Notes under the pieces: model-generated | Databases searched by the model: none | What the model was told of the DNA's origin: nothing | Seen by the model: only the letters and a program-made list of their open reading frames with translations | In this document: positions 1 to 62,120 of the stretch, in pieces | Layout: every line of letters starts with the position of its first letter | Position numbering within the stretch: position 1 is the first letter of the stretch | Assembly (NCBI GenBank): GCA_947589555.1 | Contig: CANQAZ010000001.1 | Location: forward strand, 1-62,120 | Source: an uncultured Clostridia bacterium | GTDB lineage: Bacteria > Bacillota > Clostridia > Christensenellales > Borkfalkiaceae | Length of the DNA stretch: 62,120 nucleotides | Direction of reading: 5' to 3' | Made by a program: the position numbers and the translations under genes

Positions 1-1281
<1,281 letters not shown>

Positions 1282-1288
1282 TTAAATT

Positions 1289-1573
1289 TTATTCAACGAT
1301 CGCCAGAATATCGGACTGTTTGATGATGGTAAATTCTTTGCCGTCCACCTTGAAATCGGTGCCGGAGTACTTCGCGCAGAGCACCTTATCGCCGGGCTTT
1401 ACCTGCATAACGACCTCTTTTCCGTCAAAATTTCCGCCGGGGCCGACCGCGACCACAACGCAGGTCTGCGGTTTTTCCTGTGCGGAAGAGGGGAGAAAGA
1501 ACCCACCCGCCGTCTTTTCTTCCACGGTGAGCGCTTCCACGACCACCTTGTCGAACAATGGTTTGATATTCAT
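1289..1573 (-). CDS. groES: Co-chaperonin GroES (Cpn10)
   Basis: 94 aa, MNIKPLFDKVVVE...GGFFLP...KVLCAKYSGTDFKVDGKEFTIIKQSDILAIVE. GGAGG lies 5 nt upstream of the ATG, and the gene is directly upstream of groEL. Confidence 0.95.
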   Translation of the reverse strand: MNIKPLFDKVVVEALTVEEKTAGGFFLPSSAQEKPQTCVVVAVGPGGNFDGKEVVMQVKPGDKVLCAKYSGTDFKVDGKEFTIIKQSDILAIVE

Positions 1574-1623
1574 GATGTCCTCCTGAAAGCCGCGCTACAA
1601 TGGCGCGTTTTTTGTTCGTTTTA

Positions 1624-1651
1624 ATTATAAACACAAAACGGAAGAAGTCAA
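1624..1651 (-). promoter_or_regulatory. Putative sigma-A promoter of groES-groEL (TTGACT-N16-TATAAT)
   Basis: On the minus strand TTGACT is at 1651-1646 and TATAAT at 1629-1624, with a 16-nt spacer. No CIRCE inverted repeat is visible downstream. Confidence 0.5.
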
Positions 1652-1702
1652 ACAAAAGAGGAAACATTTTCCATTCTTTTTTTGCGGAAAAAAGCCGAAC
1701 GA

Positions 1703-1732
1703 TTGACAGGCGCGCTCTTTCTATGTTATAAT
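1703..1732 (+). promoter_or_regulatory. Putative promoter TTGACA-N18-TATAAT placed 6 nt before the dCMP deaminase ATG (leaderless-type)
   Basis: TTGACA is at 1703-1708, TATAAT at 1727-1732 and the ATG at 1739. There is no Shine-Dalgarno sequence between them. Confidence 0.55.
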
Positions 1733-1738
1733 GTGCGC

Positions 1739-2182
1739 ATGGATAAGTGGGATCAACGTTTTATGGAACTCACGGAACTCGTGGGCAGTTGGGCAAGTTG
1801 CTACCGCCGCAAGGTAGGGGCCGTCATTGTGAAAAACAAGCGCGTCATGACGACGGGCTACAACGGCGCGCCGGAGGGCATTCCGTCCTGCGTGGAACGC
1901 GGGGAGTGCCTCAGGGAAAAACTCAACATCGAGAGCGGTACGCGCGCGGAGTTGTGCTATGCGGCGCACGCCGAGCAAAACGCGCTCATACAGGCGGCGA
2001 AATACGGGGTGAATATCAACGGGGCGACCCTCTATTGCACCCACCAGCCCTGCGTCATCTGCGCGAAAATGATCATCAACGCGGGCATCGAGCGCGTCGT
2101 CTATAAAGAGGGCTATCCCGATGAATTTTCCATGCTACTCTTCAAAGAAGCGGGTACAAAAGTGGAAAAATTCGAAGAATAA
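1739..2182 (+). CDS. comEB: dCMP deaminase (ComEB family, zinc-dependent cytidine/deoxycytidylate deaminase)
   Basis: MDKWDQRFMELTELV...GYNGAP...HAEQNA...PCVICAKMIINAGI carries the HAE and PCxxC zinc motifs. The start was moved from the track position (1682) to the ATG at 1739 to fit the promoter geometry and the family N-terminus. Confidence 0.88.
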   Translation: MDKWDQRFMELTELVGSWASCYRRKVGAVIVKNKRVMTTGYNGAPEGIPSCVERGECLREKLNIESGTRAELCYAAHAEQNALIQAAKYGVNINGATLYCTHQPCVICAKMIINAGIERVVYKEGYPDEFSMLLFKEAGTKVEKFEE

Positions 2183-2193
2183 GGAGAAATTTT

Positions 2194-2712
2194 ATGCCGA
2201 ATCCGGTTGTTACGTTTGAAATGGAAAACGGGAAAGTTTTTAAGGCGGAACTCTATCCCCAAATCGCGCCCAATACCGTCAACAACTTTCTCTCCCTCGT
2301 AAAGAAGGGCTTTTACGACGGACTCATCTTTCACCGCGTCATTGCGGGATTTATGATACAGGGCGGCGACCCCAACGGCGTCGGAACGGGCGGCCCGGGG
2401 TACACCATCGCGGGCGAATTCCGTGCCAACGGCTTTGAAAACGGCCTGAAACATGCGCGCGGCGTCCTTTCGATGGCGCGTGCCCAACACCCGGATAGCG
2501 CGGGCTCCCAATTTTTCGTCATGCATGCCGACGGCTTCTTCCTCGACGGGCAGTATGCCGCTTTCGGCAAAGTTATTGAGGGAATGGACGTCGTCGACGG
2601 GATCGCCGCGGTGCGCACCGATTTTCGCGATAAGCCCCTTACCGCGCAGAAGATGAAAAAGGTGACTGCCGAAACGTTCGGCGTGGAATATCCCGCGCCC
2701 GTCACCCTTTGA
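2194..2712 (+). CDS. ppiB: Peptidyl-prolyl cis-trans isomerase, cyclophilin type
   Basis: 172 aa with the motifs FHRVIAGFMIQGGDP and SMARAQHPDSAGSQFF, the cyclophilin signature. AAGGAG RBS upstream. Confidence 0.92.
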   Translation: MPNPVVTFEMENGKVFKAELYPQIAPNTVNNFLSLVKKGFYDGLIFHRVIAGFMIQGGDPNGVGTGGPGYTIAGEFRANGFENGLKHARGVLSMARAQHPDSAGSQFFVMHADGFFLDGQYAAFGKVIEGMDVVDGIAAVRTDFRDKPLTAQKMKKVTAETFGVEYPAPVTL

Positions 2713-2734
2713 TTTTGCCCGTCCAGGAGAAGAT

Positions 2735-4171
2735 ATGTCCGACAAACGCTACTATGAAAACCCCTTGAATACCCGCTATGCGAGCGCCGAAATGCTTGAA
2801 AATTTCGGCGACGAAAAGAGGTTCCGCCTCTGGCGCAAGTTGTGGATCGCTCTCGCCGAGAGCGAAATGGAGTTGGGACTTCCCATTACGCGGGAGCAGG
2901 TCGCCGCGCTCAAAGCGCACGCGGAGGAGATCGACTACGCTAAGGCGGAGGAGTACGAGCGGCAGGTGCGGCACGACGTTATGGCGCACGTCAAGGCATA
3001 CGGAGACGCCTGTCCCGAGGCCGCGGGCATCATCCATCTCGGCGCGACGAGTTGCTTTGTCGATTGCAATTCGGAACTCATCATCATGGACGACGGGCTG
3101 AAAATCATTCTGAAAAAACTCGTCAACGTCATGGAGAAGTTGAAAAACTTTGCGCTCCGCTATAAGGATGTGCCGACGCTCGGCTTCACCCACCTCCAAC
3201 CCGCCCAACTCACCACGGTGGGCAAGCGTGCGACGCTGTGGTTGCAGGATCTCATGCTCGACTACGAAAACCTCACTTCTCTCGCGGAAAAAATGCGTTT
3301 GCGCGGCGTGAAGGGGACGACGGGCACACAAGCGAGTTTTTTGGATCTTTTCGAAGGCGACGGCGAAAAAGTGAAGGCGCTCGAACGCCTCGTCGTGCGG
3401 AAAATGGGCTACGACAAGGTCTACGCCGTCACCGGGCAGACCTATCCGAGAAAATTCGATTATAACGTTTTGAGCGTGCTTTCCGGCATCGCGCAGAGCG
3501 CCTATAAATTTTCCAACGATATCCGCCTCCTCCAAAGCATGAAGGAAGTGGAAGAGCCCTTTGAAAAATCGCAGATCGGCTCCTCGGCGATGGCCTATAA
3601 GCGCAACCCGATGCGCTCGGAGCGGATGGGGAGCCTGTGCCGCTATATGCTTTCCCTGCCCGCCAACAGCGCCGTGACGGCCTCGACGCAGTGGTTCGAA
3701 CGCACCCTCGACGATTCCGCCAACCGCCGCATCGTCAACGCGCAAGCCTTCCTCACGGTGGACGCCATTCTCAATCTCTATATGAACGTCGCCGAAAATC
3801 TCGTCGTCTACGAAAAGGTCATCGCAAAACACGTCGGCGAGGAACTTCCGTTCATGGCGACGGAGAACATCCTCATGGAGTGCGTCAAGGCGGGTGGCGA
3901 CCGCCAAAAACTCCACGAGCGTATCCGCGTGTTGTCGCAGGAGGCGGGGCGCCGCGTCAAGGAAGAGGGGAAAGAAAACGACCTTCTCGAACGCATCGCC
4001 GCCGACGATTCGTTTGCCGCCGTCCGCGGAAGGCTCGGCGAGATCGTCGACGCCGAAAAATTCGTCGGGCGTGCGCCCGCGCAAACGGAGGAATTCATTG
4101 CGCAGGAAATCGACCCCATTTTATCCCGCCACAAGGCTCTTTTGGGGAAGAAAGGGGACGTAAAAATTTGA
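2735..4171 (+). CDS. purB: Adenylosuccinate lyase
   Basis: 478 aa with RYASAEM, GATSCFV, the SSAMAYKRNPMRSE signature loop and typical PurB length. Confidence 0.95.
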   Translation: MSDKRYYENPLNTRYASAEMLENFGDEKRFRLWRKLWIALAESEMELGLPITREQVAALKAHAEEIDYAKAEEYERQVRHDVMAHVKAYGDACPEAAGIIHLGATSCFVDCNSELIIMDDGLKIILKKLVNVMEKLKNFALRYKDVPTLGFTHLQPAQLTTVGKRATLWLQDLMLDYENLTSLAEKMRLRGVKGTTGTQASFLDLFEGDGEKVKALERLVVRKMGYDKVYAVTGQTYPRKFDYNVLSVLSGIAQSAYKFSNDIRLLQSMKEVEEPFEKSQIGSSAMAYKRNPMRSERMGSLCRYMLSLPANSAVTASTQWFERTLDDSANRRIVNAQAFLTVDAILNLYMNVAENLVVYEKVIAKHVGEELPFMATENILMECVKAGGDRQKLHERIRVLSQEAGRRVKEEGKENDLLERIAADDSFAAVRGRLGEIVDAEKFVGRAPAQTEEFIAQEIDPILSRHKALLGKKGDVKI

Positions 4172-4180
4172 TTTTTCAAG

Positions 4181-4208
4181 TTTTGCATAGTATTATGCGT
4201 GACATAAT
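4181..4208 (+). repeat. Motif copy O1: TTTTGCATAGTATTATGCGTGACATAAT
   Basis: Starts 10 nt after the purB stop and lies upstream of the terminator at 4219. The 23-nt core is identical to O2. It contains the overlapping palindromes GCATA-GTAT-TATGC and ATTATG-N5-CATAAT. Confidence 0.9.
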
Positions 4209-4218
4209 GAGATAAATT

Positions 4219-4240
4219 GCGGCGATTTTGCCGCTTTTTT
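4219..4240 (+). terminator. Rho-independent terminator after purB
   Basis: GCGGC-GATTTT-GCCGC followed by TTTTTT. Confidence 0.75.
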
Positions 4241-4275
4241 CTCATATTGAAAGCCCCGTTGCGCAAACTTCGGAT

Positions 4276-4530
4276 ATGGAATACCGAAAAGTTTGCGTGG
4301 AAGTCGTGGCGCGGTTTTCGAGCGGGGGAGGGATGCGCCCGTTGGCGCTCAGGTGGATGGACGGCGCGACCTATTCCATCGACCGCGTGCGCTTTGCCGA
4401 GCGTGCGCCCGCGCGCGTCAGCGCCATTCTTCCCGTGCGCTACACTTGTCTTATCGGCGGAAAGGAAAAATATCTCTATTTCGAGCCCGAAAAAATGCAA
4501 TGGTTTGTGGAGGTCGCCTCTGGTGCCTGA
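4276..4530 (+). CDS. Hypothetical 84-aa protein translationally coupled to dinB
   Basis: ATG at 4276 (MEYRKVCVEVVARFSSGGGMRPLALRWMDGATYSIDRVRF...MQWFVEVASGA). Its TGA (4528-4530) overlaps the GTG start of dinB (4523). The track ORF 4228 uses a TTG inside the terminator, which is unlikely to be real. Confidence 0.55.
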   Translation: MEYRKVCVEVVARFSSGGGMRPLALRWMDGATYSIDRVRFAERAPARVSAILPVRYTCLIGGKEKYLYFEPEKMQWFVEVASGA

Positions 4531-5776
4531 TTTTTCGCGGTGCATCCTGCACAGCGATTTGAACAATTTTTACGCATCGGTCGAGATGCTCCGCCATCCC
4601 GAACTTCGCGAGGTCCCGCTTGCCGTCTGCGGAAGTTTCGAGGACAGGCACGGGGTCGTTTTGGCAAAAAATATGCTTGCAAAGTCCGCGGGGGTCAAGA
4701 CGGGAGAGCCCTTTTTTCAGGCGAAAAAGAAGTGCCCGCAACTCGTCAGCGTGCCCGCCGATTTTCCCGCTTATCTCAGCGTTTCGCAAGCGGTACGGGA
4801 GATCTATGCGCGCTTTACCGACCGCATCGAGCCCTTCGGCATCGATGAGTGCTGGCTCGACGTCACGGGGAGCCGCCTGCTCTTCGGAACGGGCAGGCAA
4901 ATCGCGGAACGGATCCGCCTCGCCGTCAAAAACGAAATCGGCGTTACGGTCAGCGTAGGGGTGAGTTTCAACAAAATTTTCGCAAAACTCGGCTCCGACA
5001 TGAAAAAACCGGACGCTGTCACCGAGATCACGCCCGAAAATTATAAGGAAACGGCGTGGAAGTTGCCCGCTTCCGACCTCCTGTATGTGGGCAATGCGAC
5101 GGCGCGCAAACTCTCCGTTTTGGGCATTGCCACCATTGGAGACCTCGCCCTCAAAGAGGAGGGCGTCCTGACCCGCGAACTCGGCAAGTGGGGAAAACTC
5201 CTGCACGATTATGCCGCGGGGGAGGACCGTTCTCCCGTTGCGCTTGCGGGCGCGGGGCGGGAGATCAAGAGTGTGGGCAACAGCCTCACGTGCTACCGCG
5301 ACCTCACGACGGAGGAGGACGTGCACCTTCTCTTTCTCCTCCTTGCCGACAGCGTCGCCGCGCGCCTTTCGGAGAAAAAACTGGGCAGGGCGGCCACGGT
5401 CAAAATTTCGGTCACGGACAGCGAACTCAACCACTTCGGAAAACAGGGCAAACCAGCCCGTCCCACCCGCAACGCGGCGGTCATTGCCTCCTGCGCGATG
5501 GCGCTCTTCCGCTCCGTGTACCCGTGGGAGCACCCCGTGCGCGCCGTGGGGATCGCCGTCTGCGATTTTGCGGAGGCGGAGCAGTTGACCCTCTTCGGCG
5601 ATGCGGAAGAGGAGGACAAAGAGGACCGCTTGGACGCCGCTGTGCAACGGATGCGCGAAAAGTACGGCAACCGCGTGCTTCAACGGGCCACCGTTCTGGA
5701 AGATAAGCGGCTGGCGGAAATGGATATCAAGGGCGCGCACGTCATTCACCCCGAGGGCCGCCGCGGCGATACGTAA
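4523..5776 (+). CDS. dinB: DNA polymerase IV (Y-family translesion polymerase)
   Basis: ILHSDLNNFYASVEMLRHPELREVPLAVCGS...IDECWLDVTG...SVGVSFNKIFAKLGSDMKKPD is the classic DinB/UmuC N-terminal catalytic core. The start is set at the GTG at 4523; the upstream part of track ORF 4217 is read-through. Confidence 0.9.
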   Translation: MPDFSRCILHSDLNNFYASVEMLRHPELREVPLAVCGSFEDRHGVVLAKNMLAKSAGVKTGEPFFQAKKKCPQLVSVPADFPAYLSVSQAVREIYARFTDRIEPFGIDECWLDVTGSRLLFGTGRQIAERIRLAVKNEIGVTVSVGVSFNKIFAKLGSDMKKPDAVTEITPENYKETAWKLPASDLLYVGNATARKLSVLGIATIGDLALKEEGVLTRELGKWGKLLHDYAAGEDRSPVALAGAGREIKSVGNSLTCYRDLTTEEDVHLLFLLLADSVAARLSEKKLGRAATVKISVTDSELNHFGKQGKPARPTRNAAVIASCAMALFRSVYPWEHPVRAVGIAVCDFAEAEQLTLFGDAEEEDKEDRLDAAVQRMREKYGNRVLQRATVLEDKRLAEMDIKGAHVIHPEGRRGDT

Positions 5777-5802
5777 AATTTGCATTTTGCGCGGAAAAAG
5801 TC

Positions 5803-5831
5803 TTGACAAAGGGCGCGGAATGGGATACAAT
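5803..5831 (+). promoter_or_regulatory. Promoter TTGACA-N17-TACAAT for tRNA-Trp
   Basis: TTGACA at 5803-5808 and TACAAT at 5826-5831. The tRNA starts 14 nt downstream. Confidence 0.65.
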
Positions 5832-5844
5832 AAGATATGCGAAT

Positions 5845-5919
5845 AGGGGAGTAGTTCAATGGTAGAGCAACGGTCTCCAAAACCGTCTGTTGCGTGTTCG
5901 AGTCGCGTCTCCCCTGCCA
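5845..5919 (+). tRNA. trnW: tRNA-Trp (anticodon CCA), CCA end encoded
   Basis: Hand-folded cloverleaf: acceptor AGGGGAG/CTCCCCT, anticodon stem ACGGT/ACCGT with loop CTCCAAA, T-loop TTCGAGT, 3' GCCA. Confidence 0.9.
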
Positions 5920-5922
5920 AAA

Positions 5923-5952
5923 AGCGCCGCAACGTCCGTTGCGGCGCTTTTT
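5923..5952 (+). terminator. Rho-independent terminator after tRNA-Trp
   Basis: AGCGCCGCAACG-TCC-GTTGCGGCGCT followed by a T-run. Confidence 0.85.
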
Positions 5953-6011
5953 GGCAGAAAGTGCGGGCCGTTTTCCCGCTGTTTTTGAGGTAAAATTCGA
6001 GGTAAAATAGG

Positions 6012-6833
6012 ATGAAAATGCCCAAAAATTCAAAAAAATATCGCCTCGGCGTAATCGGCGGGGGCGTCATGGCCCGCGCCATCGTGACGGGTGCGGCGGG
6101 GCGGGGGCTCCTTCCTCCCGCGGCCGTTTGTATCTGTGAGCCGGACGCCGCCAAGCGCGGTGCGTTTTCCGCGGAGGGCTTTTGCGTGACGACGGACGCC
6201 CGCTCGCTTGCAAGCGATTGCGAATTTCTTCTTTTTGCCGTCAAACCGCAGACCTTCCCGGAGGTCGCGGCGATCCTCCGCGGGGCGGCCCTGCCCGTCA
6301 TCGTCAGCATTATGGCGGGCAAGACGAAGGGATCCGTCCGCAGTGCGCTCGGCCTCGACGAAGGGGCCAAAGTGGCGCGCGTGATGCCCAATTTGCCCTG
6401 CTCGGCGGGGGAGGGCATGAGCGGCGTGGATGCGGACGGCCTATCCGAAGAGGAAAAAAACTTCGTTTTCGGCCTCTTTTCCGCGGTCGGCAGAGCGGAG
6501 GAGGTATCCGAACGCCTTCTCGACGCCGTCACGGGGCTCTCCGGGAGCGGGCCCGCCTATGTGTACCTCTTTTTGGATTCCCTCGTGAAGGCGGGCGTCG
6601 GGCAGGGGCTGACGGAGGAACAGGCGCGCATCTTTGCCCTGCAAACGGTGAAGGGCGGCGCGGCTTATGCCGAACAGTCGGGAAAGCCGTTCGGGGATCT
6701 CATTGCGGCGGTCTCCTCCAAAGGGGGCACGACGCTTGCCGCCCTTTCGAGCCTTGAAAAAGATGATTTTGCGGGAGCCGTTTCCCGTGCGGTGGAGGCC
6801 GCGGTCAAGCGCGCGAAGGAGATCGCGGAATGA
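6012..6833 (+). CDS. proC: Pyrroline-5-carboxylate reductase
   Basis: 273 aa with the GVIGGGVMA Rossmann motif and the C-terminal SSKGGTTLAAL signature. Confidence 0.9.
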   Translation: MKMPKNSKKYRLGVIGGGVMARAIVTGAAGRGLLPPAAVCICEPDAAKRGAFSAEGFCVTTDARSLASDCEFLLFAVKPQTFPEVAAILRGAALPVIVSIMAGKTKGSVRSALGLDEGAKVARVMPNLPCSAGEGMSGVDADGLSEEEKNFVFGLFSAVGRAEEVSERLLDAVTGLSGSGPAYVYLFLDSLVKAGVGQGLTEEQARIFALQTVKGGAAYAEQSGKPFGDLIAAVSSKGGTTLAALSSLEKDDFAGAVSRAVEAAVKRAKEIAE

Positions 6834-7306
6834 GCGGATTGAAGCACGTCACGCTGTACACCGACGGCGCGTGTTCGGGCAACCCGGGCGCGGGCGGTTG
6901 GGCGGGTATCCTCATTTACGGCGAGGTCACCCGCGAATTTTCGGGGGGAGAGCGGGAGACGACGAACAACCGCATGGAACTCACCGCCGTCATCGAGGGC
7001 CTTTCCCGCCTGAAATACGCCTGCGTGGTGGATATTTACAGCGATTCCGCCTATGTCGTCAACGCGTTTGCGGAGCATTGGATCGAGGGATGGAAGAAGA
7101 GCGGCTGGAAGAAGGCGGACGGAAAGCCCGTGCTCAACGCCGAACTTTGGAAGAAGTTGGACGTCCTCGTACATAAGCACAAAGTGACTTTTCATAAAGT
7201 GAAAGGGCATGCGGACAACGAATACAACAACCGTTGCGATAAACTCGCGCGCGAGGCGGCTAAACTGTTCGGCGGAGAGGACGCGGAAGGCGGAGAGGGC
7301 GGCTGA
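6830..7306 (+). CDS. rnhA: Ribonuclease HI
   Basis: TDGACSGNPGAGGWAGIL, TTNNRMELTAVIEGL, DSAYVVNA and KVKGHADNEYNNRCDKLA match the DEDD catalytic pattern. ATGA overlap with proC. Confidence 0.9.
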   Translation: MSGLKHVTLYTDGACSGNPGAGGWAGILIYGEVTREFSGGERETTNNRMELTAVIEGLSRLKYACVVDIYSDSAYVVNAFAEHWIEGWKKSGWKKADGKPVLNAELWKKLDVLVHKHKVTFHKVKGHADNEYNNRCDKLAREAAKLFGGEDAEGGEGG

Positions 7307-7374
7307 GCCTATCGGCTTATAAAAAAGGAAAAGAGAGAATATAATAAAATAGGAAAGAATGCGGCGGAGAGGGC

Positions 7375-8436
7375 ATGGAAGGGGAAAAGGAAGAACAAAT
7401 GAATAAACGTTCGGCCGCGGCGGTCGCCCTGCATATCGTGGGCGTAACGGCGGGCGCGGTGATCTTCGAGGTGTTCCTCTTTTTATGCTTGGCCTTTTTT
7501 ATGGGAAAGTGGAGCGGGGCGCTTTGGCTCTCCGTGCTCGTTCTCGCCTCCCTTCTCAATTGCGCGGTCCTCATCGTCGATTTCATTTTCTTCTATCTCG
7601 GAAAGGAAGTCGTCTATAAATTCTGCATTACGGCGTACATTCTCGCCCTCTTTTTTGCCGTTCTTTTGTATGTTTTGCTTCAAACGGGCTTCTTCGAGAT
7701 CATGCGCGACGAGGAGAGACTGGAAGAATTTTTACGGCGTTCGGGGTGGATGTACGTTCTCTTTGTGCTGTTGCAGTTTTTGCAGGTCGTCATTCTGCCC
7801 ATCCCCAGCACGGTGACGGTGGTGGCGGGCGCGGCGCTCTTCGGACCCCTCATCGGGAGTCTTTTGAGCCTCCTCGGCATCGTGCTCGGCTCCCTCGTCG
7901 CCTTTTCCGTCGGGCGGTTTGCGGGGCCGAGGGTCGTCGCCTGGCTCATCGGAAAGGACACGCTGGACAAATGGATGAAAAAAATCAAGGGCAAGGATAA
8001 ACTCCTCCTTTCGGCTATGTTTTTGTTGCCCGTATTTCCCGACGACGTTCTCTGCTTCGTGGCGGGGCTTTCCTCCATGTCGTTGTGGCTCTTTTTGTGC
8101 GTCATCCTCCTTTCGCGCGTGCTCGCCATCTTCACAACGAGTTATTCCATCTCCCTCATTCCGTTCAACACTTGGTGGGGGATCCTCACGTGGGTGGTTT
8201 TCGGCATTGCCGTCATCATTTTGTTCGTTTTCCTCTACAAAAAATCGGACGCCATTCTCGATTGGTTTGCGCGCACTTTCCGCCGGGAAACAAAGATAGA
8301 GGAGCGGAAAGAGCGGGACGAATTTACGGTGGAGATCGTAGGGCCGGACGGCGCCGTCGTATCGAAGGGCGTCAAAAAAGAGGGCGAAAAGGAAGCGCAC
8401 CCGCCCGAGAACGGGGAGGACGGAGCGCCGCAGTGA
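7375..8436 (+). CDS. TVP38/TMEM64 (DedA-related, SNARE-associated) family membrane protein with extra N-terminal TM region
   Basis: LQFLQVVILPIPSTVTVVAGAALFG...LLPVFPDDVLCFVAGLSSMS is typical of the family. Multiple hydrophobic segments and a charged C-terminal tail. Confidence 0.8.
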   Translation: MEGEKEEQMNKRSAAAVALHIVGVTAGAVIFEVFLFLCLAFFMGKWSGALWLSVLVLASLLNCAVLIVDFIFFYLGKEVVYKFCITAYILALFFAVLLYVLLQTGFFEIMRDEERLEEFLRRSGWMYVLFVLLQFLQVVILPIPSTVTVVAGAALFGPLIGSLLSLLGIVLGSLVAFSVGRFAGPRVVAWLIGKDTLDKWMKKIKGKDKLLLSAMFLLPVFPDDVLCFVAGLSSMSLWLFLCVILLSRVLAIFTTSYSISLIPFNTWWGILTWVVFGIAVIILFVFLYKKSDAILDWFARTFRRETKIEERKERDEFTVEIVGPDGAVVSKGVKKEGEKEAHPPENGEDGAPQ

Positions 8437-8452
8437 CGACTGCGGCTTTTTT
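8427..8452 (+). terminator. Rho-independent terminator overlapping the stop codon of the TVP38 gene
   Basis: GCCGCAGT-GACG-ACTGCGGC followed by TTTTTT. Confidence 0.7.
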
Positions 8453-8484
8453 CATCGGAAAGGGTAAAATTTTCCGTTCAGGCC

Positions 8485-8513
8485 TTGCTTTTTCGTGGGC
8501 CGTCGTGTATAAT
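8485..8513 (+). promoter_or_regulatory. Promoter TTGCTT-N17-TATAAT of the decarboxylase cluster
   Basis: TTGCTT at 8485-8490 and TATAAT at 8508-8513, 45 nt upstream of the ATG at 8559, with an AGAGG RBS. Confidence 0.55.
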
Positions 8514-8558
8514 GTTATTTGGTCGAAATTGGGATTTTCGGTTTCGCCAGAGGTTAAA

Positions 8559-9914
8559 ATGGATAGGATCAAACTGTTGAGGGAAAGAAAGGAGGCGCTC
8601 GTCCGTGCGGGCGGGAGCATCCGCGCCGAAATCGCGGCGCTTTGCGACGAAGAGAGTTTTGTGGAACTTTCGGCATTCAGTTTTTCCAAAGATGCGTTTT
8701 ACGGAGAGGACGCCTGCGGCGAGGGAGTGGTAACGGGTTTTGCCACCATCGACAGGTATCCTTTTTATATTGTCGCGCAGAATTACGATATTTCCTACGG
8801 CGGGCTCTCGAAGGCGAACTGCGAAAAAATCGCAAAGACGCTCTCCGCCGCCGAAAAGAACGAAACGCCCGTCGTCTATTTGCTCCGTTCGCAAGGCGTC
8901 CGGATCGGCGAGGGGGTCAACGTGCTCGAAGGCATCTCCGAGTTGCTGTTGAAAGCGACGCAACTCAAAGGCACGGTGCTCCAATTTGCGGTGCTCCTCG
9001 GCGAGGTGTACGGCTCCGCGGCGGCGCTCGCTTCCGTGTGCGACGCCGTCCTGTTTACCGCGGGCGCAACGCTTTGCGTCAATTCTCCCTTCGTGCTTTC
9101 CGCAAAGGCGGGCAAAAACCTCAAACCCGCAGAAGTCGGCGGATACGGGGCGCTCACGGGAGCCCTTCTGCCCGCGGTCGAGGTCGCGGACGTGAAGGAA
9201 GCGGCCGGCGTCATCTCGAAAATTTCCGATTTTGTCTCCGTTCCCGTCGTGGACGCCGAACTCAACGACCCCGCGCCCGCGCTCAATCAGGGCGCAACGG
9301 CGGATGGGATAAAAACACTGATCGAAGACGGGGTGGAACTCGGCGCAAACAGTTGCCCCGAGGTGAAAACGGTGCTCGGCCGCATCGGGGGAATCGCGGT
9401 AGCGGCGGTCCTCTTCGACCGGGTGTTGTTGAACGAAAAAAACGTGAAAAAAATCAAAAATTTCGCGGAATTTGCCTGCTGTTACGGGTTGCCGTTTGTG
9501 ACGTTCGTCGATTGCCTCGGCGTAGAGCCCACCCTCGCCGCCAACAACAGCGCGGTACTCAAAGAGATCGGGGAGTATCTCTCCATGCTCGACGCCACGG
9601 ATACAGCGAAGATCGCCGTCGTCACGGGCAAGGCGGTGGGGCTCGGATACAGCCTATTTGCGGCAAAATCGGTGGGTTTTGATTATACTTATGCCCTTGC
9701 GACCGCCCAAATCGCCCTCTTTGAGAGCGCGCAGGGCGCCGCGATCGAATTCGAAGGGGAGCAAAAGGCGGATCGGCAGAAACTCGCCGCTCTCTACGCC
9801 GAAGAGAACGCCGATCCCGTCCATGCGGCGAAAAACGGATATCTCGATAACATCATCGAGCCCCAATTTTTGAAGCAATATCTCGTTGCGTCGTTGCAGA
9901 CGCTCATTCGGTGA
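8559..9914 (+). CDS. Carboxyltransferase-domain protein (acyl-CoA carboxylase beta / MmdA-GcdA / transcarboxylase 12S family), divergent and short (451 aa)
   Basis: Starts MDRIKLLRERKEAL at the ATG at 8559. GEGVVTGFATIDRYPFYIVAQNYDISYGGLS and the second half (IGGIAVAAVLFD...GLPFVTFVDCLG...AKIAVVTGKAVGLGY) follow the two-lobe crotonase-like CT architecture. The upstream part of track ORF 8085 is read-through. Confidence 0.8.
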   Translation: MDRIKLLRERKEALVRAGGSIRAEIAALCDEESFVELSAFSFSKDAFYGEDACGEGVVTGFATIDRYPFYIVAQNYDISYGGLSKANCEKIAKTLSAAEKNETPVVYLLRSQGVRIGEGVNVLEGISELLLKATQLKGTVLQFAVLLGEVYGSAAALASVCDAVLFTAGATLCVNSPFVLSAKAGKNLKPAEVGGYGALTGALLPAVEVADVKEAAGVISKISDFVSVPVVDAELNDPAPALNQGATADGIKTLIEDGVELGANSCPEVKTVLGRIGGIAVAAVLFDRVLLNEKNVKKIKNFAEFACCYGLPFVTFVDCLGVEPTLAANNSAVLKEIGEYLSMLDATDTAKIAVVTGKAVGLGYSLFAAKSVGFDYTYALATAQIALFESAQGAAIEFEGEQKADRQKLAALYAEENADPVHAAKNGYLDNIIEPQFLKQYLVASLQTLIR

Positions 9915-9924
9915 GGGGGAAGAG

Positions 9925-10251
9925 ATGAATTTACTCGACGGTTGGTTCAAATTCGACGTCGGCGAAGGCGCGTTTTATTCGGTATTCGGCTTTGTCTTTG
10001 TCTTTTTGGGCATCGCCCTCCTCATCCTCTTTTTCATGTTGCTCGGGATGATCATGAAGCGCATCAACGAGCGGGGGGAGAAGAAGCGCGCGGAGGCGCA
10101 GGCAAAAGCCGTCATGGAAGCGCCCGCCGTGCCGGAGGAAGGGGAGATCCCGCCCGAGGTCGTTGCGGCCATCTCGGCGGCGCTTTACGCCTACTATGAG
10201 CGCGAACAAGTCAAATGCGATTTCGTCGTGAGGCGGATCAAGAGAATATAA
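9925..10251 (+). CDS. OadG-like small membrane subunit (decarboxylase gamma/delta anchor)
   Basis: MNLLDGW..., a single N-terminal TM segment (FGFVFVFLGIALLILFFMLLGMI), a charged linker and IPPEVVAAISAAL, as in the OadG family. Confidence 0.7.
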   Translation: MNLLDGWFKFDVGEGAFYSVFGFVFVFLGIALLILFFMLLGMIMKRINERGEKKRAEAQAKAVMEAPAVPEEGEIPPEVVAAISAALYAYYEREQVKCDFVVRRIKRI

Positions 10252-10278
10252 TTCCACGGTCATTCGGGAGGAAAGAAA

Positions 10279-10638
10279 ATGCGTAATTTTATCATCACAG
10301 TCAACGGAAAGCAATACGATGTGGGAGTGGAGGAAGTCGGCGAAAGCGGATATACCGCGCCCGTTGCCGCGGCAACGCCTTCTGCGCCCGCGCCTGCCGC
10401 CCTCAACAAAGCGGCGGTAAGCGGAAAGGGGCAAAGGGTGACCTCGCCCTTCCCGGGGCTCATCAAGCGCCTCCTCGTGGACGACGGCGTGAGCGTCAAA
10501 AAGGACCAGCCCATCCTCGTTTTGGAGGCGATGAAGATGGACAACGATATCACCGCTCCCTGCGACGGAACGGTCACTTTCAACGTACAAAAGGGCGTGA
10601 ACGTCGAATCGGACGCCATTCTTGCAATCATCGGCTGA
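10279..10638 (+). CDS. Biotin carboxyl carrier protein (1.3S-like biotinyl domain)
   Basis: 119 aa with an Ala/Pro linker and the biotinylation motif EAMKMDN. Confidence 0.9.
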   Translation: MRNFIITVNGKQYDVGVEEVGESGYTAPVAAATPSAPAPAALNKAAVSGKGQRVTSPFPGLIKRLLVDDGVSVKKDQPILVLEAMKMDNDITAPCDGTVTFNVQKGVNVESDAILAIIG

Positions 10639-10650
10639 TCGGAGAGGGGT

Positions 10651-12090
10651 ATGCAGACCAATCTACTCATCGATATCGGAGGGATTTTCTCCAATCTGTG
10701 GGATTCAATGGGCATCTCGCAAGGGGGATGGCAGAATTATGTCATGCTCGCAATCTCCTTTGTGCTCATGTTCCTTGCGATCGTGAAAAAATACGAGCCG
10801 ATGCTCCTTCTGCCCATCGCGTTCGGCATGTTCATCATCAATCTCCCCGGGGCGGAGAGCATCCTTTGGGGCACCTATGCGCCCGATACCTCCCTGTCCA
10901 TCGGGGTCGACGGTTCCGTGGAGAACGTCGCCGTCTATGCCGATTCGGCGGGCAACCTCATCTATGTGCGCGCCGGCTATATCGCGGACGGAATGGTGTC
11001 CTTTTACCAGAATTTTGAAGCGTTGCAAAACGGCGTCGTCTCCACCATGAACGGGGCCGACTTCAATGCGCTGTACACCTTGCAAGGCTTTGTTCAGGGG
11101 ACGGTCGCCGAAGGAGTTACGACTTTTTCAAGCAACGCGCTGATTTTGAGCGAGGCGTACGAGGACGTTGTGGACCGCGGCCTCCTGTGGTATCTCTACT
11201 ACGGCGTGGATAAAGTCATATACCCGCCGCTCATCTTCCTCGGCATCGGCGCCATGACGGACTTCGGCCCGCTCATCGCCAATCCCAAGAGTATGCTCAT
11301 CGGCGCGGCGGCTCAACTCGGCATCTTCATCGCCCTCTTCGGAGGCATCCTTCTCGGATTCAGCGGTGCGGAAGCGGCGGCCATCGCCATCATCGGCGGA
11401 GCGGACGGTCCCACGGCCATTTACGTCTCCAAGATGCTCGCCGAAAATCTCGTGCCCATCATCGCCATTGCGGCCTACTCGTATATGGCGCTCATCCCCG
11501 TCATCCAGAAGCCCATTATGCGCCTCCTCACGACGAAGAAGGAGCGCATGATCCGCATGAAGCCCTTGCGCACGGTCTCCAAAGTGGAGAAGATCATCTT
11601 CCCCATCGCAGTCACGCTGGTGGTGGGGCTCCTTCTGCCCGATGCCATCCCGCTCCTCGGCATGCTCATGCTCGGGAATCTTTTCCGCGAGTCGGGCGTC
11701 GTGGAGCGTCTCTCGTCGCAGGCGCAGAACGGCCTCATGAACACCATCACCATTTTCCTCGGCATTGCCGTCGGTTGCAAGGCGAAGGGGAGCATTTTCC
11801 TCACGACGGATACGCTCAGCATCATCCTCATCGGCGTTGTGGCGTTCTATCTCGGCACCATCGGCGGGCTTCTCATGGCAAAACTGATGTGCAAACTGAC
11901 GCACGGGCAGATCAATCCGCTCATCGGGTCGGCCGGCGTTTCGGCGGTACCGATGGCGGCGCGCATTTCGGAGGACGTCGGCAGAGAGACCGATCCCTCC
12001 AACCACCTTTTGATGCATGCGATGGGGCCCAACGTTGCGGGCGTCATCGGCTCGGCGCTCGCCGCCGGCGTTCTGCTCGCTTGCTTTTAG
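10651..12090 (+). CDS. Na+-transporting decarboxylase beta subunit (OadB/MmdB/GcdB family)
   Basis: 479-aa polytopic membrane protein. GADGPTAIYVS and GSAGVSAVPMAARI are typical of the beta subunit. Confidence 0.9.
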   Translation: MQTNLLIDIGGIFSNLWDSMGISQGGWQNYVMLAISFVLMFLAIVKKYEPMLLLPIAFGMFIINLPGAESILWGTYAPDTSLSIGVDGSVENVAVYADSAGNLIYVRAGYIADGMVSFYQNFEALQNGVVSTMNGADFNALYTLQGFVQGTVAEGVTTFSSNALILSEAYEDVVDRGLLWYLYYGVDKVIYPPLIFLGIGAMTDFGPLIANPKSMLIGAAAQLGIFIALFGGILLGFSGAEAAAIAIIGGADGPTAIYVSKMLAENLVPIIAIAAYSYMALIPVIQKPIMRLLTTKKERMIRMKPLRTVSKVEKIIFPIAVTLVVGLLLPDAIPLLGMLMLGNLFRESGVVERLSSQAQNGLMNTITIFLGIAVGCKAKGSIFLTTDTLSIILIGVVAFYLGTIGGLLMAKLMCKLTHGQINPLIGSAGVSAVPMAARISEDVGRETDPSNHLLMHAMGPNVAGVIGSALAAGVLLACF

Positions 12091-12104
12091 GGGAGGAGTC
12101 ATTT

Positions 12105-13541
12105 ATGTCTAAAAAAATATGGATCATGGATACCATTTTGCGCGACGCGCACCAATCGCAGGCGGCGACGCGCATGCGCACGGAGCAGATGATCCCCGTC
12201 TTGGAGCAACTCGACGAGGTCGGCTACTATTCCCTCGAAGGATGGGGGGGCGCCACCTTCGATACCTGCATGCGCTTTTTGAACGAGGATCCGTGGGAGA
12301 GGCTCCGCACCCTCCGCAAATACCTCAAAAAGACGCCCGTCCAGATGCTGTTGCGCGGGCAGAATTTGCTCGGCTACCGCAATTATGCCGACGATCTCGT
12401 CGATAAACTCGTCGAAAAATGCTTTGAAAACGGCATCGGCGTCATCCGCGTGTTCGACGCCCTCAACGATCCGAGAAATCTGGAAGCCTCGATGAAGGCC
12501 ATCAAAAAGTACGGCGGCCAGATCCATAAGACCGATCCCGTCCGCGGCATCTGCGAGGCGGCGATCTCCTACACCTCGGGGCCCGTCTATACGATGGACT
12601 ACTTCGTCAAACTCGCCAAAACGTACGAGGACATGGGTGCGGACAACATCTGCATCAAGGATATGGCGAACCTGCTTTTGCCCTTCGATGCTTACAAACT
12701 CGTTACGGCGCTCAAAAAGGCGCTCCGCCCCGAGACCAAACTCCACCTGCACACCCACAACACGACGGGCACGGGGGATATGGTCAACCTCATGGCGATT
12801 CAGGCGGGGGTGGACATCGTCGATACGGCGCTTTCGCCCCTCGGCAACGGCACCTCCCAGCCCGCGACCGAGCCCCTCGTCGCCACCCTCAAAGGCACGG
12901 AGTATGATACGGGCATCGACCTTGAAAAACTCATTCCCATCGCCGATCACTTCAAAAAGGTCGCAGCCGAACTCGAAAAAGAGGGCTCCCTCAACCCGAA
13001 GGTGCGGCAGGTCGACGTCAATACGCTCATCTATCAGGTCCCGGGCGGCATGCTCTCCAACCTCATGAACCAACTCAAAAAGGCGGGAAAAGAGGATAAA
13101 CTCACCGAAGTTTTGGCCGAAGTGCCCAATGTGCGCAGGGACTGCGGTTATCCGCCCCTCGTCACGCCCTCGTCGCAGATCGTCGGCACGCAGGCGGTGA
13201 TGAACGTCATCACGGGCGAACGCTACAAGATGGTCACAAAGGAGACGCAGGACCTCTTTGCGGGCAAATACGGAACCCTTCCCATGCCCATCGACGAGGA
13301 AGTCGCCGCAAAGGTTTTGAAGGGGGAGAAGCGCATCACCTATCGCCCCGCGGACGATTTGGAGCCCGAGTACGAAAAACTCAAAGCCGAAGTCATTGCA
13401 AAGGGCTTTTACACGCAGGAGGAGGACGTTCTCTCTTATGCGTCCTTCCCCGAAGTCGCCGAAAATTTCTTCAAATGGCGCAAGGCGAAGCAGGAAGGGG
13501 TGGATACCGACCTCGCCAAGACGGGGGTCTATCCCGTATAA
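12105..13541 (+). CDS. Oxaloacetate decarboxylase alpha-type carboxyltransferase (pyruvate carboxyltransferase / transcarboxylase 5S-like), lacking a biotinyl domain
   Basis: MSKKIWIMDTILRDAHQSQAATRMR...LEGWGGATFD...IKDMANLL...HLHTHNTTG shows the TIM-barrel HMGL-like CT motifs. The protein ends after the association region without an AMKM motif. Start is the ATG at 12105. Confidence 0.9.
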   Translation: MSKKIWIMDTILRDAHQSQAATRMRTEQMIPVLEQLDEVGYYSLEGWGGATFDTCMRFLNEDPWERLRTLRKYLKKTPVQMLLRGQNLLGYRNYADDLVDKLVEKCFENGIGVIRVFDALNDPRNLEASMKAIKKYGGQIHKTDPVRGICEAAISYTSGPVYTMDYFVKLAKTYEDMGADNICIKDMANLLLPFDAYKLVTALKKALRPETKLHLHTHNTTGTGDMVNLMAIQAGVDIVDTALSPLGNGTSQPATEPLVATLKGTEYDTGIDLEKLIPIADHFKKVAAELEKEGSLNPKVRQVDVNTLIYQVPGGMLSNLMNQLKKAGKEDKLTEVLAEVPNVRRDCGYPPLVTPSSQIVGTQAVMNVITGERYKMVTKETQDLFAGKYGTLPMPIDEEVAAKVLKGEKRITYRPADDLEPEYEKLKAEVIAKGFYTQEEDVLSYASFPEVAENFFKWRKAKQEGVDTDLAKTGVYPV

Positions 13542-13593
13542 GCAACCGATGGGCGCGAGAAAGGTCCCGCGCCCGTTTCATTATGGGGAACGC

Positions 13594-14802
13594 ATGAAAG
13601 AGGTCGTCGTCATCGGCGGGGGCGCCTCGGGGCTCATGGCGGCTTATGCCGCGGCAGAGAGGGGCAACCGGGTCACGCTCGTCGAAAAAAACGAAAAACT
13701 CGGCAAAAAAATCTACATTACGGGCAAGGGGAGGTGCAACCTCACCAACGATTGCCCGCCCGAAGAGTTTTTGCAAAACGTCGTCCGCGGCGGCAAGTTT
13801 TTGACGGGCGCGATCTACGCCTTTCCGCCCGCCCGTACGATGGAATTCATGGAGGAGCACGGCCTCCCGCTCATAACGGAGCGCGGCAACCGCGTCTTTC
13901 CGCAGAGCGGCCATGCAAGCGACGTCACCAAAACGTTGGAGCGCGCCTGCAACCTCCTCGGCGTCCGCATTTTATTAAATACCGAAGTGCGGCGCATCGA
14001 AAAGGGGGATCGCTTCCGCGTCCGCACTTCGAACGGCGCGCTCTCCGCCGACGCCGTCATCGTGGCGACAGGCGGCCTCGCCTATCCCGCAACGGGCTCC
14101 ACGGGGGACGGCTACCGCTTTGCAAAGGAGGCGGGGCACACCTTGACGCCGTGCGTGCCTTCCCTCGTCGGGTTGGAACTGGAAGAGACCTTTGCGCAGG
14201 GGATCACCCTGAAAAACGTCGTTCTCACGGCAAAAAGGGGAGGAAAGATCCTCTCGTCCCGCCTCGGCGAGTTGCTTTTTACCCATTTCGGCATGTCCGG
14301 GCCCCTTGTTTTGACCCTTTCCGCCGAAATCAATCGCTTGCCGATGAAGGAGATCGCTCTTTCCGTCGATTTCAAGCCGGCGCTCGACGAACCAAAACTC
14401 GACGCCCGCCTCGTGCGCGATTTTTCGGAGCGCAAAAACGAACAACTCAAAAATATCATGCGCGGACTTCTCCCCGCATCCCTCGTCGGGCCCGTCCTGC
14501 ACGCCGCCGACCTACCGACGACAAAGCAGGGGAACGCCGTCACGCGGGAGGAGCGCGCCCGCCTCGTTTCGGCGCTCAAAAATTTCCCTTTGAGGCCCGT
14601 CAAACTGCGCGGCTTCGGGGAAGCGGTCATTACATCCGGCGGCGTCAGCCTTTCCGAGGTCTCTCCCAAAACGATGGAGAGCAAAAAAACGGAAGGTTTG
14701 TACTTTTGCGGCGAAGTGCTCGATGTTGACGCTTATACGGGGGGATTCAACCTTCAAATCGCGTTTGCAACGGGTTTTTGTGCGGGAAACAGCATAAATT
14801 AG
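13594..14802 (+). CDS. NAD(P)/FAD-dependent oxidoreductase, BaiN/HI0933-like flavoprotein
   Basis: MKEVVVIGGGASGLMAAYAAAERG...ITGKGRCNLTN...GGLAYPATGSTGDGY. Start is the ATG at 13594. Confidence 0.85.
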   Translation: MKEVVVIGGGASGLMAAYAAAERGNRVTLVEKNEKLGKKIYITGKGRCNLTNDCPPEEFLQNVVRGGKFLTGAIYAFPPARTMEFMEEHGLPLITERGNRVFPQSGHASDVTKTLERACNLLGVRILLNTEVRRIEKGDRFRVRTSNGALSADAVIVATGGLAYPATGSTGDGYRFAKEAGHTLTPCVPSLVGLELEETFAQGITLKNVVLTAKRGGKILSSRLGELLFTHFGMSGPLVLTLSAEINRLPMKEIALSVDFKPALDEPKLDARLVRDFSERKNEQLKNIMRGLLPASLVGPVLHAADLPTTKQGNAVTREERARLVSALKNFPLRPVKLRGFGEAVITSGGVSLSEVSPKTMESKKTEGLYFCGEVLDVDAYTGGFNLQIAFATGFCAGNSIN

Positions 14803-14805
14803 CGG

Positions 14806-14833
14806 TTTTACATAGTATTATGCGTGACATAAT
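14806..14833 (+). repeat. Motif copy O2: TTTTACATAGTATTATGCGTGACATAAT
   Basis: Starts 4 nt after the flavoprotein stop and ends 22 nt upstream of the -35 of the next operon. The 23-nt core is identical to O1. Confidence 0.9.
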
Positions 14834-14854
14834 AGGAAAAAACCGTCCGTCGGG

Positions 14855-14883
14855 TTGACTTTTTGAACCCGCGGCGGTATCAT
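14855..14883 (+). promoter_or_regulatory. Promoter TTGACT-N17-TATCAT of the aroH-cmk/plsC/ispH-S1 operon
   Basis: TTGACT at 14855-14860 and TATCAT at 14878-14883. GGAGG RBS before the ATG at 14910. Confidence 0.55.
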
Positions 14884-14909
14884 AAATCGGAAACATCACG
14901 GAGGAACAA

Positions 14910-15914
14910 ATGGTAGTCATACGCGGAGCGACCACGATCCCATGCGACAATAAGGAAGAGGTGCAAAAGGCCGTCTCGGAACTCATGGAGGCCATCGAAA
15001 ACCACAACAACATGAAAAGCAGTGAGGTTTTGAGCATCGTCTTTTCGAGTACGTCGGATATCCATTCCTATTATCCCGCAAAGGCGGCGCGGGAAGCGGG
15101 CTACGTCAGTTGTTCGCTCTTTTCGGCGGTAGAACCCGAGATCGTCGGCGGGCTTCCGCTCTGCATCCGCGTCATGCTGTTCACCGAAAAGGATCTTGTG
15201 CCCAAACACGTCTACCTGCGGGGGGCGCGCGTCCTACGGCGCGATCTCGGCAAATTCAACGTCGCCATCGACGGGCCCGCGGGGAGCGGCAAATCCACGG
15301 TGGCGCGGCGGCTTGCCGACGACTATCACATTCTCTACCTCGATACGGGCGCAATGTACCGCGCCGTCGCCTTGCAGGCCATCGAAGCGGGAGTAAACGT
15401 CGAGGATGAAGCGGCCATCGCCGACCTCATGCGTGACGTCAAACTCGACGTCCGTTACGAAAACGGCGTCCAGCGGACCCTCCTCGGCGAGCGGGACGTC
15501 TCCGAGGACATCCGCAAACCGCCCGTATCGATGGCGGCCTCTTCCGTTTCAAAGTATGCGAGCGTGCGCATGAAGTTGGTGGAAAAACAGCGCGAGATCG
15601 CCTCGCGCATGAGTTGCGTTTTGGACGGGCGGGACATCGGCACCTTTGTGTTGCCCGAGGCCGATTTCAAATTTTATCTTACGGCGAGCCCCGAGGTGCG
15701 CGCGCGGCGGCGCTACGACGAACTTGTGGCCAAAGGCCACACCGTCGACTTCGAAGCCCTGCGGGATGAGATCGTGAAGCGGGATGAGCAGGACATGAAC
15801 CGCAAGATCGCGCCCTTGAAACAGGCGGAGGACGCGGTGCTCGTCGATACTTCGGAAATGACCATCGAAGAAGTGGTCGCGGCCGTCAAAAAGCGCATGC
15901 AGGAGAAGATCTGA
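14910..15914 (+). CDS. cmk: Fusion protein: AroH-type chorismate mutase (N-terminal ~115 aa) + cytidylate kinase
   Basis: The N-terminus MVVIRGATTIPCDNKEEV...YPAKAARE...LPLCIRVMLF resembles B. subtilis AroH. From about residue 118, NVAIDGPAGSGKSTVARRLA...YLDTGAMYRA...DGRDIGT matches Cmk (P-loop). Confidence 0.85.
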   Translation: MVVIRGATTIPCDNKEEVQKAVSELMEAIENHNNMKSSEVLSIVFSSTSDIHSYYPAKAAREAGYVSCSLFSAVEPEIVGGLPLCIRVMLFTEKDLVPKHVYLRGARVLRRDLGKFNVAIDGPAGSGKSTVARRLADDYHILYLDTGAMYRAVALQAIEAGVNVEDEAAIADLMRDVKLDVRYENGVQRTLLGERDVSEDIRKPPVSMAASSVSKYASVRMKLVEKQREIASRMSCVLDGRDIGTFVLPEADFKFYLTASPEVRARRRYDELVAKGHTVDFEALRDEIVKRDEQDMNRKIAPLKQAEDAVLVDTSEMTIEEVVAAVKKRMQEKI

Positions 15915-16717
15915 TGGACGAAACAAAGGAGCCCGCTCCGTCGCCCGAAAAACTCTCCCATAAGGAGCGGAGAGCGCGTAAAAGGGCGGAAAGAAAGGCG
16001 AAACAGCGCGCAAAACGCGCAGAATGGAACAAAAAAGTACGGCTCTTCCCCGCAAACAAGAAGGGGAAGCACATCATGCCGTTCATGAGTTTCCTCCGCG
16101 TTGTGCTCTTTCCCATCCATTATTTCGTCTATCCCTTCCGCCTTCTCGGCAACAAAAAAGTTCCCGACGGCGCGTACATTTATTACGGCAATCATTACAG
16201 CATCTGGGATATTTTCTATCCCGCTCACACCACGCGGGAGGGCATCCACTTTCTTGCCAAGCAATCCATTTTGGAGTCTCCCGTGCTCGGCAAGTGGGGC
16301 CAGCGCATCGGCGCCATCGGCGCCATGCGCGACGGGTCGGATATCCGCACGCTGATGGAGGCCATTCGGGTGCTCAAAAACGGGGAGAAGGTCTCCATGT
16401 TCCCCGAGGGTACGCGCAACAAGGAAAAGGGGGACGAATTTCTTCCCTTCCACGGCGGCGCGGCTCTCATGGGCATCAAAACCGAAACGCCGTTCATTCC
16501 CTTCGTCATCTGCGATCGGCCCAAGCCTTTCCATCTGACGCACGTCGTTTTCGGCGAGCCGATGGAACTTTCCGAATATTACGGCCGCAAACTTTCCCCC
16601 GAGGACTATGAGGAAGCGGAGGAAAAACTGAAAAACCGCCTTTACGAACTCCGCGCCCAATACCGCGCAAAGCGCGCCCGGAAGAAGGGCGGCAAAAAGG
16701 AAAAAAAGGAGAAATAA
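15914..16717 (+). CDS. plsC: 1-acyl-sn-glycerol-3-phosphate acyltransferase
   Basis: HX4D motif NHYSIWD and FPEGTRN. Lys/Arg-rich N- and C-terminal tails. The ATG overlaps the cmk stop. Confidence 0.85.
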   Translation: MDETKEPAPSPEKLSHKERRARKRAERKAKQRAKRAEWNKKVRLFPANKKGKHIMPFMSFLRVVLFPIHYFVYPFRLLGNKKVPDGAYIYYGNHYSIWDIFYPAHTTREGIHFLAKQSILESPVLGKWGQRIGAIGAMRDGSDIRTLMEAIRVLKNGEKVSMFPEGTRNKEKGDEFLPFHGGAALMGIKTETPFIPFVICDRPKPFHLTHVVFGEPMELSEYYGRKLSPEDYEEAEEKLKNRLYELRAQYRAKRARKKGGKKEKKEK

Positions 16718-19030
16718 GTGCAGGTCTATGTCGCCGAAAACTGCGGCTTTTGCGCGGGCGTGAAGCGCGCCGTGGATACCGCGCTCTCCGTCCCGCCCGA
16801 AAACACTTATGTGCTCGGCGAACTCATCCACAACGGGGAAGTCGTCCGGCGGATCGCCGCGCGCGGCATCGTCACCGTGTCGTCTGCGGAGGAGGTGCCG
16901 GCGGGCGCCTCGCTCATCATCCGCTCGCACGGCGCGGGGAAGGCCGTCTACGAGGTCTGCGCGGCGAAGGGCATCCGCGTCATCGATTGCACCTGCCCCT
17001 ACGTGGCGCGCACCCAGCGCATCGTGGAGGCGGCTTATGCGGCGGGCAAAACCATCGTCGTCGCAGGGCAGAAGGACCACCCCGAGGTCGAAGGCCTCAT
17101 CGGGCGGTGTGGGGGCGAGGCCTTCGTGTTTGCCGACGGGAAGGAAGATTTCGGGCCTTTGGCGGAAAAAAATGTGGTTTTGGTGTCTCAAACCACCTTT
17201 TCGGAGCAGAAATTTTCCGAAATTGTCCAAAATCTTCAAAAAGTTGGCCCCAAAACAGTTGAGATTTTCAAGACAATTTGTTATACTACTATCGATAGAC
17301 AGAGGGAAGCCGGGCGTTTGTCGGCGTTGTGCGATGCGGTTGTGGTCATCGGCGGCGCGAACAGCAGTAACACGGAAAAACTCTGCGAGGTCGTCTCCGC
17401 GCACGGAAAGCAGATCATCCGTGTGACGGGCGCCGGCGGCTTCGAATATGAAAAGATAAAAAATTTTGGAAGGGTCGGCGTGATAGCGGGAGCGAGCACT
17501 CCCGATTGGCAGACTCAGGAGGTTCTTTCAAAGATGGCAGAAAACAACGCGGAAGTACAAGAGACGGTGCAGGCCGAAGAGGCGGTGCAGGCAGAAGAGA
17601 CGGTCGGGGAAGTTCTTCCCGCGGCTCCCGCTGACATAGCGGAGCCCGTCACCGAAGGGGAGACGGCGGCAGAGGCGGCACAGCCCGCGGCCGAACCCGT
17701 TTCCGAAGCGCCCGAAGCGCCCGAAGCGCCTGCAACAGCCGAAGCGCCTGCGGCTCCCAAGTCCGCTATGGAGCAACTCATGGAAGCGGACGAGACGCAA
17801 CCGTACCGGAAGGGCTCGGTGATCAAGGTCACCATCGTCCATGCGGACGACGACAAGATCTTCGTTTCGAGCGACGGCAAGACGGAAAACGTCATCGAGA
17901 AGCAGGATCTTGATTGCGAAGAGTACAGCCGCGAACTTTACAAGGCGAGAGAGGGCGAGGAGATCGAAGTGTACGTCACGGAGGTCAAGCCGAAGGTAGT
18001 CCTCTCGGAAAAGGCGATGCGCACCCTCAAAGAGGAAGCGGCCGAACTTGCCGCGATCGCGGACGGCGCGGAATTCAGCGTCGTATGCACGGGGTCCAAC
18101 AAGGGCGGTCTCACGGCGCAATTCCATTCCTATCCCGTTTTCGTTCCCGCCAGCGAGATCCGTTCGGGTTACGTGCGCGATTTCGATAGATACATCGGCA
18201 AAAAGTTGCGTCTCAAAGTCAAGAAGCCCGAAGATATCCGCAGAACGGGCAGAAAGGAGATCGTCGCATCCCAGCGCGTCATCCTCGAAGCGGAGCAGGC
18301 GGAGCGCGATGCGGCTAAGGCGGCAAAGGAAGCGGCCTTCTTCGGTTCCATCCGCGAAGGCGACGTCGTAGAGGGCAAGGTGGAGCGCGTCACGACCTTC
18401 GGCGCCTTCGTCTCGGTCAACGGATTCGATTGCCTCGCCCACATCTCCGACCTTTCGTGGACGGGCGTCAAGCAGGTCACCGACGTTTTGGAGATCGGCA
18501 AGCGCTATCAGTTCAAGGTATTGAAGGTCGATGCGGAAAATAAAAAGGTTTCCATCGGCTACAAGCAGTTGCAACCCCAGCCGTGGGATCTCGCGGCGGA
18601 AAAATATGCCGAAGGGCAGGTCGTGCACGGCAAAGTGGTGCGCATCGTCCCGTTCGGCGCTTTTGTGGAAATCGAAAAGGGCATCGACGGCCTCGTACAC
18701 ATCTCCCAGATCACTCACGAATGGCTCGAAAATCCGACCTCCGTGCTCAAAATCGGGGAAGAGGTCGATGCGCAGATCATCGCCTTCGATCCCGAAAAGA
18801 GAAGGATCACCCTCTCCATCAAGGCGTTGCAGCCCCGTCCCGAATACGAGCCGCGCGAACGCGAACCCCGCCGCGACCGTGAAGAGGGCGGCAAACCGTC
18901 CCGCCAGCGCAAGGGCGGCCGCCGCACGGCTGAGCCCGAGGGCGAAGAGGAGTACAGGGAGTGGAAGGACGAAGGTTACAGCGGCGCCTCCATCTCCGAA
19001 CTTCTCGGCGGCAACGACGACGAGAAATAA
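16718..19030 (+). CDS. ispH: Bifunctional 4-hydroxy-3-methylbut-2-enyl diphosphate reductase (IspH/LytB) / ribosomal protein S1-domain protein
   Basis: The N-terminal ~280 aa are IspH (GFCAGVKRAV, IHNGEVV, HPEVEGL, SSNTEKL). An Ala/Pro/Glu-rich linker follows, then repeated S1 domains (GDVVEGKVERVTTFGAFVSV, GQVVHGKVVRIVPFGAFVEI). Confidence 0.9.
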   Translation: MQVYVAENCGFCAGVKRAVDTALSVPPENTYVLGELIHNGEVVRRIAARGIVTVSSAEEVPAGASLIIRSHGAGKAVYEVCAAKGIRVIDCTCPYVARTQRIVEAAYAAGKTIVVAGQKDHPEVEGLIGRCGGEAFVFADGKEDFGPLAEKNVVLVSQTTFSEQKFSEIVQNLQKVGPKTVEIFKTICYTTIDRQREAGRLSALCDAVVVIGGANSSNTEKLCEVVSAHGKQIIRVTGAGGFEYEKIKNFGRVGVIAGASTPDWQTQEVLSKMAENNAEVQETVQAEEAVQAEETVGEVLPAAPADIAEPVTEGETAAEAAQPAAEPVSEAPEAPEAPATAEAPAAPKSAMEQLMEADETQPYRKGSVIKVTIVHADDDKIFVSSDGKTENVIEKQDLDCEEYSRELYKAREGEEIEVYVTEVKPKVVLSEKAMRTLKEEAAELAAIADGAEFSVVCTGSNKGGLTAQFHSYPVFVPASEIRSGYVRDFDRYIGKKLRLKVKKPEDIRRTGRKEIVASQRVILEAEQAERDAAKAAKEAAFFGSIREGDVVEGKVERVTTFGAFVSVNGFDCLAHISDLSWTGVKQVTDVLEIGKRYQFKVLKVDAENKKVSIGYKQLQPQPWDLAAEKYAEGQVVHGKVVRIVPFGAFVEIEKGIDGLVHISQITHEWLENPTSVLKIGEEVDAQIIAFDPEKRRITLSIKALQPRPEYEPREREPRRDREEGGKPSRQRKGGRRTAEPEGEEEYREWKDEGYSGASISELLGGNDDEK

Positions 19031-19055
19031 TCGGGCCATCAACCCTTCAAAACAC

Positions 19056-19086
19056 AAAAAATCCGTTTCGCGACGGATTTTTTTGT
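19056..19086 (+). terminator. Rho-independent terminator after ispH-S1
   Basis: AAAAAATCCGT-TTCGCG-ACGGATTTTTTT. Confidence 0.8.
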
Positions 19087-19129
19087 TTATATTAAATCCG
19101 AACAAGCAAAGCGAAAGGAGCGTTACGGT

Positions 19130-20938
19130 ATGGAAAAACAAGGCAATATCAAGATCGCAAGCGAAAACATGATGCCCATTATCAAAAAGTGGCTCTATTC
19201 GGAGAAGGACATCTTCCTCCGCGAGATCGTCGCCAACGCCGTCGACGCCATCACCAAGCACAAGAAGTTGGTCGGGCTGGGCGAGGCGGAGGCCGAAGAA
19301 AATTACCGCGTGGACGTACGCACGGATGAAAAGGCGGGCACGCTGACGGTCGAAGACAACGGCGTCGGCATGAGCGAGGAGGAGGTGGAAAAGTACATCA
19401 CCCAAATCGCCTTTTCGGGCGCGGCCGATTTCGTCGCCAAGTACGAAAAAGCGGATGGCGACGGCATCATCGGGCATTTCGGGCTGGGTTTTTACTCCGC
19501 CTACATGGTCTCCTCCGATATCGAGATCTTCACCAAGTCCTATCGCGGGGATGCGCCCGCGGTCCGCTGGGAATCGGACGGCAACAGCGCCTATACCATC
19601 GGCGACTGCGAAAAACCCGGCCGCGGCACCAAAATCGTCATGCACATCGCGCCGGAGGAGAAGGAATTTTTGAAGGAGAGCGCCATCCGCGCCCTTCTCC
19701 GCAAGTACTGCTCCTTCATGCCCTATCCCATCTACCTCAACGCAACGGGAAAGGAGGATAAACCGGTCAACACGACGGAGCCGCTGTACGACAGACAACC
19801 TAAGGACTGCACGGAGGAGGAATACAAGACCTTCTACCGCGAAACCTTCGCCGATTTCAACGAACCTCTCTTCTGGATCCACCTCAACATGGAGTATCCC
19901 TTCCGCCTCAAAGGCATTCTCTACTTCCCTAAGGTAAAAAAGCAGGTGGAACTCGAACGGGGAGAGGTCAAACTGTACTGCAACCGGGTGTACATCGCCG
20001 ACAACATCAAAGAGGTCATCCCCGAATTTCTGATGCTCCTCAACGGCGTCATCGATTGCCCCGATATCCCGCTCAACGTCTCCCGTTCCTTCCTGCAAAA
20101 CGATAAGGAAGTGCAAAAGATCGCCAAGCACATCACCAAGAAGGTGGCGGATAAACTCACCGAACTATATAAAAAGGATAGGGCGAAGTACGAGGCGTGC
20201 TGGACGGATATCTCCACCTTCGTCAAATTCGGGTGCATCAAGAACGACGATTTCTACCAGAAGATCAAGGATATCATCATCTACAAGGATCTGAACGGGG
20301 AATACCGTCCGCTCAGCGGCTTTTTCGGCGAGGAAGTCTCCGAGGAGGAGGCCAAAAACGGCAAGGAGCCGCAGGCGGTGTACTATGTTTCGGATGAAAG
20401 CAAGCAGGCGCAGTACATCTCCATGTTCAAGGAGGCGGGTCTCAACGCCGTGGTGTGCGATACCTTCATCGATCCCCACTTCATCAGTTATATCGAGTAT
20501 AAAAATCCCGCGCGCGTCCGCTTTTTGCGCATCGACGCCGACGTCGACGGCGCCCTCAAAGAGGAGGGGGAGGAGGACAAGGAGATCGCCGGGATCTTCC
20601 GCGAGGTCCTCGCGGGCAAGGCGGTCAAGGTCAGAACGGAGAAGTTGAAAAACGGGGAGATCCCCGCCGTCGTCAACGTCGCCGAATTTACGCGGCGGAT
20701 GTCGGAGATGAACGAGTTTTACCGCATGGGCGAGGGCGACCTCGAAACGACGCTCATCGTCAACACGGCGAGCGCGGCGGTGGAGGCCCTGCGCGGGGCG
20801 GACGAAGAGGGGCGCAAGCGGGTGGTGGAACAGATCTACTACACCGCGCTCATGAACTACCGCACCCTCACGCCCGAGGAACTTTCGGCCTTCACCAAAA
20901 ACAACGCGGCGCTCATTGAAAAATATTTGCGGAAATAA
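19130..20938 (+). CDS. htpG: Molecular chaperone HtpG (Hsp90)
   Basis: 602 aa with LYSEKDIFLREIVANAVDA, DNGVGMS and GHFGLGFYSAYMV, the GHKL ATPase motifs of Hsp90. Confidence 0.95.
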   Translation: MEKQGNIKIASENMMPIIKKWLYSEKDIFLREIVANAVDAITKHKKLVGLGEAEAEENYRVDVRTDEKAGTLTVEDNGVGMSEEEVEKYITQIAFSGAADFVAKYEKADGDGIIGHFGLGFYSAYMVSSDIEIFTKSYRGDAPAVRWESDGNSAYTIGDCEKPGRGTKIVMHIAPEEKEFLKESAIRALLRKYCSFMPYPIYLNATGKEDKPVNTTEPLYDRQPKDCTEEEYKTFYRETFADFNEPLFWIHLNMEYPFRLKGILYFPKVKKQVELERGEVKLYCNRVYIADNIKEVIPEFLMLLNGVIDCPDIPLNVSRSFLQNDKEVQKIAKHITKKVADKLTELYKKDRAKYEACWTDISTFVKFGCIKNDDFYQKIKDIIIYKDLNGEYRPLSGFFGEEVSEEEAKNGKEPQAVYYVSDESKQAQYISMFKEAGLNAVVCDTFIDPHFISYIEYKNPARVRFLRIDADVDGALKEEGEEDKEIAGIFREVLAGKAVKVRTEKLKNGEIPAVVNVAEFTRRMSEMNEFYRMGEGDLETTLIVNTASAAVEALRGADEEGRKRVVEQIYYTALMNYRTLTPEELSAFTKNNAALIEKYLRK

Positions 20939-20961
20939 GAAAAATATTTTAAGGTTTTGTA

Positions 20962-20990
20962 TTGACAACGCCGCGATCCGTTGTTATAAT
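20962..20990 (+). promoter_or_regulatory. Promoter TTGACA-N17-TATAAT of the cold-shock gene
   Basis: TTGACA at 20962-20967 and TATAAT at 20985-20990, with a ~55-nt leader typical of csp genes. Confidence 0.7.
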
Positions 20991-21049
20991 GTTAGGTAGT
21001 GTCAAAAATGTGAACTGTTCGCATTTGTAGGCAGATAGGAGGTATTATT

Positions 21050-21262
21050 GTGAACGGAACAGTCAAGTGGTTCAATGACGGTAAGGGGTATGGCTTCATC
21101 TCCAACGATGAAGGCGGCGACGATGTGTTCGTGCATTTCTCCGCCATTCAGACGGAAGGCTTCCGCACCTTGAAAGAGGGGCAGAAGGTCACGTTTGAAA
21201 CGGAGCCCGACCCTAAGGACAGCGGCAAACTCCGCGCCGTCAACGTTGTGCCCCTTTCGTAA
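21050..21262 (+). CDS. Cold-shock protein (CspA family)
   Basis: [16 protein letters not shown]...DVFVHFSAI carries the RNP1/RNP2 motifs. GTG start with a GGAGG RBS. Confidence 0.93.
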
Positions 21263-21278
21263 AAGAGGAACAAACCGA

Positions 21279-21306
21279 AAAACGCGCCACGGCGCGTTTT
21301 TTCTTT
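21279..21306 (+). terminator. Rho-independent terminator after csp
   Basis: AAAAACGCGCC-AC-GGCGCGTTTTTT. Confidence 0.8.
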
Positions 21307-21340
21307 TACAAAAAACCGTCCGCTTGCGCGGACGGCGGGT
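21307..21340 (-). terminator. Rho-independent terminator after spoVG
   Basis: On the minus strand: CCGTCCGC-GCAA-GCGGACGG followed by TTTTTT. Confidence 0.75.
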
Positions 21341-21348
21341 TATGCGAT

Positions 21349-21621
21349 TCAGTTGTCCGCTCTGTTGCGGAATTCGGCGTATTTTTCAAGGATCAGGTTT
21401 TGCAACATCTCTCTCGTCTCGGTGTTGAGGGGGTGCGCAACGTCCTTAAAGGTACCGTCGGGTGTTTTCCTGCTGGGCATCGCAATGAAATAGGCTCCGT
21501 CGCGCTCGAAAATTTTGATATCGTGCACCACAAAGCAATTGTCGATCGTGATAGACGCAACGGCGCGCAATTTGCCGTCGGTGTTGCGGACTTCACGGAT
21601 ACGCACATCACCAATTTCCAT
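21349..21621 (-). CDS. spoVG: Septation protein SpoVG
   Basis: [66 protein letters not shown] is a highly typical SpoVG sequence. Confidence 0.95.
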
Positions 21622-21755
21622 CTCTTTCCTCCTATATACATTTTCCTGTTCATTATATTATCACATTCTCCTATAAATTTCAATATCTTTTTGCAAATTT
21701 TTGAAACAAATTCCGAAATTTTCACAATTCGGGCCGCCGCGGCGTACGATGGAGT

Positions 21756-23093
21756 ATGATTTCGGAGCGAGACGGGGCGGAAGAGGGCTATTATTTCATC
21801 GGCGTCGGCGGGGTGAGCATGAGCGCGCTCGCCCTTCTTCTCAAAGACCGCGGCGCGCGGGTGCGGGGTTGCGACGATGCGGAAAGCGACATGACGCGCA
21901 AACTTTCGGCCTGCGGCATTCCCGTCCATATCGGCGGAGGGGAAAAGATCGCGGAGGGGACCGTCGTCTACACGGGGGCGATCGGGGAGGAGGACGCCCG
22001 TCTCAAAGGGGCGCGCGCGGCGGGCAAGCGCGTCCTTCCCCGCGCGCAATTGCTCGGCATGGTCGCATCCGCCTTTCCGCATGTCCTGTCCGTCGCGGGT
22101 TGCCACGGAAAGACGACGACGGCGGCCATGCTCGCGCACATCTTTTGGGCGGGCGGCCGCCCCTTTACATCTCACATCGGGGGCGAGGACCTCACCCTCG
22201 GCAACTATGCCTGTACGGGGCGGGAGTACTTCCTCACCGAGGCGTGCGAATTCCGGCGCAGTTTTCTCTCCCTGCACAGCGAGGTCGCCGTCATCCTCAA
22301 CTGCGACAGGGACCACACCGATTGCTACGCCTCGCAGGAGGAACTCACCGAGGCCTACCGCGCGTTCGCCTCACAGGCGGAGCGCACCGTCGTCAATTCC
22401 GACGATATCCGCGCGCGGAGCATCCCGCACGCCCTCTCCTTCGGGCTCTATTCGGGGGAGGTGCGCGCCGAAGATCTCCGTTCGGCGGGGGAAAAGTATT
22501 CGTTCACGGTCGCCGAGCGGGGGATCCCCGTCGTGCGGGTGAAGTTGGGCGTCGTCGGGCGGGTGCACGTCATGAACGCCCTTGCGGCCTACTGCGCGGC
22601 GCGTCTCATGGGCTTCACGGCGGAGGAGGTGAGGCGGGGGCTCGAAAATTTCCGCGGGGTCAAGCGCCGTTTCGAACTCGTTGGTACCCTCGGCGGCGCG
22701 CCCGTCGTGTGCGACTACGCCCATCACCCGCGGGAGATCGCGGCCACCCTCGCGTCGGCCGCGCGGCTGTGCGAGGGGACGGTGCGCGTCGTGTTCCAGC
22801 CCCACACCTACACCCGCACGCGCGACCTCATGGAGGATTTCGTCGGGGCGCTCTCCCGCGCGGAGGAACCCATTATATATAGGACGTACGCGGCGCGCGA
22901 GCCCTTCGATCCGTCCGGGAGCGCCGTCGCGCTCGCGGGCAAGATCGCGGGCGCGGGTTACGAGCAGACGCCCGCCCGCCTCAAAAAGCGGCTCTTGGGG
23001 GAACTTCGCGAGGGGGACATGGTCCTCGCCCTCGGCGCCGGCGACATCTATGACGTCATGCGCTCCATCTCCGCGCCTCCCTCCCGCCCCTGA
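21756..23093 (+). CDS. murC: UDP-N-acetylmuramate--L-alanine ligase
   Basis: YYFIGVGGVSMSALA, GCHGKTTT and the Mur ligase middle and C-terminal domains. Possible TTCACA-N18-TACGAT-N5-ATG leaderless-type start. Confidence 0.9.
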   Translation: MISERDGAEEGYYFIGVGGVSMSALALLLKDRGARVRGCDDAESDMTRKLSACGIPVHIGGGEKIAEGTVVYTGAIGEEDARLKGARAAGKRVLPRAQLLGMVASAFPHVLSVAGCHGKTTTAAMLAHIFWAGGRPFTSHIGGEDLTLGNYACTGREYFLTEACEFRRSFLSLHSEVAVILNCDRDHTDCYASQEELTEAYRAFASQAERTVVNSDDIRARSIPHALSFGLYSGEVRAEDLRSAGEKYSFTVAERGIPVVRVKLGVVGRVHVMNALAAYCAARLMGFTAEEVRRGLENFRGVKRRFELVGTLGGAPVVCDYAHHPREIAATLASAARLCEGTVRVVFQPHTYTRTRDLMEDFVGALSRAEEPIIYRTYAAREPFDPSGSAVALAGKIAGAGYEQTPARLKKRLLGELREGDMVLALGAGDIYDVMRSISAPPSRP

Positions 23094-23162
23094 TCCCGCC
23101 GCTCTTCCTTCCTCCCGCTCCCAAGCCCGCCCTCCCAAGCCCTTCTTCCTCGCGCCTCCAAG

Positions 23163-23201
23163 CCCTCCCCTTCCTTTGGAAGGGGAGGGGCAGGGGTGGG
23201 G
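23163..23201 (+). other. 12-bp perfect hairpin (CCCTCCCCTTCC/GGAAGGGGAGGG) overlapping a four-run G-tract GGGGAGGGGCAGGGGTGGGG
   Basis: Read directly from the sequence. The stem is 23163-23174 / 23178-23189 with loop TTT. The G4-type motif is at 23182-23201 and is preceded by a ~100-nt pyrimidine-rich tract with CTCCCAAGCCC repeats. Confidence 0.7.
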
Positions 23202-23363
23202 ATGGCGCCTCTTTTCCTCGCGTCTCTTTCCCGCTCTACCCACAATAGAATTTTTTCTTTTTCCCCAAAAAACCTTGTCATGTATGCGCATTTTTGCAAA
23301 AAAACGGCGGTACAATACAATTGAGAAGGGAGAAGGGAGCGCATGGCGCGCGTCGGGCATGAA

Positions 23364-23432
23364 AGTCCTCCGGCGTGCCGGGTGCGGCCGCCGCGCAAGC
23401 GGCGGTTGCGCACGGCACGGCGGAGGACTTTT
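23364..23432 (+). other. Long GC-rich imperfect hairpin (~30 bp arms, GCAA loop) followed by TTTT: orphan terminator or structured RNA
   Basis: AGTCCTCCGGCGTGCCGGGTGCGGCCGCCGC-GCAA-GCGGCGGTTGCGCACGGCACGGCGGAGGACT then TTTT. There is no convincing ORF upstream within the 510-nt gap. Confidence 0.5.
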
Positions 23433-23503
23433 AAGGAAGAAATTTTTCAAAAATGGGCGGGCCAAAATTTTTGGAAAAAGGGGCAAAAAATTCAAATTTG
23501 GTA

Positions 23504-23532
23504 TTGAAAGTACGCGCAAAATATAGTATAAT
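23504..23532 (+). promoter_or_regulatory. Promoter TTGAAA-N17-TATAAT of the glycogen operon
   Basis: TTGAAA at 23504-23509 and TATAAT at 23527-23532. The ~70-nt leader ends in an AAGGAG RBS. Confidence 0.65.
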
Positions 23533-23603
23533 ATGATTGTTGTACGGGAGTACGCAAATTCGGATCGCCGCGCGGGGGAAGCGGCCGGCGGAAAGGAGTT
23601 TCT

Positions 23604-25547
23604 ATGCAAAAGACGGCGGACAAGAACGAGAACGAGCGCTACACCGATTTCCCGCTCTATCTGTTCCATCACGGAAAGAACGACAGGATCTACGAAACGT
23701 ACGGCGCGCATCCCGAGGAGCGGGAGGGCGTCCGCGGCTACGTTTTCCGCGTTTGGGCGCCGCACGCAAAGAGCGTCTCCGTCGTCGGCGATTTCAACGG
23801 CTGGAACGACGGCGCCAACGTCATGGAGCGCATGATCGACGGCGAGAGTTTCGAACTCTTCATCGGCGGCCTCAAAGAATACGATATTTACAAATATTGC
23901 ATCGTCGCGCAGGACGGGCGCAAACTGATGAAGGCGGATCCCGTGGGCTTCCACACCGAAACGCCGCCCGCCACCGCCTCCAAACTTTACGACCTCGAAG
24001 GGTACAAGTGGACGGACGGAGCCTACCGCAAAACGCTTGCAAAGCGCGATCCGTTCTCCTCGCCCATGAACATTTACGAAGTCAACCTGCTTTCGTGGAA
24101 GCGCCACGAGGACGGGAATTTCCTTTCCTACCGCGACCTTGCGGAGGAACTCGTGCCCTACGTCAAGGAGATGGGCTACACCCACGTCGAATTTATGCCC
24201 GTGACGGAATATCCCTACGACGGCTCGTGGGGATATCAGGTGACGGGCTATTTTGCGGTCACTTCGCGGCTCGGCACCCCCAAAGATTTTATGTTCCTCG
24301 TGGACGCCTTCCACCGCGCCGGCATCGGCGTCATCGTCGATTGGGTGCCCGCGCATTTTCCGAAGGACGGGCACGGCCTCTACGAATTCGACGGCCAGCC
24401 CCTCTACGAGAGCAGCCAGTGGGACCGGATGGAGCACAAGAGTTGGGGGACCCGCCGCTTCGACTACGGCCGCGCGGAGGTCGTCTCCTTCCTCGTTTCG
24501 GGCGCCTGCTATTTCTTCGATAAATTCCACATCGACGGCCTGCGCGTGGACGCCGTCGCTTCCATGCTCTACCTCGATTACGACAAGCGCCCCGGGGAGT
24601 GGGTGCCCAACATTTACGGCGAGAACAAAAACCTCGAAGCCATCGCCTTTTTGCGCAAACTCAACGAGACGGTGTTCCTGCGCTTCCCGCACGCGCTCAT
24701 GATCGCCGAGGAATCGACGGCGTGGGGGCTCGTGACCAAGCCCGGCTCGGTCGGCGGGCTCGGCTTCAACTTCAAGTGGAACATGGGCTGGATGAACGAC
24801 ATGCTCTCCTACCTCGCCCTCGATCCCTATTTCCGCATGGGGAGCCACAACAAACTGACCTTCTCCATGATGTACGCCTTTTCCGAAAATTACGTGTTGC
24901 CCGTCTCGCACGACGAGGTGGTGTACGGGAAGTGCTCGCTCATCGGCAAGATGCCGGGCGCCTACGAGGAAAAATTTGCGGGCGTGCGCGCCTTCCTCGC
25001 CTACCAGATGGCCCACCCCGGAAAAAAACTCAACTTTATGGGCTATGAATTCGGGCAGTTCAAGGAATGGGACTACCGCGAAGGGCTGGAATTTTTCCTG
25101 CGCGACCGCTACGAGATGCACGGGAAACTTTGGGCGTACGTGAAAGCGCTCAACGAATTTTACGCGGCGACGCCCGCGCTCTACGAAGTGGAGGACAGTT
25201 GGGAGGGATTCGAGTGGATCGCGCCCGACGACGCCGACCGCAACATCGTCGCCTTCATCCGCCGCGACAAACAAGGAGGGGAGGTCATCGCGGTCGTCGG
25301 CTTCTCGGGCGCAGACACGGAGGATTACCGCCTCGGGGTGGACCGCCGCGGAAAATATAAAGTGGTGTTCTGCACCGACGACAAAAAATTCGGCGGGGAC
25401 GGAAAGGTGGGCAAAAAGACGGTTATGGCGGTGCGCCGCCCGAGCCACGGCAGGCCCTATTCCATCCGCATCTCCGTTCCAAAATTCACCGCGCTCTATC
25501 TCGTGCGCGAGCCGGAGAGCGCAAAACCGCAAAAAGAGGAAAATTGA
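23604..25547 (+). CDS. glgB: 1,4-alpha-glucan branching enzyme
   Basis: 647 aa with GH13 motifs (VIVDWVPAHF, IDGLRVDAVASM, IAEESTAW) and typical GlgB N-terminal domains. Confidence 0.95.
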   Translation: MQKTADKNENERYTDFPLYLFHHGKNDRIYETYGAHPEEREGVRGYVFRVWAPHAKSVSVVGDFNGWNDGANVMERMIDGESFELFIGGLKEYDIYKYCIVAQDGRKLMKADPVGFHTETPPATASKLYDLEGYKWTDGAYRKTLAKRDPFSSPMNIYEVNLLSWKRHEDGNFLSYRDLAEELVPYVKEMGYTHVEFMPVTEYPYDGSWGYQVTGYFAVTSRLGTPKDFMFLVDAFHRAGIGVIVDWVPAHFPKDGHGLYEFDGQPLYESSQWDRMEHKSWGTRRFDYGRAEVVSFLVSGACYFFDKFHIDGLRVDAVASMLYLDYDKRPGEWVPNIYGENKNLEAIAFLRKLNETVFLRFPHALMIAEESTAWGLVTKPGSVGGLGFNFKWNMGWMNDMLSYLALDPYFRMGSHNKLTFSMMYAFSENYVLPVSHDEVVYGKCSLIGKMPGAYEEKFAGVRAFLAYQMAHPGKKLNFMGYEFGQFKEWDYREGLEFFLRDRYEMHGKLWAYVKALNEFYAATPALYEVEDSWEGFEWIAPDDADRNIVAFIRRDKQGGEVIAVVGFSGADTEDYRLGVDRRGKYKVVFCTDDKKFGGDGKVGKKTVMAVRRPSHGRPYSIRISVPKFTALYLVREPESAKPQKEEN

Positions 25548-25577
25548 CTTGTTTCCAAACAAGGGGGGTATCTCGGT

Positions 25578-26774
25578 ATGTTAAAAAAGAAGGAATGCAT
25601 CGCAATGCTTCTTGCGGGCGGACAGGGTTCGAGACTGTACGCCCTCACGAACAACATTGCAAAACCAGCGGTCGCGTTCGGCGCGAAGTACCGCATCATC
25701 GATTTCCCGCTGTCCAACTGTATCAACTCGGGCATCGATACGGTGGGGGTGCTCACGCAGTACGAGCCGCTCGAACTCAACGAGTACATCGGCAACGGCC
25801 AGCCGTGGGACCTCGACCGCGCGTACGGAGGCGTGCACATCCTCTCGCCCTATCAGGCGAAGAAGAAGTCCTCCTGGTACGAGGGCACCGCGAACGCCAT
25901 CTTCCAGAATATGTCGTTCATGAAGAGGTACGACCCCGACTACGTGCTCATCCTCTCGGGCGACCACATCTATAAGATGAATTACGCCGAGATGCTCCGC
26001 GCCCACAAGGCGACGGGGGCGGACTGCACCATCGCCGCCATCGAGGTGCCCATAAAAGAGGCCTCCCGCTTCGGCGTGCTCAACTGCAACCCCGACGGCT
26101 CCATTTACGAATTCGAAGAAAAACCGAAGGTCCCCAAGAGCAACCTCGCCTCGATGGGCATTTACATCTTCACGGCGAAGAAACTCTTCAAATATCTCGC
26201 CGCGGACGACGAGGACCCCGCTTCCGAAAAGGACTTCGGCAAGAATGTGCTTCCCGCCATGCTGAATGCGGGGGAAAAGATGTTCTCCTACCGCTTCAAG
26301 GGCTACTGGAAGGACGTGGGGACCATCTCCTCGCTGTGGGAATCCAACATGGACCTCTTGGGCGCGGAGCCCGCGTTCGACGTTGCGGACAGCGACTGGA
26401 AGATCCATTCCCGCAACCCGCTCGCCCCGCCCGAATATATCGGCGCTACGGCCAAAGTGGCCAACTCCATGATCGCGCTCGGCTGTGAAGTGGAGGGGAC
26501 CGTGGTAAATTCGGTGCTCGCTTCCAACGTCGTCGTGGAGGAGGGAGCGATCGTCAAAGACAGCGTCATCATGGCGGGGACCGTCGTGAAGAAGGGCGCG
26601 AAGGTGACCTACTCCATCGTGGACGAGAACGTTGTGATAGGGGAGGGCGCCTCCGTGGGCACCGACATGGAATGCAAGGCCGGCATTGCCGTGCTCGGCA
26701 GAAATATCACCGTCGCCGCCGGGGTTTCCGTTGCGGGCGGCAAGATCATCGACAAGGATTACAAGGGGGAATAA
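25578..26774 (+). CDS. glgC: Glucose-1-phosphate adenylyltransferase
   Basis: [35 protein letters not shown] and the left-handed beta-helix C-terminus. Confidence 0.95.
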
Positions 26775-26778
26775 AAAG

Positions 26779-27891
26779 ATGGCTCATTCTATGGTCGGCG
26801 TTATTTTTTCCAATATCCATGACGAAAACGTGCCCGAACTTTCCCGCCACAGAACGATGGCTTCCATCCCCTTCGGCGGGAGATACCGCCTCATCGACTT
26901 CGCGCTCTCCAACATGGTGAACTCGGGGATCACGACGGTGGGCATCGTCACCAAGAACAATTACCAATCCCTCATCGACCACCTCGGGAGCGGAAAGGAA
27001 TGGGACCTCGCGAGAAAGGACGGCGGCATCATCCTTTTGCCCCCGTACTCCGACGAGACCGACACCCCCTATACGACCCGCCTCGAAGCGTTGAAGAGCA
27101 TTACGGGATTTTTGAACCACCGCAACGAGGATTACGTGGTCATTTCGGACTGCGACGGCATCGCGCACATCGACATTGCCGACATCGTGCGCTACCACGA
27201 GGAGAAGGGGGCGGACATCACGATGGTCTACCATGAGGAGACCGACGTGGAATCTTCCTATTATATTACCCTCTCGCCCGATGAGACGGGGCGCATCAAG
27301 GGACTGAAAATCAACCCCAAAACGGGCGGGAAGAAATTCAACCTCTACATCAACATCATGGTGATGAGCAGGGAATTCCTCATCAACACCATCCAGGACG
27401 CCGTCACGCGCGGGCTCGTGAGTTTCGGCAGGGACATCCTCACCAAGAACGTGGATACCCTCAAAATTTACGGCTACGCCTTCAACGGATTTTACGCGAA
27501 CATCTCTTCCGTCCAGAAGTACTACAAATCCAACATGGCCCTCCTCGACAAGAAGGTCCGCGACGAACTGTTCGGCGCGCGCGACATCTATACCAAAGTG
27601 CGCGACAGCGCGCCCAGCAAGTATAACGACGGCGCGACCGTCAAAAATTCCCTCATTTCCGACGGGTGCGTCATCGACGGGACGGTGGAAAACTGCATCC
27701 TCTTCCGCGGCGTGAAAGTGGGAAAGGGGAGCGTCGTGAAAAATTCCATCATCATGCAGGATACCGTCATCGGCGACGGCGCCCGCCTCGACTGCGTCAT
27801 CACGGATAAGAACGTCGTGATCCGCGACCGCAGGAACCTTGCGGGATGCGAAGCGTTGCCCTACTTTGTGGCAAAGGGCAGGATGCTGTAA
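26779..27891 (+). CDS. glgD: Glucose-1-phosphate adenylyltransferase, GlgD (non-catalytic) subunit
   Basis: MAHSMVGVIFSNIHDENVPELSRHRTMASIPFGGRYRLIDFALSNMVNSG. Start is the ATG at 26779, and the gene lies directly after glgC as in Firmicutes. Confidence 0.9.
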   Translation: MAHSMVGVIFSNIHDENVPELSRHRTMASIPFGGRYRLIDFALSNMVNSGITTVGIVTKNNYQSLIDHLGSGKEWDLARKDGGIILLPPYSDETDTPYTTRLEALKSITGFLNHRNEDYVVISDCDGIAHIDIADIVRYHEEKGADITMVYHEETDVESSYYITLSPDETGRIKGLKINPKTGGKKFNLYINIMVMSREFLINTIQDAVTRGLVSFGRDILTKNVDTLKIYGYAFNGFYANISSVQKYYKSNMALLDKKVRDELFGARDIYTKVRDSAPSKYNDGATVKNSLISDGCVIDGTVENCILFRGVKVGKGSVVKNSIIMQDTVIGDGARLDCVITDKNVVIRDRRNLAGCEALPYFVAKGRML

Positions 27892-27998
27892 GGCAAAAAA
27901 GGAAAGCGGCGCCTGGGCCGCCGCGGGCGGGAGACGTCTCTCTCCGCCCCAAAAAAACGCGCGGGAGCGCGCAAAAAACAAAAATTCGGGGGATCAAA

Positions 27999-29573
27999 AT
28001 GAGTACAACGAACCAAGCAAAAAAGAACACGCAAAAGAAGGCGGTGCCGCACAAGGAAGTTGCGGAAAAGCCCGTCATGCCCATCGAAGCGGTGGAGACC
28101 GCGCCCGCGCCCGTTGAGCCCGAAGCGCCCGCCGAGGCCGTGGTGGAAGCGAAGAAGAAGATCCTCTTCGTCGCCTCCGAGGCCGCGCCCTTCATCGCGA
28201 CGGGCGGGCTGGCCGAAGTAGTGGGGTCCCTCTCCAAAGCCCTCGCCAAAGACGGCCGCTACGATGTGCGCGTCATCATTCCGCTCTACCAGGACATCCG
28301 CAAGGAATTCCGCAAGGACTTCAAATTCATCGGCAACATCTTTGTGCCCCTTTCGTGGAGAAACCAATACTGCGGCATCTTTGAGTACAGCGTGGACAAC
28401 GTGACCTACTACTTTGTGGATAACGAGTACTACTTTAAGCGGCCCGGCTGTTACGGCTACTACGACGACGGCGAACGCTTTGCCTTTTTCTGCCGCAGCG
28501 TCATGGAGATCCTCGGCTTCATCAATTTCTACCCCGAGGTTTTGCACTGCCACGACTGGCAGGCGGCGCTGGCGGCCCTCTACCTTAAAACCATTTACTG
28601 CTTCCGCCCGGAGTATCAGTTCATCCGCGCGGTGTTCACCATCCATAACATCGAATATCAGGGCAAATATTCCCTCGATATCCTCGAAGATCTCTTCGGC
28701 ATTTCCTACCGCTACCAATACCTTGTGGAGTACGACCACTGCATCAACCTCATGAAGGGGGCGATCGAATGCTGTGAGCGCTTTACGACGGTGAGCCCGA
28801 CCTACGCGGGCGAGATCAAAGACCCGTACTATTCGCACGGGCTCGACGGGATCGTGCGGCGCAACGAGTTCAAACTGTGCGGCATCCTGAACGGCATCGA
28901 CCCCGATTATTACGACCCCGCGACCGATAAATCGCTCTTCGCCAATTACAGCGCGGAGGATATCGCCCCGAAGGCAGTGTGCAAGGAGGAACTCCAACGC
29001 ATGCTCAACCTGCCCGTGAAACCCGAGACGCCCATCATTGCGATGATCTCCCGCCTCGTCTCCCACAAGGGGCTCGACCTCGTGAAAGAGGTGGCCGAAC
29101 AGATCTTGCGGCAGGACGTGCAACTCGTGATCCTCGGGACGGGGGACGGCTCCTACGAGGCCTATTTTTCCGACCTCGCGCGCAGGTATCAGGGCAAGGT
29201 GGCGACCGTCATTACCTTCAATTCCGACCTCTCCCGCAAGATCTACTCGGGCGCGGACCTCTTTTTGATGCCTTCGAAGAGCGAACCGTGCGGCCTTTCG
29301 CAGATGATCGCCTCCCGCTACGGCACCGTGGCCATCGTGCGCGAGACGGGCGGCCTAAAAGACAGCATCAAACCCTACGGCGCGGGCGGAAACGGCTTTA
29401 CCTTCCGCGATTACAACGCCTATGACATGCTGTACGTCATCAACGAGGCGCTCGGCGTGTATCGCAACCGCGAAGAATGGCAAAAACTCGTGAAAAAGGC
29501 CATGACGACCGATTTTACCTGGGCGACGTCGGCAAAATACTACGAAGCCCTCTACCTCGATATGCTGAAATAA
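27999..29573 (+). CDS. glgA: Glycogen synthase (GT5) with ~50-aa low-complexity N-terminal extension
   Basis: KILFVASEAAPFIATGGLAEVVGSL is the KxGGL-type motif, with a typical C-terminal half. Start is the ATG at 27999; an internal start near MPIEAVE cannot be excluded. Confidence 0.9.
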   Translation: MSTTNQAKKNTQKKAVPHKEVAEKPVMPIEAVETAPAPVEPEAPAEAVVEAKKKILFVASEAAPFIATGGLAEVVGSLSKALAKDGRYDVRVIIPLYQDIRKEFRKDFKFIGNIFVPLSWRNQYCGIFEYSVDNVTYYFVDNEYYFKRPGCYGYYDDGERFAFFCRSVMEILGFINFYPEVLHCHDWQAALAALYLKTIYCFRPEYQFIRAVFTIHNIEYQGKYSLDILEDLFGISYRYQYLVEYDHCINLMKGAIECCERFTTVSPTYAGEIKDPYYSHGLDGIVRRNEFKLCGILNGIDPDYYDPATDKSLFANYSAEDIAPKAVCKEELQRMLNLPVKPETPIIAMISRLVSHKGLDLVKEVAEQILRQDVQLVILGTGDGSYEAYFSDLARRYQGKVATVITFNSDLSRKIYSGADLFLMPSKSEPCGLSQMIASRYGTVAIVRETGGLKDSIKPYGAGGNGFTFRDYNAYDMLYVINEALGVYRNREEWQKLVKKAMTTDFTWATSAKYYEALYLDMLK

Positions 29574-29591
29574 ATTTTCCGGAGAGAAACA

Positions 29592-32018
29592 ATGGCAAAA
29601 CTGACCGAGCATGATGCACAACACCTCATTGCAAGCAAGTTGACGCGGTATTTCGGCGTGAACGCGCAGGAAGCGACCCGCGAGCAAATTTATAAGGCGG
29701 TCGTGATGAGCGTCCGCGATATCATGCTCGAAAAAAGGCAAAAATTCCACGTGAAAATGAAAAATGCGCGCGCAAAACGCGTTTATTACCTCTGCATGGA
29801 ATTTTTGATGGGCAGATCGCTCAAAAACAGCATTTATAACCTCGGCATCGGGCCCCAACTTGCGGCCGCCGTAAAAACGTACGGCATGACCCTCGACGAC
29901 CTGTACGAGGAGGAGCCCGACGCCGGGCTCGGAAATGGGGGACTCGGGCGGCTCGCGGCCTGCTTTTTGGACGCGCTCGCGACCCAGGATTACCCCGCGA
30001 TGGGCTTTTCCATCTGCTACCAGTACGGGCTCTTCAAACAGAAGATCGTGGACGGCTGGCAGATGGAACTCCCCGATGTGTGGCTCCCCGGCGGCGAAGC
30101 GTGGCTGACACAACGCTCGGATAAGCAATTTATCGTCCGCTTTGACGGCGAACTCGAAGAAAAGTGGACCGACCACGGCATGGAGACCGTGTACCACAAC
30201 GCAAAAGAAGTGGAAGCGGTGGCCTGCGATATGATGGTTTCGGGCGCGGACAGCGAGGCCGTGAGCGTGCTCCGCCTGTGGCGTTCGCGCGCGGTGCAGA
30301 AATTCGATATGCAACTCTTCTCGCAGGGCAACTATGACGAGGTGATGCGGGACGAGAGCGAGGCGCAACTCCTTTCCAAAGTGCTTTATCCCTCGGATAA
30401 CCACTACGAAGGCAAGTCTTTGCGCCTGAAACAGCAGTATTTCCTCGTTTCCGCCTCCTTGCAGTGCATCGTTTCCGACCACAAGCGGCGGTACGGCTCG
30501 CTTGCGCTTCTGCCGCAGATGGCCGCCATCCACATCAACGATACTCACCCGGCGCTCGCCATTCCCGAACTCATGCGCATCCTCGTGGACGAGAACTATT
30601 TCAGTTGGGAGGTGGCGTGGAACATCACCACGGCGACTTGCGCCTATACCAACCACACCGTGCTTGCCGAAGCGCTTGAAACGTGGGCGGAGGACCTCAT
30701 CGCCCGCAGATTGCCCCGCATTTACTGCATTTTGAAGGAGATCAACCGCCGCTTCTGCGACGACCTTTGGCACAAATATCCCGGGGACTGGAATAAAATT
30801 TCGCGCATGTCCATCCTTTCCCACAACACCGTGCGCATGGCGAATTTGTGCGTGATGGGCTCGCACAGCGTGAACGGCGTTTCCGGGTTGCACAGCGAGA
30901 TCATCAAGGAGAGCATTTTCCGCGATTTCTACGACTATACGCCCGAGAAATTTACCAACGTGACGAACGGCATCGCCCACAGGCGTTGGCTCAACCAGTC
31001 CAACCCCGAACTCTGCGCCCTCCTCAACGAGTGCATCGGCACGGGGTACGCGAAGGACGCCTCCAAACTCGCCGATTTTGCCAAATTTGCGAACGACGAG
31101 AGCGTTTTGAAGAGGCTCGGGGAGATCAAACGCATCAAAAAAGAGCAATTTGCCGCGCTGGCCAAAAAGGCGCAGGGCGTGGAGATCGACCCCGATACCG
31201 TGTTCGACGTGCAGGCGAAACGCCTCCACGAATATAAGCGGCAATTGTTGAACGTACTCCACATCATCGCCGATTACAACGCCCTCCGCGAGGATCCCGG
31301 GCTCGATATTTTGCCCAAGACGTACATTTTTGCCGCAAAGGCCGCCGCGGGCTACGATATGGCCAAGCAGATCATCAAACTCATCTGCTATCTCGCCGAG
31401 GAGATCCGCAAGAATCCCAAGATACGCGAAAAACTCAACGTCGTGTTCATGGAAAACTACAATGTAACGATGTCCGAATATTTGATGCCCGCATCGGAGA
31501 TTTCCGAGCAAATTTCGCTCGCGGGCAAGGAAGCGAGCGGCACGGGCAACATGAAATTCATGATCAACGGCGCGCTCACCATCGGCACCCTCGACGGCGC
31601 GAACGTGGAAATGGCCGAACGCGTGGGGGACGACAACATCTTCATCTTCGGCTTGAAGGCGGACGAGGTGGCGGAGATCTGGGAGCGCCGCTACAATTCC
31701 AGCACCTACTATAACCAGGATCTCACCTTGCGGCAGATCACCGAATCGCTCATCGTGGGCTTCAACGGGCAGTCTTTCTCCGATATTGCGAATTATCTTC
31801 TGCGCAACACGCCCGTGGCCGACCCGTACATGTGCTTTGCCGACTACGAATCCTACTCCAAGACGCAGGAGAAGATGTCCGCGCTTTACAGGAGCGACCC
31901 GACGGAGTGGAACAGAAAATCGCTCCACAACATCGCCGCGGCGGGATATTTCTCGGCCGACAGGGCCATCCGCGACTACGCGACGCACATTTGGAACTTG
32001 AAACCGTTGAAAAAATAG
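29592..32018 (+). CDS. glgP: Glycogen/maltodextrin phosphorylase (GT35)
   Basis: 808 aa with EPDAGLGNGGLGRLAACFLD and the PLP site GKEASGTGNMKFMINGALTIGTLDGANVE. Confidence 0.95.
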   Translation: MAKLTEHDAQHLIASKLTRYFGVNAQEATREQIYKAVVMSVRDIMLEKRQKFHVKMKNARAKRVYYLCMEFLMGRSLKNSIYNLGIGPQLAAAVKTYGMTLDDLYEEEPDAGLGNGGLGRLAACFLDALATQDYPAMGFSICYQYGLFKQKIVDGWQMELPDVWLPGGEAWLTQRSDKQFIVRFDGELEEKWTDHGMETVYHNAKEVEAVACDMMVSGADSEAVSVLRLWRSRAVQKFDMQLFSQGNYDEVMRDESEAQLLSKVLYPSDNHYEGKSLRLKQQYFLVSASLQCIVSDHKRRYGSLALLPQMAAIHINDTHPALAIPELMRILVDENYFSWEVAWNITTATCAYTNHTVLAEALETWAEDLIARRLPRIYCILKEINRRFCDDLWHKYPGDWNKISRMSILSHNTVRMANLCVMGSHSVNGVSGLHSEIIKESIFRDFYDYTPEKFTNVTNGIAHRRWLNQSNPELCALLNECIGTGYAKDASKLADFAKFANDESVLKRLGEIKRIKKEQFAALAKKAQGVEIDPDTVFDVQAKRLHEYKRQLLNVLHIIADYNALREDPGLDILPKTYIFAAKAAAGYDMAKQIIKLICYLAEEIRKNPKIREKLNVVFMENYNVTMSEYLMPASEISEQISLAGKEASGTGNMKFMINGALTIGTLDGANVEMAERVGDDNIFIFGLKADEVAEIWERRYNSSTYYNQDLTLRQITESLIVGFNGQSFSDIANYLLRNTPVADPYMCFADYESYSKTQEKMSALYRSDPTEWNRKSLHNIAAAGYFSADRAIRDYATHIWNLKPLKK

Positions 32019-32022
32019 AGAA

Positions 32023-33849
32023 ATGAGTTACTTTTACCATCCGCTGAAACGGGAGTGCAAAAGTTTGACCGGCGCGGTCCCGCGGGGCAGTGGGTTGACC
32101 TTTCATATTTTTCGGAGGGAAAGCGGAGAAGCGGACTTCTCCGCTCAACTTTGCAGTCTCGTGATTTTTGAGGACGGAAAGCACGAGACCGTTTTTCCGA
32201 TGAAAAAAACGGAGGACGGGTTTGCGATCACGCTGAAACTCCATCAAACCGGCCTCTATTTTTATTATTTTCGGCTCGACCGCGTCTGCCTCGGATGCGG
32301 AAAGGGACGGAAAGGGGAGTTGACGGAACAGCCCCAATGCTGGCAACTGACCGTCTATGACGAGGACTACGAAACGCCCGAATGGTTCAAGGGCGGCATC
32401 ATGTACCAAATTTTCCCCGACCGCTTTTTCCGCGCGGGGAACAATTCGGTAAAACCCTACCAGATCCTCCGCGGAGATTGGGGCGGACTCCCTTCGTTCC
32501 GCCCGAATGAGTTCGGAAAGGTGCTCAATAACGACTTTTTCGGCGGCGATTTGCAGGGTGTGCGCGAAAAACTCGACTATCTGAAAGCCCTGCACGTCAA
32601 CGCCATCTATTTCAATCCCGTGTTCGAGGCCTATTCCAACCACCGCTACGATACGGGCGATTACATGAAGATCGATCCGTTGCTCGGCACGAAGGAGGAT
32701 TTTTGCGCCCTCATCGGCGACGCAAAGGCGCGCGGCATCCGCGTGATCCTCGACGGCGTGTTCAACCACACGGGCGACGACAGCCGCTATTTCAACAAAT
32801 ACGGGCGGTACGACAGCGTGGGCGCCTACCAATCCGTGCAGTCGCCTTACAGCGAGTGGTATTGCTTCCGCCAATTCCCCGATACCTATGAAAGTTGGTG
32901 GGGAATCGAGACGTTGCCCGCGGTGAACGAATCCTCGGCCTCTTACCAGGATTTTATCTGCGGAGAAAACGGCGTCATCCAAACTTGGATCTCCTGCGGC
33001 GTGGGCGGCTACCGCCTCGACGTTGCGGACGAATTGCCCGATTTCTTCCTCGAAAAGGTGCGCCGCGCCGTGAAAGAGAGCGACGAGGACGCCTTGATCA
33101 TCGGCGAAGTGTGGGAGGACGCCTCCAATAAGGTCGCTTACGACGTGCGCAAGAAGTATTTGCAGGGGCGCGAACTCGACAGCGTGATGAACTATCCGCT
33201 GAAAAATGCCATCATCCGCTTTGTGCTCTCGGGCGATTGCGAAATGCTCCGCGAGACGGTCGCCATGCTCATCGACAATTATCCCAAACCGACCCTCGAC
33301 TGCCTCATGAACATTTTGGGAACGCACGACACGCCGCGCATTCTGACCGTCCTTGCGGGAAAATGGTGCGCGACGAAGGAAGAGATGGCGGCGACGAAAT
33401 TGAGCGGCGAGGAACGCGCGCGCGCCAAACAAAAGGTAAAAATGGCGGCGACCTTGCAGTTTACTTTGCCGGGCGTGCCTTGCATCTACTACGGCGACGA
33501 GATCGCGATGGAAGGTTTTCAGGATCCGTTCTGCCGCGGCTGTTACGATTGGGCGCATCCCGACGAGGAATTGCGCGCGTTTTACGAAAAACTCGCAACG
33601 ATCCGCACCGAGGTATTCGGCGACATTTTGCGGGACGGCGAATATCGGGAAATTTTTGCGGCGCAAGGCTGTATCGTTTATGAGCGCCGTAAAAACGGGC
33701 GGTCCATGTTGGTTTACGCCAACAATTCCGCCGCGGACCATATTTTACGGGGCGAGGGAAAGTGGAAGGAGCATTTGACGGGGCAAACCTTTGACGGCGG
33801 AATGACGATCCCGAAATATTCGTACGGAATTCTCTCGAAAATCGAATAG
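32023..33849 (+). CDS. GH13 alpha-amylase-family enzyme (neopullulanase / cyclomaltodextrinase / debranching-type)
   Basis: Conserved regions DGVFNHTG, GGYRLDVADEL, IIGEVWED and LGTHDTPR, plus an N-terminal accessory domain. It is the last gene of the glg operon. Confidence 0.85.
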   Translation: MSYFYHPLKRECKSLTGAVPRGSGLTFHIFRRESGEADFSAQLCSLVIFEDGKHETVFPMKKTEDGFAITLKLHQTGLYFYYFRLDRVCLGCGKGRKGELTEQPQCWQLTVYDEDYETPEWFKGGIMYQIFPDRFFRAGNNSVKPYQILRGDWGGLPSFRPNEFGKVLNNDFFGGDLQGVREKLDYLKALHVNAIYFNPVFEAYSNHRYDTGDYMKIDPLLGTKEDFCALIGDAKARGIRVILDGVFNHTGDDSRYFNKYGRYDSVGAYQSVQSPYSEWYCFRQFPDTYESWWGIETLPAVNESSASYQDFICGENGVIQTWISCGVGGYRLDVADELPDFFLEKVRRAVKESDEDALIIGEVWEDASNKVAYDVRKKYLQGRELDSVMNYPLKNAIIRFVLSGDCEMLRETVAMLIDNYPKPTLDCLMNILGTHDTPRILTVLAGKWCATKEEMAATKLSGEERARAKQKVKMAATLQFTLPGVPCIYYGDEIAMEGFQDPFCRGCYDWAHPDEELRAFYEKLATIRTEVFGDILRDGEYREIFAAQGCIVYERRKNGRSMLVYANNSAADHILRGEGKWKEHLTGQTFDGGMTIPKYSYGILSKIE

Positions 33850-33883
33850 TATGCGTGGCATAATATACTATGTGTGACATAAT
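33845..33883 (+). repeat. Motif copy O3 (tandem, two overlapping partial units): AATAGTATGCGTGGCATAAT-ATACTATGTGTGACATAAT
   Basis: Overlaps the TAG stop (33847-33849) of the GH13 gene and lies upstream of the terminator at 33904. Each unit matches the 3' 15 nt of O1 with one mismatch. Confidence 0.85.
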
Positions 33884-33903
33884 GCGCAGAAAGATGATGG
33901 TGG

Positions 33904-33946
33904 CGGCGCGGCTCCGGAAAGTGAAGGTCCGCGCCGTGTTTTTTTT
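33904..33946 (+). terminator. Rho-independent terminator of the glycogen operon
   Basis: CGGCGCGG...CCGCGCCG stem followed by a T8 run. Confidence 0.75.
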
Positions 33947-34071
33947 GAAAAACGGAAAAATGACCCGCAAAAACAGAAAAAAGATCGATGGACGAATGGG
34001 AAAATCGAAAAGCGGCGAAAATTGGACGCGAAATTTTTTGCGTGAAAAAACAGAAAATTTGCGGGCGGATG

Positions 34072-34098
34072 GTTGCGCAAAAAATTTTTTTGCGCAAC
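34072..34098. repeat. Near-perfect 27-nt palindrome GTTGCGC-A6-T7-GCGCAAC
   Basis: Read directly. It lies in an A-rich 350-nt noncoding stretch carrying several GCGCAAAAA / TTTTTGCG-like words. Confidence 0.8.
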
Positions 34099-34175
34099 AG
34101 AAAAAATGTGCGAATTCGTAAAAAAACGCGCAAATCAATGGATCGAGATATCTATTCAGGCCTTTTTTGCCCCTT

Positions 34176-34210
34176 ACTATTCGTAAAAGCGGCGTTTTGC
34201 GAATAGTTTT
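34176..34210 (+). terminator. Hairpin ACTATTCG...CGAATAGT plus TTTT (second terminator-like element in the same gap)
   Basis: The 8-bp outer arms, with inner AAAAGC/GCGTTTT pairing, are followed by TTTT. This implies a possible short transcript between 33947 and 34210. Confidence 0.45.
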
Positions 34211-34269
34211 GGGTGTCTTGGGCGCGCGTTTTGCCTCACCCCCATAGGGCTTGGATGCCGCTCCAAACA

Positions 34270-34299
34270 TTGACAACGGCCCTTTCGGCGTGCTATAAT
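34270..34299 (+). promoter_or_regulatory. Promoter TTGACA-N18-TGcTATAAT, 7 nt before the recombinase ATG (leaderless-type)
   Basis: TTGACA at 34270-34275, an extended -10 TGCTATAAT at 34291-34299 and the ATG at 34307. The track start at 34298 lies inside the -10 box. Confidence 0.6.
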
Positions 34300-34306
34300 G
34301 GTCGCG

Positions 34307-35368
34307 ATGAAACGCAATTCCAACTATTATCAGGAAAGAAATCTCGACAATCTGGACCGTATCGACAGGCTCCTCGAAGAACTCCCCTACTTCTGCGAGG
34401 ATTTTTTGCGCGGCGTGGAAACGCGTACGAGTACCCTCACTCGCCTCAATTATGTGTACGATTTGCGCATCTTTTTCGATTTCCTCGTCAAGAAACGCTT
34501 CCGCGGCAAACAGGTGCGCGAACTCACCCTTGAAGATATCGAGCAAGTGACCGATACCGACATCGAAATTTTCCTCTCCTATCTCTCCAATTATCAATTC
34601 GGCGACAAACGCCTCTCCTGCGACGAGCGCGCCAAAGCCCGCAAACTCTCCACTGTGCGCTCGATGTTCAAGTATTTCTTCAACAAAGGCCTCATCGAAG
34701 TCAACAATACCGCGAAAGTTTCTACGCCCAAACTCCACGATAAGGAGATCGTCCGCCTGGAAAGCGACGAGGTCTCCTCTCTGCTCGATACCGCTGAGGA
34801 AGGCAACGGCCTCTCCCCCCATGCGGCCGGCTATCACGACAAGACCAAAATACGCGATACCGCCATTTTGACCCTCTTTTTGGGCACGGGCATCCGTATT
34901 TCCGAACTCGTCGGTCTCAACGATGAAAGCATCGATTTTTCCACCAATTCCTTTGTCGTGACCCGCAAGGGCGGAAATCACGCTATTTTGTACTTTTCGG
35001 AGGAGGTCGGCGACGCCCTCGCCGCCTATCTCGCCCAAAAACAGGACGATCCCCGCGTGCCCGAGGACGAGCACGCCCTCTTTTTATCCCTCCAATATCG
35101 CCGTATTACCGTGCGCGCCGTCGAAAATCTCGTCAAAAAGTACGCGCGCATCGTCTCCCCTCTCAAAAAAATCACGCCGCATAAACTCCGCTCCACCTAC
35201 GGCACCGCCCTTTACCGCGAAACGGGCGACATCTACATCGTGGCCGACGTCTTGGGACACAGGGACGTGAATACGACGCGCAAACACTATGCCGCCATCA
35301 CAGAGGACCACCGCAAGGCCGTTGCGGACAAGGTAAAACTCCATAAACCGGGAGACGGCGGCGAATGA
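34307..35368 (+). CDS. Tyrosine recombinase (XerC/XerD-like, phage-integrase family)
   Basis: N-terminal SAM-like domain. The catalytic residues appear in GTGIRISELVGL (Arg), HKLRSTYGT (HxxR) and LGHRDVNTTRKHY (His...Tyr). ATGA overlap with hflX. Confidence 0.85.
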   Translation: MKRNSNYYQERNLDNLDRIDRLLEELPYFCEDFLRGVETRTSTLTRLNYVYDLRIFFDFLVKKRFRGKQVRELTLEDIEQVTDTDIEIFLSYLSNYQFGDKRLSCDERAKARKLSTVRSMFKYFFNKGLIEVNNTAKVSTPKLHDKEIVRLESDEVSSLLDTAEEGNGLSPHAAGYHDKTKIRDTAILTLFLGTGIRISELVGLNDESIDFSTNSFVVTRKGGNHAILYFSEEVGDALAAYLAQKQDDPRVPEDEHALFLSLQYRRITVRAVENLVKKYARIVSPLKKITPHKLRSTYGTALYRETGDIYIVADVLGHRDVNTTRKHYAAITEDHRKAVADKVKLHKPGDGGE

Positions 35369-36588
35369 ACGAAAAAAGCGAAAAGCGGGAGATCGTCTAC
35401 GTCATCCAGCCCGTCTACGGGCAGTCTGACCGCGCCGTTCACGACGAGGCCGTCTCCCTCATCGAAAGCGCGGGCGCAAGTTACGGCGGCACGATCTATC
35501 AAAACATCCGCGAAGTCAATCCCGCGACCTATGTGGGCGAGGGAAAACTGCGGGAATTGAAGGAGCGTCTCGACGGACTTGACGACGTGACCGTGCTCTT
35601 CAACGGGGAACTCTCCCCTTCCCAGACGCTGAACATCTCCGCCGCGTTGGACGGCAGAAAGGTCATCGACCGCACGACCCTCATCCTCGATATCTTTGCC
35701 CTGCGCGCCGCGAGCAGCGAAGGAAAGTTGCAGGTAGAACTCGCCCAACTCAACTATCTTTATCCCCGCCTCAAAGGCAAGGGCGGAGCCCTTTCCCGCC
35801 TCGGGGGCGGCATCGGGACGCGCGGCCCCGGAGAAAGCCAACTCGAAACGGACAGGCGGCACATCCGCGCGCGCATCCGCTCGCTCGAAAAGAAACTCGC
35901 CGAAACGGAAAAACGGCGCTCCTTACAGACGGAACGCCGCAAAAAAGAGCGGATCAAGACGGTCGCGCTCGTCGGATACACCAATACGGGCAAATCCACT
36001 CTGCTGAATGCCGTGACGGGCGCCGACGTTTTGACGAAGGACGCCCTCTTTGCGACCCTCGACCCCACCGCGCGTGCCTTTGAAATAGAGGGCGTGCCCT
36101 TTCTCATGGTGGATACCGTCGGATTTTTGCAGGCTCTGCCCCACCATCTCATCGAAGCATTCAAATCCACCCTCGAAAGCGCGTTGAATTGCGACCTCGC
36201 CCTTATCGTGTGCGATGCGGCGGGAGAATACGAGTTGCAACTCAAAACGACGCTGGATACCTTGCAGGAGATGGGCTTTACGGCGCCCTACCTCGTCGTC
36301 ATGAACAAGTGCGACGTCGCCCCGAACGGCCGCTTCCCCCGCGGCACCGTGTGCATTTCCGCCAAAACGGGCCGTGGTCTCGACGAACTGAAAAGGCGCA
36401 TTTTCGAGGCGTTCAGCGATAAATTTGTGCGGGCCGAACTCTTTGTCCCCTATGCGTGCATGGGAGAGTACGGCGCGCTCCGCTCCCGCCTCGTCGAACA
36501 GACGGTGGAATACACCGAAGGCGGCGCGAAGATCTCCGCCATCATCCCTGCGATCTATCGGGAAAATTTCCTTAAATTTATCAAATGA
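35365..36588 (+). CDS. hflX: GTPase HflX
   Basis: HflX N-terminal domain (GEGKLRELKERL, LDIFALRAASSEGKLQVELAQL) and G-domain (VGYTNTGKSTLLN, DTVGF, NKCD). Confidence 0.93.
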   Translation: MNEKSEKREIVYVIQPVYGQSDRAVHDEAVSLIESAGASYGGTIYQNIREVNPATYVGEGKLRELKERLDGLDDVTVLFNGELSPSQTLNISAALDGRKVIDRTTLILDIFALRAASSEGKLQVELAQLNYLYPRLKGKGGALSRLGGGIGTRGPGESQLETDRRHIRARIRSLEKKLAETEKRRSLQTERRKKERIKTVALVGYTNTGKSTLLNAVTGADVLTKDALFATLDPTARAFEIEGVPFLMVDTVGFLQALPHHLIEAFKSTLESALNCDLALIVCDAAGEYELQLKTTLDTLQEMGFTAPYLVVMNKCDVAPNGRFPRGTVCISAKTGRGLDELKRRIFEAFSDKFVRAELFVPYACMGEYGALRSRLVEQTVEYTEGGAKISAIIPAIYRENFLKFIK

Positions 36589-36615
36589 GCGTTGCCGTGC
36601 GGCAACGCCCTTTTT

Positions 36616-36804
36616 TCAGTCCTTTTCGTGATAATCCTTCGGGTCGGTATAGATCTTGTCGATCTTGATTGTGGCGAAATCCTTGATATCGAGACATTTG
36701 CCGCAATTATCGCAGATCTTATTGGGATCGAGGTCGCAGACCTCGCATTCGAGACAGCCGTCGCATTCCTTCGTCTCATCGAGGATGCACATTCTTACTT
36801 CCAT
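36616..36804 (-). CDS. Small Cys-rich protein (62 aa, 8 Cys), divergent from lexA
   Basis: MEVRMCILDETKECDGCLECEVCDLDPNKICDNCGKCLDIKDF... has the pattern C-x7-CxxCxxCxxC-x7-CxxCxxC. Start is the ATG at 36804, 6 nt after a TATAAT; an alternative ATG is at 36792. The track start at 36876 is upstream of the promoter. Confidence 0.6.
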   Translation of the reverse strand: MEVRMCILDETKECDGCLECEVCDLDPNKICDNCGKCLDIKDFATIKIDKIYTDPKDYHEKD

Positions 36805-36810
36805 ATCTTT

Positions 36811-36839
36811 ATTATACCCCCTTTTTCCCCGCTTGACAA
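36811..36839 (-). promoter_or_regulatory. Promoter TTGTCA-N17-TATAAT for the Cys-rich ORF (leaderless-type)
   Basis: On the minus strand TTGTCA is at 36839-36834 and TATAAT at 36816-36811, with the ATG top coordinate at 36804. Confidence 0.55.
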
Positions 36840-36869
36840 GAAAAATTTTGCAAATTGCGGAAAAATATT

Positions 36870-36883
36870 GAAACAAATGTTTG
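36870..36883. promoter_or_regulatory. Putative LexA (Cheo-type) box GAAACAAATGTTTG
   Basis: The AAC-N4-GTT core is preserved and AAAC-AAAT-GTTT is a palindrome. It overlaps the -35 of the lexA promoter, the classic autoregulation geometry. Confidence 0.6.
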
Positions 36884-36909
36884 CAATGTTCGGCGGAATG
36901 TGCTATAAT
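36881..36909 (+). promoter_or_regulatory. lexA promoter TTGCAA-N17-TGcTATAAT
   Basis: TTGCAA at 36881-36886 and TATAAT at 36904-36909 with an upstream TG. GAGGTGG RBS before the ATG at 36927. Confidence 0.65.
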
Positions 36910-36926
36910 GGCAATCGAGGTGGATC

Positions 36927-37535
36927 ATGTTGAAACAGGATAAACTCAACGCAGTGCTCGGCTACATCAACCGCTACATCGAGGAAAACGGCTTTCCGCC
37001 CACCGTGCGGGAGATCTGCGCCGAACTCGGCATCAAGTCCACCGCGACGGTGTACGACTACATCAACCGCTTGCGGGACATGGGATTTTTGGATAAGGCC
37101 GAAAAGAAGAAGCGCGCCGTCGCCGTAAAAGGGAACGGAAATTTGTTCCGCGCTCCCCTCCTCGGCACGGTCAATGCGGGCGCGCCCATTTTGGCTGTGG
37201 AGGATAACGAAGGCTTCTACCCCCTGCCCTCCGCAGAATTCCGCGGGGACGACCTCTTTTTGTTGCGCGTACACGGCGAAAGCATGATCGAAGCGGGCAT
37301 CTTTGACGGCGATAAGATCGTCGTAAAGAGGCAACCGAACGCCGAGAACGGCGAGATCGTCGTTGCGATGTTCGACGAGGGCTACGGCGAGGGCGCAACG
37401 GTCAAGCGCTTTTACAAGCGGGACGGGAAGGTGGTGTTGCACCCCGAAAATTCCGCGATGGCGGATATCGTTCCCGAAGATCCCGACGGCGTGACCATCT
37501 TGGGGAAGGTCATCGGGCTGATCCGCAGTATTTGA
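36927..37535 (+). CDS. lexA: LexA repressor
   Basis: The winged-helix N-terminus (GFPPTVREICAELGIKSTATVYDYI), the A-V-A-V-K-G region, and the S24 peptidase motifs GESMIEAGI and VKRF (Ser/Lys dyad). Confidence 0.95.
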   Translation: MLKQDKLNAVLGYINRYIEENGFPPTVREICAELGIKSTATVYDYINRLRDMGFLDKAEKKKRAVAVKGNGNLFRAPLLGTVNAGAPILAVEDNEGFYPLPSAEFRGDDLFLLRVHGESMIEAGIFDGDKIVVKRQPNAENGEIVVAMFDEGYGEGATVKRFYKRDGKVVLHPENSAMADIVPEDPDGVTILGKVIGLIRSI

Positions 37536-37560
37536 CCTTTTTTCGGTAGATTTTGAATGG

Positions 37561-37589
37561 AAAAACGCGGCATTTTGCCGCGTTTTTTT
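37561..37589. terminator. Bidirectional rho-independent terminator at the lexA / rluB convergence point
   Basis: AAAAA-CGCGGCA-TTT-TGCCGCG-TTTTTTT. It overlaps the rluB stop codon. Confidence 0.85.
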
Positions 37590-38292
37590 ATAGATTTTTG
37601 AGGTAAAAGATCTCTTCCGGCGTCAGTTTGCGGCAAGCGCCGCGGTCGAGCCCCGTAAGGCTCAGGTCCCCCACGCGGATGCGCTTCAAGAAATCGACGT
37701 GCAGGCCGACTGCTTCGAACATTTTGCGGATCTCCCTGTTTTTGCCCTCGGTGAGCGTGACGTGAAGTTTTGTAAATTTTTTATCCGTCTCCGTTACGAC
37801 TACCTTGCACTTTTTGGTGACGACGCCCGGCTCGATCTCCACTCCCGCGCGGAGGCGGTTGAGTTGTACGGGCGTTATCCCGCCCTCCACGCGCACGAGA
37901 TACATTTTGGGGATCTCGCTCTGCGGCGCGGTGAGGCGGTAGGCCAAATCGCCGTCGTTTGTGAGGATGAGCAGACCCTCGGTGGCATAATCGAGGCGGC
38001 CGACGGGCACCACTCTCCCCGCGCCGGCGGGCAAAAGGTCCATCACCGTCTTTCTGCCCTTATCGTCGGAGACGGTGCAAACGTACCCCTTCGGTTTGTT
38101 CAGAAGATAGTATTCGTACTTGACTTTGTGGGAGAGAAGTTTGCCGTCCACTGCGACGGCGTCTCCGTCCTCCACTTCGTCGCCCGGTTTTGCGGGCCTG
38201 CCGTTGAGGGTCACCCGCCCCGCCGAGATGATCTCATCCGCCCCTCTACGGGACGCGACGCCTTGCTCCGCAAGAAATTTGTTGATGCGCAT
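37588..38292 (-). CDS. rluB: Pseudouridine synthase, RsuA/RluB family (S4 domain + catalytic domain)
   Basis: MRINKFLAEQGVASRRGADEIISAGRVTLNG is the S4 domain, and VGRLDYATEGLLILTNDG is the catalytic Asp motif. Confidence 0.9.
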   Translation of the reverse strand: MRINKFLAEQGVASRRGADEIISAGRVTLNGRPAKPGDEVEDGDAVAVDGKLLSHKVKYEYYLLNKPKGYVCTVSDDKGRKTVMDLLPAGAGRVVPVGRLDYATEGLLILTNDGDLAYRLTAPQSEIPKMYLVRVEGGITPVQLNRLRAGVEIEPGVVTKKCKVVVTETDKKFTKLHVTLTEGKNREIRKMFEAVGLHVDFLKRIRVGDLSLTGLDRGACRKLTPEEIFYLKNL

Positions 38293-38319
38293 GTTGCCGC
38301 TCCGTTTGTTTGCGTTCCC

Positions 38320-39333
38320 TTAAATCATAAACAAATTCTGCGAAAAAAGCAACTCCTTTTTGAGGTATATTTTCATTTCGCCCGCAACTTCGCCCGCATG
38401 TTCGGGGCGGGGGAAATACAATTCTACTTCCCGCGTGACGTTTTCCGCCTCCTCCTCGGTGAGCGGATAGGAAAAACCATAGCGCACGGCGAAGCCTTCG
38501 ATCTTTTCGGACGGCGCGCACAGCGTGTGCATCGAATAGGCGGAAAAGGCGGCGTTGAGGAGATCGGCCGTGCGTTCGTACATCTGCGGGCAGTCCAAAA
38601 CGACGGAGACGAGTTTCATGCCGCCGCGCTCCGCGCTCGTCACGAGGCACCGCCCCGCCGAGGTCGTGAATCCCGTTTTGACGCCGATGGCCCCCTCGTA
38701 GGTGCGCAACATCTTGTTTTTGTTGGCCCAGCCCCGCGGCTCGTAAAATTTGCAGGAGACGATCTCGCGGAAGGTCTCGTTCTCCATCGCGTAGGCGGCG
38801 ACAAATGCGAGGTCGCGCGCCGTGGTGTAGTGACGCTTATCGGGCAGACCGTGGGGATTGACGAAATGGCTGTGCGTCGCGCCGAGGCGGACCGCTTTTT
38901 CATTCATTTTTTGGGCGAAGGCTTCGATACTGCCGCTGTGGTGCAGGGCGAGGGCGACGGCGCAATCGTTTCCGGAGCGCAACATGAGTCCGTAGAGGAG
39001 TTCGTGCACGGTATAGATCTCGCCCGCTTTGAGGTAGACACTCGAACCCTCGACCCCCTCCGCCTCCTTCGGGATCGCGAATGTTTCGTCGAGCGCACAA
39101 TCGTCGATCACGAGGATGGCGGTGAGGATCTTGGTCGTGCTTGCCATAGGAAGGTCGGTTTCGGCGTTGCATTCGTGCAAAATGCGCTTCGATGACACTT
39201 CGACGACGCATTCCGCCTTAGCCTCCCCCGCCGAAGCCGCGGCCGCCTTTGGGCTCACCCTTTCCGATACGGGCACGAGCGGCGCAAGGACGAGCGCCAG
39301 CGCGCACAGCGCGGCCGCCCGTTTAATCCTCAT
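38320..39333 (-). CDS. dacB: D-alanyl-D-alanine carboxypeptidase (S11 family, DacB-like)
   Basis: Signal peptide, with the motifs SxxK (ASTTKILT), SxN (SGND) and KTG (KTGFT). Confidence 0.88.
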   Translation of the reverse strand: MRIKRAAALCALALVLAPLVPVSERVSPKAAAASAGEAKAECVVEVSSKRILHECNAETDLPMASTTKILTAILVIDDCALDETFAIPKEAEGVEGSSVYLKAGEIYTVHELLYGLMLRSGNDCAVALALHHSGSIEAFAQKMNEKAVRLGATHSHFVNPHGLPDKRHYTTARDLAFVAAYAMENETFREIVSCKFYEPRGWANKNKMLRTYEGAIGVKTGFTTSAGRCLVTSAERGGMKLVSVVLDCPQMYERTADLLNAAFSAYSMHTLCAPSEKIEGFAVRYGFSYPLTEEEAENVTREVELYFPRPEHAGEVAGEMKIYLKKELLFSQNLFMI

Positions 39334-39706
39334 TTTCTTCCGCCTTTTTCAGGACTTTTCCGACGATTTCACCCGCTTTTTCGATGAGCCCGTCGATGGG
39401 ATCGTCGGTGATGCGCACGACGCGGCAATCCACGCCGTCATCGATGAGAAAGCCCGCGGGCTTGATGTTGACGACGGTGCCCGCCCCGCCCGCAAAGGGA
39501 AAACATTCGTCCTCCTTGATCGCCTTCACCTCGCCGTATTCGCCGCCTCCGGAGAGATAGCCCATCGTCACTTTGGTGAACGGGATGATCTGCGCGCCGC
39601 TCGCGGAATACACCGGCTTGCCGATGACCGTGTTGACGTCGATAAGCCCCGTCAGTTGCTCGGCTGTCTTTTCCATGATGCCGTCGATTTTTTTTCTTTT
39701 ATCCAT
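39323..39706 (-). CDS. ytfJ: Sporulation protein YtfJ (GerW family)
   Basis: MDKRKKIDGIMEKTAEQLTGLIDVNTVIGKPVYSASGAQIIPFTKVTMGYLSGGGEYG... Start is the ATG at 39706; the track ORF extends upstream spuriously. Confidence 0.8.
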   Translation of the reverse strand: MDKRKKIDGIMEKTAEQLTGLIDVNTVIGKPVYSASGAQIIPFTKVTMGYLSGGGEYGEVKAIKEDECFPFAGGAGTVVNIKPAGFLIDDGVDCRVVRITDDPIDGLIEKAGEIVGKVLKKAEENED

Positions 39707-40233
39707 TTCAGAAATGCCTCCAATGCTTTTTTGATGAGCGCCAACGTCAAAATGAATCCGTTGAACACCGTTGCCGCCTGTACCGAAAGTTTGAGCGCCC
39801 TCTCCTCCGTGAGCAAAACGGTATTTTTGAGGGAAACGAAGGGATAGCGCGTCTGTATGACGGAAAAAGCCGCCCCGCCCGCCGCTTGCAACGCCGCCGC
39901 GAGCATGACGCCGTACAGTGATTGCGCGCCGCTGACTTCGATGATTTGGTGGAAGCGCCAAAGTTGAAATCCCTTTGTGATCTCAAATTTTTTGCGGGTA
40001 TCCGCCATGCTCGAATAGGGAAGAAAGACGGCTTTTTTATCGGTGAGATGGAGGGCGATACCGCCGCGCAGGATCTCCCCGTAGCCGCCGTACACTTTCA
40101 GCCGCCGGTACAGACAGAGAGCGAACCACGCTTTGTTCTCCGCCGCGTCCACATACCCGTCCACGTAGACGAATACAGGAAAAAAGAAGAACAATCCTCC
40201 GAAAAAAAGGGAGTAAACGAAAAGTTCGCCCAT
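39652..40233 (-). CDS. DUF2953-type membrane protein (YtfI-like, sporulation-associated)
   Basis: MGELFVYSLFFGGLFFFFPVFVYVDGYVD...LKVYGGYGEI... It sits directly upstream of ytfJ, as ytfI does in Bacilli. The family assignment is from memory only. Confidence 0.55.
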   Translation of the reverse strand: MGELFVYSLFFGGLFFFFPVFVYVDGYVDAAENKAWFALCLYRRLKVYGGYGEILRGGIALHLTDKKAVFLPYSSMADTRKKFEITKGFQLWRFHQIIEVSGAQSLYGVMLAAALQAAGGAAFSVIQTRYPFVSLKNTVLLTEERALKLSVQAATVFNGFILTLALIKKALEAFLKWIKEKKSTASWKRQPSN

Positions 40234-40280
40234 ATCCGTAATATGGGCGAATGGGAAAAAATTATTTATTTTTCGGAAAA

Positions 40281-41039
40281 TCAGGAAATTTTTACGAGGT
40301 CGTCGTCGAGGCCCTGTAAAAAGTCGGGCAATTCGTAACCGCCCTCCGTGATAGGAGTATCCGCAGGGAGGGTCTTGGGCTTTTCCTCTTCTCCTTTGGG
40401 GGCTTCCTCCGGCGCAGTTCCCTCCTTTGCCACCTCTTCGCCCGCCGGGATGTTCTCCTCCCCGTCGGTCCCGCCGTATTCTTTGCGGGCATAGAGATAA
40501 CTGTCGCGATCGGTCTCTTCCGCCGCGATCGTCGCCATGAGCGTATCGTAATCGGGCAGTTCGGCGAGGGATTCCAGTTTGAAGCGCTTCAAAAATTCGT
40601 CCGTCGTCGCAAAGAGTACGGGGCGGCCGACGGCGTCCTTCCTGCCGCATGGATAGATGAGTTTGAGTTCGAGGAGCATGTTGACCGCATAATCGCTGTT
40701 CACGCCGCGCAGAAGTTCGATCTCCGAGCGGGTGATGGGCTGTTTGTAGGCGATGATGGCGGCACATTCGAGCACGGTGCGGGTGAGTTCCTTTTCCCGG
40801 ATGGGATTGAGCACGGCCGCGACTTCCTCTTTATACTGCGGATTGGAGGCGAGTTGGGCCTTCTTGTTGAATTCGAGGAGTTGGATGCCTCCTTCCTCCC
40901 CGTATTTTTTGCGCAACTCGCGGAGCGCGGCGTTCACTTCGCGCTCGGTGACGTTCAATTTGTCGGCGATGTCCGAAACGGCGACCGCCTTCCCGGACGC
41001 AAACAGAACGGATTCAATTATATTCGTCAATTTGTCCAA
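40281..41039 (-). CDS. scpB: Segregation and condensation protein B
   Basis: (M)DKLTNIIESVLFASGKAVAVSDIADKL...ECAAIIAYKQPITRSEIELLRGVNSDY...GRPVLFATTDEFLKRF. A TTG start at 41039 lies 6 nt after GGAGGAG. Acidic C-terminal extension. Confidence 0.85.
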   Translation of the reverse strand: MDKLTNIIESVLFASGKAVAVSDIADKLNVTEREVNAALRELRKKYGEEGGIQLLEFNKKAQLASNPQYKEEVAAVLNPIREKELTRTVLECAAIIAYKQPITRSEIELLRGVNSDYAVNMLLELKLIYPCGRKDAVGRPVLFATTDEFLKRFKLESLAELPDYDTLMATIAAEETDRDSYLYARKEYGGTDGEENIPAGEEVAKEGTAPEEAPKGEEEKPKTLPADTPITEGGYELPDFLQGLDDDLVKIS

Positions 41040-41805
41040 GAGGCTCCTCCCCGCCCTCCGGATTGAGGGCAATCGTAATGGCTCCGAATAATTCCGTTTG
41101 GGTCACCAGGAGATATTGGTGTTTCAGAAGTTCCAACAGCGCCTGGAAAGTCGTGATGATTTCCGATTTGGTGTAATCGTGGGTGAAAAGTTCTTCGAAT
41201 TGTACGCTTTTGGCCTCTTCGAGGCTTTCAAGGATGAAGGTGATCTTCTCCGCGACCGTATATTCGTCGCGCGGGATCTCCCGCATTTCCTGCGCGGCGA
41301 TCTCCTTATCGCGCTTGCGCAATAGATCGGTGAGCGCAGCGACAAGACCGTCGCTTGTCAGGTTGTCCAAAGAAAAGATGGTGCGCGTATCGCCCACGTA
41401 CTTATCGGGCTCCTTGAAGTAATACCCGATGGTTTCGAGTTCTTTCAGTTTTTTTGTCTCCTCTTTGATGAGGCGGTACTCTTCGAGGGCGCGGATGAGG
41501 CGGCTCTTATCGTCCTCGACCTCCTCGTCGATCTCGGGGTCCTCTTCGAGGTTGGGCACAAGGGCCTGCGCCTTGATCTTGATGATGGTCGCCGCAATGT
41601 TGAGATAATCGGTGATCTTGTCCACGTCGAGATAGGGAAGGCCCTGCATGTATTGGAGGAATTGCTCCGTGACCTGCGAAACGAAAATATCCTTGATCTC
41701 GATTTCTTCCCGGTTGATGAGATAGAGAAGAAGATCGAGCGGACCTTCGAAATTATTCAAAACGGTGGTGTAATCGACGTTCGATTCGAAATCTTCCCGT
41801 TTCAA
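41014..41805 (-). CDS. scpA: Segregation and condensation protein A
   Basis: (M)KREDFESNVDYTTVLNNFEGPLDLLLYLINREEIEIKDIFVSQVTEQF. A TTG start at 41805 lies 6 nt after GGAGGA and downstream of the promoter at 41836-41864. The track start at 41853 lies upstream of the -10 box of that promoter. Confidence 0.85.
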   Translation of the reverse strand: MKREDFESNVDYTTVLNNFEGPLDLLLYLINREEIEIKDIFVSQVTEQFLQYMQGLPYLDVDKITDYLNIAATIIKIKAQALVPNLEEDPEIDEEVEDDKSRLIRALEEYRLIKEETKKLKELETIGYYFKEPDKYVGDTRTIFSLDNLTSDGLVAALTDLLRKRDKEIAAQEMREIPRDEYTVAEKITFILESLEEAKSVQFEELFTHDYTKSEIITTFQALLELLKHQYLLVTQTELFGAITIALNPEGGEEPLGQIDEYN

Positions 41806-41835
41806 TGCTCTTCCTCCCGCGCGCGATACTGTTTC

Positions 41836-41864
41836 ATTATAGTGCAATTTCACAAAAAAGGCAA
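41836..41864 (-). promoter_or_regulatory. Promoter TTGCCT-N17-TATAAT of scpA-scpB
   Basis: On the minus strand TTGCCT is at 41864-41859 and TATAAT at 41841-41836. Confidence 0.55.
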
Positions 41865-41865
41865 G

Positions 41866-41897
41866 AAAAAAGCGGATATTTTGGGAAATTTCCGCTT
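41866..41897 (-). terminator. Rho-independent terminator after lysA
   Basis: On the minus strand: AAGCGGA-N14-TCCGCTT followed by TTTT. Confidence 0.7.
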
Positions 41898-41935
41898 ACT
41901 TTCTCAATATCTTGTGGTTTTGCGGCCATTTGGGG

Positions 41936-43261
41936 CTATTTGAGGCGGTCCGGGATGACGTCGTTGCGGACGAGATCCGCATAGGTCTGGGGTTTGATGA
42001 TATATTCCCCCTTTCCGTCCTTCACAAGCACTGCGGGCGGAATGAAATTGCGGTTGTAGTTGCTCGCCATCGAATAGTTGTAGGCGCCCGTCGTCAGAAC
42101 GGCAATGAGGTCGCCCGGATGCGCTTCGGGCAAATTCATGTCCACGCCGATGAGGTCACCGCTCTCGCAACATTTTCCCGCGAGCGACACGAGTTCGGTG
42201 CAGGGCTCCGCGGCGCGGTTTGCAAGGAGAGCCGTGTACTTGGATTGATAGAGACAATAGCGGGGATTATCGAACATCCCGCCGTCGATGGCCACGTATT
42301 TGCGCAGACCCGCGATCTCCTTCACCGCGCCCACCGTGTAAAGGGTGACACCCGCTTCGCCGACGATGGAGCGGCCGGGCTCGATGAGAATGCGGGGAAG
42401 GCGCAGGCCGTATTCGGCGCAATTTTGCTTGACGGCGGCGATGAGCGCCGAAAGATAGGTGCGGTAACCTTCGGGCGGGAGCATGGCGTCTCCCTCGGCG
42501 TACCAAACGCCGAATCCCCCGCCCATATTGAGTTCCGACGCCTCAAAACCGAGTTTTTGCTTGATTTTTGCGACGAAAGCGAGGTTTTTTTGAACGGCGA
42601 GCACAAAGGATTGCTTTTCGAAGATCTGCGAGCCGATGTGGCAGTGATACCCTTTGAGGCGCAGGTGTTTTTTGGAAAGAACGTATTTTGTGATGACTTC
42701 CGCCGCGCCGCTATCCACGGAGAAGCCGAATTTGGAATCGGGTTTTGCCGTCTGGACGTAGGCATGCGTGTGGGCCTCGACGCCCGGGTTGATGCGGATG
42801 AGCACCTCCTGCACCATACCGCGCTTGGCGGCCTCCTCTTCGATGAGGTCGGCCTCCGTGAAGGCGTCCACGACGATGGTCCCCACCTTACAATCGAGTG
42901 CGTAGGAAATTTCGCGCGGCAATTTGTTGTTGCCGTGCATGTAGATGTTTGCCGCGGGGAAATCGGCCTGCATCGCGGTGTACAACTCGCCGCCCGATAC
43001 GACGTCCACGCCGATCTGTTCCGATTTGGCGATGGCGTACATCGCCGTGCAGGAAAAGGCCTTTGAAGCGTACAGGACAAGCCCGTTGCCACCGTATTCT
43101 TCCTCGATGGTATCGCGGTAGACGCGCATCATCGTGCGGATATACTCTTCGTCGAACACGTAGAGCGGCGTTCCGAAGGTTTTGGCAAGGGTTACGCAGT
43201 CGGCGCCGCCGATTTCAAGATGGCCGAGGGAATTGATTTTCAAAGTTTTTCGGAAGTTCAT
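41936..43261 (-). CDS. lysA: Diaminopimelate decarboxylase
   Basis: 441 aa with GTPLYVFDE, YASKAF (PLP lysine region), GGGFG and the CESGD motif. Confidence 0.95.
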   Translation of the reverse strand: MNFRKTLKINSLGHLEIGGADCVTLAKTFGTPLYVFDEEYIRTMMRVYRDTIEEEYGGNGLVLYASKAFSCTAMYAIAKSEQIGVDVVSGGELYTAMQADFPAANIYMHGNNKLPREISYALDCKVGTIVVDAFTEADLIEEEAAKRGMVQEVLIRINPGVEAHTHAYVQTAKPDSKFGFSVDSGAAEVITKYVLSKKHLRLKGYHCHIGSQIFEKQSFVLAVQKNLAFVAKIKQKLGFEASELNMGGGFGVWYAEGDAMLPPEGYRTYLSALIAAVKQNCAEYGLRLPRILIEPGRSIVGEAGVTLYTVGAVKEIAGLRKYVAIDGGMFDNPRYCLYQSKYTALLANRAAEPCTELVSLAGKCCESGDLIGVDMNLPEAHPGDLIAVLTTGAYNYSMASNYNRNFIPPAVLVKDGKGEYIIKPQTYADLVRNDVIPDRLK

Positions 43262-43267
43262 GCCTTG

Positions 43268-43297
43268 ATTATATCACTCTTTTTCCGTTTCGGTCAA
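43268..43297 (-). promoter_or_regulatory. Promoter TTGACC-N18-TATAAT placed 6 nt before the lysA ATG (leaderless-type)
   Basis: On the minus strand TTGACC is at 43297-43292 and TATAAT at 43273-43268, with the ATG top coordinate at 43261. No SD sequence. Confidence 0.6.
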
Positions 43298-43338
43298 GAA
43301 AAAAGGCATAATTACCGCAAAAAACGATAATTATGCCT
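43298..43338 (-). terminator. Strong rho-independent terminator after the dacF-like gene (11-bp perfect stem AGGCATAATTA/TAATTATGCCT)
   Basis: On the minus strand: AGGCATAATTA-N13-TAATTATGCCT followed by TTTTTT. The 5' arm overlaps motif copy O4. Confidence 0.85.
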
Positions 43339-43357
43339 GGCATAATACTATGCAAAA
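43330..43357 (-). repeat. Motif copy O4 (minus strand): TTTTGCATAGTATTATGCCAGGCATAAT
   Basis: Starts 5 nt after the dacF-like stop at 43362. It has 3 mismatches to the 23-nt O1 core, all within the N5 spacer of the ATTATG/CATAAT palindrome. Confidence 0.9.
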
Positions 43358-43361
43358 TACC

Positions 43362-44522
43362 TTAAAGCGCCCAATCGCGTGCCATTTCCCGATAGGCGTC
43401 CCACCAGCCGAAGCGCGCCGCATCTTCCAGTGCGATGAGCGGCGTCTCGTCGACCGCAACGCCTCGATAGAACAAAGTCGCCTTTCCTACGGCGTCCCCC
43501 ATCCGGACGGGAGCGCGCAGATCTTCCTCTACCGAAACATCGAGGGTGTAATCTTCCTCTTCTCCTCGCTTGCAAAAGCCCGCAAGCGCGTGTTCGGCGC
43601 CGATCGCAAGGTCCGACTGCTTTGCTCCGCGCACTGCGGCGCGCACGTCGAGCGGCTTCCCCTCTTCGAGGAAAATTTTTGAGGAATAGTCCGCAAATCC
43701 CTCGTCGAACATAGCGGCGACGGACGCGTTGCGCGTTTTTGCGCTCTCCGCGCCGATGACGACGGCGATAAGGCGGGTATTTTCGCGCTTGGCGGTCGCC
43801 GCGAGGCAGAATCCCGCTTCATTGGTGAAGCCCGTCTTTCCCCCGTCGCAACCCCGATAGTGGCGGATGAGTTTATTTGTGTTCGTCATACTCGTCGTTC
43901 TGCCGTCGGGATGGGCAAAATCTTCGAGCCAAACGCGGGAAAATTCATAATATTTTTCATGGTGCAAAAGAGCCCGCAACATGAGGGAAACGTCCTGCGC
44001 ACAGGAATACTGCGGGTCCTTCGGGAGCCCCGTGCAGTTGGCGAAGAGGGTGTTCTCCGCACCGAGTTGCTTTGCGCGCTCGTTCATGCGGGCGACGAAG
44101 GCCGCTTCACTGCCCGCGACCCGCTCGGCAAGCGCAACGCAGGAATCGTTTGCGGAGCATACGGCCACGCTCTTCATGAGTTGTTCGGCGGAATAGGAAA
44201 GGTTTGCGCCCAAAAATACCTGCGAGCCCCCCATCCCCGCGGCGTTTTCGCTCGCCGTAACTTGTTCTTCATAGGCAAGTTCCCCTCTGTCCACCGCTTC
44301 AAAGGTCAAAAGCAGGGTCATGATCTTGCACATGCTCGCAATGGGAAGATGGTCCGTTTCGTTTTTGGCGTAGACGACGGCGCCCGTTTCGTAGTCGCAA
44401 AGATAGGCCGCTTTGCCTTCGGGCTCCGCTGTGAGCGCGGAGGCATGCGTTGTGGGCGCGCCTCCGAATACAATGGCTCCCGCCGCAATGGCGGCAAGGG
44501 TAAATCCGATCATTTTTTTCAT
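43362..44522 (-). CDS. D-alanyl-D-alanine carboxypeptidase (S11 family, DacF/DacA-like)
   Basis: MKKMIGFTLAAIAAGAIVFG signal peptide, with SxxK (ASMCKIMT), SxN (SAND) and KTG (KTGFT). Start is the ATG at 44522; the longer track ORF is read-through. Confidence 0.88.
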   Translation of the reverse strand: MKKMIGFTLAAIAAGAIVFGGAPTTHASALTAEPEGKAAYLCDYETGAVVYAKNETDHLPIASMCKIMTLLLTFEAVDRGELAYEEQVTASENAAGMGGSQVFLGANLSYSAEQLMKSVAVCSANDSCVALAERVAGSEAAFVARMNERAKQLGAENTLFANCTGLPKDPQYSCAQDVSLMLRALLHHEKYYEFSRVWLEDFAHPDGRTTSMTNTNKLIRHYRGCDGGKTGFTNEAGFCLAATAKRENTRLIAVVIGAESAKTRNASVAAMFDEGFADYSSKIFLEEGKPLDVRAAVRGAKQSDLAIGAEHALAGFCKRGEEEDYTLDVSVEEDLRAPVRMGDAVGKATLFYRGVAVDETPLIALEDAARFGWWDAYREMARDWAL

Positions 44523-44557
44523 ATCCGCAGTTTGCGCAGTTTTTCGGAAAATACACA

Positions 44558-45157
44558 TCAGAAGATATTTCCGAGGGGATGGAAGAGGGCGAGCAAAAGG
44601 AGCATTTCCGCAAGCCCTATCGCGGCGAGCAAGGCGAGAAGGAGGAGAAAATCGGAGAGAAGAAAGAGCCAATCCTGTTTTCCGAAGCAAAAACGGGCAG
44701 CCCTTCCGTAAGACAGCGCGCCCGCGAAACACAAAACGGCGTCCACGGCGAGGTGGACGGGAAGATAGAGCCCTATTACGATGAGGGCTCCCGCAAAGCG
44801 ATACACCGAGAAAAAGATGTAGAGACTTCCGCCCAGCGTGTAGGCGCGGTAGACGAGGACGATGGGCGGAAAGATACAGCCTACGACGTGGACGCCCGAG
44901 AGCCCGATGACGGCAAGGAGTACGGCGTGGCCCGCGAGGCGTTCTATGTAGATCTCCAAAACACTGCGGTCGGAAAAGCAGACGCGGTTTACGAAGCGGT
45001 CGCAGACCGTGATGTGGTAATCGTACATCGCGGGCGTCGTGACGAATATCAGACCGAGCACCATCCCGGCAAGAAAGAGCACGGCGAACACGAGAAGCGT
45101 TTTTTTGCGCTCGAACGCGCGGCCGAAACATTCGCGGAAACGAAAAAAGATGTTCAT
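44558..45157 (-). CDS. Polytopic membrane protein, possibly stage II sporulation protein M-like
   Basis: MNIFFRFRECFGRAFERKKTLLVFAVLFLAGMVLGLIFV... has about 5 hydrophobic segments. Its size and N-terminal layout resemble SpoIIM. The start is uncertain (ATG at 45157 or 45175, TTG at 45211), and both ATGs lie inside the hairpin at 45147-45178. Confidence 0.45.
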   Translation of the reverse strand: MNIFFRFRECFGRAFERKKTLLVFAVLFLAGMVLGLIFVTTPAMYDYHITVCDRFVNRVCFSDRSVLEIYIERLAGHAVLLAVIGLSGVHVVGCIFPPIVLVYRAYTLGGSLYIFFSVYRFAGALIVIGLYLPVHLAVDAVLCFAGALSYGRAARFCFGKQDWLFLLSDFLLLLALLAAIGLAEMLLLLALFHPLGNIF

Positions 45158-45178
45158 ATACAATGATATGAACATCTT
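45143..45178 (-). terminator. 13-bp perfect hairpin plus T-run after spoIVB
   Basis: On the minus strand: AAGATGTTCATAT-CATTGT-ATATGAACATCTT followed by TTTT. Confidence 0.7.
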
Positions 45179-45200
45179 CGCCCGAATATCCCCTTTTTCG

Positions 45201-46214
45201 TCAATTTCCAAGCATATTTTCGATGCCGATACCGTAGCCGCGCGTCGGATCGTTGATAAAGACGTGGGTGACTGCGCCGATGAGTTTTCCGTTCTGGACG
45301 ATGGGACTGCCGCTCATCCCCTGCACGATGCCGCCCGTTTCCTCGATGAGGCGGGGGTCTGTCACTTTTACGACAAAATTTTTGTTCTCGCCGTTATGGA
45401 CGTCCACTTTGGCGATGGCGATTTCGTACTTTTTCGGAGTCACGCCGTCCACCGTGGAGTAGATATAGGCCGTTCCGATGGTCGCCTCCGTGAGGGGCGC
45501 CGCCCCGACGACTTCGCAATCCGAAAAATCATAGGCCGCATCAAAGGTGCCGTACAGCCCCGTATCGCAGACCGTCTCCGCGGAGGCGATCGTCTTATCG
45601 TTCAAAAAGAGTCCGCGCAATTCCCCCGCGCGCCCGCGCTTGCCCTTATTTACGCCGATGACACTGCAAAGATAGACGTTTTGATCGGCAATATCGAGCG
45701 TGCTCTTATTCTCGTCGCAGACGGCATGCCCGAGCGCGCCGAACCTGAGGTCCCCTTTGCGGATGTACGTTACGGTGCCGATGCCGGAGAGAGTATCGCG
45801 GATGAGCACGCCGAGTTTATACTTTCCGCTCTTTTCGTCCATGACGGGCGTTACGCTCACTTCCGCCGTGTCGCCGTTCCGCCTGACAAGAAGAACGACG
45901 CTCTTCCCGCCGCACACTTCGAGCGCCGCTCCCAAATCGGAAATTTTTTTGATCCGCATGCCGTTGACGGCACAGATCGTATCCCCGATCTTCAATCCCG
46001 CTTCCTCGGCCGGTTTGCGGCGGCCCTCCTTGCCGGCGATCTCGGTGAATCCCACGATCTCCGTACCGCCCGCCGAGAGCGAAAAGCCGGCCGTCATCCC
46101 GCCCAAATAATATTCTTCCGTTGCGGCGCCCGCTTCAAATTGCCCCGCGCCGCAGAACACGGCGCACAGGGCGGCAACGAGCACGGCCGCAAATAAAAAT
46201 TTCAGCCTACGCAT
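45201..46214 (-). CDS. spoIVB: SpoIVB peptidase (S55)
   Basis: Signal anchor, a PDZ region (AGLKIGDTICAVNG), and the catalytic region GTVTYI...GALGH...GMSGSPIVQNGKLIGAVTHVF. Confidence 0.92.
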   Translation of the reverse strand: MRRLKFLFAAVLVAALCAVFCGAGQFEAGAATEEYYLGGMTAGFSLSAGGTEIVGFTEIAGKEGRRKPAEEAGLKIGDTICAVNGMRIKKISDLGAALEVCGGKSVVLLVRRNGDTAEVSVTPVMDEKSGKYKLGVLIRDTLSGIGTVTYIRKGDLRFGALGHAVCDENKSTLDIADQNVYLCSVIGVNKGKRGRAGELRGLFLNDKTIASAETVCDTGLYGTFDAAYDFSDCEVVGAAPLTEATIGTAYIYSTVDGVTPKKYEIAIAKVDVHNGENKNFVVKVTDPRLIEETGGIVQGMSGSPIVQNGKLIGAVTHVFINDPTRGYGIGIENMLGN

Positions 46215-46283
46215 GCAAACCTCCGTATGCAGAAGTTAATTTGCGTAAGCCGAAATGTTCTATTCGCCGAAAAAGGTCTTTGC

Positions 46284-47975
46284 TTATAGGGAGTTTTTGT
46301 AAATTGCGGCGTCCTTCATGAGCGCGGCGGCGTGTTGAAGGGCGATCGGGCTATCCGAGCCGTCGATGAGCCGCGCGATTTCGCGGAGCCGCCCTTCCTC
46401 CGCCAACTGCCCGATCTCCGTGCGCGTGCGGCCGCCCTCTTCCCTTTTTTCGATGTAGAACTGGCGGTCGGCGAGCGAGGCGATCTGCGCAAGATGGGTC
46501 ACGGCAATGATCTGCACGCCGCGCGAAATTTTGCAGAACTTTTCCGCAACGACGCGCGCCGTTTTGCCGCCGATGCCCGCGTCGATCTCATCGAAAATAT
46601 AGGTCCCGATCTCCCCGATCGCGGAAAGTTGGGATTTTACGGCGAGCATGAAACGGCTCATTTCGCCGCCGCTGATGATGCTTCCGAGGTCCTTCAAGGG
46701 CTCGCCCGCATTGGCGGAAAAGAGGAATTTTACTTCGCCGAGCCCCTCCGAAATTGCATTTTTGACGTCATCGCGGGTGTAATCTCCGAAATAAACTTCG
46801 AATTTTGCGGCGGAAATATTGAGCGTCTTCAACTCTTCCGTCACCCGTGCGGTGAATTGCGTTGCGGCGCGCTTTCTCGCTTCGGTGAGGGCGAGGCAAT
46901 CCTTGTAGAGCCCGTCTTCCTCCTCCGCAAGTTCTCGGGTAAGTTTTGCGTACCGCTCGCCGCTGTCCGAGAGCATTTCGCTCTCCTCCACGGCGCGGGA
47001 CAAAAATTCTATTGCCGCTCGGACGCTTCCGCCGTATTTTTTTTCGATCGTGCGGATCTCTTCGAGCCGCTCCTCGACCCGCGCCTCTTCGCGCTCGTCG
47101 AAATTGAGTTCGTCGAGACAGCGTTCCGCTTCGCTCGCGATGTCATCAAGTTCCGCGGCCGCGTTTTCGAGACGGTCACCGAGGGCGGAATATTCCGCGG
47201 AATAGCCGCAAACGGCGCCGAGAGCGCGTTTTGCTCCGTTTACGCCGTCGATCCCCCCGCCGTCGCCGCAGAGAAAATCACGTGCGCCGCTCAGAGCCTG
47301 CAAAATCTTTTCCGCATTGCGGAAGCGCGTGCGGAGCGCCGTCAACTCCTCTTCTTCCCCCTCTTTGAGTTCGGCGCGCGTCAGTTCGTCGATCTGATAG
47401 CGGAGAATGTCCAGTCGGCGGCTCCGTTCCCCCTCGTCGCCTCCCAACAGTTTCAGCGATGCGAGGATCTCCTTTCTTGCCTCCAAACGGTTCCTGACCG
47501 CTTGCTTGGCCGATGCGACCTCTTCGCCCGCAATGCTGTCCAAAAGGCGGAGTTGATTGCTTTCTTTGAGCAAAAAGAAGTGCTCGCTTTGCCCGTGCAC
47601 GTCCACGAGAAGCGCGGTGAGACGTTTGAGCATTGCGAGCGTTATGGTGCAACCGTTGACGCGGACGGCGCTCCTTCCGTCCGCGGTGAGTTTGCGCGAG
47701 AGAATGAGCACCTCCTCCCGTTCGACGTCCATCTCTGCGAGAACGGCCCCGACCTCCTCGCCGTACGCGGAAAATTCGGCGCGCACCGAACATTCGGACG
47801 CACCGAAGCGGATCATGCTCTTATCCGCCTTTGCCCCGAGGACAAAGTCGATACAGTCGAGGATGATCGATTTCCCGGCGCCCGTTTCGCCCGTCAGGAC
47901 GTTGAGCCCCGCCGAAAATTCCAGTTCGGCGCGGTCGATGAGCGCTACGTTTTGTATGGTGAGCCGTTCCAGCAT
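46284..47975 (-). CDS. recN: DNA repair protein RecN
   Basis: 563 aa with LNVLTGETGAGKSIILD (Walker A), a coiled-coil middle, and ISGGEMSRFMLA with YIFDEIDAGIGG at the C-terminus. Confidence 0.95.
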   Translation of the reverse strand: MLERLTIQNVALIDRAELEFSAGLNVLTGETGAGKSIILDCIDFVLGAKADKSMIRFGASECSVRAEFSAYGEEVGAVLAEMDVEREEVLILSRKLTADGRSAVRVNGCTITLAMLKRLTALLVDVHGQSEHFFLLKESNQLRLLDSIAGEEVASAKQAVRNRLEARKEILASLKLLGGDEGERSRRLDILRYQIDELTRAELKEGEEEELTALRTRFRNAEKILQALSGARDFLCGDGGGIDGVNGAKRALGAVCGYSAEYSALGDRLENAAAELDDIASEAERCLDELNFDEREEARVEERLEEIRTIEKKYGGSVRAAIEFLSRAVEESEMLSDSGERYAKLTRELAEEEDGLYKDCLALTEARKRAATQFTARVTEELKTLNISAAKFEVYFGDYTRDDVKNAISEGLGEVKFLFSANAGEPLKDLGSIISGGEMSRFMLAVKSQLSAIGEIGTYIFDEIDAGIGGKTARVVAEKFCKISRGVQIIAVTHLAQIASLADRQFYIEKREEGGRTRTEIGQLAEEGRLREIARLIDGSDSPIALQHAAALMKDAAIYKNSL

Positions 47976-47981
47976 CCGCGA

Positions 47982-48437
47982 TCAGCCCTTCATGATCCCG
48001 AACAGACGGTCGCAGACCCTCTTCGCTTCATCGGCGGTCTCGCAGATACTGAGGACGGTATCCGTGCCCGCGATCGTGCCGATGACTTCGGGATATTCGA
48101 GTTTATCGATGACGACGCCCGCATTTCCCCCGTTGCCGTACAACGTTTTGATGACGATGAGGTTGCCGACGAGGCGGATGTTCAATACGCAAGCCTGAAA
48201 AAGGGTGCGCATCTTTTCCGAAATGCCCGATTCCCCCTCCGAAATGGAAGCATAGCGGAAGCGCTTGGTCCGCCCCTTCACCTTAAAGAGGTGCAACTCT
48301 TTGATGTCGCGCGAGACGGTCGCTTGCGTGACGGGGAAGTTGTGCAGGGCGAGTTCCTCGCAGAGTTCCTCCTGCGTCTCGATCTCCTTTTCGGAGATGA
48401 TTTCGAGAATCTTGCTGTGTCTTGAATTTCTCAACAT
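47982..48437 (-). CDS. argR: Arginine repressor
   Basis: RHSKILEIISEKEIETQEELCEELALHNFPVTQATVSRDIKEL and the C-terminal GTIAGTDTV motif. Confidence 0.93.
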   Translation of the reverse strand: MLRNSRHSKILEIISEKEIETQEELCEELALHNFPVTQATVSRDIKELHLFKVKGRTKRFRYASISEGESGISEKMRTLFQACVLNIRLVGNLIVIKTLYGNGGNAGVVIDKLEYPEVIGTIAGTDTVLSICETADEAKRVCDRLFGIMKG

Positions 48438-48453
48438 TTTTTCTACCCTCTCA

Positions 48454-49245
48454 TTAGTTGATTTTTTCAGTTAAACGGCGAAAATACCGATTTTTGTCCC
48501 GTGTCAAAAAGGTCGCGCTCCGCGTAGATTTCCGCACGGTGACGACTTCGTTTCCGCCGACCGTGCCGAGGTAAATGCCGTCGCCGTACAAAAGAAGGGA
48601 TTCTTCCTCCGGCAGGCGGAAGGAAAGCACGCTTCTATCGGAGTAGACGATGGGACGGCTCCGCATGGAGAGCGCGCAAACGGGCGTGAGCATAAACGCG
48701 GCGCAGTCCGGCGTCAGGATGCTCCCCCCCGCGGAGAGAGAATAGGCCGTGGAGCCCGTGGGCGTGCACACGATGAGCCCGTCCGCACGGAATTGCGCGG
48801 CGGGAGTGCCGTCCAATGCGACCGAAAGGCTGACGGCGCGGTTATCTCGCCCCGCAACGATTTCGTGCAGGAAAGCAATCTCGTTAAGGCAATGGGTTTT
48901 TCGTCCGCCCGCTTCGATTTCGAGCATGGAGCGTTCGATCGTCGTGCCCCCATCGCCGAGCACGAATTTTACCCCTTCGCCGAGTTCGTTGCGCTCAAAT
49001 TCCGTCAAAAAGCCGAGTTTTCCGAAATTGACGCCGACGAGCGGGATGCGCAGAACGGCCGTTTTGCGCGCGGCGCGCAGGACGGTGCCGTCCCCGCCGA
49101 GCACGATGAGCCGCTCGACGCCGTCTATTTCTTCGGCGTGCGTAAAAAGAACGACTTCGCCGCCCGCACGGCGGATCTCGCCCGCGAGCCCCTCGACCGT
49201 TTCCCTTTCGACTTGTTGCGTATTGTAATAGACCCCGATCGTCAT
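48454..49245 (-). CDS. nadK: NAD kinase
   Basis: MTIGVYYN...LIVLGGDGTVLRAAR (GGDG motif)...TPTGSTAYSLSAGG. Start is the ATG at 49245. Confidence 0.92.
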   Translation of the reverse strand: MTIGVYYNTQQVERETVEGLAGEIRRAGGEVVLFTHAEEIDGVERLIVLGGDGTVLRAARKTAVLRIPLVGVNFGKLGFLTEFERNELGEGVKFVLGDGGTTIERSMLEIEAGGRKTHCLNEIAFLHEIVAGRDNRAVSLSVALDGTPAAQFRADGLIVCTPTGSTAYSLSAGGSILTPDCAAFMLTPVCALSMRSRPIVYSDRSVLSFRLPEEESLLLYGDGIYLGTVGGNEVVTVRKSTRSATFLTRDKNRYFRRLTEKIN

Positions 49246-49255
49246 GCCATAACTA

Positions 49256-49283
49256 ATTATATCGTATATTTGTATAAATGCAA
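49256..49283 (-). promoter_or_regulatory. Promoter TTGCAT-N16-TATAAT 10 nt before the nadK ATG (near-leaderless)
   Basis: On the minus strand TTGCAT is at 49283-49278 and TATAAT at 49261-49256. No SD sequence. Confidence 0.5.
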
Positions 49284-49291
49284 GTGTTTTT

Positions 49292-50071
49292 CTAAAAATT
49301 TTTTCGGTTTTCGTAAAAATTTGCGGCGCGGGCAAGAAATTTCGCCTCGCTGAGGCCCGCACGTCCCTTGACGAGGAACACGACGTATTCGACGTTCTTT
49401 TTGGGGCGGAGCGGCGCATTGATGACGTCTTGCGGGAAGAGTCCGCACGCGCAGGCCTCCGCGTAAAATTTGCGCAGAAGCGGAGAATGGCGGGCGGGAG
49501 GCAGGATGCCGCTCTTGCCGAGCCCCTTCCCCTCGCATTCGAATTGGGGCTTAAAGAGAAGGAAAGCCTCTCCGCCGTCCGGCAGGATGTTTACAACGGC
49601 GGGAAGGATGAGTTTGAGCGAAATGAAACTCAGATCGGAAACGACGCCGTCGATGGGCTCCGGGAAGCGGTCTCTTGTCAGATAGCGTGCGTTGGTGCCG
49701 TCCATTACGACGACCTTGCCCGTCCGGAGCAGGGCGGGAGCGAGTTGACTTTCGCCTACGTCCACGCAGTAGACGCGTTTTGCGCCGTTTTGGAGGAGAC
49801 AATCGGTAAAACCGCCCGTGCTTGCGCCGAGATCGGCGAAAATTTTGCCCTCGGGAGAAGCCGAAAACACCGAAAACCCGCGGGCCAACTTAAATCCGCC
49901 GCGGGAAACATAGCGTTCTTTCTCCTCTGCAAAATAGATATCATCCCCGTCAAAGACCTCATCTTTGGGGGATAAGGGCTTTCCGTTGCGAAGAATGAGC
50001 CCTTGCGCGAGCAGATCGTGCGCTTTCGTGCGGGAGCCGAAGCGCTCCGCAAAGTATTTATCCGCGCGCAT
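49292..50071 (-). CDS. tlyA: TlyA-family rRNA (cytidine-2'-O)-methyltransferase
   Basis: MRADKYFAERFGSRTKAHDLLAQGLILRNG is the S4 domain, and LGASTGGFTDCLLQNGAKRVYCVDVG is the SAM motif. ATG at 50071, with an alternative GTG at 50080. Confidence 0.9.
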   Translation of the reverse strand: MRADKYFAERFGSRTKAHDLLAQGLILRNGKPLSPKDEVFDGDDIYFAEEKERYVSRGGFKLARGFSVFSASPEGKIFADLGASTGGFTDCLLQNGAKRVYCVDVGESQLAPALLRTGKVVVMDGTNARYLTRDRFPEPIDGVVSDLSFISLKLILPAVVNILPDGGEAFLLFKPQFECEGKGLGKSGILPPARHSPLLRKFYAEACACGLFPQDVINAPLRPKKNVEYVVFLVKGRAGLSEAKFLARAANFYENRKNF

Positions 50072-51770
50072 AGAGCCCACCGATAAGCGCGAAAAGCGCC
50101 TCTTCGCTCACGCCGAAGCGCTTGGCGAGCGATTTGGGCTGTCCGTGCGGGATGAATTCGTCGCGGTAGCCGAGCGAATAGACCTCTTTCCCGCTGTTGC
50201 GGTAAAACCGCGCGACGGCGTCCCCCAGTCCACCGATGAGGGCATTGTCCTCCACCGTGATGACGTACTTTTGCGGAAGTCCGCCAAGAAGCGCCTCGTC
50301 GAGCGGTTTCAAAAAACGGGCGTTGACGATGCCGACGTCCTTCCCGCTCCCGCGCAGTGCAGTGCGCACTCTTTCGGCGATGCAGATGCAACGCTCCCCC
50401 GCCGCAATGATCATTATGTCAGACGTAGTACTATGTAAAATTTCCATTTTTCCGATTTCAAGGGGCGAAATCGGGCCATCCAACCCTGCGCGGGGGTATC
50501 GGATGGCGAGCGGGCCGTCAAACGAGGCCCCTGCGCGGAGAATGGCGCGGAATTCCCCCACATTCTTCGGAATGGCAACGGTGAGGTTCGGGATAAAGGA
50601 AAGATAGGAAAGATCGAATATGCCCTGGTGCGTTTGGCCGTCCGGGCCCGCGATGCCCGCCCGGTCCACGCAAAACGTAACGGGCAAATTCTGCGCGCAG
50701 ACGTCGTGGATGATTTCATCGAAGGCGCGCTGTAAAAAAGTGGAATAAATGGCGTAGTACGGGCGCATGCCCTGCGTCGCCATTCCCGCGCAGAGTACGG
50801 AAGCGTGCTCCTCGCAGATGCCGACGTCGAAGGCGCGGCGCGGGAAGCGGCGGAAAAACTCGCGCAGACCCAAACTGTCCGTCATCGCCGCAGTGACGGC
50901 GACGATGCGCGGGTCGCGCTCCGCAAGGGCGCACAATTCCTCGCCGAGGGCCGCGGAATACTCGCGCTCCCCCTCTCCCGACTTGGGGCCCACGCCGTGC
51001 GTTGCCTCTGGCTCGCTCTCGCAGAAGGGATAGCCCTGCCCCTTTTTCGTGACGACGTGCAATAACACGCAAGAATCGCGGAGCGCCTTTTTGGCCTCTT
51101 CGAGCGCGGGAAGGAGTTCGGAAAGGTCATTTCCGTTGTAAACGCCCATGTATTTGAGCCCGTATTGCTCAAAAAGGGCGATATTTTCGGGACGCATGCC
51201 CGTTTTGAGTTCGCTCAGCACGTCGTGCGTGCCGCCGACGGTGGGAGAAATAGACAGGCCGTTGTCGTTCACGACGATGAGGATGCGCGTGTTCAGAATG
51301 TGCAGACTGTTGAGCGCCTCGAAAATAAGCCCGTTGTTGAACGAACCGTCGCCGATGAGCGCGATGACTTCGAAGGTTTCGCCCTTCAAATCGCGCGCCG
51401 CGGCAATGCCGAGCGCCGCGGAGACCGAAGTGCCCGCGTGGCCCGTATCATAGCAATCGTAATCGCTCTCCTCCCGCTTAGGAAAGCCCGAGAGCCCCCC
51501 CTCCTGCCGCAAGGTGCGGAATCGGTCGGCCCGCCCCGAAAGCAATTTGTGGGTGTAGCACTGATGGCCCACGTCGAAAACGATCTTGTCGCGGGGAAAA
51601 TCGAAAACTTTGTGAAGCGCAACCGTCAATTCCACCGTACCGAGATTGGACGAAAGATGCCCGCCGCAGACGGAAACGGTATCGAATATTTCCGTGCGGA
51701 GTTCCTCGCAGATGTGATTCAGTTGGGGTACGGAGGCCGATTTGAGTTCGGCGTCGGAAATGTTTCTCAT
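50058..51770 (-). CDS. dxs: 1-deoxy-D-xylulose-5-phosphate synthase
   Basis: MRNISDAELKS...GGHLSSNLGTVELTVALH...DVGHQCYTHKLLSGR...GDGSFNNG (TPP motif). Start is the ATG at 51770. Confidence 0.95.
   Translation of the reverse strand: MRNISDAELKSASVPQLNHICEELRTEIFDTVSVCGGHLSSNLGTVELTVALHKVFDFPRDKIVFDVGHQCYTHKLLSGRADRFRTLRQEGGLSGFPKREESDYDCYDTGHAGTSVSAALGIAAARDLKGETFEVIALIGDGSFNNGLIFEALNSLHILNTRILIVVNDNGLSISPTVGGTHDVLSELKTGMRPENIALFEQYGLKYMGVYNGNDLSELLPALEEAKKALRDSCVLLHVVTKKGQGYPFCESEPEATHGVGPKSGEGEREYSAALGEELCALAERDPRIVAVTAAMTDSLGLREFFRRFPRRAFDVGICEEHASVLCAGMATQGMRPYYAIYSTFLQRAFDEIIHDVCAQNLPVTFCVDRAGIAGPDGQTHQGIFDLSYLSFIPNLTVAIPKNVGEFRAILRAGASFDGPLAIRYPRAGLDGPISPLEIGKMEILHSTTSDIMIIAAGERCICIAERVRTALRGSGKDVGIVNARFLKPLDEALLGGLPQKYVITVEDNALIGGLGDAVARFYRNSGKEVYSLGYRDEFIPHGQPKSLAKRFGVSEEALFALIGGLYARG
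50413..50440 (-). repeat. Motif copy O5 (minus strand, inside dxs): TTTTACATAGTACTACGTCTGACATAAT
   Basis: 4 mismatches to the 23-nt O1 core. It encodes ILHSTTSDIM of Dxs. Confidence 0.8.
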
Positions 51771-51807
51771 GGCAAAAGCGGCCGTTTTGGCCGAAATTTT
51801 CTTATTT

Positions 51808-52680
51808 TTACCGTTCGCGGCCGCGCACCGCGGCAACGAGTTTGCGCAAAAACTGCGTTTTTTCTCCGAAACCCGCAAGGGCGCGCTCTGCCTCCGCGGC
51901 CTTTTCGTCCGCAAGACGTTCCGCCCCCTCGCGTCCATATACCTTAATATATGTGAGTTTTTGCTCCGCGCTGTCCTTTCCGGGCGTTTTTCCGAGCCGC
52001 CCCTCGTCGCCCTTTACGTCGAGGAGGTCGTCGGTGATCTGGAAGAGGGCGCCGAGCGCGTTTCCGTACGTCCGCGCGCACGTCCGATCCCGCCCCGCAA
52101 GGAGGGCCGCCATTTCCACGGGAGCCGCGATGAGCCGCGCCGTTTTCCGCTCCACGACAAAGGCGAGTTCCTCCTCCCCTGCCTCCTTCCCTTCGTAAAA
52201 GAGGTCGGCCGACTGGCCGGAGACCATACCTTCCGCCCCTGCGGCAAAGGAGAGCGCGCGGGCCGCTTGCAGATGGGCTTCATCCCTGCCGCACTCCGCA
52301 AGGGCCAAATCGAATGCAAGGGACAGCAAGGCGTCGCCCGCGAGCAAAGCGTTTCCCGTGCCGAATTTTTTATGGTTGGAGGGCTTGCCGCGGCGGAGAT
52401 CGTCGTTGTCCATCTCGGGCAAGTCGTCGTGGATGAGCGAGTAGGTATGGATACATTCAAGGGCGAGCGCCAGTCCCCTTTCTGTCTCGTAAGGCATGCC
52501 GAAGGCGTCCAGCGTTGCAAAAAAGAGCACGGGGCGGATGCGTTTTCCGCCTGCAAGCAGGGAATAGCGCATGCCGTCGGCCAAAACCGCGGGGCGGAAG
52601 CGCATATTTGCGCAAAATTCGCCGAGCATACGCTCAAAAGCGTCCGAATAGAGGCGGTATTGTGCCGAAAAATCCTTCAT
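51808..52680 (-). CDS. ispA: Polyprenyl (farnesyl/geranylgeranyl) diphosphate synthase
   Basis: MKDFSAQY..., the first DDxxD motif (LIHDDLPEMDNDDLRRGK) and the second (FQITDDLLD). Start is the ATG at 52680, overlapping the folD stop. Confidence 0.9.
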   Translation of the reverse strand: MKDFSAQYRLYSDAFERMLGEFCANMRFRPAVLADGMRYSLLAGGKRIRPVLFFATLDAFGMPYETERGLALALECIHTYSLIHDDLPEMDNDDLRRGKPSNHKKFGTGNALLAGDALLSLAFDLALAECGRDEAHLQAARALSFAAGAEGMVSGQSADLFYEGKEAGEEELAFVVERKTARLIAAPVEMAALLAGRDRTCARTYGNALGALFQITDDLLDVKGDEGRLGKTPGKDSAEQKLTYIKVYGREGAERLADEKAAEAERALAGFGEKTQFLRKLVAAVRGRER

Positions 52681-53525
52681 TTCAGGGTACGCTCCGCCGC
52701 GGCGACGGTATTTTTGAGCAACATGGCGATCGTCATGGGTCCGACCCCGCCCGGTACGGGAGTCAAATAGGAGGCGACCCCGGACACGGCCTCGAAATCG
52801 ACGTCGCCGCACAATTTACCCTCTTCGTCGCGGCTCGTGCCGACGTCGATGACGACGGCCCCCTCCTTTACCATATCCGCCGTGATGAACTTTGGCTTCC
52901 CGACGGCGGCGATGAGGATATCCGCTTCCTTGCAGATCTCTTTGAGTCCCACCGTTTTGGAATGGCAGACGGTGACGGTCGCATCGGCATTCAAAAGGAG
53001 CATCGCCATCGGCTTGCCCACGATGTTGCTCCTGCCCACCACGACGGCATGCCTTCCCGCCGTCGGAATGCGGTAGCGGTGCAGAAGTTCCATCACGCCG
53101 AGGGGGGTACAGGCGACCGTGCCGCCCTCGTTTTTGGCAAGTTTTCCGATGTTTTCGGCCGAAAAACCGTCCACATCCTTCTCGGCGGGGATGGCGGCGA
53201 GCAGGGCCGCGGCGTCGAGCCCGCGCGGAAGAGGGAGTTGGACGAGGATGCCGTGCACATCGCCGTCGGCGGCGAGTTTGCAAATGAGCGCAAGCGCCTC
53301 CTCCTGCGAAACGTCCGCCGGAAGATAGTGTGCAAACGAGCGGAGGCCCGCCTCCTCGCACGCCTTGATTTTATTTCTTACGTAAATTTGAGAAGCGGGA
53401 TTGTTGCCGATGAGCACAACGGCAAGTCCCGCTTTCTTTCCGCTTTTTTGTTCAAACGCCGCGGCGCGCACGGCGAGTTCCGCACGGATGGCCGCGGCCG
53501 TCCCCTTTCCGTCTATGAGCGTCAT
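52677..53525 (-). CDS. folD: Bifunctional methylenetetrahydrofolate dehydrogenase / methenyltetrahydrofolate cyclohydrolase
   Basis: MTLIDGKGTAAAIRAEL...ASQIYVRNKIKACEEAG...VVGRSNIVGKPMAMLL...PGGVGPMTIAML. Confidence 0.95.
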   Translation of the reverse strand: MTLIDGKGTAAAIRAELAVRAAAFEQKSGKKAGLAVVLIGNNPASQIYVRNKIKACEEAGLRSFAHYLPADVSQEEALALICKLAADGDVHGILVQLPLPRGLDAAALLAAIPAEKDVDGFSAENIGKLAKNEGGTVACTPLGVMELLHRYRIPTAGRHAVVVGRSNIVGKPMAMLLLNADATVTVCHSKTVGLKEICKEADILIAAVGKPKFITADMVKEGAVVIDVGTSRDEEGKLCGDVDFEAVSGVASYLTPVPGGVGPMTIAMLLKNTVAAAERTLK

Positions 53526-53914
53526 TGGCCGATCGCCCCCGCAAGCACGCCGTTTACGAAGTCGGCGGATTTTTCGGTAGAGTATTTTCTCGCCAGAGCC
53601 ACCGCTTCGTTTACCGAAACGACGGACGGAATATCGTCGAAATAATGGATTTCGGCGAGCGCAATATAGAGCGCCGCACGGTCGGCGGGGAAGATGCGGG
53701 ATTCCGCAAATCCGCGCACTTTTCGGGCGAGAAGCGCGGAAAATTCTTCGCTGTGCTCCGTGACGGTAGCGTACAGCCGTTCGGCGTAGGCGCGGTCCTC
53801 TTCGTTGAGTTTATCCGCGCGATACAGAGCCTTGCGGAAAGCCTCCGTGCAGTCCTCGTGAAATTGTCTGGCAAAGACGATCTTATACACCGTCTCCCTT
53901 GCCTGTGTTCTCAT
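53522..53914 (-). CDS. nusB: Transcription antitermination factor NusB
   Basis: 130 aa with MRTQARETVYKIVF...PSVVSVNEAVALARKYSTEKSADFVNGVL. Confidence 0.92.
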   Translation of the reverse strand: MRTQARETVYKIVFARQFHEDCTEAFRKALYRADKLNEEDRAYAERLYATVTEHSEEFSALLARKVRGFAESRIFPADRAALYIALAEIHYFDDIPSVVSVNEAVALARKYSTEKSADFVNGVLAGAIGQ

Positions 53915-53969
53915 CTGTCACCTATACGAGACGGTTTCCCTCTCCGCACGGAAAGGGAAACCGAGGGTT

Positions 53970-54401
53970 TTATTTTCTGTCGTCCTTCTTCTCGTCCTCA
54001 TGCGGCGCGCCCTCCGAAGGAGCCGCCGGATCGGCGCTTGCCGCCATATCCGCACCCGCGGAAGTGTCCGTTTCAGGCTGGGATGCGGGGAACACCACGC
54101 TCTGCACGTGTACATCCACTTTGGCGATCTTATATTTTGTCATCGATTCCACCATCTGTTTGATGGTCTGTTGGATGCGGAATGCGAGTTCGGGCACATT
54201 ATAGCCGTAGTGCGCGATGACGGAGATATCGACAAAGACCCCTTCCTTTTCGAAACAAAGTTTGATGCCCTTGCCTTTGGAAGGGACCAACTCGATCCCC
54301 TCCGTCTCCTGCAAACTGAGCGCAACGATCCCGCTTACGATATCCGAATTATACGTGATCCTACCCTTCTGCCCGTTCGGATTGTATTTAATGCTTGCCA
54401 T
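53970..54401 (-). CDS. Asp23/Gls24 family envelope stress protein
   Basis: ITYNSDIVSGIVALSLQETEGI...VIAHYGYNVPELAFRIQQTIKQMVESMT, with an acidic C-terminal tail. Confidence 0.88.
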   Translation of the reverse strand: MASIKYNPNGQKGRITYNSDIVSGIVALSLQETEGIELVPSKGKGIKLCFEKEGVFVDISVIAHYGYNVPELAFRIQQTIKQMVESMTKYKIAKVDVHVQSVVFPASQPETDTSAGADMAASADPAAPSEGAPHEDEKKDDRK

Positions 54402-54464
54402 AGTGTTCTCCTTTTATCAAGAAACATTATAGCACATCTTTTCCGAATTTACTACTGTTTTTTC

Positions 54465-54950
54465 TCAACTTTCCGCATAAACCGGCATAATTACGACGTC
54501 GCCGTTGCTGATTTGGTACTCATATTCGAGCGCGTAGAAAATTCTGGTGAGATCGTCCTCGTTGAGTTCGCTCGCGTTGACGAATACGTTGATATGGTCA
54601 TTCTCGGTCAGGGTAACCGCCGCATCCGAAAAACCGAGCCCCTTGATGATGGATTCCATCACGAGTTCGTCCTCCATGAGTTGGACGAGTTCCATCTTTC
54701 TCGCATAGGCCGCGGCGTACTCGTCGGAGCCCTCCACACTGCTCGCGATGATGGCGTCGAGTTCCACAAACTCCTCGCTCCGCGTGCTGTTGCGGATATC
54801 GCGGTAGGACGTGAAGTAGTTGACGGGGGTAGCCGTGGCGCCGTCGACCGTCTGCGTCTTTGTGCCGGCAAGGATGAAGTTGAAGATGGCCGTGACGGCA
54901 AGCAGAAGAACGAGGGTAGACATGAGTGCGATTTTCTTGGTGTTTGACAT
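54465..54950 (-). CDS. spoIIIAH: Stage III sporulation protein AH
   Basis: N-terminal TM segment. The C-terminal region (IKGLGFSDAAVTLTENDHINVFVNASEL) is typical of SpoIIIAH, and the gene occupies the last position of the spoIIIA operon. Confidence 0.8.
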   Translation of the reverse strand: MSNTKKIALMSTLVLLLAVTAIFNFILAGTKTQTVDGATATPVNYFTSYRDIRNSTRSEEFVELDAIIASSVEGSDEYAAAYARKMELVQLMEDELVMESIIKGLGFSDAAVTLTENDHINVFVNASELNEDDLTRIFYALEYEYQISNGDVVIMPVYAES

Positions 54951-54978
54951 GGTTTTATCTCCTTCTCATTAAATTTTC

Positions 54979-55344
54979 TCAATTATCGGCGGGATAGACG
55001 AGGACGTTCCGCCGTTCGATTTGGAGCGCATTCGCCGTGGCGTCGATGACGCGGGAGCGGGTGACGAGCCCGAGATCCCCTCTGACGATGACGACCGCGC
55101 TCTTTGCCGCACCGTCCTCTTCCCCGATCATGACCGTCGCGCTCTCCACCCCTTCGATCTCCCCGAGAAGGCGGGCGAGCCGCTCTTCGGTCGCCGTCGG
55201 CTCGTAGGCGGTCGCGGCGTCGTCGCTCTTTTGCGGAAAAAACACCTTCCACACGGCAAGGAGCAACAAAAAGGCGAGCAAACACACGGAAACGACCCGA
55301 AAAACTCTGTTTTGAAACAGTTTTTTGATGCGCTCCGTGTTCAT
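54979..55344 (-). CDS. spoIIIAG: Stage III sporulation protein AG (short form, 121 aa)
   Basis: N-terminal TM segment. LGEIEGVESATVMIGEEDGAAKSAVVIVRGD...VIDATANALQIERRNVLV resembles the C-terminal ring-building motif region of SpoIIIAG. Its operon position fits. Confidence 0.7.
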   Translation of the reverse strand: MNTERIKKLFQNRVFRVVSVCLLAFLLLLAVWKVFFPQKSDDAATAYEPTATEERLARLLGEIEGVESATVMIGEEDGAAKSAVVIVRGDLGLVTRSRVIDATANALQIERRNVLVYPADN

Positions 55345-55805
55345 GACACCTCCACGTTGCCTCCGTATTTTCCGCTGAGGTATGCTTGGACGCGGTCTGT
55401 AATATCTTTATGCTCGCCTTGTCCCGATATGCCGAAATCGGAAATTTTTACGGAAATTTTTTCTCTCGCGAAGGTGGCGTCGGGCGCGCGGACCACCTCC
55501 ACCGCCGCGGCGACCCCGAATTCTTCCATGAGAGCCGTTGCGATCTCCTCTTCGTCGGCCCGCTCCATCAGTTCCGCGCATTGCATGAAATAGGCGGGAT
55601 CTTCCTTTATTTCCCCGCCGTTCCCCCCTTCTACCGAAATTTTTCCGCCCCGGAAAAAACTCACAAAGGGCGCGACGAGCACGACGAGGAGAAAGAGTTT
55701 CATCGCGCCCTTCACGAATTTGCCCATCTTTCCGCCCGGCGCTATCATGGTGACGACGGCGGAAATCAGTACGGCGCCCACAATGCTCAATATATAGGTC
55801 TGCAT
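55341..55805 (-). CDS. spoIIIAF: Stage III sporulation protein AF
   Basis: MQTYILSIVGAVLISAVVTMIAPGGKMGKFVKGAMKLFLLVVLVAPFV has two TM segments followed by a soluble domain. Its position between AE and AG fits. Start is the ATG at 55805. Confidence 0.7.
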   Translation of the reverse strand: MQTYILSIVGAVLISAVVTMIAPGGKMGKFVKGAMKLFLLVVLVAPFVSFFRGGKISVEGGNGGEIKEDPAYFMQCAELMERADEEEIATALMEEFGVAAAVEVVRAPDATFAREKISVKISDFGISGQGEHKDITDRVQAYLSGKYGGNVEVS

Positions 55806-57034
55806 CAGAAGAAAACCCCCGTGGAACAGATGAGAAGGAGCAACGTCAGAAAATAGAGAAAAGCGATGCACAAAATTCCCGCCAAAAAATAGCCGCTGTC
55901 CTTTGCAAGGCGGGATAAAAACCCCGGGATCTTCCCCCCGACGGGCTCGGTGGCCGCCGCGGAGAGCCGCAAAAAGAGTTGAAAGGCCGCCATCAGGAGC
56001 ACGGGCCGCAGGACGGCGGCAAAGAGAAGAAAGACGGCGAAGGAGCCGAGCGCATTTTTGATGAGCGCGCTCCCTGCGACGACAAGTTCCACCCCGCCAG
56101 ACAAAAATCCGCCCACGAGAGGTACCGATCCCGAAATTACATACTTTGCGGCGCGGAGCGAAAGCCCGTCGTACTGCGCCGAAGCGATCCCTTGCACGGT
56201 GAGAAAAAGACTCATGAGGGCAAGCGTCAGGCCGATGAGCCATTTGCCGACGCTCTTGAAGAGTTCGCCGAGCCGCTCCGTGCGCACATCGTCGGTCAGA
56301 TTTCCGACAAATGCGAGCAATATGACGACGACGGCCGACGGCAGAACGACGGAAGTAAAAAGGCGGGTGACCGTACTGCTGAAAAAGGCGACCGCAGGGC
56401 GGAATACTCCCGCGGAGACCGCCCCGCCGCTCGCCGCCATGAGGGTCATCAAAATCGGATAAACTATTTCCATCTGCCGTTGCATGGCGTCCATCGCCCG
56501 AAATCCGCTCTCCAAAACTCCGATGAGACATGCAAGCACCGTCGCCCCCACCGAAATATAGCCGACAAAGTGGATTATGTCTGACATAGTACTATCTATA
56601 AAGCCACTTTTCGCAGAGTTTAGGATCCCGCAGAGCAAAGCGACGGCCAAAATGATGGCAAATGCCGGGATCATCGCCTTTCCGTCCTCCCAAACGAGGG
56701 CAAGAACGGCTTCGGTCAGAGAGCCGTATTCGAGCGAGGCGTCTCCCGTGATCAATTTTTTCAATTGGTCTTTGACGCTCGTCCCGCGGAATTCGGAAAG
56801 GGAATTGAGATAGTTTTGCAGTTCCTCCGTATCGAGCCCCTGCAATAATTCGTCGATGTTGTTTTCGAGTTCCTTCATCGCGCCGTTTTCTTCCGCAAGC
56901 GGAGCGGTCGGTACGGCATTCGCGCACAACAGCAAAACGAGCGCAAATAGTCCCGCAAGAAGGCAGATTGCCCTCTTTATTTTGTTTTTTCGGGGCACAA
57001 TGGGCCTGCGCCCGTAGACGAGTCGCGCGTTCAT
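55805..57034 (-). CDS. spoIIIAE: Stage III sporulation protein AE
   Basis: Signal/TM segment followed by a polytopic membrane protein (LMTLMAASGGAVSAGVFRPAV...). ATGA overlap with spoIIIAD. Start is the ATG at 57034. Confidence 0.85.
   Translation of the reverse strand: MNARLVYGRRPIVPRKNKIKRAICLLAGLFALVLLLCANAVPTAPLAEENGAMKELENNIDELLQGLDTEELQNYLNSLSEFRGTSVKDQLKKLITGDASLEYGSLTEAVLALVWEDGKAMIPAFAIILAVALLCGILNSAKSGFIDSTMSDIIHFVGYISVGATVLACLIGVLESGFRAMDAMQRQMEIVYPILMTLMAASGGAVSAGVFRPAVAFFSSTVTRLFTSVVLPSAVVVILLAFVGNLTDDVRTERLGELFKSVGKWLIGLTLALMSLFLTVQGIASAQYDGLSLRAAKYVISGSVPLVGGFLSGGVELVVAGSALIKNALGSFAVFLLFAAVLRPVLLMAAFQLFLRLSAAATEPVGGKIPGFLSRLAKDSGYFLAGILCIAFLYFLTLLLLICSTGVFF
56574..56601 (-). 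repeat. Motif copy O6 (minus strand, inside spoIIIAE): TTATAGATAGTACTATGTCAGACATAAT
   Basis: 5 mismatches to the 23-nt O1 core. It encodes FIDSTMSDII of SpoIIIAE and contains the palindrome ATAGTACTAT. Confidence 0.75.
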
Positions 57035-57423
57035 ACCAATTTCAAAAGTTGCATGATGAGTGATAGGACGCTCCGCAAAATGGGGACCGCGAGCACGAGT
57101 ATGACGACTTTCCCGCAAAAAATGAGTTTGTCCGCCGTGGAATTTTGCCCGAAATCGTTCAAAATGCCCGCGCTGAATTCCACAAGATAGCCGATCCCGA
57201 CCATTTTCAAGAGGATTTTGACGAGGGAGGAATCGATGCCCGTGATGTCGGCGATCTCACCGAAGATCGAAAGGTTGTCCCGCAGGACCTCGAACACGAA
57301 GAGAAGCAAAATAATGCCTCCCGCCACGGTGACGGCGAAGGCAAGTTCGGGTTTTGTTCCCTTCAAAAGGAGAGCGGCGACGGCGGTCAGGAAAGCGATC
57401 CCGACAAGTTGAAAAATTTCCAT
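57031..57423 (-). CDS. spoIIIAD: Stage III sporulation protein AD
   Basis: MEIFQLVGIAFLTAVAALLLKGTKPELAFAVTVAGGIILLLF...LKMVGIGYLVEFSAGILNDFG is a typical SpoIIIAD sequence. Confidence 0.9.
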   Translation of the reverse strand: MEIFQLVGIAFLTAVAALLLKGTKPELAFAVTVAGGIILLLFVFEVLRDNLSIFGEIADITGIDSSLVKILLKMVGIGYLVEFSAGILNDFGQNSTADKLIFCGKVVILVLAVPILRSVLSLIMQLLKLV

Positions 57424-57425
57424 CG

Positions 57426-57623
57426 TTAGTAGACCCCGAAAATCTCTTGGATCGTTGCAAACAAATCGCCGATCATCGTAACGGCAACGGTGAGTGCGAT
57501 CACCAGCCCTACGATGGTGACTACGGTGGAGATATCTTCGCGGTCCGATTTTTTCAGAATCTGGCAGACGATGGTGATGATGATGCCGATGGCGGCGAGT
57601 TTGAAGATGATGGAAATATCCAT
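57426..57623 (-). CDS. spoIIIAC: Stage III sporulation protein AC
   Basis: MDISIIFKLAAIGIIITIVCQILKKSDREDISTVVTIVGLVIALTVAVTMIGDLF, 65 aa. Start is the ATG at 57623. Confidence 0.9.
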   Translation of the reverse strand: MDISIIFKLAAIGIIITIVCQILKKSDREDISTVVTIVGLVIALTVAVTMIGDLFATIQEIFGVY

Positions 57624-57624
57624 A

Positions 57625-58095
57625 TTACAGAATGAGGATGACGGCGGCAAGCCCCGCCAAAACGCCGAGTTTCAAATAGAGCGCCCCGCGCGATTTCGCT
57701 TCCTTCTCGCTCGAAGCCCGTTTTTCTTCCAATCCCGCCTTTTTTGACGTAAAAAAACTTTTCTGCGAAAAACTGTCCCCTTTGCCGAGCATGCCGAAAT
57801 AATCGGCGCACTCCGCCCTCTCCTCCTGCGTCAGATAGGAATAAGAAATTTTTGCGTCCCTTTTTTCGGCAAACGATTTCAAAGATTTCGCAAAATCCCC
57901 TGTGTATTCGTGCTCTTTCAGAAAAGCGGCGAGCGGTTTGCGCGCATAATTCAACTCATTGAGGTATCTTTCGTTAAAATTGCAGAGTTGAACGTAAAAT
58001 TTCTTGCGCGCGCGGTATTTATTGGCGGCAAAGTATCCGCCTGCCGTCCCTGCGGCCACCACCGCGGCCGCAACGAGAATTTTAAGCCACAACAT
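57625..58095 (-). CDS. spoIIIAB: Stage III sporulation protein AB
   Basis: MLWLKILVAAAVVAAGTAGGYFAANKY...FGMLGKGD...LGVLAGLAAVILIL. Start is the ATG at 58095, overlapping the spoIIIAA 3' end. Confidence 0.85.
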   Translation of the reverse strand: MLWLKILVAAAVVAAGTAGGYFAANKYRARKKFYVQLCNFNERYLNELNYARKPLAAFLKEHEYTGDFAKSLKSFAEKRDAKISYSYLTQEERAECADYFGMLGKGDSFSQKSFFTSKKAGLEEKRASSEKEAKSRGALYLKLGVLAGLAAVILIL

Positions 58096-58918
58096 TTCCG
58101 TCCTCCCCGAGGACCGCCCCCACCTTTCCGAGCCCGTCCAACAAGACATACCGCCGGAAGAGTTTTTCGGGAACGTCCTCGTACCGTTTCAGATGCGCGG
58201 AAGCGAGCACCGCAATGCCGCTTTCCGCCGCGCGCCGCACCGCCGCATAGTCCTCGGGCAGAAGTTCGTCCGTCACGATGACGTCGGGCCGCATGGCGCG
58301 GATGCCCGCCGTGAAGGCCGTCAATTTGTCCGCAAAGCGGATGACGTCGGCCGTCTCCCCCAAATCGCCCGCGGAAAGTTCCCCGCGCTCGTCGCTCACG
58401 AGCACGTTTTTCTTCGTCCGCAGGCAGACGAGGCGGCATAGATCGCGCAAAAGCGTCGTTTTGCCCTCACCGGGCGGCGCAAGAAGCAGTACGGATTGTA
58501 CGCCGCCTTGAAAACAGGCGGAATAGATCTCTTCGGCGCAACCTTCGATGGCATGCGGGATGCGGATGCAGAGCGATGTGACGCCGCGGACAGCGAGCAC
58601 CCCCTTTTCATCATAGACGTAGGCGCCCGCAATTCCGACGCGTTCCCCCTCTCTCGCCGTCACAAAACCGCGCCGCAGTTGGTTTTCCACGGCATAAACG
58701 GAATATTCGCTCGCCGCGAACAGCGTCTCTTCCACCTCGGCTTGTGTGGGCACGAGGGCGCTTTTTTCTTCGCAGAAGCCGCATTCGCCCAACCAAACGA
58801 ATTTTCCGTTGAAATTGGCCCGCAACGGCTTGTCCGCGCGGACGCGCAACTCGTAGAGCAAATTGCAGTTGACGTGCCGAAGCGCCGATTGAAGCCGCGG
58901 CGGCAAAAATTCCAGCAT
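58082..58918 (-). CDS. spoIIIAA: Stage III sporulation protein AA (AAA-type ATPase)
   Basis: LYELRVRADKPL, Walker A LLLAPPGEGKTTLLRD and Walker B DVIVTDEL. Confidence 0.9.
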   Translation of the reverse strand: MLEFLPPRLQSALRHVNCNLLYELRVRADKPLRANFNGKFVWLGECGFCEEKSALVPTQAEVEETLFAASEYSVYAVENQLRRGFVTAREGERVGIAGAYVYDEKGVLAVRGVTSLCIRIPHAIEGCAEEIYSACFQGGVQSVLLLAPPGEGKTTLLRDLCRLVCLRTKKNVLVSDERGELSAGDLGETADVIRFADKLTAFTAGIRAMRPDVIVTDELLPEDYAAVRRAAESGIAVLASAHLKRYEDVPEKLFRRYVLLDGLGKVGAVLGEDGNVVA

Positions 58919-58925
58919 TTGCTCT

Positions 58926-58953
58926 ATTCTATGGGACGAGCCGCAAAATTATG
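58926..58953 (-). promoter_or_regulatory. Sigma-E-type promoter of the spoIIIA operon (CATAAT-N14-CATAGAAT)
   Basis: On the minus strand the -35-like aCATAAT is at 58953-58948, followed by a 14-nt spacer and the -10-like CATAGAAT at 58933-58926. This compares with the B. subtilis sigma-E consensus xHATAxx-N14-CATACAhT. Confidence 0.55.
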
Positions 58954-58962
58954 TTTTGGCGC

Positions 58963-58995
58963 AAAAGAAAAGGCCACCGGCATTTCCGATGGACC
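58963..58995 (-). terminator. Imperfect hairpin plus TTTTCTTTT after the GH51 gene
   Basis: On the minus strand: GGTCCATCGG-AAATG-CCGGTGGCC (2 mismatches) followed by TTTTCTTTT. Confidence 0.5.
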
Positions 58996-59014
58996 TCATT
59001 TTGTTGCTTTTTTG

Positions 59015-61618
59015 TTATTCGATGACAAACACGCTGACGCTGTTATTTTTGATGGTCGCTTTGAGTTCGTTCCCTTCAATCGCGATCTCGCTCTCAGTGG
59101 GCTCAATGTTCATCTTTTTGCCCGCTTTTACGTTGATTTCGTTGATGGCGGTCACATCTTCGTTCCAAAGTGTGGTGACGTGCGCGCGGGTCTTTTGGCC
59201 GAAGCCGACGATGCTCGCCTTTATCCTCTCGTTTTTGCCCGAAACGTTGACCACTTTGAGGTAAATTTTGCCGTCAGCGCCGACCGTCGCGCTTTGGAAC
59301 ACGCGCTCGTTGACCTTCCAGACGTGCTTGTAGAGCACTTCGTGCCACGCCCCGTCCTTCCAAATGGAAGCCTTGAATTCCTTGCGGGTGTAGGTGAGAC
59401 GCAAGATGTTCCCCTCGGGAGAATAGCCGAGGAATTTATCCTTGCCCATCATCTCGCAGACGGTGCGCATAAAGTCCACCCGCTTATCGAAGGAGACGTC
59501 ATAGCCCTTGTGATTCTTCCCGTACTGGCAACAGACGGAAAATCCCGCGCTGTCCATCGTGCCCGCATCGCGCACGTCGGCAACGCCCACGCCGCCGATG
59601 AAACTTTGTTCGCCCGAAAGACGGCGGAAGGAGATCTCCACTTCGCAGTTGCCGAATTTCTGCGCATCGTAATAGAAGCCGTTAAAGGCGTCGCTTTCCT
59701 CGATGATGAGTTCGCCGTTCTCGATGTGGCCGCCGTAGCAGTTGGGATAGACCTTCCAATCCCCCAAGCCGTCCTTGAAATCATGCTCGTAGAGCACCTT
59801 TCCCGACTTGATATCCTTGACCACAACGCGTGAAACGGCGCTGGCCGTGCGGTGGCCGCCGATGAGAAGCCCGCCCGCATTCTCTTCGTTGACGGGCGCA
59901 ACGTCCGTCAGCGTGTAATCGCCCGTGTTGCCCGCGAACATCTGTTGTACGTAATAGTTGGGGGTGAGCATCACGTCGCGCGCGTTGAACCAAATCATGT
60001 TGGGGGTCCAACTGTAATGATAGGTCGAGGCAAAGAGCGGCGCATAGCAGGTCATCTTGACGACGTCGGAGTTGCGCTCGCACCCCGTGAGGAAGGCCGC
60101 TTCGGCGAGCGCAGACTTCAAATTGTTGTCGCCGTTGAGCCTCCCGCGGCCGTCCGCCATCGTGTGCATGGCGTACTCGCCCATGAAAACTTTCGCGCCG
60201 CCGCGGTCGTAATAATCGTACCGCTTCGTATTGTCGATGAACCATTGATAGGAATTATAGACGTGCTCGTCTACGATCATATCGCGGTATTTTTCGTTGA
60301 TGGTCTTCCACGATTCGTTGGAATCCTGCGGGCGGATATCCACGCCCGCGCTCGTCACGATGGTGATATCGAAGCGCTTCAAAAGGTCGGTCATCCTGCC
60401 GTTGTACATGTACTGGCGCACGCCCAAAAGGCAGGAGGCAAAATTATCAAAGTACTCGTAACCCCAATTTTCGTTGCCGATGCCGATGTATTTGAGTTCG
60501 AAGGGCTCGGGGTGCCCCATATCGGCGCGCACCTTTGCCCAATAGGATTCGTTGCGGTCGGGCGAGGCGATGTCCCCCTTTGCAAAATAGATGAGGTCGG
60601 CAACGTTATCGATAACTTCGGTCTGGAATTTTTCCGTCCCGGGGACGATGCGCTGGTACCCCGTTTTGCGCTGTTCGCCCATGCGGATCTGGCAGAGAAG
60701 CCCGCAGGGGAGCACGGGGAGCGGGGTCATGCCGAGGTCCTCGCAGAGGGCAAAATATTCGTAAAAGCCGATGCCGTAGGACTGCATATACCGCCAAAGG
60801 TTGGGGATCTGCTTCCGTTGTTCGAGCGGGCCGACCGTATTGCGCCATTTATATTGATATTCGAAGGAAACGTCGCCTTCGACGACGCAACCGCCCGGGA
60901 AGCGCATGAAGGACGGATGGCAGGCCTTCAATGCCTCGACGATGCGGGGAGAAAACTTTCCGTTGCGGTATTTATCGGGGTCGCCCCACGTCTTGGAAGG
61001 CAGAAGGGAGACGTAATCGATCCCGATTTCGCCGTTGCCTTCGAATTTGATGCAAAGGCGGCCCATCGTATCCTTTTCGGCAACGACGGAGGCGGAAACT
61101 TTGATCCAATCGCCGTCCGTCCCCTCGGGAATTTTGATTTCCCCGATCGTCGTATGACGGCCGTGCGCTCCGCGGATGTACACTTTGGCCACGCCCTTGA
61201 AGCCGAGGCGCTTCACCCACATGGAAAAATGGTAGGTTTCGCCGTTTTCCACGGGCATGCCGTACATATCGTAACCGCCCGCGCAGTAATAGCCGGGATT
61301 TTCAAGATGATAGACGCCGCCGACGTTCAACAGGAGATAACTGGGATTATTTTCGTTCATCCCCCCCTTCGTCGAGATTTTTCGCGGGCCTGCGCCGTAG
61401 ATATCCCAATAAAAATTCTTGGCGCGGCGGACTTCGACCGCGCTTTCGCAATCATAGTCGTCGTAGGTAAAATAACCGTATTCGAAGGAATTGTTGATGA
61501 CCATTTCGGCGTTCAAACCGCCATCGGCCGCTTGGTTGATGTCCTCGAAAAAGATGCCGTAGAGGTGTTTGGAAACATCGACACCCCTCTTTTTCGCATC
61601 CAACGTGTAACGAATCAT
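59015..61618 (-). CDS. Alpha-L-arabinofuranosidase, GH51 family (large multi-domain form)
   Basis: MIRYTLDAKK...HLYGIFFEDINQAADGGLNAEMVINNSFE is the N-terminal beta-sandwich typical of long GH51 enzymes. YIGIGNENWG is the GNE acid/base motif. There is an extra ~250-aa C-terminal region. Start is the ATG at 61618. Confidence 0.8.
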   Translation of the reverse strand: MIRYTLDAKKRGVDVSKHLYGIFFEDINQAADGGLNAEMVINNSFEYGYFTYDDYDCESAVEVRRAKNFYWDIYGAGPRKISTKGGMNENNPSYLLLNVGGVYHLENPGYYCAGGYDMYGMPVENGETYHFSMWVKRLGFKGVAKVYIRGAHGRHTTIGEIKIPEGTDGDWIKVSASVVAEKDTMGRLCIKFEGNGEIGIDYVSLLPSKTWGDPDKYRNGKFSPRIVEALKACHPSFMRFPGGCVVEGDVSFEYQYKWRNTVGPLEQRKQIPNLWRYMQSYGIGFYEYFALCEDLGMTPLPVLPCGLLCQIRMGEQRKTGYQRIVPGTEKFQTEVIDNVADLIYFAKGDIASPDRNESYWAKVRADMGHPEPFELKYIGIGNENWGYEYFDNFASCLLGVRQYMYNGRMTDLLKRFDITIVTSAGVDIRPQDSNESWKTINEKYRDMIVDEHVYNSYQWFIDNTKRYDYYDRGGAKVFMGEYAMHTMADGRGRLNGDNNLKSALAEAAFLTGCERNSDVVKMTCYAPLFASTYHYSWTPNMIWFNARDVMLTPNYYVQQMFAGNTGDYTLTDVAPVNEENAGGLLIGGHRTASAVSRVVVKDIKSGKVLYEHDFKDGLGDWKVYPNCYGGHIENGELIIEESDAFNGFYYDAQKFGNCEVEISFRRLSGEQSFIGGVGVADVRDAGTMDSAGFSVCCQYGKNHKGYDVSFDKRVDFMRTVCEMMGKDKFLGYSPEGNILRLTYTRKEFKASIWKDGAWHEVLYKHVWKVNERVFQSATVGADGKIYLKVVNVSGKNERIKASIVGFGQKTRAHVTTLWNEDVTAINEINVKAGKKMNIEPTESEIAIEGNELKATIKNNSVSVFVIE

Positions 61619-61662
61619 AAATACTCCTTGCCCGCCCCCCACGGCGGAAATATTACGGCAAC

Positions 61663-61691
61663 ATTATATCAACGAATCACCGTTTCGTCAA
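61663..61691 (-). promoter_or_regulatory. Promoter TTGACG-N17-TATAAT of the GH51 gene
   Basis: On the minus strand TTGACG is at 61691-61686 and TATAAT at 61668-61663. Confidence 0.55.
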
Positions 61692-61754
61692 TCGTTTGAA
61701 AAAACATTCCGGATATGATTTTCGCGGGGAATTTGTTGAGGGACTCGTACTATT

Positions 61755-61769
61755 CGGCGACAGGAGTTG
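61755..61769 (+). repeat. Direct repeat of the tRNA-Leu 3' region (CGG-CGACAGGAGTTG), att-like
   Basis: The 12-nt string CGACAGGAGTTG at 61758-61769 is identical to 62058-62069 inside the tRNA-Leu gene, exactly 300 bp away and in the same orientation. Confidence 0.6.
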
Positions 61770-61890
61770 CGCCGCCTCTCGATGCGTTCGTTAAAGCCCA
61801 AGCATCCGCCAAATTGCCAAGTCGATTTTTCGCCCGTTCGGACTTGATTGTGTGCGCTTCTATGGTATATCTTTATTAAAGGAGAACGGA

Positions 61891-61995
61891 ATGGAAGATA
61901 AAAAGATATTACTTGATAATATTGACAAAATTCATACAACTGAGATGGGAGTCGATAGAATTAGAAAAAACCTAAAAATAAATACAGTAATATAG
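61891..61995 (+). pseudogene. Truncated DUF3781-like ORF fragment (34 codons) in an AT-rich patch
   Basis: An AAAGGAG RBS precedes ATG...MEDKKILLDNIDKIHTTEMGVDRIRKNLKINTVI*. The LxNxDKIHTTExGxxRIxKNL pattern matches my memory of DUF3781 N-termini, and full-length members are roughly 2-3 times longer. It is too short for the ORF track. Confidence 0.5.
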
Positions 61996-62048
61996 CAAAA
62001 TAGCCCGAACGTTCTCTTTACGAAAAAGAAGTTCAAGCTATTAGGACT

Positions 62049-62120
62049 TGGTGCGGTCGACAGGAGTTGAACCTGCACGGTCATCCCACAAGATCCTTAG
62101 TCTTGCGCGTCTGCCAATTC
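62049..62120 (-). tRNA. tRNA-Leu (hand-folded anticodon AAG), 5' end cut by window edge
   Basis: The minus strand reads ...GAATTGGCAGACGCG CAAGA-CTAAGGA-TCTTG TGGGATGACCGT GCAGG-TTCAACT-CCTGT CGACCGC-A-CCA. It has a long variable arm and a Leu-type D-loop. The anticodon loop CTAAGGA gives the anticodon AAG. Confidence 0.75.

Follow-up and report, generated by a model that had tools for sequence, protein, structure and literature searches.

An oriented, dispersed DNA element of uncultured gut Clostridia that may serve as a site for an architectural DNA-binding protein

Sites for the nucleoid-organizing proteins (Noc-NBS, SlmA-SBS, MatP-matS, RacA-ram, RefZ-RBM and ParB-parS) are long and dyad-symmetric, number in the tens and in many cases lie within coding sequences. 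Their positions are conserved in related species, their role is architectural as opposed to regulatory for genes, and with Noc and RacA the DNA is connected to the membrane or to a cell pole. The REP/BIME and RIB/RIP elements of enterobacteria are located between cistrons or after transcription units, form clusters, are sometimes parts of terminators and bind proteins with architectural or topological functions, such as IHF and, in the case of BIME-2 elements, gyrase. REPs are GC-rich hairpins mobilized by RAYT that vary in sequence and position between species; typical of REP/BIME are an exclusively extragenic location, inserted units with ends of their own and species-specific positions. The uptake sequences of Haemophilus consist of a core and phased A/T tracts and occupy tolerated reading frames; such sequences (USS/DUS) are very dense, about one per kb, and show no orientation bias relative to genes. 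Ter barriers, whether bound by Tus or by RTP, are few in number and form two opposed groups that flank the terminus, with the orientation set by the replichore. The RTP-Ter sites of Bacillus subtilis are composite and polar, with two overlapping dimer-binding sites; they number only about nine, all of them within the terminus region. To our knowledge, RTP is restricted to Bacillus, and RTP-Ter has no phased flanks. The dif/Xer site is a single-copy, 28-bp sequence at the terminus, in which a 6-bp center separates two inverted arms of 11 bp each.

The element analyzed here, from a 62-kb stretch of the genome of an uncultured Clostridia bacterium (hereafter the window), matches no described element, in agreement with the earlier note on this DNA: neither Rfam nor the dif consensus yields a match at the motifs. 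Similarly to the nucleoid-organizer sites, it is dispersed, specific, dyad-symmetric, often located in coding sequences and conserved in position, but those sites are simple palindromes that lack the polarity, the association with gene ends and the 150-bp phased A/T envelope, and the candidate binder is not of the ParB, TetR or MerR type but has a winged helix of the PadR type and an integral membrane anchor. With REP/BIME and RIB/RIP, it shares the near-absence from divergent promoter regions, the clusters and the occasional location in terminators; unlike REP/BIME, it is AT-rich, occurs also in frame within genes, and keeps both its sequence and its position in many species. Identity with REP/BIME was considered and rejected, given the in-frame copies in dxs, spoIIIAE, miaA and baiN, the lack of an insertion in Dxs and the orthologous positions. 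A composite polar layout built from overlapping dimer sites is common to this element and RTP-Ter, whereas the sequence, the dispersed distribution and the phased flanks are different.

All six copies of the motif reported in the earlier note are present in the window, at the following positions (envelope limits are approximate).

4181-4208, plus strand: O1, with the core TTTTGCATAGTATTATGCGTGACATAAT
4112-4272: phased A/T envelope of O1 (flank phasing z = 4.2)
14806-14833, plus strand: O2, with the same 23-nt core as O1
14737-14897: phased A/T envelope of O2 (flank phasing z = 3.1)
33845-33883, plus strand: O3, two tandem dyad units, AGTATGCGTGGCATAAT (33848-33864) and ACTATGTGTGACATAAT (33867-33883)
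33903-33947: terminator after O3
43330-43357, minus strand: O4, with the core TTTTGCATAGTATTATGCCAGGCATAAT
43266-43426: phased A/T envelope of O4 (flank phasing z = 3.1)
50413-50440, minus strand: O5, core within dxs, where its in-frame reading gives the peptide ILHSTTSDIM
50349-50509: phased A/T envelope of O5 (flank phasing z = 2.9)
56574-56601, minus strand: O6, core within spoIIIAE, where its in-frame reading gives the peptide IDSTMSDII
56510-56670: phased A/T envelope of O6 (flank phasing z = 2.4)

As the earlier note had counted, the core is the same in O1 and O2 and differs at 3, 4 and 5 positions in O4, O5 and O6, respectively (the O4 value was computed, the other two were recounted by eye). 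Three matches with at most 3 mismatches are found in the window against 0 expected from dinucleotide-preserving shuffles of the window, and when up to 10 mismatches to the whole 28-mer are allowed, a scan of the window recovers only the loci O1-O6. The pattern by which the motif had been summarized, with N4 after TAYG, matches nothing in the window when taken literally because the spacer is off by one (N3, not N4).

All six copies are co-oriented with the local genes, as had been claimed. O1 starts 9 nt downstream of the purB stop codon and is followed, 10 nt past its end, by a terminator hairpin. O2 begins 3 nt past the stop codon of a gene for an HI0933/BaiN-like flavoprotein and ends 76 nt before an aroH-cmk fusion gene; no clear terminator was found downstream. 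The first unit of O3 adjoins the stop codon of the GH13 gene (TAG, 33847-33849). O4 lies 3' of a PBP5/DacF-like gene and 5' of the lysA promoter, and its right half, GGCATAAT, is the 5' arm of a terminator stem (43338-43304). The proposed location upstream of a terminator hairpin thus holds for O1, O3 and O4 but is unclear for O2 and is not a general rule among the relatives. The O5 peptide stands in place of a variable Dxs loop, and alignment with solved Dxs structures reveals no 9-residue insertion; the O6 peptide is carried by nearly all of the best 120 homologs.

In a scan of species-representative genomes, the motif was detected at no fewer than 119 loci, with almost all of the matches listed coming from uncultured gut Clostridia, so that it is not specific to this contig; among 2.9 million viral contigs, there were 3 matches. 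All six sites of the window have counterparts at orthologous positions in relatives, including the in-frame copies in dxs and spoIIIAE. The site after purB recurs in L021, O2 has orthologous sites in L032, L078 and L083, and eight other species have the site inside baiN instead, that is, the baiN site alternates among species between the coding sequence and the position after the stop codon. An O3-type double unit follows GH13 also in L038 and L103, with single sites after GH13 in L039 and L062; O4 has an orthologous site in L060; O5 has in-CDS counterparts in L008, L012, L076 and L089, and O6 in L012, L022, L076, L080, L081, L089 and L110. The sites are retained in orthologous regions despite flanking proteins that are only 55-85% identical between species. 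The window contains six sites, and the 8-kb loci from elsewhere have about 0.15 further sites each (among the matches listed); the spacing is roughly one site per 10-50 kb.

The genomic context was surveyed for 135 instances among the matches listed. Within genes, 42 copies are on the same strand as the host gene and 3 on the opposite one, and between tandem genes, 42 point in the direction of the genes and 4 against it; about 95% of the sites are co-oriented with the adjacent gene. Convergent regions contain 28 sites and divergent regions 2, and the stop codon is mostly located at -10 to +20 nt from the 28-mer. The relatives' instances were collected with a pattern that required the asymmetric form, and the strength of the asymmetry is therefore partly built in; gene calls in the related loci come from our own codon-model caller and include some errors (e.g., the PBP5 gene at O4 was missed). 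Promoter regions are almost free of sites, which are found after stop codons, between cistrons or in genes. The copies in coding sequences occupy the one open frame, with dxs, spoIIIAE, miaA and baiN among the host genes, and the flanks of the element run into neighboring coding sequence. Given the Dxs alignment without an insertion and flanks that are part of the neighboring coding sequence, the element appears to have evolved in place.

The core consists of three half-sites of the CATAGT/CATAAT type (extended form CATAGTAC), in which the spacerless palindrome CATAGT.ACTATG overlaps a 6-5-6 dyad, AYTATG-N5-CATAAT; the outer arms of the motif are direct repeats rather than inverted ones. In the logo of 115 copies among the matches listed, the half-sites are invariant and the spacer is variable, TTTTGC occupies positions -6 to -1, and a strict W tract is found at -15 to -13 (no C and at most 4 G among these copies). 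Invariant half-sites with a free spacer are the pattern expected for dimers of a helix-turn-helix type protein. The motif is the core of a DNA element of about 150 bp. A/T tracts are phased at about 10.5 bp (period 10.3-10.7 bp) across about 160 bp, and the phasing exceeds background from about -75 to +85, that is, for some 75-85 bp on each side. The W peaks at -66, -55, -45, -35, -23, -14 and -4 upstream and at +29, +40, +51, +61 and +72 downstream are present in both intergenic and in-CDS copies, i.e., also where the flanks are coding. The flanks are mirror-symmetric about position 13-13.5, the center of the ATTATG-N5-CATAAT dyad (r = 0.70-0.77), in contrast to the center of the other palindrome (4.5; r = -0.19), and the window flanks fit a profile built from other genomes with z = 2.4-4.2 in five of the six sites. 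Tracts phased in this manner bring the narrow minor grooves to the same side of the helix. The mirror-symmetric phased tracts appear to be a DNA-level signature of bending or wrapping around a protein assembly, although they could reflect intrinsic curvature instead. The proposal of overlapping dimer-type sites that make the element polar is borne out by the invariant half-sites, the variable spacer and the helically phased flanks, and the half-site layout together with these flanks likewise favors the suggestion of a site for a DNA-binding protein. As judged from these sequence features, we give about even chances to the interpretation that, in one clade of uncultured gut Clostridia, the element is an oriented, dispersed chromosomal site to which an architectural protein binds.

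Several other interpretations have to be weighed against this one. A transcribed RNA element in 3' UTRs or between cistrons, serving as a processing, stability or protein-binding site, would account for the co-orientation with genes, the proximity of stop codons, the terminators that follow O1, O3 and O4 in the window, and the contribution of the right half of the motif to some terminator stems (O4, L039, L059 and L060). It is nevertheless very improbable: among 79 intergenic copies (matches listed), a terminator-like hairpin is found before the motif in 22, after it in 18, on both sides in 4 and on neither side in 35; pair 6-20 of the dyad hairpin is a C.A mismatch in 92 of 115 copies (80%; matches listed) and there is no covariation; the six window copies fold differently from each other, with z from -1.6 to +2.0 relative to shuffles; and a role as RNA gives no reason for dyad-symmetric phasing at 10.5 bp along about 160 bp. 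In Rfam searches, only the tRNA-Trp of the window reaches the gathering score, with no match at the motifs there or in eight related loci. The 3'-UTR element suggested in the earlier note thus fails on the near-equal hairpin placement, the mismatch and the inconsistent folds. Its other suggestion, a regulon operator, is unlikely because the sites avoid promoter regions (2 sites in divergent regions vs 28 in convergent ones among the matches listed). We consider a promoter or classical operator controlling the downstream genes to be hardly credible, even though many copies are found 10-40 nt 5' of a start codon with its ribosome-binding site, CATAAT is similar to a -10 box and the phased A tracts upstream look like an UP element. 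In 28 intergenic cases (matches listed), the gene downstream is convergent; many copies directly precede a terminator or are located within genes; and the -35-like hexamers that fit best are just 14-16 bp from CATAAT, whereas sigma-70 needs 16-18 bp. The true promoters of these genomes follow the canonical pattern TTGACA-N17-TATAAT, and no common theme unites the downstream genes (folA-like, thrS-like, aroH-cmk, lysA, dinB and others). The chances are just as slim for a selfish or drive-propagated repeat, be it REP/MITE-like and spread by a transposase or a DNA-uptake-type sequence. The clusters of copies and the placement rule shared with REP/BIME (within or after transcription units and not between divergent promoters) fit such a repeat, as does the combination of a core with phased A/T tracts in tolerated reading frames known from Haemophilus uptake sequences; but the in-CDS copies are not insertions, the flanks are part of neighboring genes, no Y1 (RAYT) transposase gene stood out in the loci examined, orthologous regions keep the sites while the flanking proteins diverge to 55-85% identity, the density of about one site per 10-50 kb is low, and the strong orientation bias, with about 95% of the sites co-oriented with genes, is unlike that of uptake sequences.

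The element might instead be polar and be read by the machinery of replication or DNA translocation, as a Ter-like fork barrier or a KOPS/SRS-like orienting sequence; its orientation would then be set by the direction of replication, and the gene co-orientation would be secondary. This reading is improbable, though less so than the three rivals above. The two overlapping dimer sites are arranged in a manner similar to the A and B sites of Bacillus RTP-Ter, and the window contains plus copies to the left and minus copies to the right of a switch at about 37 kb, where gene orientation flips as well. In L023, a perfect copy between two fumarase genes is opposed to both and co-oriented with all other genes of the locus; where the local gene and the majority of the locus conflict, the motif follows the local gene in about 5 cases and the majority in about 3-4. 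Against this explanation, co-orientation holds for about 95% of the adjacent or host genes compared to 76-88% for other genes of the same 8-kb loci, the sites are too numerous for a terminus trap and are dispersed beside many housekeeping genes, and known orienting sequences are 8-mers without wrapped flanks. The GC skew in the window is uninformative, and no dif-like site was detected: the dif consensus has no match in the window at up to 3 mismatches, and the motif itself is multicopy with outer arms that are direct repeats. A further candidate, for which we see a slightly smaller chance, is a hard-wired strong DNA gyrase site that removes positive supercoils 3' of transcription units, analogous to BIME-2/REP or the strong gyrase site (SGS) of phage Mu. 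The gyrase motif of Escherichia coli comprises a center of about 36 bp and two flanks of about 47 bp each with 10-11 bp periodicity, periodic at 10.75 bp to +/-63-66 (PMC6379681). The 10-11 bp periodicity is shared by gyrases of several species, with central preferences for -4G/+8C, -2A/+6T and +1G/+4C (PMC12324340). The architecture of our element, a core with flanks of period 10.3-10.7 bp from about -75 to +85, closely resembles the E. coli motif, and the placement after genes fits an enzyme that works downstream of transcription and, at BIME-2, in intergenic regions; the gyrase motif and the Mu SGS likewise have a footprint of 130-160 bp, periodic flanks and activity 3' of transcription units (PMC6379681; PMC12324340). 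However, when GTAC of CATAGTACTATG is taken as the 4-bp stagger, positions -4/+8 are C/G and -2/+6 are T/A, so that only +1G/+4C agrees (by eye). Moreover, the flank lattice is centered on the odd-length 17-bp dyad (13-13.5) and not on the even-centered palindrome needed for a 4-bp staggered cut, and gyrase sites elsewhere are degenerate, whereas the core of this element is invariant over 22-28 bp.

For the architectural site, a candidate binder can be proposed. It is a clade-specific protein of about 650-790 residues, with a PadR winged helix at the N terminus, four membrane helices at the C terminus and, between them, a helical spacer of about 380 residues enriched in Glu, Arg and Ala. The known PadR proteins are small, soluble and repress at promoters; in contrast, nearly all sites described here are off promoters, and the candidate is a long protein with a spacer and a membrane part. 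The motif, in reversed orientation, is located just 5' of the canonical TTGACA-N17-TATAAT promoter of this gene, clearly in eight of ten species (L033, L085, L123, L124, L125, L126, L129 and L130), weakly in L128 and in degenerate form in L127. The protein is put forward as the candidate binder because, in the loci examined, its own promoter is the one promoter region that consistently bears the motif. The link comes from one conserved gene neighborhood, and the gene is not encoded within the 62-kb window. Dimers of PadR proteins recognize inverted repeats (ATGT/ACAT), and at least some members of the family target the promoters of their own genes, consistent with autoregulation (PMC5050560). 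The inverted repeat near the promoter of the putative regulator fits this pattern, as does the occurrence of ATGT and ACAT in the commonest class of the motif, which contains ATGTCWGACAT. However, the linker is 3 nt (ATGT-N3-ACAT), as opposed to 8-10 nt in the canonical PadR operator, ATGT-N8(10)-ACAT (PMC5050560). The centers of the extended 8-bp half-sites GTACTATG and CATAATAN are 13 bp apart, and the fit to a PadR operator would hold only if these extended half-sites are the recognized units. Alternatively, because other genes also keep sites at conserved positions, the motif at this gene could be one more inherited site rather than a case of autoregulation.

If the element is indeed an architectural site, dimers of a helix-turn-helix type protein would seat on the half-sites and the flanks would bend or wrap around the protein assembly over about 150 bp. 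The PadR/spacer/TM protein may be the one that binds, in which case the marked loci would be tethered or pinned, possibly to the membrane, and the pins could form boundaries, architectural or topological, where transcription units end; because of the orientation of the element, transcription and co-directional replication would meet the complex from one defined side. Such dedicated, encoded chromosome-membrane tethers or topological insulators, that is, oriented 150-bp wrapped marks, polar towards transcription and replication and bound by a sequence-specific PadR-type protein with a long, rigid helical spacer as its link to the membrane, are a speculative and on balance rather unlikely proposition. 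If it is true, this clade would mark the ends of its transcription units every 10-50 kb and, in long operons devoid of intergenic DNA, would use tolerant spots within genes instead.

The earlier note had described six co-oriented copies of a ~28-nt composite palindrome in the window, and all six are present in the sequence (neighbouring and host genes assigned by Pfam):

O1, 4181-4208 (+), 3' of purB and 5' of a dinB-like gene
O2, 14806-14833 (+), 3' of an HI0933/BaiN-like flavoprotein gene and 5' of an aroH-cmk fusion
O3, 33845-33883 (+), 3' of a GH13 amylase gene, the TAG stop codon of which directly precedes the first unit
O4, 43330-43357 (-), 3' of a PBP5/DacF-like gene and 5' of lysA
O5, 50413-50440 (-), within dxs
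O6, 56574-56601 (-), within spoIIIAE

A scan of the window with the 28-mer, allowing up to 10 mismatches, recovers these six loci only. As claimed, the 23-nt core, CATAGTATTATGCGTGACATAAT, is the same in O1 (4186-4208) and O2 (14811-14833) and has 3 mismatches in O4 (43330-43352, minus strand), a level of similarity to CATAGTATTATGCGTGACATAAT that is never reached in 100 dinucleotide-preserving shuffles of the window. The spacer of the originally proposed pattern requires correction: N4 contains one N too many and, as written, yields no match in the window, the correct form being N3. O3 is a tandem pair of 17-nt dyad units.

A gene for a Xer-like tyrosine recombinase (34298-35368, plus strand) is located 415 nt 3' of O3 and is followed by genes for an HflX-type GTPase (35365-36588) and LexA (36927-37535); in three related loci (L038, L062 and L103; L-numbers denote motif-bearing or homologue-bearing loci from related genomes), the Xer-like gene, with 79-85% identity, is also found after GH13 and the motif. 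Near 37 kb (about 36.6-37.6 kb), gene orientation changes from mostly plus to mostly minus, motif orientation switches as well, and the AT skew flips. The ORF downstream of O2 (14910-15914, plus strand) encodes a type I chorismate mutase (AroH) fused to cytidylate kinase, and this fusion is retained in eleven related loci (53-74% identity). Next to O4, a 589-codon ORF (43362-45131, minus strand) contains PBP5/DacF-like domains from residue 236 and overlaps, in another frame, a 217-codon ORF (44558-45211, minus strand) that scores well as coding sequence and lacks a Pfam match; the overlap would be explained either by a frameshift or by a start of the PBP gene at a more downstream position.

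The core consists of CATAGT or CATAAT half-sites, in the extended form CATAGTAC as seen in symmetric variants (e.g., L062 and L069), and is arranged such that the 12-bp palindrome CATAGT.ACTATG, perfect if Y is C, overlaps the dyad AYTATG-N5-CATAAT. In the logo of 115 clostridial copies (numbered from 0 at the first A of ATAGTA), the core is preceded by TTTTGC at -6 to -1, the spacer positions 11-13 are variable, and the A/T requirement at -15 to -13 is strict, C being absent and G limited to at most 4 of the 115 copies. The asymmetry of the gathered instances is in part built in because the search pattern demands the asymmetric form; it is present in all six window copies, which were found without this pattern. 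An oscillation of A/T content extends far past the core, with peaks at -66, -55, -45, -35, -23, -14 and -4 on the left and at +29, +40, +51, +61 and +72 on the right, best periods of 10.3 bp and 10.7 bp, respectively, and a signal that exceeds the background from about -75 to +85. The oscillation is common to 82 intergenic and 39 in-gene copies, and in five of the six window copies, the flanks match the profile derived from other genomes only, with z = 2.4-4.2. This lattice is mirror-symmetric about 13-13.5, the center of the 6-5-6 dyad (r = 0.70-0.77), and shows no symmetry about 4.5, the center of the 12-bp palindrome (r = -0.19). A dyad-symmetric helical-repeat pattern that spans ~160 bp, even in coding sequence, points, at the DNA level, to bending or wrapping around a protein.

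An exact scan with ATAGTAYTAYGNNNGRCATAAT, using one genome per species, identified at least 119 loci, all but a handful of them in uncultured gut Clostridia; the sources among the matches listed include rabbit, chicken and ruminant MAGs, Candidatus Gallimonas and one 'Borkfalkiaceae' MAG. The same pattern occurs only 3 times in 2.9 million viral contigs, so that a link to phages can be rejected. In the related genomes, which were read as 8-kb pieces, each of the six window sites has counterparts in the orthologous region, in species with flanking proteins that are 55-85% identical. The double unit of the O3 type is also found 3' of GH13 in L038 and L103. Copies within genes recur at 0.33-0.39 of the gene length in spoIIIAE, 0.78-0.80 in dxs, 0.81-0.88 in miaA and 0.30-0.38 in the baiN-like gene. 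The baiN site directly follows the stop codon in three species, as it does in the window, and is internal to the gene, roughly a third of the way along, in eight species; what is conserved in this case is a site in that neighborhood, not one exact position. In-gene copies are always read as xAT AGT ACT ATG nnn GAC ATA ATx, and the two other frames of the motif contain TAG or TAA. Nearly all of the top 120 homologues of SpoIIIAE, at 66-80% identity, contain the peptide (S/T)TM(S/T)DII. HSTTSDIM of Dxs aligns with a variable loop in solved structures with a gap of at most one residue, which indicates that the in-gene copies arose in place, without insertion.

A recurrent variant (L012:574-601, L023:2371-2398, L037:2114-2141 and L130:3893-3920) has G instead of T as the third base of the half-site, giving GCAGAGTAC for GCATAGTAC or CAGAAT for CATAAT; in SpoIIIAE, this change corresponds to Q replacing H, N or D ahead of STMSDII. 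Arrays of three to six dyad units per ~130 bp, in both orientations, are found in L058 (5593-5730) and also in L010, L042, L086 and L113; in several species, these arrays occupy the same intergenic region, between genes for a FabG-like short-chain dehydrogenase and a dGTPase-like HD-domain protein. In L082 (276-4328, plus strand), as well as in L124 and L127, the carbamoyl-phosphate synthase large subunit is apparently fused to a diaminopimelate epimerase domain, in a protein of ~1350 residues.

Genomic context of 135 motif instances. Genes were called with a home-made, imperfect codon-model caller seeded on amino-acid composition, which missed the PBP5 gene at O4 and stretched some genes back to the ATG of the motif itself; orthologous copies make the counts non-independent, with co-oriented in-gene copies in about eight or nine gene families vs reversed ones in two.
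Within a gene, same strand: 42
Within a gene, opposite strand: 3
Intergenic, tandem genes, co-directional: 42
Intergenic, tandem genes, opposed: 4
Intergenic, convergent: 28
Intergenic, divergent: 2

Most stop codons of the upstream genes are located -10 to +20 nt from the 28-mer, and some are the TAG of the motif itself. Taken with the context counts, these distances indicate that the sites are placed at gene ends, between cistrons or within genes, in the orientation of the genes, and shun promoter regions. Among 79 intergenic copies, the motif is found after a terminator-like hairpin in 22, before one in 18 and between two in 4, and 35 have none; in O4, L039, L059 and L060, the right half of the motif itself contributes to the terminator stem. 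On inspection, some 'opposite' calls are an artefact of orienting a near-palindrome (e.g., L046); the genuine exceptions are L023, L117, L045, L097, L085 and L033. In two species, an argC-like semialdehyde dehydrogenase gene holds a copy at about the same residue (L045:3146-3173 and L129:263-279), and the copy in L045 clearly runs against its gene, which makes this one of the rare conserved exceptions to co-orientation.

Several known types of elements were compared with these features. The possibility of an RNA 3'-UTR element, raised in the earlier note, is not supported: the six window copies fold inconsistently and no better than shuffled sequences, the would-be hairpin contains a C.A mismatch in 80% of the copies, a quarter of the intergenic copies lie past a terminator, and there is no Rfam match; no known RNA family was found at the sites near which gene-poor gaps occur. 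Promoter function is rejected given that the downstream gene is convergent in 28 cases, that canonical TTGACA-N17-TATAAT promoters are found nearby and that the hexamer spacing is wrong, being unfit, as judged by eye against consensus sequences, for sigma-70, the sporulation sigma factors (E, F, G and K) and sigma-54. A mobile repeat or uptake sequence is disfavoured by the lack of an insertion in Dxs, flanks that are parts of the neighbouring genes, the orthologous positions, the low density and the strong orientation bias. As for dif, the consensus is not matched, and the motif occurs in multiple copies. Full-text searching of the literature with the motif strings gave irrelevant matches only.

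The closest architectural analogue is the DNA gyrase motif, which covers 130 bp, with a central part and flanks periodic at 10.75 bp, for an enzyme that acts downstream of transcription (PMC6379681). A gyrase site is nevertheless a minor rival because the invariant core departs from the -4G/+8C and -2A/+6T preferences that are conserved for cleavage (PMC12324340), and the lattice is centred on an odd-length dyad. A polar role of the Ter or KOPS kind appears improbable and is retained because the comparison of the motif with the majority gene direction in each 8-kb locus leaves few informative cases, which are split, GC skew in the window is weak, without a clear replication signal, and no dif-like site is found in the window, including the vicinity of the Xer-like recombinase gene.

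The preferred reading, a site bound by a protein, has one candidate partner. In two of the orientation exceptions, L085 and L033, the reversed motif lies directly 5' of the -35 box in the canonical promoter of a gene for a 790-residue protein:

L085:4032-6404 (+), PadR/spacer/TM gene, with homologues in L033 and L123-L130

This protein contains an N-terminal PadR winged-helix domain (Pfam E = 5e-19) followed by ~380 residues of a Glu/Arg/Ala-rich helical repeat, a proline-rich linker and four hydrophobic C-terminal helices; no Pfam domain was found in the C-terminal part. Homologues of the protein are confined to uncultured gut Clostridia and make up a tight family, the genes of which are very frequently truncated at contig ends or broken by frameshifts, presumably because the repeat disrupts assemblies. 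Ten upstream regions were inspected (L033, L085 and eight further homologues with flanks), and in eight (L033, L085, L123, L124, L125, L126, L129 and L130), a reversed site that equals or closely resembles ATTATG-N5-CATAGTAC is clearly recognisable 0-35 nt 5' of TTGACA-N17-TATAAT. The site in L128 is weak; in L127, whose protein has diverged most (62% identity), the sites lie 3' of the promoter and are degenerate, of the CAGAAT type, which is the only type found near the gene in this lineage. Most of these sites are in divergent intergenic regions, a class otherwise almost devoid of sites. Members of the PadR family act as dimers on inverted repeats of the ATGT/ACAT type, and one of them, C. 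difficile cdPadR1, binds the promoter of its own gene (PMC5050560). The element resembles PadR operators in ATGT/ACAT, contained within the ATGTCWGACAT of the commonest motif class, but the linker is 8-10 nt in those operators and 3 nt in the element. The case for this protein as the partner is circumstantial, and the site 5' of its gene could be just another inherited site. Nevertheless, it is the sole lead to a partner and carries a clear prediction.

Altogether, the original observation is confirmed and considerably extended, and the element is best read as a conserved DNA site of an architectural kind that has not been described before. It combines a high-information dyad/triad core with a helically phased ~150-bp envelope and is located at gene ends or tolerant coding spots, oriented with the genes and conserved across the clade. 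A multimeric protein, for which the membrane-anchored PadR-like protein is the best candidate, probably occupies the core and imposes bending or wrapping on the flanks. Speculatively, such complexes might pin the chromosome, possibly to the membrane via the long helical spacer, and might separate transcription units, as architectural or topological boundaries; a permissive side, facing oncoming transcription and co-directional replication, might then result from the asymmetric core. The kind of element that it most resembles is the dispersed site bound by a nucleoid-organising protein, and its placement is most like that of REP/BIME elements; it is set apart from both by its polarity, the in-frame coding copies, the phased envelope and the candidate membrane-anchored PadR-type partner.

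To our knowledge, sequence-specific chromosome-organising sites have been described for a handful of proteins only, all in cultured model bacteria. The element is unusual in its very high information content, its conservation across many species, even in coding sequence, where it dictates codons, its nucleosome-like or gyrase-like phased envelope, and its strict rules of placement and orientation relative to genes. The motif is a sharp genomic marker of this uncultured clade and also a warning that a DNA-level constraint sets, in part, the codon use of dxs, spoIIIAE, miaA and baiN. If the membrane-anchored PadR-like protein is indeed the partner, this would be a new way to pin DNA and would offer a directly testable approach to how bacteria delimit topological or spatial domains.

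Follow-up and report, generated by a model that had tools for sequence, protein, structure and literature searches.

A candidate dif site and a XerS-like recombinase gene lie where gene orientation converges

We analyzed a 62,120-nucleotide stretch of DNA from an uncultured gut Clostridia bacterium (the window), which carries a single copy of a 13-6-13 inverted repeat, ACTATTCGTAAAA-GCGGCG-TTTTGCGAATAGT, at 34176–34207. This candidate dif site lies ~90 bp upstream of a XerS-like tyrosine recombinase gene (34298–35368, plus strand) that encodes Pfam Phage_integrase and SAM-like N domains, has a promoter of its own (TTGACA-18-TATAAT, 34270–34299) and finds its best NCBIfam match in XerS, at 195 bits and thus below the cutoff of 267. 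The repeat is kept in 78 of 80 relatives, always just upstream of the recombinase gene, with conserved arms and a variable 6-bp center, and in nearly all of the 80 related loci it marks the point of convergence of gene orientation. The assignment of this region as a chromosome dimer-resolution locus, consisting of one XerS-type recombinase gene and dif at 34176–34207, is therefore well supported. Since a conserved dif-like site stands beside a single XerS-like gene and gene orientation converges there in ~80 related genomes, the window very probably spans the replication terminus, in agreement with the terminus-like region of the original prediction. Whole-strand GC skew showed no clear switch across the window.

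To the right of dif follow hflX (35365–36588, plus strand), a small Cys-rich open reading frame (36616–36876, minus strand) and lexA (36927–37535, plus strand), the last with a canonical-type SOS box. Being plus-strand genes to the right of dif (35365–37535), hflX and lexA are probably on the lagging strand. The GC skew at four-fold degenerate codon sites (GC4 skew) of xerS, hflX and lexA is lagging-like (−0.23), compared to −0.09 to −0.16 in neighboring genes. A bidirectional intrinsic terminator (37557–37591) at the convergence of lexA (plus) with a rluB-like gene (minus) is real, as had been proposed, but the switch in polarity that had been placed there, at 37.56 kb, is found instead at dif. 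Because 78 of 80 relatives retain the dif-like repeat and gene directions meet at it, we place the polarity flip of the window at dif (34.19 kb), where it is the replichore boundary, and not at the lexA/rluB terminator. Left of 37.5 kb, spoVG was confirmed on the minus strand but is not the only such gene, since the small Cys-rich open reading frame is also minus. The groES and groEL genes at 1–1573 lie on the minus strand as well.

Six copies of a composite motif occur in the window

A motif with the consensus TTTTRCATAGTAYTAYGnnnGRCATAAT occurs six times in the window (O1–O6), three times to the left of 34 kb and three times to the right. Matches to an 11-mer with at most one mismatch numbered five (0.34 expected) and matches to a 23-mer with at most three mismatches numbered three (0 expected), with the other copies recovered by a relaxed search; the motif is thus present far above chance level. 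O1 (4181–4208, plus strand; TTTTGCATAGTATTATGCGTGACATAAT) is a polar copy 10 nt past the purB stop codon, followed on its 3′ side by an intrinsic terminator and then dinB. O2 (14806–14833, plus strand), also polar, lies 4 nt past the stop codon of an FAD (aminoacetone-oxidase family) gene and upstream of an aroH-cmk fusion gene, and has an orthologous site in at least five other genomes. On the other side of dif, the polar copy O4 (43330–43357, minus strand) follows a D-Ala-D-Ala carboxypeptidase gene, 5 nt past the stop codon, and contributes its own 3′ part to the terminator of that gene as the 5′ arm; the lysA promoter and gene come next. O5 (50413–50440, minus strand) is a polar copy within the dxs coding sequence, where it reads in frame as HSTTSDII, and O6 (56574–56601, minus strand; one mismatch) is a polar copy within the spoIIIAE coding sequence. 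Orthologous in-CDS sites were found for O5 in other genomes (L009 and L096) and for O6 in at least six. All six copies that had been described as two opposed groups are present, but O3 (33845–33883) is not polar: it is made up of two units of the palindromic core in tandem, TATGCGTGGCATA and TATGTGTGACATA, and lacks the CATAGTA extension. O3 overlaps the stop codon of an alpha-amylase-family gene ~300 bp left of the dif candidate, and one or two extension-less units hold this position in 73 of 80 relatives.

The motif is conserved and probably bound by a protein as duplex DNA

The motif is found family-wide in Gallimonas/Borkfalkia-type MAGs, with more than 230 distinct sites in related MAGs and a genome-wide density of ~1 per 10–25 kb. 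Copies lie either in free space past stop codons at gene 3′ ends or in frame within coding sequences. They are perfectly conserved at orthologous positions despite diverging flanks, and the in-frame orthologous sites (dxs, spoIIIAE, miaA and the FAD-protein gene) show no insertion or deletion. From this number of sites and this pattern of conservation across genomes, we conclude that the motif is real and under selection.

The core is a palindrome, (A)CTATG-YSWGR-CATAG/A(T). In the commonest form, one extra CATAG half-site and a phased T-tract, the latter conserved 5–15 nt upstream of the core, are added on one side only, which makes the ~27 bp composite polar. Extension-less units number 124, and ~70 of these are the dif-adjacent site, a symmetric copy ~200–300 bp from dif. 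A further ~20 copies are two-sided, and five units of mixed orientation form an array upstream of dgt-dnaG, between a terminator and the dgt-dnaG operon. Terminator hairpins stand both upstream (19% of sites) and downstream (27%) of the motif, the hairpin potential of its commonest form is weak (−1.3 kcal/mol; z = −0.4), arrays hold units in both orientations and no match for the motif was found in Rfam. Together these features suggest that the motif is read as duplex DNA rather than as RNA or single strand. The long build of palindromic core, half-site and T-tract would imply a dedicated sequence-specific binding protein, probably a dimer.

A short palindrome with a conserved 5′ tag, mostly extragenic at 3′ ends and biased in orientation relative to replication, could also be a selfish repeat of REP type, spread by a Y1 transposase (RAYT or IS200-type), its bias arising from insertion into the lagging-strand template; one IS200-like tnpA gene does lie near a motif site in a related locus (L045). 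However, that gene has unrelated end hairpins of its own and is not flanked by the motif. REPs are not kept at orthologous positions across genera, nor in frame within coding sequences, whereas the motif holds such positions across genera with length unchanged. Given also the weak single-strand hairpin potential, we regard a REP-like origin as extremely improbable.

Motif copies are found past gene 3′ ends and avoid promoter regions

Intergenic copies were found in 45 convergent but only 6 divergent regions. Many start 0–25 nt past the stop codon of the gene that they face, and at convergent junctions 19 of 26 copies are nearer to the stop of the faced gene than to that of the other gene. In tandem contexts the motif is co-oriented with the flanking genes in 91 of 99 cases, and within coding sequences it is nearly always sense. 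The flanking genes (purB, dxs, miaA, recG, thyA, ylmC, thrS and others) share no common functional theme.

This distribution bears on whether an abundant protein, either a global regulator or a nucleoid-associated one, might use the motif as its operator. A palindromic core is typical of dimeric helix-turn-helix operators, and its fit to the pattern nGT-N3-ACn would suggest a GntR-type winged-helix dimer; polarity would then have no function of its own, and the extension on one side and the T-tract would be side effects of the places in which sites can persist, for example beside terminator U-tracts. The many extension-less units, the array in the upstream region of dgt-dnaG and the tolerance of reversed and two-sided copies are consistent with such an operator. 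We nevertheless consider it unlikely, as divergent, and hence promoter, regions are avoided, many copies lie between convergent genes or in coding sequences with nothing there to regulate, the neighboring genes are functionally unrelated, and the extension shows high conservation of both sequence and spacing and a skew of 92–97%.

A more serious rival is a polar roadblock or insulator at transcription-unit ends, in which a core-bound protein would stall RNA polymerase with its active site on the upstream T-tract, followed by release. The orientation of the motif would then merely follow the genes, and the flip at ~34–37 kb would be a flip of gene orientation only. The co-orientation and 3′-end enrichment described above favor this barrier, as do the frequent abutment on the stop codon of the faced gene, the placement of the T-tract, the 45% of sites within 100 nt of an intrinsic terminator and the position of the array, between a terminator and the dgt-dnaG operon, where an insulator would be expected. 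On the other hand, copies within essential or single genes (dxs, miaA, the FAD-protein gene and spoIIIAE) would truncate transcripts unless binding were conditional. An ordinary terminator lies 3′ of the motif in 27% of sites, making a barrier redundant there, and convergent junctions show no excess of two-sided copies (p = 0.38). Overall we hold this barrier to be possible but less than likely.

Polar copies point towards dif

The extension lies on the origin-proximal side in more than 90% of copies, so that the motif points towards dif; this is true of ~92–97% of polar copies, up to 129 kb away. In related loci, motifs to the right of dif number 55 on the minus strand and 1 on the plus strand, and those more than 4 kb to the left number 7 on the plus strand and 1 on the minus strand. 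The same rule is obeyed further out, by 23 of 24 sites at up to 129 kb on dif-bearing contigs. The proposed polarity of the motif, with a switch of orientation in this region, is thereby upheld. The accompanying caveat, that replication and transcription polarity are confounded, also stands: more than 90% of genes are co-oriented, and the two polarities are only partly separated here.

At junctions with one- or two-gene islands on the opposite strand, one-sided copies followed the majority direction in 13–18 distinct cases and never faced the island gene alone (0 cases; p about 1e-4 to 1e-5), which argues against a transcription barrier. So do perfect antisense copies within operons or gene runs (L015, L222/L254, L240/L304 and L277); in L015 the perfect copy is antisense within a two-gene lagging-strand island and matches the surrounding direction. 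Among copies in tandem contexts, 8 of 99 are antisense, the same proportion as expected for genes on the lagging strand. Reversed copies make up ~8% of the polar ones; some are kept between genomes, including sites that two genomes share in gene runs with a leading-strand look by GC4 skew.

Opposed groups of polar sites flanking a terminus had been read as possibly Ter-like. In such a fork trap, a putative terminator protein on a strong core and a weak auxiliary half-site would block forks that have passed dif. The size and composite build (27 bp, strong palindrome plus weaker half-site) are Ter-like, and RTP likewise binds strong and weak parts, its B and A sites. Moreover, opposed groups do flank dif, the weaker half-site is origin-proximal, which by the logic of RTP is the permissive side, dif is adjoined by a symmetric or double unit, and intragenic as well as intergenic positions are conserved, as in E. 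coli ter sites. However, the similarity that had been noted to the RTP Ter core does not hold, as motif sites differ from it at 9–11 of 25 specified positions, a level matched by hundreds of other positions in the window. Assignment of the motif as an RTP or Tus Ter site was rejected, its consensus matching either only at chance level. A scan of ~50 window proteins found none that resembles RTP or Tus. Nor does the layout fit a Ter array, since sites occur genome-wide (~1 per 22 kb) and are not limited to the terminus half. The reversed copies, in particular the two-genome-conserved ones in leading-like gene runs, would block normal forks, and the ~20 two-sided copies and the arrays of five mixed-orientation units fit badly as well. 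A fork trap therefore appears quite improbable.

We favor, tentatively and as somewhat short of probable, the reading that the motif is a clade-specific duplex-DNA site of a putative protein, serving as a replichore-orientation signal that points to the dimer-resolution/terminus locus and not as a fork trap. A putative dimeric protein would bind the palindromic core on duplex DNA, and from the motif a system bound to DNA or translocating along it would take the direction of dif. The principle would match that of KOPS and SRS, except that the putative binding site is long and composite. The association with 3′ ends does not follow directly from an orientation signal and must then be ascribed to promoter avoidance and coding constraint. 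Nor does this model offer an obvious role for the two-sided copies or for the array of five units upstream of dgt-dnaG.

Comparison with known systems

The dimer-resolution locus resembles XerS/difSL of streptococci and lactococci in that a single tyrosine recombinase (356 aa here) is encoded right beside a dif-like site at a convergence of gene orientation, and the arms, TTCGnAAAA...TTTTnnGAA, have the difSL flavor. Minimal difSL is 31 bp with two inverted repeats differing in size (PMC2965235), whereas the 13-6-13 repeat of the window is nearly symmetric. The recombinase also scores under the NCBIfam XerS cutoff, and the host is a spore-forming member of the Clostridia (Gallimonas/Borkfalkia group) rather than a streptococcus or lactococcus.

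Like the RTP-bound Ter sites of Bacillus subtilis and the Tus-bound ones of E. coli, the motif is a polar putative protein site in the range of 23–30 bp with a strong and a weaker part, has opposed groups on either side of the terminus and includes intragenic copies. It differs from both in sequence (no similarity beyond chance), in extending beyond the terminus region and in its reversed (~8%), two-sided and arrayed copies. Enterobacterial REP/BIME elements are GC-rich stable hairpins tied to RAYT genes. Like the motif they are short palindromic repeats, concentrated past the 3′ ends of genes and where genes converge and at times grouped in arrays; the motif is neither a GC-rich stable hairpin nor RAYT-associated, and it is orthologous across genera and in frame in coding sequences.

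For a transcription barrier, the closest analogue would be the TTF-I (Sal box) and Reb1 terminators of eukaryotic RNA polymerase I, in which a T-rich release element is paired with a roadblock and which are also polar fork barriers. Here too a T-rich element stands just upstream of a putative roadblock site, at transcription-unit 3′ ends and in an orientation-dependent manner. Unlike these terminators, the motif belongs to another domain of life and another polymerase, and many copies lie in coding sequences or upstream of ordinary terminators.

KOPS (the FtsK-orienting polar sequences of E. coli) and SRS (the SpoIIIE recognition sequences of B. subtilis) are 7–8-mers read directly by FtsK and SpoIIIE through the translocase gamma domain, and we know of no orientation signal of 27 bp. 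The motif departs from them in being a 27-bp composite of palindromic core, extra half-site and T-tract, and in preferring gene 3′ ends and forming arrays and two-sided copies. Like KOPS and SRS, it is dispersed genome-wide at ~1 per 10–25 kb, both in and outside genes, with a strand skew of ~90% that is statistical rather than absolute, and its copies point to dif along both replichores and switch orientation at dif.

Conservation and polarity of the O motif

All six copies of the O motif, a polar sequence of ~27 bp, were recovered by relaxed searches of the window, and the motif proved to be real, as originally predicted, at well above chance expectation: ACTATGTAAAA gave 5 matches at ≤1 mismatch (0.34 expected) and the 23-mer CATAGTATTATGCGTGACATAAT gave 3 matches at ≤3 mismatches (0 expected). 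Using our own gene calls annotated with NCBIfam and Pfam, we placed O1 (4181–4208, plus strand) after purB, O2 (14806–14833, plus strand) after the gene for an FAD protein, and O3 (33845–33883, strand unassigned), which consists of two palindromic units, over the stop codon of an amylase-family gene. O4 (43330–43357, minus strand) follows a D-Ala-D-Ala carboxypeptidase gene and lies in sense upstream of lysA, while O5 (50413–50440) and O6 (56574–56601), both on the minus strand, lie inside dxs and spoIIIAE, respectively. An exact-protein look-up with GroES, aimed at sequence beyond the window, gave contigs of under 1 kb only. Elsewhere in the window, we found a chorismate mutase (AroH type) fused to cytidylate kinase (14910–15914; 334 aa) and an ispH (LytB) fused to S1-domain repeats (16718–19030; 770 aa).

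The motif consensus, aATTT-n6-TTTG CATAGTA CTATG TCAGA CATAAT a, has a palindromic core, (A)CTATG-YSWGR-CATAG(T). Most copies carry on one side a T-tract and an extra CATAG half-site, which forms a second, overlapping palindrome (CATAGT-ACTATG), making the motif polar; extension-less copies, two-sided copies (n = 20) and arrays are also present. We scanned one genome per GTDB species twice, the second time with a looser pattern, and obtained at least 119 and at least 120 stretches, respectively. Among the matches listed, almost all came from one clade of rabbit, chicken, mouse and human gut MAGs (labelled Ca. Gallimonas, Ca. Borkfalkia/Borkfalkiaceae or Christensenellaceae), and the few in unrelated phyla were chance-like, as the looser second pattern predicts. 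Relatives have approximately one copy per 22–25 kb (≤4 mismatches); the 62-kb window has six. Copies occupy orthologous positions across genera while the flanking DNA diverges, and those in coding sequences are kept in frame, as HSTMSDII in miaA and spoIIIAE and as HSTTSDII in dxs; judged by eye against B. subtilis sequences, the in-frame copy leaves protein length unchanged in miaA and dxs. This retention amid diverging flanks and in frame indicates that the motif sequence itself is under strong selection.

An array of five units in mixed orientation recurs in four genomes upstream of the dgt-dnaG operon, past the terminator of an SDR gene and before the genes for a dGTPase-like HD protein and dnaG. 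At this orthologous locus in related MAGs (fetched loci are numbered with the prefix L), arrays of 3–5 motif units in mixed orientation occupy L007 7397–7517, L038 5606–5726, L078 5510–5590 and L100 7552–7651. A similar three-unit array follows recG in L057.

A XerS-like recombinase and a candidate dif site

Between O3 and a tyrosine recombinase gene, we found a candidate dif site, the recombinase core site ACTATTCGTAAAA-GCGGCG-TTTTGCGAATAGT (34176–34207), which looks perfect and occurs once in the window. The recombinase (356 aa) carries Phage_integrase and SAM-like N domains (Pfam), and its top NCBIfam match is XerS, at 195 bits against a cutoff of 267 (NF003462), so we class it by its sequence as XerS-like and not as a XerS equivalog. 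We then fetched 80 loci encoding relatives at 78–93% identity, all of them from uncultured Clostridia labelled Gallimonas, Christensenellaceae or similar. A dif-like site with conserved arms and a variable 6-bp centre was present 100–500 bp upstream of the recombinase gene (hereafter xerS) in 78 of these 80. In nearly all 80 loci, every gene left of dif was on the plus strand, and the order to the right was xerS and hflX (rightward), a small ORF (leftward), lexA (rightward) and a long minus-strand run; gene orientation converges on the dif-like site in ~80 genomes.

Coding-strand GC skew at four-fold degenerate codon sites (GC4 skew) was lagging-like for xerS, hflX and lexA together (−0.23), compared with −0.26 for other opposite-strand islands and −0.09 to −0.16 for neighbouring majority-direction genes. 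Per-locus values were too noisy to call replication direction (SD 0.107), therefore only pooled values were used, and these give weak extra support for a terminus at dif. Plain GC skew had no clear switch within the window. In XerS/difSL single-recombinase systems, the gene is linked to its own dif site at the terminus (PMC2965235). The module here is alike in having one tyrosine recombinase gene adjoining an inverted-repeat site with conserved arms and a short centre, and differs in that its recombinase scores below the NF003462 cutoff. From the dif-xerS layout, the gene convergence in relatives and the GC4 skew, the replichore boundary most probably lies at or next to dif (34.19 kb). The original prediction of a terminus region in the window is thus very probably correct, while its placement of the switch at the 37.56-kb terminator gives way to the XerS-type dif. 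The convergence of lexA (plus) and an rluB-like gene (minus) on which that placement was centred is present, with a bidirectional terminator at 37557–37591. spoVG is on the minus strand as described, yet it is not the sole such gene left of that convergence, since a small Cys-rich ORF (36616–36876) is also on the minus strand.

This ORF (~70–86 aa; no Pfam family) also occurs in L040, L091 and L267, and is conserved divergently from lexA, beside its SOS box. The protein ends in YTDPKDYHE in the window, L040 and L091, and differently in L267; it is a candidate SOS-regulated gene product, for example a division inhibitor. Several further features adjoin dif. The O3-dif spacer (33884–34175) is rich in A/T-tracts and contains repeated TTTTTTGCGCAA-type palindromes, for instance GTTGCGCAAAAAA/TTTTTTGCGCAAC at 34072–34098, and could be bent DNA or hold accessory binding sites. 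A perfect TTGACA-18-TATAAT promoter (34270–34299) extends as far as the annotated ATG of the recombinase gene, which may mean a leaderless transcript or a start codon that is really located further downstream. The motif extension TTTTGC-ATAGT resembles the right dif arm, TTTTGCGAATAGT, minus 2 bp, its left-replichore orientation being that of the arm, and the palindromic motif unit carries at its ends the outer ACTAT/ATAGT found in the dif arms. Chance or a common recognition element may explain this likeness, which is a lead at most, since the 2-bp gap would break recombinase-arm geometry. scpB and scpA, encoding the SMC accessory and kleisin subunits, lie 6–7.6 kb from dif (40281–41805) among the sporulation genes ytfJ, a dacB-like gene, spoIVB and the spoIIIA operon. 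We also sought oriC, and the DnaA signature was absent from every fetched locus. L004 contains three perfect DnaA boxes clustered upstream of spoIIGA-sigE-sigG (1435–1612; not at oriC) and, further downstream, two full motif copies 43 bp apart after a ylmC/ymxH-like gene.

Motif orientation switches at dif

Across the 80 xerS loci, copies right of dif were minus in 55 cases and plus in 1, and copies more than 4 kb left of dif were plus in 7 and minus in 1; the anticipated switch of motif orientation in the terminus region is therefore borne out well beyond the window. A symmetric unit, single or double, was located 200–400 bp left of dif in 73 of 80 genomes, and at least 12 genomes have a minus copy at +2.4 kb, in the gap separating hflX from the small ORF, which narrows the flip to −0.2 to +2.4 kb of dif. 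Further sites on dif-carrying contigs obeyed the rule of plus on the left and minus on the right up to 129 kb away (23 of 24 sites), and site pairs on other contigs mostly shared one orientation over 10–110 kb.

Approximately 8% of polar copies were reversed. These include perfect polar copies that oppose whole gene runs, each conserved in two genomes: between prfB and tsaD in the secA-prfB/tsaD context (L240 5036–5057; L304 4344–4365) and between ACT and lysA in the iorAB-paaK-ACT/lysA context (L222 2964–2985; L254 7001–7022). Unlike the antisense copies of L222 and L254, O4 upstream of the window's lysA is in sense. The pooled GC4 skew of the opposed gene runs was approximately −0.14, which is leading-strand-like and marks these as true reversals; polarity is thus statistical (~92–97%) and not absolute.

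Proposed recognition of the motif as duplex DNA

We rejected a structured RNA because the motif has no Rfam match, folds weakly, lacks covariation, is accompanied by terminators on either side and occurs in antisense copies. A tRNA was the sole Rfam match in the window, with none for the motif; the commonest motif form folds at −1.3 kcal/mol (z = −0.4; negligible hairpin potential), and a C-A mismatch is the majority state in its stem. Intrinsic terminators were found upstream of 19% of sites and downstream of 27%. None of the promoter types considered fits (sigma-A −35/−10 spacing and sigma-E/F/G/K, sigma-54 and sigma-H consensuses): the distance from GCATA to CATAAT is 13 bp versus 17–18 bp for a promoter, the ribosome-binding site begins 2 nt past the motif at several loci, and xerS and lysA have strong consensus promoters of their own downstream of the motif. 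Sites also avoid divergent (promoter) regions (6 divergent versus 45 convergent). A LexA SOS box was set aside, as lexA has a canonical-type GAAACAAATGTTTG box without an O motif. A REP/RAYT repeat was likewise rejected, as motif positions are orthologous across genera and also fall in coding sequences, and the sole nearby Y1 transposase, an IS200/IS605-type tnpA next to the recG-associated motif pair (L045 3199–3606), has its own end hairpins, unrelated to the motif.

From the absence of an Rfam match in the window, the weak hairpin, the terminators on either side, the separate promoters and the avoidance of divergent regions, we conclude that a putative sequence-specific protein, probably a dimer, recognises the motif in duplex DNA. 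Among proteins encoded beside the arrays, we considered the SDR protein, the dGTPase-like HD protein, recG and a zinc-ribbon membrane protein as the binder, and none was convincing; nor was an XRE-type helix-turn-helix protein (94–99 aa) encoded between dif and xerS in 4 of 80 genomes (L184, L195, L198 and L199).

Replication versus transcription

The caveat that replication and transcription polarity are confounded was upheld. One-sided copies in tandem gene contexts at all fetched loci were mostly co-oriented with genes (91 of 99), and copies in coding sequences were sense, save one or two antisense sites (L241/L243, apparently orthologous). At junctions between the majority direction and islands of 1–2 genes, one-sided copies followed the locus majority at 13–18 distinct sites and never the island alone, and at L015 a perfect copy lies antisense inside a two-gene island, in the surrounding direction. 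Copies in antisense amount to 8%, which is also the proportion of genes expected on the lagging strand. Together with copies in coding sequences and before terminators, these observations favour replichore over transcription. Our best explanation, which we hold tentatively, is that the motif would serve as a replichore-orientation signal with KOPS-like logic on a long protein-binding site.

The main rival, a polar barrier or insulator at the ends of transcription units, is in our judgement rather unlikely. It would account for the strong 3'-end preference of copies, many of which begin 0–25 nt past the stop codon of the gene they face, and for convergent junctions, where 19 of 26 copies were closer to the faced gene's stop than to the other's (p = 0.03); the T-tract, moreover, lies where the active site of a stalled polymerase would be. 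Copies in coding sequences and before normal terminators nevertheless make little sense as transcription stops, and two-sided copies lacked the enrichment at convergent junctions that such a model predicts. Were the barrier reading true, roadblock-type terminators would have a bacterial representative in this motif, likewise unusual.

Comparison with known polarity systems

The motif has no Rfam family and, in a search of the literature on the clade by taxon name alone, appears to be undescribed. It is conceivable, if somewhat unlikely, that the motif and its putative binding protein form an undescribed chromosome-polarity system in this family of uncultured, spore-forming gut Clostridia. In such a system, long composite sites every 10–25 kb would point along each replichore towards the XerS-type dif, with a symmetric 'terminal' site 200–300 bp from it, and would serve to steer a translocase or an SMC-type machine, or else form a polar barrier throughout the genome against polymerases moving the wrong way; the latter, if true, would add to Tus and RTP a third relative of independent origin. 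Conserved across the whole family, a long, protein-sized motif that flips exactly at a conserved dif gives concrete access to the encoding of chromosome polarity in a large, uncultured branch of gut Clostridia. Its specificity is sufficient for pull-down or DAP-seq, which permits a direct search for the protein that reads it. The xerS-dif module should in addition serve as a practical terminus marker for MAGs of the clade.

To our knowledge, polar replichore-oriented DNA signals come in few forms: the 8-mer KOPS/SRS, Chi and Ter sites. Ter sites occur in enterobacteria and a few Bacillus species, and a fork-trap site facing the wrong way would stop normal forks. RTP is a winged-helix protein of ~14.5 kDa, its gene typically beside a Ter pair; no RTP or Tus homologue was present among the ~50 window proteins (Pfam/NCBIfam; 62 kb of the genome). 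Against the B. subtilis Ter consensus KMACTAANWNNWCTATGTACYAAATNTTC (PMC3317982), motif copies have 9–11 mismatches over 25 specified positions. The resemblance to the RTP Ter core noted in the original prediction dissolves at this level, which is equalled by hundreds of window positions (21 at 9 mismatches, 74 at 10 and 278 at 11), and the best matches (7 mismatches) lie away from motif copies. The best window matches to the Tus-Ter consensus AGNATGTTGTAAYKAA have 3–4 mismatches, with none at a motif copy. The motif is not an RTP/Tus-type Ter site.

Nor is it probably any fork trap. Sites of RTP and Tus traps are confined to the terminus and all oriented so as to admit forks and not release them, whereas the motif occurs about once per 22 kb on many contigs, and also >100 kb from dif, with ~8% of copies reversed, 20 two-sided and arrays of mixed orientation; a trap accords poorly with this genome-wide spread, the conserved reversals, the two-sided copies and the arrays. 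Fork traps have been described solely in Tus-bearing gamma-proteobacteria and a few Bacillus species, and most bacteria appear to be without one (reviewed in PMC10331603). The strong core and weak origin-proximal half-site of the motif do resemble RTP logic, by analogy alone. KOPS/SRS are 7–8 bp and read by the gamma domain of FtsK/SpoIIIE, whereas the motif is ~27 bp with a palindromic core; like them, it is dispersed genome-wide and has a strong strand skew with a switch at dif.
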